Assembly (NCBI RefSeq): GCF_963853765.1
Contig: NC_088857.1
Location: 28,086,001 to 28,150,000, forward strand
Source of the DNA: Magallana gigas
Taxonomy: Eukaryota
Length of the DNA: 64,000 nucleotides
Direction of reading: 5' to 3'
In this document: positions 1-64,000 of the stretch, piece by piece
Layout of the letters: each line of letters begins with the position of its first letter
Numbering within the stretch: the stretch's first letter is position 1
Made by a program: the position numbers and the translations under genes
The notes under the pieces: model-generated
What the model saw: only the letters and a program-made list of their open reading frames with translations
The model's database searches: none
Told to the model about the DNA's origin: nothing

Positions 1-3000
1 TCTTAGTTGAAAACATTCACAAGAAGTAAAATATATTCCAACTTACCAATTGTGCAGTTCGTTCCATTAAAACCGACAGTACAAGCACATGTGTAATCAT
101 TGATCAGATCTATACAAGTTCCATTGTTCTGACAAGGTTCAGATGCACACTCATCGATATCTGAAATACACAACGTTCAATATATCTATACTACTAAAAT
201 AATGAACACTAATTCATGTGCTTTGTTACCCTCAAAATTGCTTGGAACTTCTTTTATATGTAAGTAAGTTAAAAATATCTGGAATTTGAACCGGAATGAA
301 AATGCGTATGGGGTAGGGAGGGTTTGTAAACAGTCATATTATGAAACATTTTTCAATTTAATTTAAAACAAATAGTAAAATCAAATAATGAAAAAAATAT
401 GCTTAAAATATTTAAAGAGACAGGTGTATTGTGTCTTTTGCATAAAAGGAAAATATAACGCATTGATAGTGCTTACTGATGTCACAATTTGTTCCATTGA
501 ATCCTGCAACACAATCACAGAGGTAGTCGTTGACCAGGTCTGTACAGGTTCCGTTGTTTTGACAAGGCTCTGGATTGCAGTCATCGATATCTACAATTTC
601 AAGTACCAACTGAATGAACAGAATTTTTTTCTCGACAATTCTTATTCTGATGTTTATGATGAAAATGACACCATATTTCACGAATATCAAATGTTCATGA
701 AGTAACACATTGAAGGTTTTCTGGATTCCTAGAAACAATTTCATTATGCAGGTATGGTGATTACTGTTTTCACAATTTGTTCCATTGAATCCTGCATCAC
801 AACTACATTGGTAGTCGTTGACCAGGTCTGTACAGGTTCCGTTGTTTTGACAAGGCTCTGGATTGCAGTCATCGATATCTACAATTTCAAGTACCAGCTG
901 CATGCATGAACAGAATCAAAACGAAATTATCTACAATTTTTAGTCTATGATTTTGATGCATGTCCTATACAGACTAGATTTGTATTTGCTCTTGTTTATC
1001 ATTGGATCAAAGATTCAAAAGTAAAGTATTCTCAATCAACTGCATTGTTTACAATATTATTACAATAACTTGGTTCTTAGTTGAAAACATTCACAAGAAG
1101 TAAAATATATTCCAACTTACCAATTGTGCAGTTCGTTCCATTAAAACCGACAGTACAAGCACATGTGTAATCATTGATCAGATCTATACAAGTTCCATTG
1201 TTCTGACAAGGTTCAGATGCACACTCATCGATATCTGAAATACACAACGTTCAATATATCTATACTACTAAAATAATGAACACTAATTCATGTGCTTTGT
1301 TACCCTCAAAATTGCTTGGAACTTCTTTTATATGTAAGTAAGTTAAAAATATCTGGAATTTGAACCGGAATGAAAATGCGTATGGGGTAGGGAGGGTTTG
1401 TAAACAGTCATATTATGAAACATTTTTCAATTTAATTTAAAACAAATAGTAAAATCAAATAATTAAAAAAATATACTTAAAATATTTAAAGAGACACGTG
1501 TATTGTGTCTTTTGCATAAAAGGAAAATATAACGCATTGATAGTGCTTACTGATGTCACAATTTGTTCCATTGAATCCTGCAACACAATCACAGAGGTAG
1601 TCGTTGACCAGGTCTGTACAGGTTCCGTTGTTTTGACAAGGCTCTGGATTGCAGTCATCGATATCTACAATTTCAAGTACCAACTGAATGAACAGAATTT
1701 TTTTCTCGACAATTCTTATTCTGATGTTTATGATGAAAATGACACCATATTTCACGAATATCAAATGTTCATGAAGTAACACATTGAAGGTTTTCTGGAT
1801 TCCCAGAAACAATTTCATTATGCAGGTATGGTGATTACTGTTTTCACAATTTGTTCCATTGAATCCTGCATCACAACTACATTGGTAGTCGTTGACCAGG
1901 TCTGTACAGGTTCCGTTGTTTTGACAAGGCTCTGGATTGCAGTCATCGATATCTACAATTTCAAGTACCAGCTGCATGCATGAACAGAATCAAAACGAGA
2001 TTATCTACAATTTTTAGTCTATGATTTTGATGCATGTCCTATACAGACTAGATTTGTATTTGCACTTGTTTATCATTGGATCAAAGATTCAAAAGTAAAG
2101 TATTCTCAATCAACTGCATTGTTTACAATATTATTACAATAACTTGGTTCTTAGTTGAAAACATTCACAAGAAGTAAAATATATTCCAACTTACCAATTG
2201 TGCAGTTCGTTCCATTAAAACCGACAGTACAAGCACATGTGTAATCATTGATCAGATCTATACAAGTTCCATTGTTCTGACAAGGTTGAGATGCACACTC
2301 ATCGATATCTAAAATACACAACGTTCAATATATCTATACTACTAAAATAATGAACACTAATTCATGTGCTTTGTTACCCTCAAAATTGCTTGGAACTTTT
2401 TTTTTATATGTAAGTAAGTTAAAAATATCTGGAATTTGAACCGGAATGAAAATGCATATGGGGTAGGGAGGGTTTGTAAACAGTCATATTATGAAACATT
2501 TTTCAATTTAATTTAAAACAAATAGTAAAATCAAATAATTAAAAAAATATACTTAAAATATTTAAAGAGACACGTGTATTGTGTCTTTTGCATAAAAGGA
2601 AAATATAACGCATTGATAGTGCTTACTGATGTCACAATTTGTTCCATTGAATCCTGCAACACAATCACAGAGGTAGTCGTTGACCAGGTCTGTACAGGTT
2701 CCGTTGTTTTGACAAGGCTCTGGATTGCAGTCATCGATATCTACAATTTCAAGTACCAACTGAATGAACAGAATTTTATTCTCGACAATTCTTATTCTGA
2801 TGTTTATGATGAAAATGACACCATATTTCACGAATATCAAATGTTCATGAAGTAACACATTGAAGGTTTTCTGGATTCCCAGAAACAATTTCATTATGCA
2901 GGTATGGTGATTACTGTTTTCACAATTTGTTCCATTGAATCCTGCATCACAACTACATTGGTAGTCGTTGACCAGGTCTGTACAGGTTCCGTTGTTTTGA

Positions 3001-6000
3001 CAAGGCTCTGGATTGCAGTCATCGATATCTACAATTTCAAGTACCAGCTGCATGCATGAACAGAATCAAAACGAAATTATCTACAATTTTTAGTCTATGA
3101 TTTTGATGCATGTCCTATACAGACTAGATTTGTATTTGCTCTTGTTTATCATTGGATCAAAGATTCAAAAGTAAAGTATTCTCAATCAACTGCATTGTTT
3201 ACAATATTATTACAATAACTTGGTTCTTAGTTGAAAACATTCACAAGAAGTAAAATATATTCCAACTTACCAATTGTGCAGTTCGTTCCATTAAAACCGA
3301 CAGTACAAGCACATGTGTAATCATTGATCAGATCTATACAAGTTCCATTGTTCTGACAAGGTTCAGATGCACACTCATCGATATCTGAAATACACAACGT
3401 TCAATATATCTATACTACTAAAATAATGAACACTAATTCATGTGCTTTGTTACCCTCAAAATTGCTTGGAACTTCTTTTATATGTAAGTAAGTTAAAAAT
3501 ATCTGGAATTTGAACCGGAATGAAAATGCGTATGGGGTAGGGAGGGTTTGTAAACAGTCATATTATGAAACATTTTTCAATTTAATTTAAAACAAATAGT
3601 AAAATCAAATAATGAAAAAAATATACTTAAAATATTTAAAGAGACAGGTGTATTGTGTCTTTTGCATAAAAGGAAAATATAACGCATTGATAGTGCTTAC
3701 TGATGTCACAATTTGTTCCATTGAATCCTGCAACACAATCACAGAGGTAGTCGTTGACCAGGTCTGTACAGGTTCCGTTGTTTTGACAAGGCTCTGGATT
3801 GCAGTCATCGATATCTACAATTTCAAGTACCAACTGAATGAACAGAATTTTTTTCTCGACAATTCTTATTCTGATGTTTATGATGAAAATGACACCATAT
3901 TTCACGAATATCAAATGTTCATGAAGTAACACATTGAAGGTTTTCTGGATTCCTAGAAACAATTTCATTATGCAGGTATGGTGATTACTGTTTTCACAAT
4001 TTGTTCCATTGAATCCTGCATCACAACTACATTGGTAGTCGTTGACCAGGTCTGTACAGGTTCCGTTGTTTTGACAAGGCTCTGGATTGCAGTCATCGAT
4101 ATCTACAATTTCAAGTACCAGCTGCATGCATGAACAGAATCAAAACGAGATTATCTACAATTTTTAGTCTATGATTTTGATGCATGTCCTATACAGACTA
4201 GATTTGTATTTGCTCTTGTTTATCATTGGATCAAAGATTCAAAAGTAAAGTATTCTCAATCAACTGCATTGTTTACAATATTATTACAATAACTTGGTTC
4301 TTAGTTGAAAACATTCACAAGAAGTAAAATATATTCCAACTTACCAATTGTGCAGTTCGTTCCATTAAAACCGACAGTACAAGCACATGTGTAATCATTG
4401 ATCAGATCTATACAAGTTCCATTGTTCTGACAAGGTTCAGATGCACACTCATCGATATCTGAAATACACAACGTTCAATATATCTATACTACTAAAATAA
4501 TGAACACTAATTCATGTGCTTTGTTACCCTCAAAATTGCTTGGAACTTTTTTTTTTATATGTAAGTAAGTTAAAAATATTTGGAATTTGAACCGGAATGA
4601 AAATGCATATGGGGTAGGGAGGGTTTCTAAACAGTCATATTATGAAACATTTTTCAATTTAATTTAAAACAAATAGTAAAATCAAATAATTAAAAAAATA
4701 TACTTAAAATATTTAAAGAGACACGTGTATTGTGTCTTTTGCATAAAAGGAAAATATAACGCATTGATAGTGCTTACTGATGTCACAATTTGTTCCATTG
4801 AATCCTGCAACACAATCACAGAGGTAGTCGTTGACCAGGTCTGTACAGGTTCCGTTGTTTTGACAAGGCTCTGGATTGCAGTCATCAATATCTACAATTT
4901 CAAGTACCAACTGAATGAACAGAATTTTTTTCTCGACAATTCTTATTCTGATGTTTATGATTAAAATGACACCATATTTCACGAATATCAAATGTTCATG
5001 AAGTAACACATTGAAGGTTTTCTGGATTCCCAGAAACAATTTCATTATGCAGGTATGGTGATTACTGTTTTCACAATTTGTTCCATTGAATCCTGCATCA
5101 CAACTACATTGGTAGTCGTTGACCAGGTCTGTACAGGTTCCGTTGTTTTGACAAGGCTCTGGATTGCAGTCATCGACATCTACAATTTCAAGTACCAGCT
5201 GCATGCATGAACAGAATCAAAACGAAATTATCTACAATTTTTAGTCTATGATTTTGATGCATGTCCTATACAGACTAGATTTGTATTTGCTCTTGTTTAT
5301 CATTGGATCAAAGATTCAAAAGTAAAGTATTCTCAATCAACTGCATTGTTTACAATATTATTACAATAACTTGGTTCTTAGTTGAAAACATTCACAAGAA
5401 GTAAAATATATTCCAACTTACCAATTGTGCAGTTCGTTCCATTAAAACCGAGAGTACAAGCACATGTGTAATCATTGATCAGATCTATACAAGTTCCATT
5501 GTTCTGACAAGGTTCAGATGCACACTCATCGATATCTGAAATACACAACGTTCAATACATCAATACTAGTAAGATAATGAACACTAATCCATGTGCTTTG
5601 TTACCCTCACAATTGCTTGGAACTTTTTTTTTTATGTAAGTCAGTTAAAAATATCTGGAATTTGAACTGGAACGAAAATGCGTTTGGGGTAGGGACAGTT
5701 TGTAAACAGTCATATTATGAAACATTTTTTCAATTTAATTTAAAACAAATAGTAAAATCAAATAGTTAAAATCTAGTTCAAATATTTATATAACACGTGT
5801 ATTGTGTCTTTTGCATAAAAGGAAAATATAACGCATTGATAGTGCTTACTGATGTCACAATTTGTTCCATTGAATCCTGCAACACAATCACAGTGGTAGT
5901 CGTTGACCAGATCTGTACAGGTTCCGTTGTTTTGACAAGGCTCTGGATTGCAGTCATCGATATCTACAATTTCAAGTACCAACTGAATGAACAGAATTTA

Positions 6001-9000
6001 TTTCTCGACAATTCTTATACTGATGTTTATGATGAAAATGACACCATATTTCACAAAAATCAAATGTTCATGAAGTAACACATTGAAGGTTTTCTGGATT
6101 CCAAGAAACAAATTCATTATGCAGGTATGGTGTTTACTGTTTTCACAATTTGTTCCATTGAATCCTGCAACACAACTACATTGGTAGACGTTGACTAGGT
6201 CTGTACAGGTTCCGTTGTTTTGACAAGGCTCTGGATTGCAGTCATCGATATCTACAATTTCAAGTACCAGCTGCATGCATGAACAGAATCAAAACGAGAT
6301 TATCTACAATTTTTTGTCTATGATTTTGATGCATGTCCTATACAGACTAGATTTGTATTTGCTCTTGTTTATCATTGGATCAAAGATTCAAAAGTAAAGT
6401 ATTCTCAATCAATTGCATTGTTTACAATATTCTTACAATAACTTGGTTCTTAGTTGAAAACATTCACAAGAAGTAAAATATATTCCAACTTACCAATTGT
6501 GCAGTTCGTTCCATTAAAACCGACAGTACAAGCACATGTGTAATCATTGATCAGATCTATACAAGTTCCATTGTTCTGACAAGGTTCAGATGCACACTCA
6601 TCGATATCTGAAATACACAACGTTCAATATATCTATACTTCTAAAATAATGAACACTAATTCATGTGCTTTGTTACCCTCAAAATTGCTTGGAACTTCTT
6701 TTATATGTAAGTAAGTTAAAAATATCTGGAATTTGAACCGGAATGAAAATGCGTCTGGGGTAGGGAGGGTTTGTAAACAGTCATATTATGAAACATTTTT
6801 CAATTTAATTTAAAACAAATAGTAAAATCAAATAATGAAAAAAATATGCTTAAAATATTTAAAGAGACAGGTGTATTGTGTCTTTTGCATAAAAGGAAAA
6901 TATAACGCATTGATAGTGCTTACTGATGTCACAATTTGTTCCATTGAATCCTGCAACACAATCACAGAGGTAGTCGTTGACCAGGTCTGTACAGGTTCCG
7001 TTGTTTTGACAAGGCTCTGGATTGCAGTCATCGATATCTACAATTTCAAGTACCAACTGAATGAACAGAATTTTTTTCTCGACAATTCTTATTCTGATGT
7101 TTATGATGAAAATGACACCATATTTCACGAATATCAAATGTTCATGAAGTAACACATTGAAGGTTTTCTGGATTCCTAGAAACAATTTCATTATGCAGGT
7201 ATGGTGATTACTGTTTTCACAATTTGTTCCATTGAATCCTGCATCACAACTACATTGGTAGTCGTTGACCAGGTCTGTACAGGTTCCGTTGTTTTGACAA
7301 GGCTCTGGATTGCAGTCATCGATATCTACAATTTCAAGTACCAGCTGCATGCATGAACAGAATCAAAACGAAATTATCTACAATTTTTAGTCTATGATTT
7401 TGATGCATGTCCTATACAGACTAGATTTGTATTTGCTCTTGTTTATCATTGGATCAAAGATTCAAAAGTAAAGTATTCTCAATCAACTGCATTGTTTACA
7501 ATATTATTACAATAACTTGGTTCTTAGTTGAAAACATTCACAAGAAGTAAAATATATTCCAACTTACCAATTGTGCAGTTCGTTCCATTAAAACCGACAG
7601 TACAAGCACATGTGTAATCATTGATCAGATCTATACAAGTTCCATTGTTCTGACAAGGTTCAGATGCACACTCATCGATATCTGAAATACACAACGTTCA
7701 ATATATCTATACTACTAAAATAATGAACACTAATTCATGTGCTTTGTTACCCTCAAAATTGCTTGGAACTTCTTTTATATGTAAGTAAGTTAAAAATATC
7801 TGGAATTTGAACCGGAATGAAAATGCGTATGGGGTAGGGAGGGTTTGTAAACAGTCATATTATGAAACATTTTTCAATTTAATTTAAAACAAATAGTAAA
7901 ATCAAATAATTAAAAAAATATACTTAAAATATTTAAAGAGACACGTGTATTGTGTCTTTTGCATAAAAGGAAAATATAACGCATTGATAGTGCTTACTGA
8001 TGTCACAATTTGTTCCATTGAATCCTGCAACACAATCACAGAGGTAGTCGTTGACCAGGTCTGTACAGGTTCCGTTGTTTTGACAAGGCTCTGGATTGCA
8101 GTCATCGATATCTACAATTTCAAGTACCAACTGAATGAACAGAATTTTTTTCTCGACAATTCTTATTCTGATGTTTATGATGAAAATGACACCATATTTC
8201 ACGAATATCAAATGTTCATGAAGTAACACATTGAAGGTTTTCTGGATTCCCAGAAACAATTTCATTATGCAGGTATGGTGATTACTGTTTTCACAATTTG
8301 TTCCATTGAATCCTGCATCACAACTACATTGGTAGTCGTTGACCAGGTCTGTACAGGTTCCGTTGTTTTGACAAGGCTCTGGATTGCAGTCATCGATATC
8401 TACAATTTCAAGTACCAGCTGCATGCATGAACAGAATCAAAACGAGATTATCTACAATTTTTAGTCTATGATTTTGATGCATGTCCTATACAGACTAGAT
8501 TTGTATTTGCACTTGTTTATCATTGGATCAAAGATTCAAAAGTAAAGTATTCTCAATCAACTGCATTGTTTACAATATTATTACAATAACTTGGTTCTTA
8601 GTTGAAAACATTCACAAGAAGTAAAATATATTCCAACTTACCAATTGTGCAGTTCGTTCCATTAAAACCGACAGTACAAGCACATGTGTAATCATTGATC
8701 AGATCTATACAAGTTCCATTGTTCTGACAAGGTTGAGATGCACACTCATCGATATCTAAAATACACAACGTTCAATATATCTATACTACTAAAATAATGA
8801 ACACTAATTCATGTGCTTTGTTACCCTCAAAATTGCTTGGAACTTTTTTTTTATATGTAAGTAAGTTAAAAATATCTGGAATTTGAACCGGAATGAAAAT
8901 GCATATGGGGTAGGGAGGGTTTGTAAACAGTCATATTATGAAACATTTTTCAATTTAATTTAAAACAAATAGTAAAATCAAATAATTAAAAAAATATACT

Positions 9001-12000
9001 TAAAATATTTAAAGAGACACGTGTATTGTGTCTTTTGCATAAAAGGAAAATATAACGCATTGATAGTGCTTACTGATGTCACAATTTGTTCCATTGAATC
9101 CTGCAACACAATCACAGAGGTAGTCGTTGACCAGGTCTGTACAGGTTCCGTTGTTTTGACAAGGCTCTGGATTGCAGTCATCGATATCTACAATTTCAAG
9201 TACCAACTGAATGAACAGAATTTTATTCTCGACAATTCTTATTCTGATGTTTATGATGAAAATGACACCATATTTCACGAATATCAAATGTTCATGAAGT
9301 AACACATTGAAGGTTTTCTGGATTCCCAGAAACAATTTCATTATGCAGGTATGGTGATTACTGTTTTCACAATTTGTTCCATTGAATCCTGCATCACAAC
9401 TACATTGGTAGTCGTTGACCAGGTCTGTACAGGTTCCGTTGTTTTGACAAGGCTCTGGATTGCAGTCATCGATATCTACAATTTCAAGTACCAGCTGCAT
9501 GCATGAACAGAATCAAAACGAAATTATCTACAATTTTTAGTCTATGATTTTGATGCATGTCCTATACAGACTAGATTTGTATTTGCTCTTGTTTATCATT
9601 GGATCAAAGATTCAAAAGTAAAGTATTCTCAATCAACTGCATTGTTTACAATATTATTACAATAACTTGGTTCTTAGTTGAAAACATTCACAAGAAGTAA
9701 AATATATTCCAACTTACCAATTGTGCAGTTCGTTCCATTAAAACCGACAGTACAAGCACATGTGTAATCATTGATCAGATCTATACAAGTTCCATTGTTC
9801 TGACAAGGTTCAGATGCACACTCATCGATATCTGAAATACACAACGTTCAATACATCAATACTAGTAAGATAATGAACACTAATCCATGTGCTTTGTTAC
9901 CCTCACAATTGCTGGGAACTTTTTTTTTTATGTAAGTCAGTTAAAAATATCTGGAATTTGAACTGGAACGAAAATGCGTTTGGGGTAGGGACAGTTTGTT
10001 AACAGTCATATTATGAAACATTTTTCAATTTAATTTAAAACAAATAGTAAAATCAAATAGTTAAAATCTAGTTCAAATATTTATATAACACGTGTATTGT
10101 GTCTTTTGCATAAAAGGAAAATATAACGCATTGATAGTGCTTACTGATGTCACAATTTGTTCCATTGAATCCTGCAACACAATCACAGAGGTAGTCGTTG
10201 ACCAGGTCTGTACAGGTTCCGTTGTTTTGACAAGGCTCTGGATTGCAGTCATCGATATCTACAATTTCAAGTACCAACTGAATGAACAGAATTTTTTTCT
10301 CGACAATTCTTATTCTGATGTTTATGATGAAAATGACACCATATTTCACGAATATCAAATGTTCATGAAGTAACACATTGAAGGTTTTCTGGATTCCTAG
10401 AAACAATTTCATTATGCAGGTATGGTGATTACTGTTTTCACAATTTGTTCCATTGAATCCTGCATCACAACTACATTGGTAGTCGTTGACCAGGTCTGTA
10501 CAGGTTCCGTTGTTTTGACAAGGCTCTGGATTGCAGTCATCGATATCTACAATTTCAAGTACCAGCTGCATGCATGAACAGAATCAAAACGAGATTATCT
10601 ACAATTTTTAGTCTATGATTTTGATCCATGTCCTATACAGACTAGATTTGTATTTGCTCTTGTTTATCATTGGATCAAAGATTCAAAAGTAAAGTATTCT
10701 CAATCAACTGCATTGTTTACAATATTATTACAATAACTTGGTTCTTAGTTGAAAACATTCACAAGAAGTAAAATATATTCCAACTTACCAATTGTGCAGT
10801 TCGTTCCATTAAAACCGACAGTACAAGCACATGTGTAATCATTGATCAGATCTATACAAGTTCCATTGTTCTGACAAGGTTCAGATGCACACTCATCGAT
10901 ATCTGAAATACACAACGTTCAATATATCTATACTACTAAAATAATGAACACTAATTCATGTGCTTTGTTACCCTCAAAATTGCTTGGAACTTTTTTTCTA
11001 TATGTAAGTAAGTTAAAAATATTTGGAATTTGAACCGGAATGAAAATGCATATGGGGTAGGGAGGGTTTGTAAACAGTCATATTATGAAACATTTTTCAA
11101 TTTAATTTAAAACAAATAGTAAAATCAAATAATTAAAAAAATATACTTAAAATATTTAAAGAGACACGTGTATTGTGTCTTTTGCATAAAAGAAAAATAT
11201 AACGCATTGATAGTGCTTACTGATGTCACAATTTGTTCCATTGAATCCTGCAACACAATCACAGAGGTAGTCGTTGACCAGGTCTGTACAGGTTCCGTTG
11301 TTTTGACAAGGCTCTGGATTGCAGTCATCAATATCTACAATTTCAAGTACCAACTGAATGAACAGAATTTTTTTCTCGACAATTCTTATTCTGATGTTTA
11401 TGATTAAAATGACACCATATTTCACGAATATCAAATGTTCATGAAGTAACACATTGAAGGTTTTCTGGATTCCCAGAAACAATTTCATTATGCAGGTATG
11501 GTGATTACTGTTTTCACAATTTGTTCCATTGAATCCTGCATCACAACTACATTGGTAGTCGTTGACCAGGTCTGTACAGGTTCCGTTGTTTTGACAAGGC
11601 TCTGGATTGCAGTCATCGATATCTACAATTTCAAGTACCAGCTGCATGCATGAACAGAATCAAAACGAAATTATCTACAATTTTTAGTCTATGATTTTGA
11701 TGCATGTCCTATACAGACTAGATATGTATTTGCTCTTGTTTATCATTGGATCAAAGATTCAAAAGTAAAGTATTCTCAATCAACTGCATTGTTTACAATA
11801 TTATTACAATAACTTGGTTCTTAGTTGAAAACATTCACAAGAAGTAAAATATATTCCAACTTACCAATTGTGCAGTTCGTTCCATTAAAACCGACAGTAC
11901 AAGCACATGTGTAATCATTGATCAGATCTATACAAGTTCCATTGTTCTGACAAGGTTGAGATGCACACTCATCGATATCTGAAATACACAACGTTCAATA

Positions 12001-12770
12001 TATCTATACTACTAAAATAATGAACACTAATCCATGTGCTTTGTTACCCTCAAAATTGCTTGGAACTTCTTTTATATGTAAGTAAGTTAAAAATATCTGG
12101 AATTTGAACCGGAATGAAGATGCGTATGGGGTAGGGAGGGTTTGTAAACAGTCATATTATGAAACATTTGTTCATTCAATTTAAAGCAAATAGTAAAATG
12201 AAATAGTTAAAATCTAGTTCAAATATTTCTAGAGACACGTGTATTGTGTCTTTTGCATAAAAGGAAAATATAACGCATTGATAGTGCTTACTGATGTCAC
12301 AATTTGTTCCATTGAATCCTGCAACACAATCACAGTGGTAGTCGTTGACCAGGTCTGTACAGGTTCCGTTGTTTTGACAAGGCTCTGGATTGCAGTCATC
12401 GATATCTACAATTTCAAGTACCAACTGAATGAACAGAATTTTTTTCTCAACAATTCTTATTCGGATGTTTATGATTAAAATTACACCATATTTCACGAAT
12501 ATCAAATGTTCATGAAGTAACACATTGAAGGTTTTTTAGATTCCCAGAAACAAATTCATTATGCAGGTATGGTGTTTACTGTTTTCACAATTTGGTCCAT
12601 TGAATCCTGCATCACAACTACATTGGTAGTCGTTGACCAGGTCTGTACAGGTTCCGTTGTTTTGACAAGGCTCTGGATTGCAGTCATCGATATCTACAAT
12701 TTCAAGTACCAGCTGCATGAACAGAATCAACACAAAATGATCTTCAATATTTTGTCAATGCTTTTGATGC
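1..12770 (-). repeat. Tandem array of 12 x ~1074-bp units, each with three 114-bp calcium-binding-type EGF exons
   Basis: Type A exons start at 47, 1121, 2195, 3271, 4345, 5422, 6494, 7568, 8642, 9718, 10789, 11865 ([37 protein letters not shown]). Type B start at 477, 1551, 2627, 3701, 4778, 5850, 6924, 7998, 9074, 10145, 11221, 12292. Type C start at 765, 1839, 2915, 3989, 5066, 6138, 7212, 8286, 9362, 10433, 11509, 12580. Each spans 114 bp; introns are nearly identical between units. Confidence 0.95.
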
Positions 12771-15700
12771 AATAAAATTGGGAGGTACCCAAAGGAGTGT
12801 CGCTCTCGTATTTGGTTTGCGTCAATTAACTATAAAATATTCTAAGAGAGAAAGAGGAGTATTAAGTTTAAGGTTTTAGCAATGTTTGTGTTAATTTTTT
12901 TTTTAAATTAAGTTAATTTAACTTGATTAGCCTGCATAAATCATATATAGTTTAAATTATTAAAACAAACATCTGTAGAAACATCCCTGTTGTGTCTTTT
13001 GCATAGACGAACATATTATGAATCTATATTGCTCACTGTTTTCACAATTTGCTCCATTGAATCCTGCCACACAATCACATTGGAAGCCGTTTACTAGGTC
13101 TGTACAGGTTCCGTTGTTTTGACAAGGCTCTGGATTGCAGTCATCGATATCTATAATTTCAAATACAATCTAACTGATCAAATGATAATGTTGTCCATCA
13201 ATGTATAAAGAATAACGAATGAAGAAAAGGACGAATAGAAGAACGGAACAGCAATTTTTATAAATTCAGGCATAAGCTTTCGGTTCACGGATTGGCCAGC
13301 GCTGGATTAGTTGTAGTCATAATATGAAACATATTTTCTTATTTAATTCAAAACAGTCAAATAATATTTCAAATAATAAAATTGTTGTTTCCATATCGAA
13401 TATCGAATTCTTCTTCCGAAAAGCTCTATGCAGCGGCACAGGCCCTTACATAAAAATTAGTTTTTAACTGTGACGAAAGGGGTCGAAAAGGAAATGCTCC
13501 CATATACGCACAATAGTTACTATTTAAAATTTTATGAAAAAGCCAAGGATTGGGTCGGGTTGTGAGGACCATCCAATCCGACGGATTATATATGGTACAT
13601 ACTTTTGCCAAATCGGATAGGAAAGTCAGTTTTTAAATACACATGATTTTAACATTAACATTACTTTATACAACGATTGATAAACTAGTTCTACAACTTA
13701 TATTAATATCTTTCGTTTGCACGGATGTTAGTGTGAGGGGGCCATTGATGTCTGTGGAAGCCGATTACCCGGAAAAAACCCACGTGTCCAAGCGGGCGAC
13801 CATCATACACATTCAAATACAACTACTGTCGATCACGTGGATCGAACTCGGGTCGCAGCGGTGATAAGCGAGTGCATTTTAAAACATTTTACATATACAT
13901 GTACTTTGTTATTCATCAAACAAATTCTTTAAACGTATTTAAGAAAAATGACCGGTTGTAAGGTATGTTTTGAAGGTAAGAATTAATTATGAAAGATTGT
14001 ATACGAAACACCATTTAGTATCCCCTTTCCTGAGGCTAAATATGATATTTTGGTGATTTTGATTAATTAATTAAATTAATTGATCACCGATAGTTGTCAG
14101 CGATGAATGTGCCAAGATTGAATATTTAACGCTATCTAGTATACAAAATAGCATACAAAATTCTGTATTAGCATAATTGCACGTTCATTTTATTTCCACC
14201 ACTTTTTTTATAATAATAATAAATTGTAACAATCAACTCCATCTATAAAATAAAGGAATATGAATTAATATTCATTAATCCTCTCAGTCATATTAAGAAG
14301 AAATTGGGGGAGGTCACTCGCGTTAAAAACAAGAACAGTTTTCATCTGAGACTGGTTTCACGATACCGCAACGGTGTGGACAATGTGAGAAGCTCTACCG
14401 CGAGGATGCGCGGTTTTACCTGAGTTACCTGTGCTAAACCGGGATATATTTAACACCACGAAGACTCGCGCTAAATACGAAAACCACATTGGCCGAAGTG
14501 TATGTCTTTTTTACTCCAATGATACTCTAATGATATGACTCCAATGTACTCCAATATATGATACCCAAATTATACTCTAATGATACCTCCTCGAAATCCA
14601 ATGATACCCCAATGATACCTCAATGAACTTTATGTTCTCTAATGATACATATTAAGCATAAATGATATACTTAATGAGTTTATTTAACCAAATCTCAACT
14701 ACACTACAACGTAATTTAAACCTGTGTTACTCGATGATTACTCAATATAGTCCAAAGATATCCAAACCAACCTAAGTGATACCACAATGAACCCGAATGA
14801 TCCTAATTACCATAAAGAATCTCCATGAGCCCAATGCAATGATACATTTCGAGGTAGCTTTTATTCTTGCTGTGGTACAGAAAAAAAATCCCATTCAACA
14901 CCAATTTATTTCAAGAAGCTATAATCCCAAATATTCACCAAATGAACATCAATTATACTTAAGACAACATTAATGTACCAAAATGAGTGCAAATAATATG
15001 TTTATTAACCTTAATAAAATATCTTCAAAACGAGTGTCATTGATATTTTTCTTAGAATTAACATTTTTTTTTTGAAAAGTTTAGAGATCCACTTTAAATG
15101 AAGTGTACAAGATCTTCAAATAATCCTGCTGTCCATCAATGTATTTTAAGTCAAAAGAATGAATGATGACAAGGATTGCTATTGCAATTTCTTTGAATTA
15201 ACGTATTAGCTTTGGATTCGCGGATGGAGTATTATTATATTATTATATATAGATGCAGAAGAGCACTTAATGGCATGTTTTATGGCTGTTCATTCTGTTG
15301 TTCATGTCAAAGATAACGAGCGTAAATAAACACTTCTGAATTCAAAACTACTGATATTTCCGAAAATTCACTGCAATCGTCTGACATCTACTGTTTAATC
15401 ACTGAAACATATTGTATATCCACTGTATATCTACTTTACATAGCTTCTGTATTCCATGGTACCCCACTGTACAGAGCTACTGTAATCCACTGTACAATAC
15501 TGTACCTGCCCACTGACCAGCACTGTACCCCACTAAACGCCACTGTAGGGGTACTGACCAGCACTGTTCCCCATTGTACAGGGTACTGACAAACACTGTC
15601 GGCACTGTTTCCCAATGTAACAATATTTTATCAGTTTTAATATTCAAAAATGAAAAAAAGTACTTTAAAAATGCATATTTTAGATAAAATGTGCATTGAA

Positions 15701-18700
15701 TAATATAGAAATTTTTCCGATTGCTTCCAAGAAAGAGAATGGGCTTCTATTTCTTTCAATTCATTATTACATTCGCGGATTCAGAGACCTTTTTCAGGGG
15801 AAGTGGTCCGAAAGATATCTATGTTAAAATGTAAATTTTAAAAAACTTGAACCCCCTCGTCCCCTCCCCTCTTTAGATCCGCGGATGTATTAATATTCGA
15901 GTCAAATTGGTATGATTACTTGTACACAAAAGATTTGGGAAACCTATATTACTCTTTTTAATGTTGTCTATAAATTACCATCAGGGTGTATTGCAGAACG
16001 TATTAAAGTGCACTTAGATAAATTGATAAACCGAGACCAAACTGGGTTCATTTAAGGCATATTTATTGGAGAAAACATTGAGTAATTTATGACATCATCA
16101 ATATACATATCATTAACGAATTCGTGGACTTCTAATGTTTTCAGGTTTTGAAAAGACTTTTGACACAATTTCTTGGGGATTCATTAAGCAAAATTTTATA
16201 ACTTTGGTAATAAGGTTAAAAATGGATTAACACATTTTATAAAGGAATAAAGTCATGTGTTTTACAGAACTGACTAATACCAGGTTACATCCTTAAAGAG
16301 ACTGCAGACAAGATATCCAATAACGTACTATCTTTTTCTCATTTGTGCAGAAATTCTTGGAATAATAATTTGAAATAATAAAGACATAAAAGATCTTAAA
16401 ATTGGTTATGTAGAATATAAGCTGTCTCAATATGTAGACGATGCATCCCTATTTCAAATGGTTCTCCCCTAACGTTTGATGGTTTTCTAAGAGAATTAGA
16501 CTTCTTTAAAAATATATCTGGTCTCAATATTAATTTCCAGAAAACAGAAATGTTATGGATAGATTGCAAAAATTTTTCTCAACATGTTTTTCATTATACC
16601 CGATGGAAGCTTGACAGGAACAACACAACATCTGACTTTCTCGGAATCAAATTTTTAATTAATCTCCAAGAATGTCTTAGCTAAACTATATTTCTAAATA
16701 ATTAGAAATCAATAAAATAACGAATCATTGCAAACATAGAAAATTGAAGTTTTATGTGTACTACATCCAACCCTCCGTCACAGATTAGGATGGCGGGAGG
16801 TTGGTGGATTTCCCTTTTGTCAAGAGTCTGCCCCACCCTTCCGCTTTTAAAAACGACGCTTCGTGCCTGTTAGTTAAGAAAACTTCCTTGATTTCGAATC
16901 TTTTATTTTTTTGCTAAAATTAATTTTACTCTTAAATACGCCACTAAAAATGTTCATGTTAAGAATTCGTTATGCATGTAGTAACTGCAGTAGGTGTTAT
17001 TATCGGTATGTAAAATTTGAACTCGATATTTTGAAATATATTTTTTTTAAAAAATCATTTCATGGGCAGGGAATTTGTGTGCTATCCAAAAATTTTACTT
17101 TTGTGATCCAATGTGCACTTATCTCTGGATATGTGTACACAAAAAAGCCCTAACTATGGATTTTGTTGATTCTGTGTTAATTGGCTGGTTATTTATTGGC
17201 TGAAGCACAAGGAATTAACAGCCCGGTCATATTAATCAAGGGCTTGTCATAAACTAAACGAAATAATTCTATAACCTGGCTGGTTAAGTAAGTGTACTTT
17301 CTTATGCTTATAAAGCAATGACCTCCAGTTTACAAATGAATCTATATAAAATTTATGCATTTTTAAAAATCAGATTTAAAATATAAAAATTTAGGATTTT
17401 TATATTCTCATTAAATTACTTTAAGAACTATTAATATTTTGTGCTTATACGATTCAATATGAATATTAATAAATAAAACATAATTAGATTTAAACGGTCT
17501 GTTGAACTCTTTTCTATGTCAATGCTGCATATAACTGAATATCGAGGAAAATATCATACTGAAATTATTTAGAATTTTTTTTTCTTTCAAATTTAATATA
17601 CAGGGGGTACGTTGGGTTACAGTGCTGGTTAGTGCTATGTACAGTGGCGAACAGTGGGGTTCGGTGCTGGTCAGTGCCTTGTACAATGGCGTACAGTGGG
17701 GTACAGTGCTGGTCATTAGAAATGAACAGTAGGGTACAGTGGGGTACACTAGAAGTCAGTACAAAGTACATAAGATGTCAGACAATGTGAGTGAATTTTC
17801 GGAAAGATCAGTGGATTTTGAATTCAGTAGTGATATAATGACTGAAAGAGGGACAATACAAACTTATTTTATACCAAAAGGAACCAACTTCAAAGGCTTT
17901 TAAAGAATAGTTGCATATGTAACTATCAAATAAATAAACTTTCACTTGAATTTAATTGCTTTGCATTTTTAAATGATTTAGATATTTCATATATGCTGTT
18001 ATGTTGTTTTGTTGCCATGTTGGCGCTAACCTGAATGCTGGTGCCTAAAAAGTTAATGCATGCATAATCAGTTTGAACTTTTATTGACTTACCTTGAGGT
18101 TTCTGACAGATGTAAGAGTAACTAACTGTACAACTTAAATCATTCCACATATGTGTACTCTGCAAAGTATGCACACAGTCTTCATCCCCTCCTGAATTGT
18201 TTGGCTCGCCTGTGTTCCAATTTGAATAAAACACTGGCTGCAAAAATTAAAGTTGTTGAAATGAAAATGTTCATTTATTTCACTACATGAATTATACATC
18301 TTAATATATTACTACATTTACATGTCATATTATATGTCGACAATGGATTTGTTTTAAAATAACTAGAGCTGTAAAGGACATCTATGTCAAAACTAAATGT
18401 ACTAACCGTTGAATCCTTAACCCATACAAAGGTGCCTTCATTGGCTATATCGTTCAGTCCAATCCAGTGGTATGTGTTGGGGCAAAGTTCTTTTCAATAA
18501 AAAAAAAATGATAAACGTAATGATAAACTATTTGGTTACGGCGTTAAAAATATATCATTATTTAATGTTCAAACACTATATCTTCTTGTCAGAGTTTTAT
18601 TTTAAGCAAACCCCAAACTGAAACAATTCTAAAACACGACATTTGTTGGTTGTTCTGCAATACAAAAAACGCAAGCGTGGAGTTTTGAAAAGCAGTACAG

Positions 18701-18821
18701 TGAAATACATAGAAGCGTTAAATAGGCGTTAACTCCAGAAAAGTTTTTACGTAATGCTTTGACTGACCTTTGTCCAATCAGATCGTAGAAGGCAGAGTTG
18801 AGACATTACCGCTCGTGACTT

Positions 18822-18865
<44 letters not shown>

Positions 18866-19548
18866 AATTATAGGTGACGCAGATGAGCGAACTATCTATC
18901 AATAGTTATAAAGTGACAAGTCAAGGTATAGTATATCTTATTTTATGTAACTTTGTAATTGTTTTGAAATTCTTTAACCGGGGAACAACGATGTCATTAT
19001 ATAGATAATGGGATGAGGTAATATCAAACATCGAAGACTGTACGAATATTTAAGAAACTGTTTTCATTACAAGTGTTACCGTTAGTATTCTAATCAAAGT
19101 ATGACGAATCTTCCTGGAATTGAATATAGGTTGTAAATTTACTTTCTATAAAAACTTTCCTCATGGCTACTCAGTGTAAAACATTCTTTACTTAAGGTCG
19201 AATTTGTCCGCCATTGTTTTTTTCCACTAAGCATCCGCCTGCGTTGCCTTTCCTTTTCACTACATCTAAATTCATAAATGATCATTCGTTTGCATTTCAA
19301 AATATTTAATGCCCGTATTCTCGGACTCTTCCAGGAAATTAAGTTGGTTAGTTGCGTCATACTTATACATCTACATGTATGATGACACTGCATGTTGTCT
19401 ACGGCCAAAGAAATTTTCACAGTCGTTCTTTAATACGCTTTAAAGTTATACCAATGTAGGACATACATGTAATTTTCATATGTAGACTTTAATTAATTTG
19501 TTTGCCCATAATGGTGATTTCTTCATCGGCATCACTTATAATTTACTC

Positions 19549-19616
<68 letters not shown>

Positions 19617-22600
19617 CAAGTCACGTGCGGCAATGTCTTAACTCCGCCCAGCTACGATCTGATTGGACAAAGTCAGTCAAAACATTACGTAAAAACTTTT
19701 CTGGAGTTAACCCCTATTAAACGCTTCTATGTACTTAGTTGTACTTCAAATAATCAAGAATAGTTCAACAAATTCATTTTTTGTATATCTTGATTAGATC
19801 AAGTTAGTGAAAAAATTATTAAAAAGACGTGAGAGCGCTGAATTACAAAACCATCAATTCAGTGAATCAAAATGTTTCCGTACGTTCCAAAAAAGACTGT
19901 GTCCCTGCATTATTGATAGTAACGAGATCACCCCCTAATTGCTGACACGATGCTCTGGCAGTTTGCCAAGGAACAGCATTAGCTATGCAACTGTAGCACT
20001 GGCTGTCATAAACTGACCAAGTTCCCTGGCCACCACATCCGTTTGCTGGGTAAGAAAAAAAAGAAAAAATGCAAACGATCTACAAGCCAATTATTTTCAA
20101 TTATATTTGTTTGTTTAATTCTTATAAATATGGTAAGAGCAAGAATTTGGGCAGCTGCATAAGTAACAAGAGGCCCATGGGGCCACATCGCTCACCTGAG
20201 CAACAATGGGCGTCCAAAGATATTGTGCCATATGGCCCTCAGTAGAATAACAAAAAAATAAATATTGTAAAGTATTCGAATTTTACACTTATTTTTGCAT
20301 ACACGTAATCTTTGACATTGTACCTTCATGAAACACTGTTTTTAAACAGAATAAGAAAATCCTACGCAAGATATAGAACTAAATATTTGGTAGGGGTACA
20401 CTGTTTTATAACTTCTAATTCCCTGTATTTTCGTTCTGCCTCCCTCCCCTACTTAATAAAGCGATCAAAATATATGAGAGCATATAGGTACATTTTCTTC
20501 CTCAACTACTTACTAGTTATTGTATTTTTTTAAAAATATAATAGTTATTGTGTTTTATCAAAAAAATCCTACTTGTATATATGTGAAGAAGAAAATTGCA
20601 CCGCAATGCGTTTAATTTCTCAAATTAAAAATATTCAACAATTTAATTTGTCTTCTCCATTATAATAAAATGACTGTTGTGTACCTCGCGTTGACTTTTT
20701 TAACTTTACTCACACTTGATTGCTGAATACACTGGAATGAAAAATGGTGTCACGTACATGTTAAAGAGCTATAAAAATCAATGTTACCGTATTGACAGGC
20801 ACATCACTCTAATTTACAATGGCCCACCCATTATTTTCATTTTTATTCAAAAATAACAACTGGCTACAAACGAGGATAATTTTCCGCTGGAATATTTTCT
20901 TAGGAATAGCGATAATTCTTTTATCCCCGCAACAGAAATGTGTCAGAACTATGGAAACTGTTTAAACGATGTCGTTTTTATTTACTCACATTTCACATTA
21001 TTTATTGTATAAAAAATCAATGTTACCGTATTGACAGGCACATCACTCTAATTTACAATGGCCCACCCATTATTTTCATTTTTATTCAAAAATAACAACT
21101 GGCTACAAACGAGGATAATTTTCCGCTGGAATATTTTCTTAGGAATAGCGATAATTCTTTTATCCCCGCAACAGAAATGTGTCAGAACTATGGAAACTGT
21201 TTAAACGATGTCGTTTTTATTTACTCACATTTCACATTATTTATTGTATAAAGAGAGTAGTTATATACAGTTATATAGTAGTTATATACAGCATATCATT
21301 CTTTAATTTTTTGTGTTCAAGTATTTAACATACTCTAATTCATATAGAATTTCTAATGATCAACCAAAATTTCAGCGTCAATCGTAGAATTATAAGCAAG
21401 ATGAGCTCAAAATATTTTGCTAGGTTTGAGTCGTATTTTGTTCACATGAGTTTATTACATTCAGCTTAAGATTTTTAACTTGGCATTTCCTATTCGGCAT
21501 TTTAAAATGGAAAAAAATGAATGGCCTCAGATCTGAGTACAAACATAAAATTGTGAGCAAATCTCTGTATTTTGCTTATAATTCGAAGCTTAACACTCAA
21601 ATATGGTAAGTAAATAGAAATTGTAAACAATTAAACACAAGAAACATGCTCTATAACAAATAAAGAACACAATCTATTTTTCGAAATGAATCATATACAT
21701 GTATACACCTACATATTTCCGTCAGCGATATTTAACTCTATTTAAACTGAATGAACTCGAGAAAATGCCGAGCATCTCAACAAAACATATTGCATTATTC
21801 TACCATTACGCAAAAGATGATATTGAATGACCGATAGCCTGAATGAATTGCATTTTAGTTCTTTCTTAAGGTTGCTTAATTTGCGCAGGTAAACAGTAAA
21901 CTGTTTGATTTACCGAGGTCTCTGTTTGATTTGATACGTAAAAATCAGGAAATACAAGCGACAGTTCCCAGGTTAACGCAAAGCATAAATTAAAACGAAA
22001 ATCACAACAAGCTAACACCACCGTCATATGTGAAAGCTGTCAACGCATTGAAATATTTAGCCTCAATTTACTTCACAAAATCGGCACCAATGTATTTTGC
22101 ATGTTTCAAAGATTCCCTTCGTACACGAACTTTTGCACAACAAACAAATTCATCATTGTCAGATCGACCCGTTTATCATGTAGTGTCATGGCGGCTTTAA
22201 ACAAAGAACCTCGTTTTAGAATTATGGAATACCCGGGCCCGGGCAAAATAAAAGCCGGGCAGATCGGCAATCGTCAATTCCAATTAAGCATTATTTTGCA
22301 GCAATATTTACAGCGAACACAAATATACTGGTCAGTAAATACCTTGAAATTTTAATGAGATTGGCAGATTAATAACTTTTGTTTTGCCCTGACCCGGTCA
22401 TGCCTACCCATTTTTCCAAGACTCATGGATGCTATAAACTGCTTGAAACACGCCTTTTCTTTCTTATTATTTTCGTAATAACAAAGATTTGAAACAGAAT
22501 TAGCCCATAATATTTGCAATTTTATTTTCCTTCCCATAAGGATTATTCATGCTAAATTACGTTGAATTTGCCTCAATAGCTCTTGAGAAGAAGATTTTTT

Positions 22601-25600
22601 AAAATGCACCCCCAGTTTTAGAGAAGAAGTTAAAAATGTGAAAAGTTTACAGACGGACAGACAGACGGACGGACAGACGGACGACGGACAAAATGTGATC
22701 AGAATAGCTTTCAGAGTAGCTTTCAGCTCAGGTGAGCTAAAAATTAAGTGTAAATACCAAATGAAGCATTTCATTACCATAAAACATACTTCTATACAAA
22801 ACATAACATAAACATTTTATAATTCATTAAAAAACATATAAGATAAACGAAAACCACACTGTTGCTATAGTCTTTTCTTATTATAATTATATCTAAATAG
22901 TGGTAGATCCAGTATACTGGGACATAGAAGATAAAACTTACATTGTAAATCTGCCAGAGCTTCAATGCCAAAAATGTACTTGTTTGGTGCTAGAATGGAA
23001 TAAAATATACAAGTAACGTATAAGAATCATACGTATAGGTGTAATAAATCATACATTTGACATAAGAGGTAATTGTTTAAAATACCCTTTGAAATGTTAC
23101 AATTTTTATTAATAAAAATATATAAATAAGCTGCTTGTTGACAGAAATTCATTAAAATTAACCGGTATTAATACAAGTATTTTTTAGTACCCTGGGGTTT
23201 AAAATAAAACATACAAACAAGCAGAATTTCATATTAATATAGTTTCATTCCTCCTAAATGTATCTTCTTTCATGTGCAATAAAAAATCAAAGGTTATCTT
23301 TATCAAATTGCATATACAAGATGAATATACATGTACATATTAACGAACAATAGTACATAATTAGTGAACATAAAAAGTTACAAACATTTTATAATTTATC
23401 ATCAGTTCTGTTATAATTATCATTATAGAACTTTAAGATGAGAAGTTTTTACCTAAAATGATGAAGTGAATACTTATGATTGCAGTTATTTACTGATGCA
23501 AATTATCAGACAGCTTAGTAAAGAGATAGATTTATTAAAATATTTTATATTTTATTTAATTTGATGCAAAAAACATCTTTTAATGTATACTGAATGTGAT
23601 AGACTGGATAAAAAGATCTAGTAAACATTAAAGCATCACATCATCACCTTCCCGCTAATCCGCTTAAATGCCTGACGTATCCTTTAAAAAATGGTTTTTT
23701 TTTTTATAAAATATATGTGTATGCACCACATGTGTATGCAAATTAAAAGAGAGCAAATATTCAATTTCCTTGAACTACTACAGAAACTATAGAAATTTAG
23801 TAACAACATCCAAATTATTCACTGTCAAAATATGCCTGTTTTTATTAAGTAGTAAATATACATACATCGGACGGACAAATAAAGCACAATAATATATCAG
23901 ATGAGATACTTAAGATAGGGAAAACATATGATATGTATAGATTACCTGTAATATTAACTGTAATGCATCTCGATGGTGAGGATTGTCTACAACAATCAAA
24001 ATATTTAAATTTGATGTCATAAATTTGAACATAGAACAGTAAAAAAGTTTCATGTTAGACGCTAGACATATTTGATAGACTGTTGATAAATAATAAATCA
24101 TTAATTGAACTTTCCTTAATGTTCTAGTAAAAAATACTGCAGAGAAACAAATCTATTGTTATTATATGTATTTAATAAAAAATATATACATATTTTTACA
24201 GCAAATATAGCCCTTTTTAGCGACTATTATAAAGCCAAATGACTTCAAAATAGTCTTAACGCTCAAAGAAATGAGCAGATATCTACATAGTTATTTTATT
24301 TCTCTTAATTTGATAGGGAATAGGAAGTTACTTCAAAATATAGAGGACAATAAGGTGAGCCAAACTGTTCTTGTAGCTCCAAAGTAAGAAATCCAATCTT
24401 GGATTTCAAAACTACTAGGACGGTTAATATAATATGAAATCTTATTTATTTTCTCGATGCGTCAATCATAATTGTTATATTTTTTCATGGAAATGCCATT
24501 TTCTTTGGATCTCACGAAAAAATTAGGAAGCCATTTGTAATTTGAAGAGAATTGTGGGTCCAAGTCTGACGACAGATATGTGAACGGCAACACTATCTTT
24601 GCTAGCCGAGTGTTCGATTCCTTATTTTTCATCGCAAGAGACTGGCTAGCGGCGAAGATGAGGAAGCAGTAGTAGCAAAAATGATATCGCCCAAGTTCTG
24701 TCTGAGAGCATGTAGTTGTAGCGCTTTGCACTGCGGGCCTGCGTTCACTATTATTTGCTTTGTATGATCCTAATAAACATAACACCACTTGACTTCAACA
24801 AAGTTAAGGCAAAAAAATCGAAATCCACCATACTAAAGATACATCAATATCATAGTTATTCCATACTAGAAAAATAACTGCAAAGAAATGTGCTCAAATA
24901 CACAGATGCATAAAAAAATGTACATTCAAAAGAATATGATTTTTCCCTCGTTGAAAAGAACGAGCATACAACTCAAAAATTGATTTACATGGTTAAATGA
25001 TAGTTATACCCTTTAGTTTTGGTTACATGTATAATTACCATTTACCTTTTATTCGTCTCTGCTGAAAAGCACACTACATGTGTTCCGATTACATTACTGA
25101 CAACAGACTCTAGTGACATGATGACCTGATACTCGTCTACAACAGGTTGTGAGATGGCTGATATAGTAAATGGAAGAGGTGACATAACATGGAATTCTGT
25201 CACTCTGAAATAAGTTTATTACAGAAATATCATGAAAATAACTATAATGAATGCAAAAGCTAGAAAAAGTATTAAATATTTAATAAACATTTTCATAATC
25301 AATAATCTTCAATTTGAACGATTAGAATATCTTTATTTTTATATTAAAAACCTACTGACCCAAAAATTGCCACAACGCGCATCAAATTAAAATTTCATGT
25401 AATGATTTTTGAAACACTATTAAATGAAGATATTTATAATAAAAGATATTGTATATTGTTTTATAAATATATGTAAATATTGAAGTTTTTACTTACAGAT
25501 GAAATTGCAAAATTTTAAATAAAGCCAAATTTGCTTCATAAAATTTGAAACAAAGTGATGTCGGTATTTAAATTAATGATTTAACGAGAGTGTTTTTAAA

Positions 25601-28600
25601 AGTGATTATTGATACGGAGCTCGACCACACTGAATTTGATATCATGGTGGTTGCACAGATTTAAGGAAGTAAAGAACGTTTACACTGTACGCTAAAGTTA
25701 ATATCCCCATTCATTGAAAGCTAGGAACAAAAATTAACAATCATATTAACTTACATTTCATATGAAGAACGTGATTTAGCTCTTGCAATAAACTGTAACG
25801 ATCCGTTTTGAGAATGTAATGTATCTCCATCAAGAGGTGTGGGTGAAACAAAGGAACAGGATTCAGAACACGGAATACTGCTAACAATAATCATAAACTG
25901 TAAAGGAACGCTGCTTAATGGAACACTAGAGGACGAGTCTGTGAAATCCTCGATCTGTAAAGCCACGATGTAATCTCCATAACTCACATCGTAATGGAAA
26001 TAGAATGCACAGGCTGTCTAGGGGGAAAAATCATGCAAAATAATATTAATAAATCTGTTCAGCAGGCCAAGTTACAAAATTTCGAGATACAGTCCTACAT
26101 AATGTTCAAATTAAAAGAAAAAACCTACCTCATTTAATGTCAAATAAGATGAATGGTTGCTACAAATTGATCCACATTCGTCTAACCCTAATGCAAAGCG
26201 ACATCGAATATCATCTCCGTCAAAGTCCGCCACTTTGGAAAGTAAATATATTAAATATTGGCAATACAAACTTTCTTATCAGCTTTAATTAAAGAACAAA
26301 ATATATTTAGAATGAAAATACAATTTCAAAAGCAAGAAAATAGGATCTTCACAATTGGCACACGAGCCGAAATAACAGAATATTCGCGCGACCGAAAAGT
26401 GTAGATTTTGATCGTAAACTGTTGCCAAAAAAACCTCAAATATGGAAAAGTATTCGTATGAAATTTGCTCGATGTGCGATGCATTTAATCGTGCGATTTA
26501 TCATGCGTCTATATGCGACTGTTGTACAAAGAAAGTGAGTGTTGTAAGATAATGCGATAGGATCACGCAAGTGAACATGCGCAAATGCGATTGGACGTGC
26601 AACTCTCGTGCGATCATGCGTTTTGTGGTACGAATGATTGTGCGAGTCATAGGAATTATATGTATTTTCCCATTCCGATGACCCTCTTCAGTAAACATAC
26701 ATTGTAATTAAATGAGAGGGAAGATGACGCCCAAGAAGATGACCAAAGCAACACCCAAAACCGATGACTGAGAAAATGAGCAGCTCCTACGAATTTGCAT
26801 GGTCTATCTACATTTGTAATACTATGCACTCGTAGTAATTTTGTGTATTAAAGAAGTAAATGGGGATGAAATGTCAGATGTTTTACATGTAGATATAATT
26901 ACATTATATAATTACACTAATAACATTATACGTAACGTATCATCGGACAATCGGAATTTATGCGCGGGTGGGGTCTGGGTGGGTAATCCTGGGTAAAGTC
27001 ATACTTTACAATACATGTACCACAGGTTCAGAACTTTACCTTACGTTTTATCACTACGCAATTCTTTTCCTTTAGAGCAACAATGACAAACCGATTTTGA
27101 TTTTTTATATATAAAACCATGTGATTTGTATTTTTTTTAAGGTTACCAACAGTTTTTTGGTTAAAATTTTAAAGGCCAATGAAATGAAATCAATCTTTTG
27201 ATAGCGGTTTACAAGGAAAAAAGAATGTCAAGAATTAAGTGTATTTTAGAAAAAGGCTATTTTTTTTTACCTGGAATGTGAATGTACTGATTGAGTTCAC
27301 ACGGATGTATTATAGATGAAGCCATTGATGAAACAGGTGACTGGTTTGTGCTTCCAGTATCACTTCGTAGACTTAAATCTACAGTCATCTTAAGGCTCAA
27401 GGAATGAGCAAACGTAGGCTGTGTTAACGATACCAAATCCCCAGAGGCAAATCTAATATCAGAAATAATGATTTAATATGCAATATTTACCAACATATTT
27501 CTTGATTGAAAGACAACTATAGTTTTGTAATTTTTATGGTATTTTACATGTAGATGCATTTTGTCCAAATTGTATCACCGATATTTGAATAAATGGTCTA
27601 CATTTTTGGCAAAGTTTTGGTGATAAAAACAGTAACATTGAATATAATAATTCAACACATCTTTTAGGGTCTTTGTTATTAAGCCACATTGTAATGAAAA
27701 AATTAAATTCTGCTGTTGTGTGGGTTGTAATCACTTTTATCCAACAGCATTAAATATATAAAAAGTACCCGGGTTTAATTTTTAAGATTGTTCAGGAGAG
27801 AACAATTATAGTCATTTTGCCTGCTGTTTAGTTCAATTCAGTGTATTTCTATTTTAAATTAAAAACTTTTGAAAAAAATCATCAAATGTTTAGTAAGTAT
27901 TAACATTTAGTATATCTTTCAATATTTCATACAAAATAGAAAATTTTAACATATATAATAAAGATACATAAAATTGTCTTTTTTAATAAAACAAAATGGA
28001 TGTTTCATTCATGCATGATTATAATTTACAAACCGCAAACCGAGGTGTGATGATGTTGCGTGTCTGATATCAAATATGGTTTCTCCTTCAAAATCCGCCC
28101 AGTTTTCTGCTGAATTGCTTTCCGTGCAATTTGCATTCGTTATCACACTACCTGTACATCCACTGATACATTCCAATGTATTGTTTTGTGGATTGGAACA
28201 GTAGGAGTAGACATAGGTAAGACGGTGACGGACTAGAATCTGGAAAAACAAAAAATGAAGAAAAAAATTGATAATAAAAATCCAACCGATGCCTATTGGT
28301 TTTCAAATGTGGTGTATATGTACTTCAGTCAATAATTGAAACCGCTGTTTAAAGTTTGATCTGCAAACAGTTATTTTCATCGAAAAAGTCTTGACCTCGA
28401 TTGGCATAACATAAGTATTAATCAACATTGCTTTAAAAACTGATTATTTAGTGTAAAAAAAGATTTATCGGTTAAGATCTGCTTTTAACTGACCAAAATA
28501 GTCCAAGCAATAAATTATTCAAATCAAGCAAAGTACTGAATTAGTTTGGTTTAATTGTGATCTTCAGTTGATGAGAAAAAATGTTCTTGACAAAAACTAC

Positions 28601-29937
28601 TTTTAAAAAGTTGTTATTTCGTGGGCCCTGTGGCAAAATCTTGCGCATAAACCAGGCTATGTCATGCGCAAGCGGAATTGTCCCCATGGCTACCTGCTAA
28701 CGCAGGTAATGTATTTTTTCTTCAATGTCGCCACCTTCATACGGAAAAAAGCAGTTTATTGTCTTAATAAATCCAAATATAAAGGGAACAATAGAATTAA
28801 TCTTTGGGGTACCAGATAACATTGAGTTCCCAATCCGCTTCACAGCCATGTAAGCAAAGGAGAATGTAAATACTGTAGTGTATACTTAGCTTCCTCACGG
28901 TAAAACCTGATGTCTTTAGGATCAAATATTATTTGTATATTTATTAAGACATGTGAAAAAAAGAATTTTCGATATTTTTTTTGCCTTATATCGTTTTCAA
29001 TTATTTTTTGACAAAATGAATGTACTTTTGTGAATAAAGTCATCAGAAAATGAAGTAGCATGAACTGAACTGATATTCAATGTATATATAAAGTACGCAA
29101 TAGCTCCTAAATGAAACGAATCATTATCTACCTAAGATGTTTAGATAGGTTAGTTATTTTCAATATCAGTTGAAAAGCTCTAAGTTGGTTCAAGTATTAA
29201 AGCTGACATGAATTCATAAAAGCATTTGGTCGCCATATTAGTTTCGATCGCTCATCTTATAGCAGTGAGGTATATATACCGGTTAAGAAAATTATGGTCG
29301 GTTGCTTTCCGACCGAGGCACTCAGGCGGACTTCTAAATGTATGAACTGTATGAAAAATCAATGTTAAAAAATTAGACTTCTTTGTATCTATTATTGTTT
29401 GTATGTATTGTCAAATTCTGGAACATATGAGGATTTGTATGAGTTTTACAATATTTTATATGTGTTTCATATTCATTAATCTTGATAGAGATAAGAAGAA
29501 CTTTTCTTCAGGTGAGTGATTTTGCCTATGAACCTCTTGGTTTCCATTTATTTAAAAACCGTTGCTGTAGTCACTGTGTTTCAATTACCTTTAACATTAG
29601 TTTTTTAATGTTACAATTGCGGCTACAGTTTGTGTATCAGTTTCATTTCAAAATATTGTTGAAACATTGGCCTATTTTCGTAACGAAATGAAATTGTCAA
29701 TTTCTACACCTCTAGCAATATTGTTATATAAAATTAAAAATAATGATGTCAGCAATGACCAACATTAAACTTAAAAAAAATTGTAGGTTAAACTAAGCTA
29801 ATAATATAGATATTGAATAAATGAACACGTACCTGGGTTTCATTTACCGCCTTCCATGTTAGTAATCCTCCTCGAAAATGACTAGATAGCACACAAGGAA
29901 TTAGAGCAAAAAACGTTAGTGTAAACCAAATGTACAT
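47..29937 (-). CDS. Gene 1: multi-exon secreted/cell-surface protein, signal peptide + SHFRGG-type N-terminal domain + C-type lectin + >=37 EGF repeats (3' end outside window)
   Basis: Hand-assembled GT-AG exons with compatible phases: 29833-29937, 28034-28239, 27271-27452, 26129-26232, 25755-26017, 25046-25204, [linker unresolved], 19884-20045, 18407-18489, 18093-18237, 13037-13150, then 36 EGF exons of 114 bp down to 47-160. No in-frame stops seen in these exons. Confidence 0.85.
13037..13150 (-). CDS. First EGF exon of gene 1 (outside the tandem unit)
   Basis: 114 bp, phase 1-1, [38 protein letters not shown]; donor GTGAGC. Confidence 0.88.
13712..13878 (-). mobile_element. tRNA-derived SINE fragment (V-SINE-like core)
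   Basis: Minus strand has B-box GTTCGATCC (13839-13847) followed by GTGGGTTTTTTCCGGGTAATCGGCTTCC, resembling the V-domain core; A box appears truncated. Family call from recall. Confidence 0.55.
14515..14845. repeat. Degenerate ~11-bp minisatellite (CCAATGATAC-like)
   Basis: Repeated ccaatgatac/ctaatgatac variants. Confidence 0.55.
15331..17832. mobile_element. CACTA/EnSpm-like non-autonomous DNA transposon
   Basis: ~58-bp imperfect TIRs (cacttctgaattcaaaa... at 15331; ...ttttgaattcagtagtg ending 17832) plus inverted subterminal arrays of CACTGT/ACAGTG motifs (~15400-15620 and ~17590-17770); TSD not clean (aaa/ata). Confidence 0.65.
15975..16750 (+). pseudogene. Decayed L1/Tx1-clade LINE reverse transcriptase fragment
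   Basis: Fragments translate to [46 protein letters not shown] and SQYVDD (16428-16442); many stops and frameshifts. Confidence 0.8.
18093..18237 (-). CDS. C-type lectin domain exon 3 (EPN and WND motifs)
   Basis: Phase 0->1, [48 protein letters not shown]; joins the EGF exon at 13037-13150 in frame. Confidence 0.92.
18407..18489 (-). CDS. C-type lectin domain exon 2 (WIGL)
   Basis: Phase 1->0, [27 protein letters not shown]; donor GTTAGT. Confidence 0.9.
18694..19745. mobile_element. Non-autonomous TIR element with ~170-bp TIRs abutting (GA)n/(TC)n tracts
   Basis: 18694-18863 is the inverted copy of ~19553-19745 (agtaca...tacatagaagcgt...ctccagaaaagtttttacgtaat...tgtccaatcagatcgtag...gagaga); lies in the intron between lectin exons. 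Confidence 0.75.
19884..20045 (-). CDS. C-type lectin domain exon 1
   Basis: Phase 1->1, [53 protein letters not shown]; long polypyrimidine tract; missed by the ORF track. Confidence 0.9.
20165..22743 (+). mobile_element. HINE/Helentron-type non-autonomous element
   Basis: Starts aacaagaggcccatggggccacatcgctcacctgag, ends with a (GACG/GACA)n tract and ctcaggtgagctaaaaa (sub-TIR pair); same ends as the element at 56307. Confidence 0.75.
20770..21252. repeat. 239-bp near-exact tandem duplication inside the HINE
   Basis: aaaaatcaatgttaccgtattgacagg... recurs at 20778 and 21017. Confidence 0.9.
22942..22989 (-). CDS. Putative gene 1 linker exon
   Basis: 48 bp between a pyrimidine-rich TAG acceptor and a GTAAGT donor; open in phase 1 as [15 protein letters not shown]; no homology support. 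Confidence 0.35.
23866..23908 (-). CDS. Putative gene 1 linker exon (phase problem)
   Basis: AAG acceptor, [20 protein letters not shown] donor. Starts like gene 2 exon [13 protein letters not shown] but is 43 bp (phase 2->0), which does not join the phase-1 lectin exon directly. Confidence 0.4.
25046..25204 (-). CDS. Gene 1 N-terminal domain exon
   Basis: 159 bp, phase 2->2, [52 protein letters not shown]; clearly homologous to gene 2 exon 60813-60971 (same length). Confidence 0.9.
25755..26017 (-). CDS. Gene 1 N-terminal domain exon (VALQIEDF / PLSSVPLQF motif)
   Basis: Phase 0->2, [45 protein letters not shown]...; overlaps ORF 25751..25987; donor GTAAGT. Confidence 0.9.
26129..26232 (-). 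CDS. Gene 1 N-terminal domain exon (DxDGD.IRCR motif)
   Basis: Phase 1->0, [35 protein letters not shown]; donor GTAGGT. Confidence 0.85.
27271..27452 (-). CDS. Gene 1 N-terminal domain exon (RSDTG.N.SP motif)
   Basis: Phase 2->1, [60 protein letters not shown]; not in the ORF track; canonical AG/GT. Confidence 0.85.
28034..28239 (-). CDS. Gene 1 N-terminal domain exon
   Basis: Phase 0->2, [69 protein letters not shown]; acceptor TTCCAG, donor GTTTGT. Confidence 0.8.
29833..29937 (-). CDS. Gene 1 first coding exon: signal peptide and SHFRGG motif
   Basis: [35 protein letters not shown], 105 bp, donor GTACGT. An AG acceptor (29939-29940) lies one base upstream of the ATG, suggesting an upstream non-coding exon. 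Confidence 0.85.
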
Positions 29938-31802
29938 ACTGGTTTTAGAAAATAGTCACGTTTTATACATTTTAATATTGTATAGTACTCCTCTACTCCT
30001 CGTAACTGGTCTATGCTTGGAAGCATCAAGAATTTTAAACTTCCTGCATGGTTCTATTTTTTTTTATACTGCTCTGGATGAAAAAGTTAACAATGGGATT
30101 GTGCAGCACTCCACTCAGGTAGTTATTATATGTGTAAAGATTTATAAAATTCCTGAAACTTGAGTTGTCATTAGATACAGTAAGTGTGTTTATACAAAAT
30201 ATATGACTATATTTAAAATAACTTAACAAGGTTACCATGCAGACATGCTCATATTGCTCTGAATGACCGTCCAACATAAATAGGCGAACACCTTCTGTAT
30301 AATAATCATTGTCGTATTTAAAATATCACAATTAAATGTGAGTATCTATTGGTTGTTGATGTAATTGGGTTTTCGCGATCATTTGAATGTTAATTTTAAC
30401 CTAGACCCTGACCAATAAATAAAAGGCTCAGATTTATTTTTATGAATTGATGTTTATTTGATAATCCTTACTGCTCTAGCCGTTTTGCCATAATCATTGT
30501 AGACATGTTATTTTAAGACACTAATAAAATTATTTATTAACATAGTAAACAGTAGCCAATTCTGACAGCATTATTCAAATGACCTTTTTCTAACCTTGCA
30601 TGACCTTGGAATCTTAAACAATAACTATAACTAATTGTTGGAAGTGCTTGTCATGGCCATTTATTCACAATCATCAAAATACAAATTATGCGCCGATCAT
30701 CAAATCGATATGGCAGCATACACGAAAAACGAGTCCAAGCACAAGAAATACCACCTTGACCCAAGGGACCTGGAAATAACAGTGCCCCATGGAGGTGGCA
30801 TTCTTTGCAAAATTCTGCCATTATTTGTATTGTAAAAGACACGCGCATAATCTTCTGTCTTAACTGGTACTGATGAAACTTTGAGACCATGACGCTGAAA
30901 GTAGAAATAAAAACAAAAGCCAAAAACTTTGTTCTAAACATACACATACATGTCATACGAAATTGTCAGCCTTACAATAATTGACAAAAGGAAAACCTTT
31001 TAAATTGTAAAGAAAAATATATATTAATGCCAAGCTGTTCTTCACACCTAATAATACATCATTAAATAACCTATATTGGCAAGAGGTGGGTGGGAGGGTT
31101 TTTCTAAGATGAATTTGTGCCACCTATCAACTTTGGATTGAGCAGGAAAAGGAAGTAGCAACCGCGCATGCCCGGTTATATAGTTGTATTAAACAAGAGT
31201 TATGGATCTTGCAACAATGACAGTTAACAAGAGTTATGGATCTTGAAACATCAACATAACACCTATGCTTAAAATAACCTGGTTTATCCAGAGATGATAA
31301 ACCCTATTATTTAAAGACACTAATAAAATTATTTATTAACATAGTAAACAGTAGCCAATTCTGACAGCATTATTCAAATGACCTTTTTCTAACCTTGCAT
31401 GACCTTGGAATCTTAAACAATAACTATAACTAATTGTTGGAAGTGCTTGTCATGGCCATTTATTCACAATCATCAAAATACAAATTATGCGCCGATCATC
31501 AAATCGATATGGCAGCATACACGAAAAACGAGTCCAAGCACAAGAAATACCACCTTGACCCAAGGGACCAGGAAATAACAGTGCCCCATGGAGGTGGCAT
31601 TCTTTGCAAAATTCTGCCAAATGAACCACGAACAGTGGTACATCCGCCAACAAATCTAGGCGGTCAATTTTGCAAACAATACAAGTACAGAATGACTTAA
31701 GTTGCAATGATAATCAGTTTTACATACAACCACAGTTAACAAAAAATAATTGCATCAATACTCAACTCACAACTTCAAATTATCAGCTGGCCATGACAAA
31801 GC

Positions 31803-32401
31803 TTACTGTTTAATAAGTGGATAAAATCTGTCAGTGGATGACATGAATTGCAACAATGCATTTTTCAAAGAAGTTACAAATAGTTCATTTCCCAAGTCAG
31901 ACAAATGTATGCCATCTTTACGAAATAGGGTACCCTGTGTACTTAAAATATCAGGATATTTTATGGAGGCCCCACATACCTTCTTAACAACAAATGTAGC
32001 AAGAGCTGAATTTAATCTAGTTCTCCAATTTTCCCCATCTTTGTTCGAAAGGCATAATGACCAATTTCTACGTGGCAAGATATGTGACCACACAATTATT
32101 GTCTTTGGCAATAGCCTTGTTATTTTAGACACGGTCAACTTCATGTACTTTTGTAAGCCCTTTAGTGTATTACGAGGGTTGCCAATATCGTTGCCACCAC
32201 AATGTATAACTAAAAGTGTTGGATGTCTATTACATTGCCTTAGCATTTCTTTGATAGTCTGGTACAACCGAGACCAAACCATGCCCCTAATTCCCTGCCA
32301 AATTATTCTTTGTGATGTTAGTCCCAAGTTGTCATCAATATTTTGTTGTGCATATTTCTGGGCCCAATGAATTATAGATGATCCGACAACCCATATGCCA
32401 T
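31803..32401 (-). CDS. SGNH/GDSL hydrolase ORF of the Ngaro element
   Basis: Open from 32401: DGIWVVGSSIIHW (block I) ... QGIRG (II) ... HCGGNDIG (III) ... DGIHLS (V); preceded by a CTGAT...TTATTTCAG acceptor-like signal. Confidence 0.85.
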
Positions 32402-32440
32402 CTGAAATAATTTGTAATCAGTACATATTATAATTTACAC

Positions 32441-33388
32441 TTAAAGAATTGGTCTGATGTATGATTTGTAAGCTGAGGAATTCCATCTACCCATGATTTT
32501 AATTTCAGATTCATTCATGCCACTTAAATATAAATGGGTGGCCCCGCCAATTCTGAAGGAATGGGATTTATAAACACCACTAGATGTAGGCATGTTCAAA
32601 AATGATAAACACCTGTTTAGCATGCTTGAAAACTGATATTGAGTTAAAGGTTTGGAGTTGTAATGCACGAAAAATTTATTTGATCTTACAGTATGCCTCA
32701 CAACAAGAAATTTCTGCAATAATAAAAACAAAATTTGTGACTGGGCATGCTTTAGAACTTTCACTGACGAGCCTTGATACAATTGATCAGTCTTGGAGCT
32801 TTTGATAAGGATAATAACCTGGTCCTGCAATAGCTGTACACAATCTGACTGAAGGGACACCACCTCACTAACTCTAAGCAAAGCAAAAAATGTCAACAAA
32901 TATGCACATTGAAATAGCATTGCCTCGTATGTTGAATATGTTACTTGAGGCAAAGTATCTATGATACTGAGGAGCATTTGTAATGTTATAGGCCTTCTAA
33001 TATCGCTAGTTAATGTAGACCTTTTGTATCCACTGAGCAATTTCTTAATCAAAAACGAATCCACTGGATTTGTCCAACCATGAACATTTATGAAAAAACT
33101 CAAACCTGACAGATAACACTTAACAGTTGAAAATGCACAATTACGTTCATACATGTATGCAATAAAATTGATAACATGGTCGATAGGAGGTGGCCACAAT
33201 TGTTGTAGAGACTTATCTACCCTATATTTGAAAAATGCTTGAATGCCTTGCTTATAAACTTTGTTTGTATTCTCAGAAATACTAGCTTCTACTAGATCCT
33301 CTACAATTGATGAATAATTTGCAAAAATTGTGTAGGAACTGGACAAGGATAAGGCTGCGCCCCAGGAGCCAGCTAATGAAACTTCCAA
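32441..33388 (-). CDS. Tyrosine recombinase (phage-integrase family) of the Ngaro element
   Basis: FFALLRVSE (R), SSKTDQ (K), SHSFRIGGAT (HxxR), MGRWNSSAYKSY (W, Y): catalytic set intact; no ATG before the N-terminal region. Confidence 0.92.
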   Translation of the reverse strand: MEVSLAGSWGAALSLSSSYTIFANYSSIVEDLVEASISENTNKVYKQGIQAFFKYRVDKSLQQLWPPPIDHVINFIAYMYERNCAFSTVKCYLSGLSFFINVHGWTNPVDSFLIKKLLSGYKRSTLTSDIRRPITLQMLLSIIDTLPQVTYSTYEAMLFQCAYLLTFFALLRVSEVVSLQSDCVQLLQDQVIILIKSSKTDQLYQGSSVKVLKHAQSQILFLLLQKFLVVRHTVRSNKFFVHYNSKPLTQYQFSSMLNRCLSFLNMPTSSGVYKSHSFRIGGATHLYLSGMNESEIKIMGRWNSSAYKSYIRPIL

Positions 33389-34900
33389 AACTGAAAACGA
33401 GAAATAGCATCTGCTTTATTGTTCTTAACACCTGGAATATGCTGAGATTTAATTTGTATGCTTTTCTGCAAAGTTTTGAGAACTAAGGCTCTCAACAAAA
33501 TCATGACTCTCTTATTTTGTGATGTTTTGTTGTTAATTATATGAACAAGTGCTAAATTAACAACATGCAATAGTATTTTATTACAAGCTAGTTTGTCTGC
33601 CCAGATAAAAATTCCTAACACTATTGGGACAAGTTTCAGAAAAGTAATATCTTTCTTTATGTCCTGTGACCAATCTACTGGCCAAGCTAACCAACTCCAT
33701 TCATCACCAAATACAACACCACACCCATAAGCTCCTGAACTGTCTGTATAAAATTCAAATGTATCATCCATAGACCAGTCTACAGTTGAAAATTTTGTAA
33801 ATCCATTAAAATTTTCTAGAAATACAACCCACATTTGAAGATCTAACTTTATTTCATTTGATACCCTAATAAAATGGAAAGGTCTAGCAATACCTTGCAG
33901 TGCCCCATAAATTCTCCTACAAAATGCTCTACCCGCAGGCAATGCTTTTACTACAAATGCCAATGAACCCACTAATGATTCCAATTCTTTCTTTGTTACT
34001 TTTTTACTGCCAAGGACATAATTAATCTTGCCCAACAACTCATCCACTTTTTCTTTTGGAACAAAAATTGTACCTTGCACAGAATCAATTCCCAGTCCTA
34101 AAAATTCTAAGCAGTTAGATGGACCTTGAGTTTTTTCTGGTGCAATTGGAACTCCCAAATATTCACACAGTTCTAGAAATTGATGCATCAAACCTGTGCA
34201 ATCACTAGAGTCAGCTGATCCCACAAATAAAAGATCATCTAAGTAATGTACGATCCCATCCTTTTGTGACCTCTTCTCCAATTCCCAATGTAAAAAAGAG
34301 GAAAATTTTTCAAACAATGAACAAGACACAGAACATCCCATTGGTAAACACTTGTCTATGTAATATGATTTATCAAACTTGAAACCAAGCAGACAAAATT
34401 CTCTTGGACTTATTGGTAAAAGCCTAAAAGCACTAGAAATATCCATTTTTGCCATGAGGGCCCCTTGTCCCTTTGTTTGAATTATGTTAATTGCATCATC
34501 AAATGAAGAGTAGTTGACGGAACAAAATTGCTGATCAATGTAATCATTAACACTCTCTCCAAATGGATGGGACAAGTTTGTAATCATACGCCATCCACCT
34601 TGCTTTTTTGGTAATAAACCAACTGGGTTACATCTTAAATTTGATATTGGTGGGGCTGAAAAAGGACCTAAAACTCTACCAAGATCTATTTCCTTCTTAA
34701 TCTTTTCTGCCAATTCATTAGAGTGTTGAATCGCAGACTTCATATTCCTAAACTCAACCTTAATTCTAGGGCCATGATAGTTTAATTAAAATCCTCCCTC
34801 AAAACCCTGTGCTAACAAGTGTGCAACTTTTCTGTCTGGATAACTTCTAACTAACTTGTGAAGATTATTAACTTTTATTGGAGTAGATCCCAATTGCCAT
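33301..34900 (-). pseudogene. Ngaro reverse transcriptase/RNase H with nonsense codons
   Basis: ORF 33373..34743 has LPMGCSVSC and HYLDD (RT) and YTDSSG...ADAISR (RNase H); in-frame TAA at 34786-34788 and TAG at 33373-33375, with reading frame continuing beyond both. Confidence 0.9.
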
Positions 34901-34903
34901 AAT

Positions 34904-36004
34904 TTATTGTGTAATTGGGCGGAATGATCTCTGTGGGAATCTAGGGCGGAATTGCTGTGATGCGGGCTTAACTGGGGGGTATTGTTTACCCGTACTGTTA
35001 TTCTGGGAATATCTACAATTCAAAGAAGGATGTGAACCATTACACTTGACACAAATATGCAAGAACCTACAGTTTTGTTTTTCACATACTCCCTGAAAAT
35101 TGTAAGAATTGTAAGCATTTAAACTGCTTTGTAGGGGTTGGAATGTTATTTTGGACTACCGGCTGCATGTAAAACAGCCATAATTCTGCATCAACTGAAC
35201 CCCAGCTGAGACTGGAATCAATTGATTTTTTCAACCTAAATTGAACATCGTATTCCCTCCAGTTACAAGAATTTGGTGAACGCTCTGCGCCTTTCCTAAT
35301 TGTAGCCATGTATCGAAATAAATGAACAGCTTGCGAAGAATGCTTGGCACAATAAATCGAAGCAAAAATTAGAAAAGCATCTGTCCATTGTGAAATGGAC
35401 ACTATTGTTTCATCTTTGTATTTTGGTTTGACCTGAATCGCCCCATCATGATATACAATATGATGCTGAATATCTGATGCAGGTTCTTTCATTAACAACT
35501 TGTTAAGTGCAATATAATCCATATCTTTTCTTTCAATGCTATGGGTACATGAGCCCCAAGTGACGATACTACACTATGGAAAGGTGTGGGGTTTTCAATG
35601 TCGAACAAACAATCTGTACCTGTATTGGTGCTAGATCCTGCTACTGAAGGCTCGACCGTCTGATCCGATGGGGCCCTTGCCCGGTCTAGAACAGGTTGTA
35701 CAGTTGGTTGTACTACAGGGACTGGCAAACTTTGGCTTCTATCATATATTCTACCTGTAGACTCGGTAACTGCAACTGTGGAAGGACTGCTGGAGGACGA
35801 AGTCACATTTGGCATCCGTGTAGACGCCCGGGAGGCTACAACCGCTCCCCTCGTGGGAGGTCTGGCATAAGGGCTCTTGGACTTCGACGTCCTAACTTTG
35901 CTAGCTCTCAACATCTCTTCAACTTTGGATGCACTGGATATTTTTTCTAAGATGAATTTGTGCCACCTATCAACTTTGGATTGAGCAGGAAAAGGAAGTA
36001 GCAA
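34904..36004 (-). pseudogene. Ngaro gag-like ORF, frameshifted
   Basis: ORFs 35492..36004 and 35082..35522 overlap in different frames at KEKIW/DYIAL; WREYDVQFRLK motif; a Cys/His knuckle (CEKQNCRFLHICVKCNGSHPSLNC) lies in another frame after a second shift near 35100. Confidence 0.75.
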
Positions 36005-37884
36005 CCGCGCATGCCCGGTTATATAGTTGTATTAAACAAGAGTTATGGATCTTGCAACAATGACAGTTAACAAGAGTTATGGATCTTGAAACATTAACAT
36101 AACACCTATGCTTAAAATAACCTGGTTTATCCAGAGATGATAAACCCTAGTAATTAAGGTAATAAAAGTTGAAGTTTACGCCTTGTTGGTGCTGTGTCCT
36201 TTGAACGTCACGACTTGAAATAAATATGTACAAGTTTATTCTTGACCATTTTTTACAGCCGTTAAGGAATTCCATAGACAATTATAAAACCGATGCATGG
36301 ATATTTTATTTTTAAATATGAATACAATTTAATGTATCTAACAAAAAAGATGCAAACGTACGAGTAGGCCTTCTGATCTGGCACTGAAAAAAAATTAAAT
36401 ATTACCGCTTATCTTCATCTATCATTGTGTTACATGTCTAGTTATTTCATGGTGTCTTTTTGTAAAGGTATATGTACGCTTCGAAAAACCCTATATTGTC
36501 CAGACTTTAGTTATACCATATTACATCATGAAAGAAATTCAATCCTCAAACTTCCTGTTTATTTACTAGATCCTTGCCTTAAGTAAAAATAATTGTTACC
36601 TGAGAACTACTTTTTTTTCATAAGGATTGTTTACAATTTCGTACAAAGAACTATTTTTTTATCACGAGGATTGTTTACAATTTCGTGAAAAGAAAGCCTT
36701 CCATGACTCTTAGACCAGATAGGTATTATATTGTTATCTCTAGAATAAAGGGGTGAAATGAGTTGTGTGTAACTCAAAAGATCAAATTCTTGAAATGTGG
36801 TAGATGTTGTATTGTTATCGTGTGGAAATATATTTTCTTATGCAATCCATACTTTAACTTCAGAGACACATTAATTATATTGTATGTATCAAATTACCAA
36901 TGAAAACAAATCATGGATTGTGTCTGATCAATAATGATATACTTGAACTTATGTCATTCACAATTAATTTGCATGAAGAACGGCACTATATACACTGTTG
37001 TAAACTTTAGTTTTATTTTATTTTTAAAATGCACTTCATATATTATCAAACTACCAACTTTAATTTTACATTTACTCCTAGAATACAGAGTTTAAGTTTC
37101 AGTTTATTGCATATATAACGACCATCAAGGATGTAATACCTAAGTTGGAGTCGGAGCATCGAAGAACAACTGGAGGAGCGCAACAAGATGAAGCAGGAAC
37201 AAAAGTCAGGGTTTATTTCATTGGTTGAAACAAATAAAATATTCAGTCAAATTAATCAAAAGTAAAGAGTTATTATAAATTAAATCACGTTACAGATCTA
37301 CGATGCTTTCCAGAAAGAGATGTTTTTAAACCAATAAAATTCACAAAAATATCTATTTCACAAATTGCTCAACAAATTGAATCTCTGTGACAGTCATGCA
37401 TTTCATGATGTTCCCCACAAAGATGCAACTATCATTTATATACTTGATATATAATTATGTCAATTTTTACTATGGAAATTTGGATGTATAAACTCTTGAT
37501 TTAAGCTTTTTAATAATCAATTTATATAAAAATATGCATAGCAATTTTTTATTATGAATAAATTTTTTGCAGAAGAGTTATGTTTCTTTTGGAAACAGAG
37601 AAAAGTCTAGTTAATTTGACGATTGCTTAAAAAGTTAAAAATGATATAGGAAACATCACATCCAGATTTTTGTTAATTTTTTCAATAGTTTGAACATAGT
37701 TTTAGGTACTTTAGTGTTGAATTTTCAAAATGTTCCTAATAAATGTATTCTTTTCTGTTAGTTCTCTTTATAGGTAACCCTTATGATGTCTCAGTGATAA
37801 GCCTGAACCATTACTAAGTTCAAGTAGATAATTCACCTGTTATTTACTAATTATTGTACCAGTAATTACCACTTATTTATGTAG

Positions 37885-38390
37885 GGCAGTTGTTTCTCGC
37901 ATTATCACCGGTGTGAGATCGGTTTGTCCGGTGTGAGACAGCAGTGTGAGATTTTTCTGTCTCGCACTGTATAACAAGTACTACGCCGCTTTGATACATC
38001 TGATACATCTGTTGTCTGCTGTAGGGAAATGCAAAATGATGGATTACGATTATCCATTAGGTAATTTTTTTGCTTAATTAATTAAAAGTTATGATATTTT
38101 CATTAAAAAACTGTCGTATGCTCTCATTTAGACTTGCACTATTTGAAGCACACGGAGGGATAAACCGAAAGTAATTTTTTAACGTCATAACATAAATTTG
38201 TCAGACATCGTTTTTAATGTAAAATAATGCGAGAGAAATAATCATTCATTATGTACTCGTGTGTGATAGTGATATTCCTTAATGGGGCCAAGATTCACGG
38301 TCCAGGACTCGGCAGAGCCTTGTTCTAGACCGTGAATCTTGACCCTCTGTGGAATTTCACTATCACACACTCGTAATAATGAAAGATTCT
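37885..38390. mobile_element. Repeat-like element with nested inverted repeats
   Basis: Arms 38259-38278/38351-38370 (19/20 match) and 38289-38305/38325-38341 (16/17 match) around ctcggcagagcct; also tttctcgcattat (~37893) / ataatgcgagagaaa (~38224). Confidence 0.5.
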
Positions 38391-38499
38391 ATTAGTATAC
38401 CCCCTTAGCTGTGGCTTTGCCAGTTTACCTGTATGGCGACCTAAAGTCTCGGTTCACTCGTGCGTGAAGTCCAGCGAGTTTTAATCTAACTTTGTAATC

Positions 38500-39290
38500 A
38501 AAACAGAGGCTAGGGCGTAGGGTAGCAGAAGGAACAGGAAAGAAGGTTCAAAGAGCAAAAACCAATTACAATGTCCAACAGTAATTACGGCTTTACCCCT
38601 GTGGTTAAGAATCAAAAGTAAGCAAGCATCACTAATAATTTCCAGTTTAATGGGACAACTGAGGAGGATTGGATATCAGAAAAAAAAATTGAACAGCAGC
38701 AAAATTTGAATTCTTATTTCATGTGCTTTTCACAAAGTGAGGCATCCAGTACTGGTAGGTTTCTCAATTATTCAGGATTGGATCAATGGGTCAGATGCAG
38801 GGTTCTTCAGGATCTAGACCACCATCAGGGACAAATAATAAACAGTCTTTTGATCTACTAGTACTTGACTCATTTCTCATCAGCGTTTTGCAACTAAAAA
38901 TGTTTCTAACTCAAATGAAAAGTAGTGACTCACAAGGGGCAAATTCTCCAGTAAACAATATCTTTTAATTCCATGAACAAAAAAGAAAAATTAGCCCTTT
39001 AGACCACATACTATATCAGGCTTAAGCGTGATGCCATGACAACCAGGAATAATGGGTAATCAGGGCTTTATGGGAAAACAAGGCATGATGGGAAAGCAAG
39101 GAATGATAGGAAATCAAGAGTTTATTCGACAAAAGATTATGATGGGATAACCTCCTCCTAAAAAACAAGGACAATTTGATACATCGATGAACAGCATGAA
39201 TTTCTGCCAGAAACAGAGATCCAGCAATGCATTAGAATATAAAATTAACATCAATGCCATCTCAGATGTTTTAAATCAAAATTAGAGGTA
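38500..39290 (+). pseudogene. Decayed coding-like relic with G-x-M-G-x-Q repeats
   Basis: Four 18-bp units at 39046-39117 (GIMGNQ GFMGKQ GMMGKQ GMIGNQ) inside Q/G/S-rich reading fragments broken by stops; parent gene not recognised. Confidence 0.35.
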
Positions 39291-41052
39291 CACTAACGTA
39301 CATCATATTTGTACAATTATTTTGGGAATTGGCTTTTGATTTTGTTATTCAATTGAATTCATGTTGATTATATAATGCCAAATAGAGGTATATATTTTTA
39401 CGGAGCAGTGTGATATTGAAAGGTATTGTTTCTTTAGTTACTTCATTTTAGTCATAAGAAAATTAAATTGTTGATTTCCAATTTTATTTTATTAATATAT
39501 GTAGTCATGAATCAGGAAATTATACATGTTATTCAGTGACATATTTAGCATTGTACAACAATGGAAGCACTTGTCATAGTATCAATAAGGATTTTTTCAT
39601 AGCACTATGAGACGATTTAAGGCTTATTGACAGCAAAGTATCGTGTGCATGCAATATATGAACAAGTTTAATGTCATTTGTTTAGTCTTCATGATTTTTC
39701 AATGTGTACAACATTAAAGAAAGACTAGTTTTAATGAATTTCCCGTCATCTCTGCACTCAATCTTGATTTATGCACTGATATGGGTCGTTGGTCTAAGAG
39801 TTTATGTATTTTAATTTCCAATCCTTCCGATACAATGTTCATTGTTTGAAATTAGGTAACTCCTAAAACATATTCAATTCGTGTACATTTCAAATTGGAA
39901 TATTTACTAAAAATGATTTTATCTTAGCTATGTTAATAAAAGTGCAATTATTTTTAAAAACTTTTGTCCCATCTACAAAATTTGCCCCCCCCCCCCTGAA
40001 AAAATTAAGAAGGCCGTTTGATCAACAAATTAATCATAAACTTCACATGAAAATCGAAATGATATTTTTAGCTATAAACTTTTATCTAGGAACAATTTTT
40101 GAAAAATATATTCGTTTTTAAACTTAGATATTTATATACTTATACCGAGTATATGTTAAGATGATTACTATAATTTAAGAATGATATAGTCATTTTGCTA
40201 GTTCGACAAAACTTGTAGGTGAATAAATGATTTAGGAACAGAAAGGTGAAGTACGACAGGACTTTTTGTGCAACGTTTATAACATAATAAGACATAAACA
40301 TATGTGTCAATCATGTAATTAAAGTTACAAATGAACTTTTTGTTATTAACAAAGTACGATTCACAATAAAAAAAAAACTATGGAAATGTTATTTTTTGTG
40401 ATTCCTGGTTTACAATAGAGTCCGAAGGTTGCTCTTTTATCTGAAACTGTAAAGAAAAAAGATATTTATACAACTATTATATTTTATTCTTATCAAATTT
40501 TATTAAAATGAAGTTTAGATTAAATAAAAGACGTGTACTATAGTATGTTCACAGAAAGAATAATTGTTTATACAAACTTTAAATTTCATACAATCTGTAA
40601 AAAGAAAATAAGCATTAACATCCGTGTATAAGAGAAACAGTCCTTTTTAAAAAAAATGCAATTTTCTGAGAATCAAATTGTTGTTATTTGAATTATAAAT
40701 TGATAAGAACATATAAAAAAAAACACAATTCAAATGAAAATATTAAACATGTAAAACACAAAAATCAAAAACATGTAAAGCTCATCACATTCATTCATCT
40801 TTCACTCAAAAGATTAACTACAAAATTGAAAAAATTCAACGACAAAATTCAATACGTCATTAAGAAATAAAGGTAACATGTACGTAGCTGCAGCACAATA
40901 AACAATTTTAAGTTGTGAAAAGATTAATTATACATAAAATTAAACATAGTTCATCGTAATAAAATCAGACATTATTGTCAATTTTATGCACATTTTTTAT
41001 ACGTAAATAGAGGAACTGATTCATTAAATAAGTGTTTTAAGTTCATACTTAC

Positions 41053-41063
41053 TTATAATTGGA
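41053..41063 (-). CDS. Putative 11-nt micro-exon
   Basis: TTTTTTACAG|TCCAATTATAA|GTAAGT with a long upstream polypyrimidine tract; phase 2->1 fits the previous exon (I-P-I-I). Confidence 0.55.
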
Positions 41064-44000
41064 CTGTAAAAAAGTAACGTTTTTAAAGAAGGAGATAAAA
41101 TCAATAATTAAAAGGAAAGAAAGAGGGAGAAAAGTACCCTATACCAATAGTAAAAATTGTTCGAAAACTTTATTATCGACATTTACAGTTTATAAACCCA
41201 CAGTAAAACATTCTTATCTTATCAAAAGATAAAAGAGGTTCTTACATGCAGGCCACTGTGTAGTTGTTAAACTCATGACACCTGTATCCAGGGGAACACA
41301 CGCTCTGGGAATTCATAATGGAACATCCGTCAGTGGAATTGGTGATAATAACTGAATAAATGGTGTGACAATCAACATACTGAGAGGATTTGTTTTATTT
41401 AGACAAGAAGTCATTCAAATAAAGCAGCAACACAATTGTATTTTCATCAAGCGGTTAAAAATTCAAGTTTTGAGGGGAAAAAAACCGATAAAATACTATA
41501 CAGTAATTATTTGGGGCAAGTCTAAGTTGAATACATTTCTTATGCCAATATTTTTTAAAGAAATGTTCTGAAAAACATCAATCTTGCAAACTGCAACTTC
41601 AACAAACAACAACCGTCTACTTAATAAACGACATATATTGTTCAACATGGAATAACCAATTACAATTCAACTTTACCAAGACTGAGATTTTGAATTTAAG
41701 GTTGTGTTATTTTGAAAAAAAAGTATGCAGGTTTTACTATTCTCACCGGTGCCAGCAGACGAATTGAATGATGCTGATGTTACGTTCACAACCTCGCCGG
41801 AGTAGTTGACAAAGGCTAGACCGTTCACAAGCTTATAAACAGTGTCCACTACCTGAACCTTGGATACAGGATCATCCGGAATAATGAGATCAAAGTCAAC
41901 AATAAGACTTCCCTTCCTTTACAAAAAATATTTAAGTGATTATAGTTATAAAAAAAAGATTAAGCGCTTGTTATTCATGTTTTCTGGATTTTGATGAGCC
42001 CGGAAATTGGTATAATAAATGCTACTTTATAAAATCTGAAAAAATAACATTTTCGAATATATTCATTTTTAGCAAAAAAGAAATTAAACACCCCAATTCC
42101 ATCATCAAAAAGTGACGCAAGCGAAAAAAGAACTACCACAATCCATTTATTTGAGACACCTTACTACACCGAGACTCATACGTCACAATGTGGCGGTTTT
42201 AAATGTTCTGTTATATTGTTTGGATCATTTGATTTGGTATCATATTATCATACCCAGTGGTTAATTATAAAGTAACGAGTTTGTTAACGGTAGATCAAAA
42301 GTTTGAATCCGCCTTTAGATTTTGTTCATATTTACTTAATTGAATTTCTGAAAATCATTATATTTCATCCAAAATTGCACATTTTTTCGCTTCTTGTGCA
42401 TCATGCTATCTATCATTAATCAACTAATTTACTGCTGGTTTAAGAATCTATTTCAATGTGTAAAGAGCCATCTTAAGTGTTGAACATTGAGCTACAATGT
42501 GTTCGCTGAATCGTGAACTACCTCTGTAACATACTTAAAGGGCGTCAAATAGAATTATATCAATTATTGCAATACACAATAAAGTTAACAGTGCACTAAC
42601 AATTTATTAACATAATCAAGGTTTGAAAAAAATTACATATTTAATTTAACGCCACTTATATTTGTTTGGATGGCAAAAATGCAAAATCCAAAAAAAATGG
42701 CTTGAAGTAAAACACACGTATTTCTAGTCGAGTAAAACAAAATATGGTTGTTTAAATATAACCATAAAAAATAATAAATGCATGTGTATTAAAAATTAGA
42801 CTTAAACAAGCATAACAAACCAAAAATATCACAATCATGTTAAATGCATACTTTATTTCGAGTTAGATGTTTTCAAATTCAAGACAAGATTTTACTGTAC
42901 TTAATACGTAACGCAAGCACACTTTTACCTTTCTTGTTGAATTCTATTTGTTTTATGTTTGAAATGCATAAGATACACTAATGCAGTTTATTTCACTTAA
43001 TATTCATTTTTTTTGTTATTGTTCATATCTCGTTTAACCACATGTTGTACGCTTTCCCTGAGCAAAGCTTCGAAGCGCAAAAAAGCATTGAATTTATGAT
43101 AGCTTCGCAGAATATACGTTACTTAAAACAATTTTATATCATACAGCAGACCACGATCTGGCAGCTGGTATTTATAATGAAATTCTTAACTTAAAAAACC
43201 TACGATACGATCAAAATGATGGTATAGAACAATTCAACATGAAATATACGTACCGTAGACTGTGTATGATCACTGTAGATCCTGGTATCGTGGAATACAT
43301 TTCTGTTAACTGCAAATATATAGATATATTTACAGTTTTCAGTGTCTTTGTCTGTGATACCACTACGAATCCATTTTGACATTTATTATTATGAAAACAT
43401 CAAATACGGTCGGTCGGGATCAAACCAACCCTAAAGCTCTTAATTCAGGCTTTATTAGTTTTGATCACCCTGACCGTGTTTGATCACCCCATTTTATACA
43501 AAGAATGATTCCTAAAGTAGACAGAATGTAGGTAGACAGACAGAGATATATTTATAACGATTTTATACTTACGGCAATATATACTTTACTTTTAACGGTG
43601 TTGTAATCAGTGCTTGAAGACAAATCTTCTGATATTGTTACGTCTAGTTTTAATTCAATTGTGAATTTCGTTAAATATGATTCTAAAAAATAAACATAAT
43701 TCCAGTTTATCATAATATTAATGAACCTGTTTTAATATACTCTGTAAAATGAGTTTTATTTCTATGAAAATGACAAAAAGCAAATCTACCAGTTAGACTA
43801 AAAATATCATAAAACTACATTAAGTTCGAATCTCAGTGTTGAATATTTCTTTATCTCAATACCATACAAATATTTTTGTATTTGTTATGAGATTATGTAG
43901 CTGAACTTCGAGTGTTGTCAACACTAAAGAATTTTACATAAAATCTGGCGGCATATACTTCAAGATAATAGATGCCAAGTACCCTCAATAAGATACAATC

Positions 44001-47000
44001 TAACTTTATATTAAATAAAGCTATTTTGAATATCACGATGGATCATTAAGTTTTTGTTGCATAAAATAAAAGGATATCATATTTTGGATAAAATTCATTT
44101 TATACCTGTAGAGCAGGTAGTTCCATTGAATTCCAAAGGACACTGACACTGGAATCTATTGGTCAAATCAATACAGGTTCCGTTGTTATTACACGGGAAG
44201 GAAGCGCACAGATCGACGTCTAAAGTAAATCAAGTAAAGTAACTCCTGTGTTTCAGGAGCGTAAAAGCAGGGCAAAAAGATACCATCAAATTAAAATATC
44301 TAGTATGTAGTATTTCGTATGCAGGTCTTAATAGTAAAAACATTTCATAAAACATGTTTTGTTGTACTTAGCATTATACATGTAATTGTTCAATTTTTTA
44401 ATTTTCTGATTTAGTTATCATAGTCTGGATATTTATATTGATGTCGTCAATTAATTTGCCTCAGACTGTCTCTGGTAACTGGTCTCTAAAAATGAAGTTT
44501 ATTTATCGACAATTACAATTTACAAATATGAACATACCAATGCAATTGTGTTTTAGAAAAAAATTGAAAGGTATGCAACATCACAACATCTGCAGTAAAT
44601 TGTCAGAGAAAGTTTTGGTATTGCATATTTGCATCGAATATGTTTGAACATAGATTAGTAAATCCCAATGTTTTAGTGTGCTGTATATCACAAGGTTTTT
44701 TGTAGATATGAGATCTGTATCTATACGTACTAAATGTCAACCACTATTTACCAATCTGAATCTATACCATATTCTTAAGAGTTCAAGTGATAAATATCTT
44801 CTTTTGTTAAAGTCAATCGTAGGCATATAAAAAGTTAAAATAGTTCAAAGTATCAGAGTTAACGATATATTTTTTGAACATTAGATATGTATAATTTGTA
44901 TTAATCAACATTATTTATATTGCAATTGAACTTTATGATCTAATATGTTCATCCAGTCAGACGGAAAACTATAATGAAATTCAATTTAGACATACAAATA
45001 ACTCTCTTTTTTCAATTAGATCCGTTTGTACAGTTAAAATTAAAAACATGTGAATAATTAACATTTTTGTAAAAACATTAGCATTGTCAAAAATTAAATT
45101 ATATCCTAATTTACCAAATTCACAGTCTGTTCCATTAAACCCGTATGTACAGTTACAATTGTAACCATTGATCAGATCTATACAAGTTCCGTTGTTCTGA
45201 CAAGGTTCAGATGCACACTCATCCATATCTATTGTGATAAACGTTAAATATTCATTATTTCGAACAAAATTTTGGGTAAGGTTTCATTTGTGTAAATAAA
45301 AAGGGACACTCCTGTATGCTGAAATAAGATTATTTATCAACTAATGACTTTAGAACCCACAAACGTGCTTATTAAAAAGAAAAGAGAAAAAAAAATTATC
45401 AACAGATAGAGAAATAAAACCAATCATTTGACTTAACATAACTATTACCATTCGCACGAATTGTTTGCTTAAATCATATGTTGTATATATTAGATAATTA
45501 AAATCTTTAGAAAAAATTCAAAAATATAAACTGTCAACGAAATAACGAGTTTAAACTTTTTGTACCAAACCAAGCTTTCCTTACAAAGCCATGTAATCGA
45601 CCTACTTAAAAAAAACATGTGAAGAACTACATATCTAAATTTACCAATTTCACAGTTCGTTCCATTAAACCCATCTGTACAGTTACATTGGTAACCATTG
45701 ATCAGATCTGTACAAGTTCCGTTGTTCTGACAAGGTTGGGATGCACACTCATCAGTATCTATAGTAAAGGAGAGTACTTTATGTTTATCACTTAAGGCTT
45801 ACAGTATGTTGACACATCTACTTGTTTATATTCTTAAAAAAAAGCACACGTTTCCATTAATAGTACTTACTGTTTTCACAATTTGTTCCATTGAATCCCA
45901 CAACACAACTACATTGATAGTCGTTGACCAGGTCTGTACAGGTTCCATTGTTTTGACAAGGTAATGGTTGACACTCATCGATATCTAAAATTTCAAGAAC
46001 TTATGAAAGGACAGAAACAAAAAGAAATTATCTTTAATTTTGTGTCTATGTTTTAATGTTTGCCCTATAGACAATACATTTGTATTCATCTTTGTATCAC
46101 TTGAATAAAAAGTTAAAAGTTAAGCATTTAACCAACTAAATATTCTCTGAATGTGTACAAGAAATTTGATTCTTTGGTTAAAAGATTAACATAATGGAAG
46201 ACATATTTCAACTTACAGTTTGTGCAGTTCATTCCATTTAAAGACATCTCTATTGGGTCTTTGTATAAAACGAAACTATATTGCATTTATAGTGCTTACT
46301 GTTTTCACAATTTGTTCCATTGAATCCTGCAACACAATCACATTGGTAGTCGTTGATCAAGTCTGTACAGGTTCCATTGTTTTGACAAGGCTCTGGATTG
46401 CAGTCATCGATCTCTAGAATTAAAATAAATTATCAAAAATAAAAAGACTAAAAACATTCCTCGTTTTAATTATTGGATGTAGAAGTCCGTTTTTTACACA
46501 GTATCAATATTTCAATTGGAACACAAATAACAAAATATACTGACAAATCATACATCTCACATCATTCGAAACATTTAAAATAATATTCAAAATTTCATCA
46601 TTGCATTTTTCACCTTTTAATCTGAAAAAAATACTGCATTAATAGTTATTACCGTTTTCACAGTTTGTTCCATTAAATCCAGGAACACAATCACACTTGT
46701 AATCAGTGACCATGTCTGTACAGGTTCCGTTATTTTGACAAGGATTCGGAAGACAGTCATTGATATCTGTTCATAACCAAATGCAATTTATTGTAAAAAA
46801 GAAAAAAATGTTGTTGTTTATTGCCAACGAGTTTTAATTGTATTGAAAATGGATGAACACTAAAGTCATACTAAGAAAATAATAAAATATCTGATGAAGA
46901 AAAAAGCTTTTAATCTTTACATCTGTTCCAAACTAAGCATTTGCATTGCTTACTGTTATCACAATTTGTTTCATTGAATCCTGCAACACAATCACAGCGG

Positions 47001-58765: not shown

Positions 58766-60971
58766 TCAATAGATACTTTCGCAGAAGGTGAAAATAACAT
58801 GTTGCAAAACATGTCAGACCAACACGTATATGTGTTCATCGTTGCATCTATCCCTTTGCTCATTAGTCAGGATAAATAAAATGAATATTTTAATACGCAT
58901 ATGTGATAGTAGAGTAATATGTCTATGTGTATTTATTCGTTTTGTATTTTCTATTTTTCGTTTTGTTCAATAGAATCTTAAAATTTTATCAGTCAAAGTT
59001 TTACTGCGCAAGTAAATTGAGTTCTTCCTATCTGTAATTTCATTGGCTAATAATATTAACCAATTATTTTGAAGCTAGGTGTATAAATAAGTTACCTATA
59101 TTGAAGCTTAAGTTTGTTTAAGCGTGGTTTATTTCTTAAGAATATTGTTAATTCATATTCATCCATTATCAACTTTTATATTTTACTACAGCTTTGTACG
59201 TAATTATCATGTCTAAAATATTGCAACTGTATCTGCTATCAAGCACTACAAATTGATTACTTATGTAATGGGCAGATGGCCGGGATAAATGCCCCCCTAG
59301 CCATCGGTCCAGTCACGTGACCTCTTATCTCGGATGGTTCTTGGACAGCTACAGCATCAGCTATCCACCACCATCCCCGCCACTCACCTTTATCTTACTT
59401 TGCCATGGTAATGCCAAAAAGAGCCGGCTCAGTCAATTTATTTGCCCTAATATTTCATATTTTTCCCCATTAAGTATTCATTTGCTAATTGCAATATAAT
59501 TACTTGTATCATTTTAATTGCTTGTACAATTCAGTCCGTCTCAGTATTCTCGTACTGACGAAGTTCTACCTCGTAGATCTTCCAACCTTTGTCACATGCC
59601 CTGCAGGGTTCAACAACTATCGTTGTGGCGATGTCACACACATCGGGTAGCTTCTACCACGTGGATGCTTCAACCCAGCAGGTTCTTCTTTCTTAAGTGA
59701 GTGACTGAGCCAGTTTTTACTCCAGTATGTGTTGATAAGCTTGTATATATATTATTTGTAGATTTGTAGATGTATAAAATGTTTCTTTCTCAAACTATAT
59801 CTTTTTATTCTTGAGAAATAAAATTCTAATTAAGTTAGAGCAGTATACCGTTTCAAGAAACCATCCGGTTGATATATGTGGCATCTTATGGTATGTAAAT
59901 TTTATATTAACTTATGTTTTACTTATCGGTGTAAATGCTTAGTCTCTGGTTTTATTTTAATTGCCTTGTCAATACAAAAGTGTATTTTTGTAATTAAAGT
60001 TACAATACTTGGAATGTGTCTGTAAAGTTCAAATGATAGCTTTCTTTACAGTACGCGCTGATTTTTTATGAAACGTATAATGTATTTGTGGTAGCTTATA
60101 GCTAATGTATTTTCTTTCATTTTGTCAGTTTTCTCATATAATGTATTATTTTGTAGGTCAATGATTCTATATTCAAAATATAAATAAAGTCATCAGATAC
60201 ACAGTACACTATCTTCATTTTCCTTGACTGCTCGGTTACACATATATGTAGTTATTAATTACCTCCTAAATCCACGGTGATACATCTTGATTCTGAGGAT
60301 ATCCTGCAAAATATAGAAATTAAATAATTAAACAGTCAATTTGTTTTTTTTTTCCTCACACAAAACAAAGAAACAAACAGAAAAGACCACATTATTCAAG
60401 ACACTGATTATCGTGGTTGATGAGTGATAGCTGAGGAAAACATTGCTTGCATTGAAAAGAGAACATTTAATATCAATAAAGATATATTAAGTATAATCGA
60501 GCAATTGTATGAAAAGCCAAGTGAATAATTTACCAAAATTTTGCAGCAGACCGAAAAATGAAACTTTAAAGAAATAGTTACCGAAGAGTTAAAATCTGTT
60601 TGTAAAGAGAAGGAAATTCAATATTCTTAATTCATGAAAAAAAATAGACAATTTAGGAGGAACGAAAACAACATAATATTTAAACATAATTATATACATG
60701 TATTGAGCTGTAAAAAAAAAACCCAGAAAAAAGTAGACAGGCGGGGAGATTTCAGAAAATTAATGACCGTATTCAAAATAAGAAATAATAAATAGTATCA
60801 TAAATTACTTAACTTTCATTTGTCTCTGCTGAAAAACACATTACATATGTTCCATTGAGATCCTCGGTATTGGAGTCCAATGACATTGTAACCTCATAAT
60901 CATTTGCCCCACCTTGCACGATGTCCGACATTGTAAAATTGAGAGGCGACATAATATGGAATTGTGTTACT
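41053..60971 (-). CDS. Gene 2: paralog of gene 1; N-terminal domain (partial) + 26 EGF + SEA + EGF-like; 5' exons and C-terminus not resolved
   Basis: Exons 60813-60971, 60263-60303, 26 EGF exons (55333-55446 down to 44106-44219), 43573-43682, 43254-43309, 41747-41916, 41246-41351, 41053-41063; phases compatible throughout, except that one donor is TT instead of GT. Confidence 0.8.
41246..41351 (-). CDS. Post-SEA EGF-like cysteine exon
   Basis: Phase 1->2, [34 protein letters not shown]; donor GTAAGA. Confidence 0.75.
41747..43682 (-). CDS. SEA domain exons of gene 2
   Basis: 43573-43682 ([36 protein letters not shown]), 43254-43309 ([19 protein letters not shown]), 41747-41916 ([32 protein letters not shown]...); phases 1->0->2->1; GSLIVDF resembles the SEA GS[V/I]VV motif. 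Confidence 0.8.
44106..55446 (-). CDS. Gene 2 EGF exon array (26 exons)
   Basis: Phase 1-1 exons start at 55333, 55000, 54433, 53996 (111 bp), 52914, 52545, 52243, 51882, 51298, 51068, 50767, 50413, 49823, 49236, 49006, 48705, 48349, 47763, 47184, 46954, 46653, 46300, 45871, 45645, 45115, 44106; 114 bp unless noted, with AG/GT boundaries checked. Confidence 0.92.
46217..46240 (-). pseudogene. Relic 3' end of a type-A EGF exon
   Basis: cttac-agtttgtgcagttcattccatt matches the donor end of gene 1 type-A exons; the rest of the exon is deleted. Confidence 0.7.
47533..47744. mobile_element. TA-flanked MITE, copy 1 of 4
   Basis: TACTGTAAAC...GTTTACAGTA, ~212 bp; further copies at 48120-48330, 49593-49804 and 50184-50394, all at the homologous intron position. 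Confidence 0.85.
51479..51689. mobile_element. TA-flanked MITE, second family
   Basis: TACTGTGGTTT...AAACCACAGTA, 211 bp, internal ttttcgtgg/ccacgaaaa motifs. Confidence 0.85.
53612..53661 (+). repeat. (AG)n microsatellite
   Basis: Uninterrupted AG run of ~25 units. Confidence 0.95.
55600..55676 (-). pseudogene. Degenerate truncated EGF pseudo-exon
   Basis: GCAG|ATATTGATGATCGC..., [26 protein letters not shown]; Cys1 lost, homology ends after ~25 codons, no donor, in-frame TAA follows. Confidence 0.75.
56307..58607 (+). mobile_element. HINE/Helentron-type element carrying a Cg170-like satellite array
   Basis: Same termini as the 20165 element; internal tandem monomers of ~166 bp (gaacccc at 57874, 58040, 58210), more degenerate toward the 5' side; (GACG/GACA)n at ~58510-58557. 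Confidence 0.85.
59264..59883 (+). mobile_element. Possible solo LTR
   Basis: TG...CA ends, 620 bp, AATAAA at 59817, flanks actta/tctta (4 of 5 TSD match); no internal ORFs. Confidence 0.4.
60263..60303 (-). CDS. Gene 2 short exon linking N-terminal domain to EGF array
   Basis: 41 bp, phase 2->1, [13 protein letters not shown]; acceptor TTTTGCAG, donor GTAATT. Confidence 0.8.
60813..60971 (-). CDS. Gene 2 N-terminal domain exon with non-canonical donor
   Basis: [52 protein letters not shown], 159 bp like its gene 1 counterpart; intron begins TTAAGT. Confidence 0.8.
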
Positions 60972-63900
60972 CTGAATAGGATTCAAATACATATTAACAT
61001 AAGAAAGGTTTTGAAGCTACCTCATGACTCATTGACTTTAACTTCTTTTATCAGTATTTGAAATGATGGATATATATTAAAATACAATCTGATTGATACA
61101 TAATTTGTAATGAAATTTCAAACCAAATTTGATAAAACGACACTTCAAGAAAACGTTTATTTATTTAAAAATTTCTGCATGATATCCAGCGGAAATTAAC
61201 ACTTTACAAATTAATATGATACAATGTTTAATGTATCCCACTCCTCAATGTTGTATCAAAAATTTGTTGAGAAGTATATCAATGAAATCTACACACATAA
61301 CATACTTTAAAAATACATAAATAACGGGAGGGGGTCATTATTCATCACTCAGACTTATTGTCCATTGAATTTGAACTTTTAGTACCTAAAATGCAATTTC
61401 AGCCTGTTCAGGATTTGTTGTCAGTATTTTTGATTAAGAAACTTATTTCTTCAAAAATTGTTTTTTTATTATGCTCAGTGGTCACACTGAATAGAGGGAT
61501 TACGAAAAAAAATTGTACGAAGCTGCATAATTTTTTTGGGGACCTTTTTGCACTTCAAATAGACAATATCTTTGATCTTAAATAAAAACTTTTTGAATAA
61601 TCAAGAATTCTATAAGATTAATCCAGTTTGCCGAGATATGTATACAGTATCATTTTAACATAATAAAACATGGGAGTCAGTGATGTCAAATTTTAAATAT
61701 CGGGCTTCAAAGGTTAAATTCTCGCAAAATTTGGCTTAAAAATAACCTTTTTGTTTCTCGAATTCAAATGGATTTTCTTCATGAATGCCTTGTAAGCATG
61801 AACTAATTTTTTTTTCTGGTGATGATAAAAAAAATAAAATAATATTCATTTAGATATAATGATCATCTGCGCAAAAAAGCAAAAGGAGTGAGATACCTCA
61901 TTACATATGTTGAACCATTTATTTTTGTTCTTTTTTCACGGTTATAATGTGTTCGAATTTTTTCTTAATTGCTTTCTTAACATAGCTAGGCTACATGTAT
62001 TCCTTAAACTTGAAATTAAAAGCCAACTGCATGGCTGGATATTTAGAAGAAAATTTAAAGAAAAATCTAAACTGAAATGGATGTTATATACATCTACATT
62101 GCCTTACTTCTTTTTGTTGTCGCTGTTTGGAAAAAAACAACAATTTTTTTTCAAACCATTGAGTGGGTATTCACGGCGTCGTAGCTCTAAATTTTGCTAT
62201 TTAGGGATAAATTTCATATAATATTTTGTCACTGTTTAGAAAAAAAATATATTAATTGGGGAGGGGGTCACCCCCTTCAACTTCCCTGTTTTGTGCATAC
62301 ATAATTTGTTCATATAGACATAGAACACTTAGTCTATTTGTTCATTGTTTACAGATTAATGTATTATAAGGTTTACTACTAATACGTCGTGGTATAAAAA
62401 TAAGTGAAATTTAAAAATAATATGAATATTTGTTTGCATATTTAAAACAATGTTGTAAAATGCAAAGAATCTACACGATAGTTAACTCGCACTACACTTT
62501 CCGCCATGATGTTAATAAACCCGCGTTCCTGGGCACCCCGATCTAAAAACTTCTTTCCATCAAAACTAAAATCGCATCAAACTGTTCCATTTTATTTATT
62601 GCCAGACGTCATGACGTCAGGCATATCTAAGGTTTGAAAGTTGCATTCTCCGAAACAGTGTAAACAATGGGAGTAAGCAATATCATGATATTTCACACAA
62701 AAGATTAACCGATGCATGTTTAAGGTGTCAGCATTTACATTCACAATTGATACAAATTTTATATGGAATGTAATAACAACAGCGATCAAGAATTTCCAAG
62801 TAAAAGGGATGTTCAACATGCAGTGCACGTGTGTAATCCTGATTTAAATTAGATCAGCATTCCACCATATTTGAACGGTAAAGAAGGGGGAGTGGGGTCG
62901 TCGCAACAAATTGTTACATATTGTCTACTACGGTGTAATGTAAGCAATAATTGGTGTTGGATTATCATTATTGCAAGAGCGTCATCAGTTTGGATAAAAA
63001 CAAAAATATATTTATACAGCTGGAATGTTTACTGGAGGAACTAAATCGCCAAAGCGGGCTGTGACCCGAAATTGTTCAGTTGGACGATTTCATTAATCTT
63101 GAAAAGGGGTCATAACTCGCGTGTACGTCTTATGTACATTGCTACATTGAACAATTACTAATCAAATGTGTTTGTTAATTCGATAGATTTCTTCCAAAAC
63201 ATTCGATACAAAGTATAATATTACATGTATGTAGCTGTTACAAAACAAATGTCAAAAAATTCATCTGACCCTCTCCCCATAGATCTCTGCCAATGGACAA
63301 GTTCATTCAAACAATTGGATCAAGATCTCAGCCGTTGTTTGAATGGTAAACAGGTAAAGCAGGACTTCGCGACATATTGTCTCATTCATAGTTTTTGCGC
63401 GCCGATTAGTGGACGAGTCCGTTGGGATCATGGGAATACACCAGAGCACACCGTTTGTTTACATCACAGGCACGTAGCACCAGGGGTTGGGGTGAGGCTA
63501 CTTCCCCCTCCCAACTTTTTTTGGAGCAGACACTTTTCTTAAATTTATATATCATGGATTTGCCCCCCCCCCTCCACTTTTGTAGGAGCATGTAATAAAT
63601 GAAACTGCAAATAAGGAATTCTAATTGAATTGGAGTTACCGTTAGAGTTTTTTATTTCATGAATTTGAGAATTCACCCTTTTTAAATTGCTTGTCAAGAT
63701 GATTTTGATGAAGCTGCCCCACACACATTAAAAATATAGGTGTTTATATACTCTTTCATATTTCATATGGTTGGACATTTTCAAAAAATGCCTTTCAGTT
63801 GATTTTGCATCTTAATATAACAAATACAATTTTTAAAAAAATGACTATTTAATCTCCAGCTTTCAAGCTTACATGCACTTAATTATATGATATGTGTACA

Positions 63901-64000
63901 ATCCTAAAAAAAAAATTGAATTCATAAAAGAATTGAATTTCAAGTGATATATCTATGTACATGTTCTAGATCGCAGAAAAGACTGACGTTTCGTCTTAAA

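Follow-up and report, generated by a model that had tools for sequence, protein, structure and literature searches.

The 64,000-nucleotide stretch of the Magallana gigas genome analysed here (contig NC_088857.1, hereafter "the window", numbered from its first letter) contains two tandem paralogous genes, and we consider it rather likely that they encode very large, probably secreted, modular oyster glycoproteins. The two are encoded on the minus strand, and neither fits wholly within the window. The domain order of the products is a signal peptide, a conserved head of about 345 residues composed of three domains (D1, Sib-N-type; D2, cadherin-like; D3, Ig-like), a C-type lectin in gene 1 only and a rod of EGF domains, with SEA-like and Cys-rich modules before the stop. 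From this we infer a soluble or matrix- or mucus-bound multivalent binder, in which the head, joined in gene 1 by a glycan-binding lectin, would be held at the far end of a long stalk stiffened by Ca2+. Such a protein would be suited to adhesion or to opsonin-like recognition outside the cell.

The original prediction described tandem, same-strand paralogs with a common head, pointing to an aligned pair of 159-bp exons, and both observations hold. The heads of the two genes are 66% identical across 350 residues. The exon pair (25046..25204 in gene 1 and 60813..60971 in gene 2) aligns without gaps, with 70% identity in DNA and 57% in protein, the translations ending in CFSAETNK and CFSAETNE respectively, and the boundary at 25046 is confirmed by RNA joints. 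A comparison of the paralogs shows that their tails are collinear, and the same SEA-like and Cys-rich tail that ends gene 2 is found for gene 1 past the left edge of the window. The likeness of the pair is not due to chance, since the heads are so similar over their length and the profile of a single head exon (gene 1 exon 5) found 640 protein clusters at E <= 0.001 (best E 1e-35).

Head exons and lectin of gene 1

Exons were searched one by one; in place of the spliced head, natural proteins from the databases were used (P0005, P0014 and others). Exon 1 of gene 1 (29833..29937, minus strand, as are all exons given below) carries the start codon, the signal peptide and the mature N-terminus with SHFRGG in an open frame that ends at the donor CAG|gtgcgt, and it aligns to L026, an RNA contig of a close relative. 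Exon 2 (28034..28239) lies in AG/GT context, aligns to residues 36-105 of P0005 and to L026, and supplies the remainder of domain 1 (CxxGCTG...C...W). Alignment to P0005 and splice context place exon 3 (27271..27452), which completes domain 1, links it to domain 2 and has L at the family-invariant W110, and exon 4 (26129..26232), which carries the DFDGDD..CRF..EC motif of the cadherin-like domain 2 and keeps D167, D169, D171, C175, R176 and E183. Exon 5 (25755..26017), from which the profile mentioned above (A1) was made and whose boundaries come from splice context, spans the end of domain 2 and the start of domain 3 (ALQIEDF...SSVPLQF). The body of the Ig-like domain 3 is encoded by exon 6 (25046..25204), which has both acceptor and donor and in which amino-acid-changing differences are found between individuals. 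Two short exons missed by the first reading follow: exon 7 (23946..23986, 41 nt), present in both genes, which encodes the final strand of domain 3 and changes the intron phase from 2 to 1, and exon 8 (22942..22989, 48 nt), a linker found in gene 1. The RCIxV strand of exon 7 also occurs in homologues.

RNA reads connect exon 6 of the head to exon 7, exon 7 to exon 8, and exon 8 to the first exon of the lectin. The three joints (23986->25046, 22989->23946 and 20045->22942) have GT..AG ends on the minus strand and occur in two poly(A) RNA runs; the first of them was seen in four runs. All three fall within one 1318-nt contig in run X3, which is recorded as RNA, and all three are also present in run X1, for which the label RNA is a guess. 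Expression in the sampled RNA runs was low, with a read depth of 0.5-7 on the exons. The early model was open to the objection that the head exons might not be spliced to the lectin; in gene 1 RNA they are.

The lectin itself had been predicted, as an EPN/WND C-type domain ahead of the EGF repeats, and Pfam Lectin_C (PF00059) matches three consecutive exons that together cover profile positions 3-107. The first (19884..20045; E 5e-5, positions 3-34) lies in the X3 contig with exon 6. The second (18407..18489; E 3e-4, positions 38-67) contains WIGLND and has boundaries predicted from splice context, and the third (18093..18237; E 4.7e-8, positions 68-107) contains the EPN motif, an acidic E-D-C stretch and WND, here in the forms GEPNN, GGDEDC and MWND. 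EPN and WND mark Ca2+ site 2 of such domains; judging from them, the lectin is probably Ca2+-dependent and may prefer sugars of the mannose/GlcNAc type. The donor of the third exon, CAAG|gtaagt, is in phase 1 and compatible with the EGF exons, to which the lectin is predicted to be joined.

EGF arrays and stalk length

The part of the gene 1 EGF array that falls in the window (47..13150) consists of 37 one-exon EGF domains by a count of the Cys pattern (regular expression; Pfam EGF E 1.5e-10). The first reading had given at least 37, which is exactly the number within the window, but the array continues past the left edge to a total of 66 exons. The window portion is built from about 12 units of about 1074 bp with 3 EGF domains each, and a BLAST search with one unit showed the units to be 96-99.8% identical, introns included; Tandem Repeats Finder, with a longest period of 500, is blind to these arrays. 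In every gene 1 EGF exon AG stands 11 nt before the first cysteine and GT 7 nt after the sixth, and 65 of the 66 are 114 nt long. The gene 2 array (44106..55446) was delimited by the same kind of count, by Pfam and by exon phases. It comprises 26 one-exon EGF domains, as had been predicted together with stalks of differing length (26 versus 66 exons), and is partly composed of about 3 units of about 2.06 kb with 5 EGF domains each; 25 of its exons measure 114 nt and one 111 nt, and all are in phase 1-1.

All 92 EGF exons of the two genes fit the six-cysteine pattern of calcium-binding, Notch-like EGF domains, with DIDDC or DIDEC as the N-terminal D-x-D-D/E-C and NDY as the N-x-Y/F before the fourth cysteine. 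PF00008 matches EGF exons with E about 1e-10, and EGF_CA scores 23.7 bits on single exons, below its threshold of 27. The exons are all in phase 1, and 90 of the 92 are exactly 114 nt. The exon totals are predictions from phase and sequence, and 1074-bp units that are up to 99.8% identical are prone to assembly error. Stalk length probably changes by unequal exchange among the near-identical exon-intron units; the EGF exons are all symmetrical cassettes, so that a change in copy number never breaks the frame. The arrays are a clean example of protein length tuned through symmetrical cassette exons.

Long calcium-binding EGF rods are a typical feature of matrix proteins, which raises the question of whether the rod, and not the head, is the working part of these molecules. 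The two proteins might have a structural part in extracellular matrix, mucus or shell, with the calcium-binding EGF rod acting as in fibrillin and the head and lectin serving assembly instead of the recognition of microbes. The same head also occurs on proteins of the ZP, NIDO-VWD and SRCR kinds, which make up coats and mucus, and no anchor was found in the oyster genes, as would be expected of matrix components. Nevertheless, an EPN/WND lectin in a distal position and amino-acid differences between individuals in exon 6 are better suited to recognition, though both are compatible with a matrix role. We regard a structural role as rather unlikely.

The 3' end of the genes

Two conserved modules follow the EGF array of gene 2, as in the early description, which called them SEA and EGF-like; the names have fared less well than the modules. 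The SEA-like module occupies two exons with approximate limits. The first (43558..43687) is an open frame under a peak of conservation with the gene 1 copy, and the second (41728..41931) is 90.5% identical to the gene 1 copy, with windows up to 100%. The second contains RKGSLIVDF, which resembles the G|SVVV self-cleavage site and includes the GSLIV motif, and the three ESM feature clusters closest to it are all SEA, though with scores of no more than 0.81-0.83. Pfam SEA (PF01390) did not match either exon searched singly, even at E 10, and a PDB sequence search with the second exon gave no match, so that the SEA assignment stands as a lead. The Cys-rich module (exon plus flank, approximately 41207..41360) was recognised by conservation between the paralogs and is followed directly after its putative donor by TAA. 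It had no Pfam match, and the label "EGF-like" is therefore unsupported.

In both paralogs the frame stops 1-6 codons after the Cys-rich exon, and read-through of the donor stops at once. Beyond this exon the sole segment common to the paralogs leads to a stop after 5 codons in both. In gene 2 it is a putative last exon (40545..40619), predicted from a 92% conservation peak with the gene 1 copy, in which an acceptor, ...ttacag, is followed by (I)LYEI and a stop; the gene 1 counterpart reads (I)LYEL and a stop. Poly(A) signals lie about 40-60 nt past the gene 2 exon, near 40500, and near -13350 for gene 1 (window-extended coordinates, left of the window). The next conserved pieces downstream belong to a convergent open frame on the plus strand. 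The genomic comparison of the paralogs found no transmembrane exon after the Cys-rich exon in either copy and no conserved hydrophobic frame, and the tail sequence had no match among the 160-odd proteins collected. The original prediction had called the genes "receptor-like" and their base that of a membrane mucin; with an early stop and no transmembrane exon found, neither description is supported.

The membrane-proximal part of transmembrane mucins is ordered as EGF, SEA and Cys-rich-like modules. The oyster genes recall this order, as they do that of the secreted protein IMPG1: after the EGF repeats come a SEA-like module, which has a G-S-hydrophobic motif, and a small Cys-rich module. A type I membrane receptor, with a transmembrane and cytoplasmic exon after the Cys-rich module as in MUC3, MUC12, MUC13 and MUC17, could be hidden behind 3' ends that are predicted from genome sequence. 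But such an exon would have to lie where only one conserved segment precedes the plus-strand frame, where that segment ends 5 codons past the junction in both copies, where read-through of the donor terminates immediately and where there is no conserved hydrophobic open frame; we consider it very unlikely. The oyster genes also differ from transmembrane mucins in lacking PTS repeats, having no Ser/Thr/Pro-rich repeat exons. With secretion as the favoured reading, the proteins are to be sought in secretions, mucus, haemolymph or matrix, and not treated as signalling receptors.

Gene 2: head exons and intactness

Of gene 2's main head exons, exon 6 (60813..60971), encoding head domain 3, alone lies within the window. 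This corrects the first reading: the five other main head exons lie 3-24 kb past the right edge, at 87.7, 81.2, 78.4, 66.9 and 66.5 kb for exons 1-5 (window-extended coordinates), the SHFRGG exon among them. Exon 7 (60263..60303, 41 nt) runs straight into the EGF array without a lectin and is in phase with the first EGF exon. It matches positions 1109-1154 of L026, where it stands between exon 6 and an EGF exon; this contig is 85-87% identical to gene 2 in nucleotides and carries head exons 1-7 spliced to an EGF exon.

The donor of exon 6 reads GAAAG|ttaagt in gene 2 and AAAAG|gtaaat in gene 1. Because of this TT in place of GT in the assembly, gene 2 possibly yields no full-length protein. 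With the donor lost, gene 2 could be a decaying duplicate, or it could encode a secreted protein of about 340 aa that consists of the head alone, through a read-through that ends in ...ETNES, which is also where the M. gigas model XP_019928364.1 (P0012) terminates. Against this, exon 7, the 26 EGF exons and the tail exons further on all have open frames with AG/GT ends in phase. In an older M. gigas model (P0166) and in L026 alike, exon 6 is spliced to exon 7, and the TT could reflect an allele or a fault of the assembly. A decayed or head-only gene 2 seems to us possible but less likely than not.

Relation to Sib proteins

The Sib proteins of Dictyostelium (integrin beta-like proteins A-E) include SibA and SibC, which function in attachment to particles and substrates (PMC3279395, which cites Cornillon et al. 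2006). Their defining features are an extracellular VWA domain, a transmembrane domain that is rich in glycine and a conserved cytosolic tail that binds talin (PMC3279395). A Sib-like N-terminus had been proposed for the oyster proteins, and at the level of the family there is a basis for it. Domain 1 of the head is probably of the Pfam family that covers the N-terminus of Sib: PF24907 (SIBA-E_N) matches 14 of 27 aligned homologues, always in register at the mature N-terminus (best E 1.1e-7), and exceeds its threshold of 28.1 bits in two full-length relatives, P0001 (39 bits) and P0094 (29.3 bits). One homologue also gives a borderline match (E 0.013) to PF24908, Sib's second Ig-like domain. 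But PF24907 matched neither the head exons of the window, which searched singly against Pfam had no meaningful match of any kind, nor P0005 at E <= 1, and the link to Sib is therefore transitive. Word-based protein searches from P0094 (residues 1-160) and P0001 (residues 1640-1960) returned only bivalve and echinoderm proteins and no Sib, and a literature search on PF24907 and SIBA-E_N found nothing relevant.

The remaining Sib features are absent. Exon scans gave no significant VWA match; in gene 1 RNA the head leads directly into the lectin, and in gene 2 there is no VWA in the corresponding position, exon 7 being in phase with an EGF exon and joined to one in the relative's RNA contig. In the genomic sequence of both paralogs neither a glycine-rich anchor nor a talin-binding tail was found after the Cys-rich exon. 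The lectin, EGF rod and SEA-like module of the oyster proteins are unrelated to Sib.

Folds and distribution of the head

In an alignment of 27 heads, 18 columns are invariant; gene 1 keeps 17 of them. Gene 2 also scores 17 of 18 by script, and we read its one miss, P141, as an overlap artefact, since its exon 3 reads NQSPVSS. The AF2 model of P0005, the closest natural spliced homologue, shows three beta-sandwich domains (pLDDT 83, pTM 0.81). D2 superposes on dozens of cadherin EC domains with Z 6-7, where values below 8 denote likeness at the level of the fold only, and with rmsd 2.2-3.0 over about 100 residues (Foldseek E 5e-5); D3 (pLDDT 90) is Ig-like, with Z up to 9.5. The likeness of D2 extends to bacterial adhesin modules (SraP), and DxDGD and N-x-S-P lie near the interdomain linker as in cadherins. 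The cadherin-like fold, together with the invariant DxDGD and the N-S-S-P linker, suggests that D2 is probably stabilised by Ca2+. These are nonetheless not cadherins: the head has a single EC-like domain instead of an array, D2 has disulfide-forming cysteines, Pfam Cadherin did not match P0005 or nine other heads, and the tandem EC repeats, membrane anchor and catenin-binding tail of classical cadherins are missing. The head profile found nothing below E 0.1 among PDB sequences.

Proteins with this head are found from cnidarians to fish. It occupies about 300-350 residues directly after the signal peptide and is marked by the motifs SHFRG..W, INSSP, DxDGDxVRCRW and YAVAxQIEDF..SSVPLQF. Relatives, all uncharacterised, include C. 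virginica LOC111105368, M. gigas K1PJG4 (named DMBT1), Mercenaria "CUB and sushi 3-like", Mya "SVEP1-like", Nematostella LOC116611783 and Anneissia LOC117108507; they share the head but differ in the stalk, which may be SRCR, sushi, ZP, NIDO-VWD, Ig/HYR-like or CARDB/RHS. The combination of head, C-type lectin, 26-66 EGF domains and SEA-like end was absent from the other proteins scanned. Swappable heads on length-variable stalks had been envisaged, and the evidence reverses this: with the same head found on so many stalk types across animals, the head is the constant part and the stalk the one that is exchanged. The family was also thought to be uncharacterised, which is true of its function, but its first domain already constitutes a Pfam family. 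A literature search on HFRGG found nothing related.

Secreted proteins of Bacteroidota match the head in predicted fold only (TM 0.72-0.75). It is conceivable, though in our estimation quite unlikely, that the head is an ancient module for binding particles or surfaces, common to amoebae (Sib), Bacteroidota secreted proteins (by predicted folds) and animals, and that bivalves deploy it on many stalks for soluble or matrix-bound recognition, here with a mannose-type lectin, a stalk of variable copy number and head differences between individuals. If the head does bind ligands, it would be a widespread but unstudied extracellular recognition module linking the adhesion and phagocytosis proteins of amoebae to secreted proteins of animals. 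The locus offers a natural comparison, since the same head comes with a lectin and a rod of 66 units in one gene and with no lectin and a rod of 26 in the other. Oysters have an expanded lectin and EGF repertoire that is thought to serve immunity and mucosal defence, and the locus contributes a further candidate family to it.

Cleavage of the signal peptide before S-H would fit the -3/-1 rule in all aligned homologues. We considered but dropped the idea that the conserved N-terminal His forms a histidine brace (LPMO-like), because the rule cuts before Ser and so would make His residue 2. Five further paralogs are present in the genome, their architecture having been read from the coordinates of own-genome protein searches.

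Gene structure and splicing

Every coding feature of gene 1 and gene 2 lies on the minus strand and, because both genes extend past the window, 60 kb of flank on the left and 40 kb on the right were examined as well. The head of gene 1 begins with exon 1 at 29833-29937 (Met, signal peptide and mature N-terminus SHFRGG), followed by exons 2 to 6 at 28034-28239, 27271-27452, 26129-26232, 25755-26017 and 25046-25204. RNA revealed two additional small exons. Exon 7 (23946-23986, minus strand, 41 nt), across which the intron phase passes from 2 to 1, supplies the final strand of head domain 3, (R)[13 protein letters not shown]; exon 8 (22942-22989, minus strand) encodes a 16-residue linker.

Splicing of the head to the lectin, whose absence would have counted against the original prediction, is confirmed by RNA joints that run from exon 6 through exons 7 and 8 to lectin exon 1 (25046-23986, 23946-22989 and 22942-20045; minus strand, GT..AG ends). 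These joints were read in two poly(A) RNA runs (1-2 reads and 6-10 reads) and also occur in contigs of two further runs, one recorded as RNA and one guessed to be RNA; a single 1318-nt RNA contig spans head exon 6 and lectin exon 1. The three lectin exons together cover Pfam Lectin_C positions 3-107 and carry both EPN and WND. The last of them ends in phase 1, the same as the EGF exons, and the lectin-to-EGF junction is predicted from sequence.

Within the window, the head of gene 2 consists of exons 6 (60813-60971) and 7 (60263-60303) only, both on the minus strand; exons 1-5 lie at about 87.7, 81.2, 78.4, 66.9 and 66.5 kb in window numbering continued into the flank. Across 350 residues the heads of the two paralogs share 66% identity. 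Exon 7 of gene 2 ends in phase 1 and is followed, in phase, by the first EGF exon. In L026, a relative's public RNA contig whose nucleotide identity to gene 2 is 85-87%, exons 1 to 7 are spliced together and on to an EGF exon. This supports a lectin-free architecture for gene 2, and the claim that the lectin is inserted in one paralog only stands.

The exon-6 donor of gene 2 (60812-60811, minus strand) reads TT, where gene 1 has GT and the relative's transcript implies GT. Reading through exon 6 gives ...ETNES and then a stop, and an M. gigas protein model, XP_019928364.1, has the identical ending. An older M. gigas model (P0166) and L026 splice onward past exon 6, and downstream of that exon gene 2 is still entirely open and in phase.

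Repeats were observed in several introns. In gene 1 intron 8 (window 20168-22743) they are hundreds of times deeper in the RNA runs than the flanking exons and show many joints inside them; the repeats are transposons of a transcribed family and no part of gene 1. Intron 1 of gene 2 holds a LINE-type element whose long open frames resemble reverse transcriptase (82000-86000, window-extended, in flanking pieces L013 and L010), and intron 7 (window 56970-58370) holds tandem units of ~165 bp in which an open frame recurs ([36 protein letters not shown]...); the array is probably satellite DNA or derived from a SINE.

EGF stalks

The stalks differ in length between the paralogs, as proposed: gene 1 has 66 EGF exons in total, 37 of them inside the window, versus 26 in gene 2. 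The gene 1 array is built of about 21 units of ~1074 bp, each with three EGF domains, and the units are 96-99.8% identical, introns counted. All 92 EGF exons have an AG 11 nt before the first Cys, a GT 7 nt after the sixth and phase 1 on both sides, so that gain or loss of an exon preserves the frame; 90 of the 92 are exactly 114 nt. The domains carry a calcium-binding signature (DIDDC or DIDEC, plus NDY). Consensus sites are C2-xxxx-T-C3 for O-fucose and C1-x-S-x-P-C2 for O-glucose; by these motifs, the EGF domains would carry O-fucose sites, and every third gene 1 EGF domain an O-glucose site.

3' ends

The tails of gene 1 and gene 2 are collinear across about 8 kb, with exon-like conservation peaks at the final EGF, the pair of SEA-like exons, the Cys-rich exon and a further short segment. 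Read past its putative donor, the Cys-rich exon meets a TAA at once; were it joined to the short segment instead, the frame would close with (I)LYEI in gene 2 and with (I)LYEL in gene 1. Poly(A) signals lie near these predicted ends. Beyond the tails, conservation resumes in a plus-strand M/Q/G-rich open frame, of which the copy beside gene 1 is intact and the one beside gene 2 decayed. Since the frames stop soon after the Cys-rich exon and the next conserved pieces are on the plus strand, we read both proteins, from this comparison of paralogs, as secreted and without a membrane anchor, rather than receptor-like as first proposed.

The SEA base of the original prediction is unproven. Neither SEA-like exon matches in Pfam or PDB sequence searches; its only support is a GSLIV motif and a language-model lead, in which the three nearest named clusters are all SEA (scores 0.81-0.83).

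The plus-strand frame (277 aa, Met/Gln/Gly/Asn-rich; L011:4310-5140, in flanking DNA left of the window) converges on the gene 1 3' end, and a copy broken by stops lies beside the gene 2 3' end at window 38600-39300. The tandem duplication therefore included the last exon of a neighbouring gene.

The head family

Single head exons of gene 1 and gene 2 gave no Pfam match. A profile built from exon 5 of seven paralogs in the M. gigas genome recovered 640 clusters (E <= 0.001). The named members, from oysters, clams, mussels, a crinoid, Nematostella and a killifish, either lack characterisation or take their names from other domains. The head lies directly behind the signal peptide in every full-length member, and the stalks behind it vary (EGF+SRCR, sushi, ZP, NIDO-VWD-EGF, Ig/HYR-like repeats, CARDB/RHS). 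The proposed swapping of heads is thus reversed: the head is constant and the stalks are exchanged. Gene 1 and gene 2 are a new domain combination inside a widespread family; Pfam already has an entry for the first domain of its head.

The M. gigas genome holds at least seven head loci. A third paralog lies 0.56 Mb away on the same chromosome (C5:28702843-28713948, minus strand); four further loci, at C5:26.30 Mb, C5:30.66 Mb, C9:26.53 Mb and C10:16.66 Mb, are collinear with an EGF+SRCR protein (one locus) or an Ig-repeat protein (three). The M. gigas protein K1PJG4 is 86-96% identical to a head paralog in the genome.

An alignment of 27 heads has the consensus SHFRG..W, CTDYS..EDW, INSSP, DxDGDxVRCRW and YAVAxQIEDF..SSVPLQF, with 18 invariant columns. 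Gene 1 retains 17 of the 18 (W110 is L). Gene 2 also scores 17 by script, missing P141, a miss that we read as an overlap artefact because its exon 3 has NQSPVSS.

Predicted structure and comparison with Sib proteins

The natural spliced homologue P0005, the 293-aa product of L026, was folded with a 27-sequence alignment (pLDDT 83, pTM 0.81). In this model domain 1 (residues 20-127) folds as a beta sandwich whose matches are all generic. Dozens of cadherin EC domains can be superposed on domain 2 (136-250; Z 6-7, rmsd 2.2-3.0 over ~100 residues; Foldseek E 5e-5), where Z < 8 denotes likeness of fold, not family membership. For domain 3 a Saccostrea homologue was modelled with 21 sequences (pLDDT 90); the fold is Ig-like, and the top matches form a flat list of a streptococcal Siglec-type adhesin domain (Z 9.5), cadherins and I-set domains. 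Predicted structures similar to the whole D1-D2 unit come from rotifer, echinoderm (ZP) and mollusc (EGF) proteins, and from Bacteroidota proteins that end in CHU_C or Por_Secre_tail, at TM 0.72-0.80 over ~260 residues.

The head had been likened to the N-terminus of Dictyostelium Sib proteins. At the level of the domain family this likeness holds: 14 of the 27 aligned heads match PF24907 ("Integrin beta-like protein A-E, N-terminal"), always in the N-terminal ~120 residues, and two full-length relatives lie above its threshold. The match was not significant on gene 1, gene 2 or P0005, their closest spliced relative. The defining features of Sib proteins, which serve adhesion to substrates and particles, are a VWA domain, a glycine-rich membrane anchor and a talin-binding tail (PMC3279395). 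Gene 1 and gene 2 lack all three features, share only the N-terminal module with Sib and are outside that family, though their heads may bind in a Sib-like way.

Variation and neighbourhood

Head exon 6 of gene 1 (159 bp) differs between RNA runs and assembly at eight positions (window 25080-25165), six of which alter the amino acid (H>Y, S>N, I>T, V>G, V>I, I>M), against a single silent difference apiece for exon 7 and lectin exon 1. These counts are low, and cross-mapping of paralogs may contribute. The best match of the M. gigas model XP_019928364.1 in this genome reaches only 62%, which hints at strong divergence or presence/absence variation in the head cluster, or at a species difference between model and assembly.

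Between the two genes lies a DIRS/Ngaro-type retroelement (window 31800-36150, minus strand) with open frames for a reverse transcriptase (33376-34785), a tyrosine recombinase (32444-33415) and a GDSL/SGNH hydrolase (31806-32417), and with repeated ends at 35973-36146 and 31130-31303.

What the first reader, a model, noticed from the sequence alone, without database searches (positions are those of the whole stretch)
1..12770. Twelve near-identical three-exon units: a coding VNTR that sets stalk length
Seen: introns as well as exons are almost identical over 12 units of 1071-1077 bp, so the expansion is very recent or homogenised. All exons are phase 1-1 and 114 bp, so any gain, loss or skipping keeps the frame. 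Inference: unequal crossing-over and exon skipping could give allele- and isoform-level variation in how far the lectin head projects.
Basis: partly seen in the sequence, partly recalled or inferred. Interest (0 to 1): 0.7.

Follow-up and report, generated by a model that had tools for sequence, protein, structure and literature searches.

The report
Recently amplified EGF-exon array, oyster lectin gene
An oyster gene carries about 22 near-identical tandem copies of a three-exon block, which are transcribed and spliced into a protein with a sugar-binding lectin domain followed by 66 calcium-binding EGF domains; this is a real example of a known kind of repeat, but it is not shown that the copy number varies between animals.

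Summary
The gene is on the minus strand. The window cuts the array, which runs from 10.5 kb left of the window to position 13,150. It has 22 units of about 1,074 bp and 66 EGF exons. Sixty-five exons are 114 bp and one is 120 bp; all have AG/GT borders and are phase 1-1. The 15 core units are 96-100% identical including introns, some units are identical, and the array edges have diverged (82-97%). Multi-unit blocks are duplicated inside the array, as unequal crossing-over would produce. The unit's intron occurs 22 times in the genome, only here.

RNA reads show minus-strand transcription, the expected splice joints, and 186 reads joining exons of interior units. A complete three-exon C-type lectin domain (18,093-20,045) is spliced onto an EGF exon in 5 reads.

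A SEA-like module and a cysteine-rich module follow the array. No membrane anchor was found, and the 5' link is unresolved.

Copy-number polymorphism could not be tested, because DNA runs exist only as contigs. Exon skipping got no clear support. The "stalk length" reading is therefore only partly supported.

This is a new member of a known kind, the multi-exon coding tandem arrays. The scan noted a similar four-exon array elsewhere in this genome.

The parts
1..12938 (-). Window part of the tandem array: the last 46 bases of unit 9 and units 10-21. Units are about 1,074 bp, each with three 114-bp calcium-binding EGF exons in gene order C, B, A. The array continues to window -10,480 (G000:C5:28,075,520).
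   Evidence: Pfam EGF PF00008 above its cut-off for each exon type
13037..13150 (-). First EGF exon of the array (D0), older and diverged, 114 bp, phase 1-1.
   Evidence: RNA joint 12693/13037
18093..18237 (-). C-type lectin exon L3 (145 bp, phase 0 to 1), with EPN and WND motifs. Its donor at 18093 is joined in RNA to an EGF exon.
   Evidence: Pfam Lectin_C profile positions 68-107; sequence; joint 18093 to EGF start in 5 reads of two runs
18407..18489 (-). C-type lectin exon L2 (83 bp, phase 1 to 0).
   Evidence: Pfam Lectin_C profile positions 38-67; RNA contigs and reads continue from L3 into the end of L2
19884..20045 (-). C-type lectin exon L1 (162 bp, phase 1 to 1).
   Evidence: Pfam Lectin_C profile positions 3-34; sequence
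25046..29937 (-). Six candidate 5' exons shared with the paralogous gene B: a signal-peptide-like exon 29833-29937, then 28030-28239, 27271-27418, 26129-26232, 25755-26017 and 25046-25204. No known domain was found. The link to the lectin exons is unresolved.
   Evidence: colinear matches to gene B; splice phases; no Pfam match; no Atlas lead
30508..36167 (-). Ngaro/DIRS-type tyrosine-recombinase retroelement between gene A and gene B. It is not part of the array.
   Evidence: Pfam RVT_1, Phage_integrase and GDSL hydrolase; split direct repeats
41064..61000 (-). Window part of gene B, the tandem paralogue. It has 26 EGF exons (44,106-55,442) with their own repeat of about 2.05 kb, SEA-like and cysteine-rich exons at 41.2-43.7 kb, and no lectin exons. 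Its 5' exons continue beyond the window to about 81 kb.

Best explanation
This is a real, recently amplified and still recombining tandem array of a three-exon cassette inside an expressed oyster gene on the minus strand. Each exon encodes one 38-residue calcium-binding EGF domain and is a symmetric phase 1-1 module. Unequal crossing-over between units, in register shifts of one to seven units, therefore adds or removes blocks of 114 residues without breaking the frame. The mature message reads: C-type lectin domain (mannose-type EPN/WND site), then 66 EGF domains (2,510 residues, 149 N-glycosylation sequons), then a SEA-like module and a short cysteine-rich module. By analogy with fibrillin and Notch, a run of calcium-binding EGF domains forms a stiff, glycosylated rod. 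That would be roughly 170-200 nm here, about 8-9 nm per unit; this is an inference, not measured. The rod separates the lectin end from the SEA end. Shown: the array, its coding integrity, its uniqueness in the genome, transcription and splicing of interior units, and the lectin-to-EGF splice. Inferred: the rod geometry, the recombination mechanism, and that unit number varies between individuals. Not established: how or whether the protein is anchored, and what lies 5' of the lectin exons.
For: Array structure and intact exons. Homogenised core with diverged edges, identical units and duplicated three-unit blocks (units 10-12 against 16-18 differ at 2 positions; units 6-8 against 13-15 at 17). 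Exons are three times less diverse than introns. All 22 copies of the unit intron lie in this array. From the RNA reads: first mates lie on the + strand over exons and almost none lie in introns; there are joints 12405/12580 (130 reads) and 12693/13037 (7 reads); and 186 reads run from a B exon into the A-exon start. That 30-mer occurs 16 times in the genome, all in this array. Lectin-to-EGF joint in 5 reads. The three lectin exons tile the Pfam Lectin_C profile at positions 3-34, 38-67 and 68-107. The phases of L1-L3 fit the EGF exons. 63 of 66 exons match the calcium-binding EGF signature. A transcript-derived fragment shows the SEA-like module spliced to the cysteine-rich module. Relatives of it match Pfam SEA. 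A paralogue with a lectin domain and only 12 diverged EGF exons, and gene B with 26, show that array length changes between paralogues.
Against: No DNA read depth or spanning long reads could be examined, so the exact unit number rests on the assembly alone; the adjacent identical units 9 and 10 are where an assembler could err. Polymorphism was not tested. Among exon variants, 15 are non-synonymous and 4 synonymous, so selection on the protein sequence between copies is not evident. No transmembrane segment was found. The last 5' exon shared with gene B ends in phase 2 in this gene, which does not fit the phase-1 acceptor of the first lectin exon, so the start of the protein is unknown. One RNA contig (run X15) reads through the lectin exon's donor to 17,891, which would give a short lectin without EGF domains. 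Reads from other EGF genes also pile on these exons, so depth cannot be used as a count.
Confidence: 0.75

Rival explanations
1. Assembly artefact: the array exists, but its unit number, especially the identical units, was inflated or collapsed by the assembler.
For: Units 9 and 10 are identical and adjacent, and 11=17 and 12=18 are identical. No raw DNA reads were available.
Against: There are no gaps. Units carry their own variants in a consistent mosaic with diverged edges. All 66 exons are intact. At position 12595 only 7 of 259 (run X22) and 4 of 76 (run X21) RNA reads carry the letter specific to the edge unit. That fits some 20-40 similar exons per message, although other genes contribute reads. 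Fourteen DNA runs from several studies hold half or more of the sampled words of the array edge and lectin region.
Confidence: 0.15
2. Fixed array rather than VNTR: the expansion is real but the unit number is the same in all individuals and all exons are always included, so it gives no allelic or isoform variation.
For: Nothing here shows variation. All clearly placed joints are the constitutive ones.
Against: Units 1,074 bp long at 99-100% identity, and recent multi-unit duplications, are the substrate on which unequal exchange normally keeps generating length alleles (general knowledge of tandem arrays). The share of reads with the alternative letter at 12612 differs between two RNA runs (77/88 against 186/272), but paralogue expression could cause that.
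Confidence: 0.3
3. Not a stalk: the protein is a secreted, fibropellin-like matrix or adhesion protein in which the EGF domains themselves are the working surface. In that case array length changes valency or polymer length rather than the reach of the lectin.
For: No anchor was found. The gene-B-like transcript fragment ends shortly after the cysteine-rich module. Gene B has the same architecture without any lectin domain.
Against: A distant relative (P0010) has the SEA and cysteine-rich modules followed by a clear transmembrane helix and a tail. A short hydrophobic exon candidate exists in gene A (window -15,543), but it is not conserved in frame in gene B.
Confidence: 0.35
4. Decaying gene: the locus is transcribed but no longer encodes one functional protein, for example because the 5' part cannot be joined in frame.
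For: The phase-2 donor of exon 25046-25204 does not fit L1 or any EGF exon. No alternative signal-peptide exon was found between 20.0 and 25.0 kb. The non-synonymous to synonymous ratio among copies is near neutral.
Against: All 66 EGF exons and the three lectin exons are open, with intact cysteines and splice sites. Exons are three times less diverse than introns. Splicing is accurate in poly(A) RNA. An RNA contig extends 970 nt 5' of L3, more than L1 and L2 together, so further upstream exons are transcribed.
Confidence: 0.12

Closest known systems
Human LPA kringle IV-2 coding VNTR (own knowledge)
   Same: It is a multi-exon unit, introns included, repeated head to tail at very high identity inside a gene. 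Every unit adds one protein module in frame, and array length changes by unequal exchange.
   Different: LPA has a two-exon 5.5-kb unit coding a kringle, with proven copy-number polymorphism of about 1 to over 40. Here the unit has three exons in 1.07 kb and codes three EGF domains, and polymorphism is untested.
DC-SIGN / L-SIGN neck-repeat polymorphism (own knowledge)
   Same: A C-type lectin domain is carried on a repeated spacer whose repeat number could set reach and presentation.
   Different: The neck repeats are 23-residue helical units within one exon of a type II membrane protein, and their number is polymorphic. Here the spacer is made of EGF domains, one exon each, the lectin lies N-terminal of it, and no anchor was found.
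Selectins: lectin, EGF, sushi repeats, membrane anchor (own knowledge)
   Same: A C-type lectin domain is followed directly by an EGF domain, and a repeated-module spacer follows the head.
   Different: Selectins have one EGF domain and 2-9 sushi domains, then a transmembrane helix. Here there are 66 EGF domains, no sushi domain, and a SEA-like module at the end.
Notch-type and fibropellin-type EGF arrays of invertebrates (own knowledge)
   Same: The domains are 38-residue calcium-binding EGF domains with D/N-I-D-E/D-C linkers, O-fucose and O-glucose consensus sites, and one domain per phase 1-1 exon.
   Different: Those arrays are old and their domains are diverged. Here most domains belong to three exon types repeated at 96-100% nucleotide identity, introns included.
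Four-exon array in a giant chitin-binding-domain gene of the same genome (earlier finding s1-385426, not checked here)
   Same: It is a multi-exon coding unit amplified in tandem and kept uniform in the same oyster genome.
   Different: It has another domain type, a unit of about 1,342 bp and about six copies.

Membership tests
Calcium-binding EGF domain | Six cysteines in the EGF spacing, recognised by the Pfam EGF model | tested here: met
   PF00008 at 38-42 bits (cut-off 21.5) for each of the three exon types. All 66 exons have the six-cysteine pattern.
Calcium-binding EGF domain | N-terminal D/N-x-D/N-E/Q/D motif and C-x-D/N-x4-F/Y-x-C (PROSITE EGF_CA and Asx-hydroxylation signatures) | tested here: met
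   63 of 66 exons match the signature and 65 of 66 the hydroxylation motif. The split codon at every exon junction gives D or N. The Pfam EGF_CA score is below its cut-off (21.1 against 27).
C-type lectin domain | Full-length match to the Lectin_C profile | tested here: met
   Three consecutive exons match profile positions 3-34, 38-67 and 68-107 of 107. L1 and L3 pass the cut-off and L2 is just under it. The exons were searched one by one and were not joined.
C-type lectin domain | Calcium-site-2 sugar-binding motifs (EPN or QPD, and WND) | tested here: met
   EPN and WND are present in exon L3. Sugar binding itself was not tested.
SEA domain | Match to the SEA profile or fold, with the G-S-[VI]-V-V cleavage motif | tested here: inconclusive
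   The motif GSLIV is invariant in 9 relatives. 2 of 9 relatives match PF01390, best E 2.5e-6; this gene's own version does not. The model has a beta-alpha-beta-beta-alpha-beta order, but pLDDT is 65 and it gave only generic ferredoxin-like hits. There was no PDB sequence match.
Selectin | Lectin, one EGF, sushi (CCP) repeats and a transmembrane helix | tested here: not met
   Between the lectin exons and the SEA-like module lie only the 66 EGF exons; no sushi-type exon turned up in the open-frame listings, though these were not scanned with a sushi profile. No conserved transmembrane segment was found.
Coding VNTR / macrosatellite | Head-to-tail units inside a coding region, each adding residues in frame | tested here: met
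   22 units; each full unit adds 342 coding bases, or 114 residues.
Coding VNTR / macrosatellite | Unit number differs between individuals | not testable with these tools

The most novel reading that the evidence does not exclude
The array is a hypervariable coding repeat. On this reading, oysters carry alleles with very different numbers of the 114-residue EGF block. Together with an alternative short lectin-only message, this would give individual-specific lengths of a mannose-type lectin on a rigid glycosylated rod. That would be a length-based layer of diversity in invertebrate recognition, whether in immunity, settlement or gamete contact.
Probability: 0.15. Interest if true: 0.7.

Novelty: new member of a known kind. 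Interest (0 to 1): 0.4.

Why it matters
Multi-exon coding repeats are among the fastest-changing parts of animal genes and are usually mis-assembled or mis-annotated. Here the structure is resolved exon by exon and shown to be transcribed. It gives a clean case for measuring how often exon-cassette arrays change length in a highly polymorphic animal. It could also test whether the length of an EGF rod that carries a lectin affects recognition. If unit number proves fixed, it remains an ordinary though striking example of recent exon amplification.

Tried and rejected
1. Tandem Repeats Finder cannot see the array, because its longest period is 500; the direct-repeat tool and my own scripts were used instead.

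2. A whole-unit DNA search of the own genome scored only gene B, because common words are skipped; an intron-only probe worked.

3. The representative-protein search with the SEA-like exon returned only 10 short fragments and no full-length annotated protein. The exact look-up of P0003 found no contig.

4. Looking for a transmembrane exon failed. This covered hydropathy scans at several thresholds, a conservation filter against gene B, and an acceptor-anchored scan. One candidate in gene A is frame-shifted in gene B. A tblastx comparison of the two 3' regions was uninformative, because the duplication is too young and all frames are conserved.

5. Identifying the 5' domain failed: no Pfam match and no Atlas lead.

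6. No signal-peptide exon was found between the lectin exons and the shared 5' exons.

7. The fold test of the SEA-like module was inconclusive.

8. Two literature searches found no description of this gene or of EGF-exon VNTRs in molluscs.

9. Using RNA depth as a unit count was rejected: reads of other EGF genes map here, and B, C and D0 exons share 55 identical starting bases.

Full report
**Where and what.** The window is G000:C5:28,086,001-28,150,000 of a 564-Mb assembly in 29 pieces. Public runs that hold the stretch are labelled as oyster. G+C is about 32% and there are no N.

**The observation.**
- Direct-repeat analysis finds twelve copies with start-to-start spacing of 1071-1077 bp from position 1.
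- The coding strand is the minus strand.
- Each unit carries three EGF exons, which I call C, B and A in gene order.
- Each exon is 114 bp and bordered by AG and GT. Two bases complete a codon at its start and one base is left over at its end, which is phase 1-1.

I fetched the 30 kb to the left. The array then runs from window -10,480 to 13,150, a span of 23.6 kb. It holds 66 EGF exons (65 of 114 bp, one of 120 bp), all open and all with AG/GT borders, and it encodes 2,510 residues. The exon order is:
- one older exon, D0, at 13,037-13,150;
- 20 full C-B-A units, one unit lacking C, and one B plus diverged-A unit;
- a terminal diverged exon.

**Internal structure of the array.**
- An alignment of the 22 units shows a core, units 6-20 (window -4,249 to 11,864), at 96-100% identity.
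- The flanks have diverged. Units 1-5 are 95-98% identical to the rest, unit 0 is 92-94%, and the unit nearest the lectin is 82-89%.
- Units 9 and 10 are identical, and so are 11 and 17, and 12 and 18.
- The block 10-12 differs from 16-18 at 2 positions in 3.2 kb, and 6-8 differs from 13-15 at 17 positions. These are register shifts of six and seven units. This agrees with, and refines, the other first-stage note about a 6,447-bp period.
- A homogenised core with diverged edges and duplicated multi-unit blocks is the usual signature of unequal exchange in a real array.
- A 306-bp intron probe has exactly 22 copies in the genome, all here.
- In the core, nucleotide diversity is 0.0066 in exons and 0.021 in introns.
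- Among exon variants, 15 are non-synonymous and 4 synonymous. None touches a cysteine or a splice site.

**The domains.**
- Each exon type passes the Pfam EGF model.
- 63 of 66 exons match the calcium-binding EGF signature, and 65 of 66 match the Asx-hydroxylation motif.
- All 66 have the C2-x4-T-C3 pattern known as the O-fucose consensus, and 23 have the C-x-S-x-P/A-C O-glucose consensus.
- There are 149 N-x-S/T sequons.
- The codon split across each exon junction is always D or N.
- From established knowledge of fibrillin and Notch, such runs form calcium-stiffened rods. The estimate of about 2.7-3 nm per domain, hence 170-200 nm in total, is my inference.

**The lectin head.**
- Upstream on the same strand lie three exons: 19,884-20,045, 18,407-18,489 and 18,093-18,237.
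- Taken one by one, they match the Pfam Lectin_C profile at positions 3-34, 38-67 and 68-107 of 107.
- They carry EPN and WND motifs.
- The module starts and ends in phase 1, so it fits the EGF exons.

**RNA evidence.** I laid two poly(A) raw-read runs and two RNA contig runs on window 12,250-18,249.
- Over exons the first mates lie on the + strand, which in most stranded libraries means a minus-strand RNA. Introns are almost empty.
- The joints are 12405/12580 (130 reads; skipped ends CT..AC, which is GT..AG on the minus strand) and 12693/13037 (7 reads).
- The lectin donor at 18,093 is joined to an EGF exon start in 5 reads of two runs. The tool placed that start at 12,405, but D0, C and B exons share their first 55 bases. 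The partner is therefore most simply D0.
- 186 reads run from a B exon into the sequence that starts the A exons. This 30-mer occurs 16 times in the genome, all in interior units of this array. Interior units are therefore transcribed and spliced.
- Joints that would suggest skipping (12405/13037, and 12693 back to 12580) have short or non-discriminating sides. I do not count them as evidence.
- One contig of run X15 (1,318 nt) reads through the lectin donor to 17,891, where the frame stops near 17,929. It also extends 970 nt 5' of L3. This suggests a short lectin-only form in that sample. The poly(A) runs show no reads there.
- Many reads come from other EGF genes (their loose ends are not in this region), so depth is no copy number.
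- As a rough check, only 7 of 259 (X22) and 4 of 76 (X21) reads carry the letter specific to the edge unit at 12,595. That is what some 20-40 similar exons per message would give.

**Downstream of the array (left of the window).**
- There are exons for a SEA-like module at window -11,000 to -11,092, -11,176 to -11,238 and -12,200 to -12,370, the last containing the motif GSLIV.
- A short cysteine-rich module follows at -12,463 to -12,570.
- A transcript-derived fragment from the protein library, P0003, is 98% identical in the main exon and shows these exons spliced together. It ends 13 residues later.
- A more distant relative, P0010, passes Pfam SEA and continues into a clear transmembrane helix and tail.
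- The fold test of the module was inconclusive: pLDDT 65 and only generic ferredoxin-like hits.
- I found no transmembrane segment conserved between this gene and its paralogue. Anchoring is open.

**Paralogues.**
- Gene B (window 37-81 kb, minus strand) is a tandem duplicate. Its introns can still be aligned to those of gene A at 68-78%. It has 26 EGF exons with their own amplification of about 2.05 kb at 97.7%. It has no lectin exons.
- A third gene at C5:35.98 Mb has a lectin module at 69-85% protein identity, followed by 12 diverged EGF exons.
- The SEA-like exon has only four loci in the genome.
- Array length thus differs greatly between paralogues. The lectin module looks like a phase 1-1 insert specific to this gene.

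**The 5' end.**
- Six exons shared with gene B, including a signal-peptide-like start at 29,937, are phase-consistent among themselves.
- The last one, 25,046-25,204, ends in phase 2 in this gene, against phase 1 in gene B. It does not fit the first lectin exon.
- No alternative first exon was found.
- The X15 contig shows that more than L1 and L2 is transcribed upstream. The start of the protein nevertheless remains unresolved.

**What could not be done.**
- All DNA runs are held only as contigs, and the single reads call was used for RNA. The assembly's unit count and variation between individuals are therefore untested.

**Verdict.** The VNTR status, exon skipping and the stalk role remain hypotheses. 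The nearest known cases are multi-exon coding arrays such as human LPA KIV-2 and lectins on repeat necks such as L-SIGN (own knowledge). The scan has noted a similar four-exon array elsewhere in this genome. I rate it a new member of a known kind, of moderate interest.

Noticed in passing
window 30508-36167: A seemingly intact tyrosine-recombinase retroelement of Ngaro/DIRS type lies between the two EGF genes. It has open frames for a gag-like protein, reverse transcriptase, a phage-integrase-type recombinase and a GDSL-type hydrolase. It also has split direct repeats: 30508-30820 against 31307-31619 at 99.4%, and 31099-31328 against 35942-36167 at 96.5%.
   Followed up: partly
window 46279-51480: Gene B has its own recent amplification. 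A unit of about 2.05 kb holding several EGF exons is repeated about 2.5 times at 96.5-97.7% identity, introns included.
   Followed up: partly
window 17891-18093: An RNA contig of run X15 (1,318 nt, depth 96) reads through the donor of the last lectin exon. The frame stops near 17,929, which would give a short lectin without EGF domains. The two poly(A) runs show no such reads.
   Followed up: no
L007-L011 (G000:C5:35,949,001-35,999,000): A third gene has a related C-type lectin module followed by 12 diverged EGF exons on the minus strand. It could be the source or a sister of the lectin module in this gene.
   Followed up: partly
window 25046-25204 against 60803-60976: The donor of this shared 5' exon lies one base later in gene A than in gene B, next to a run of A. 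This changes its phase from 1 to 2. It could be a real difference, a polymorphism or a homopolymer error in the assembly.
   Followed up: no
window 13650-14050: An intronic stretch is covered by RNA on both strands and at very high contig depth in run X15. It is probably an expressed dispersed repeat.
   Followed up: no
G000:C2:20,648,297-20,670,617: Two further loci carry a SEA-like exon at 45-47% identity to the one of this gene. They are the only other relatives in the genome.
   Followed up: no
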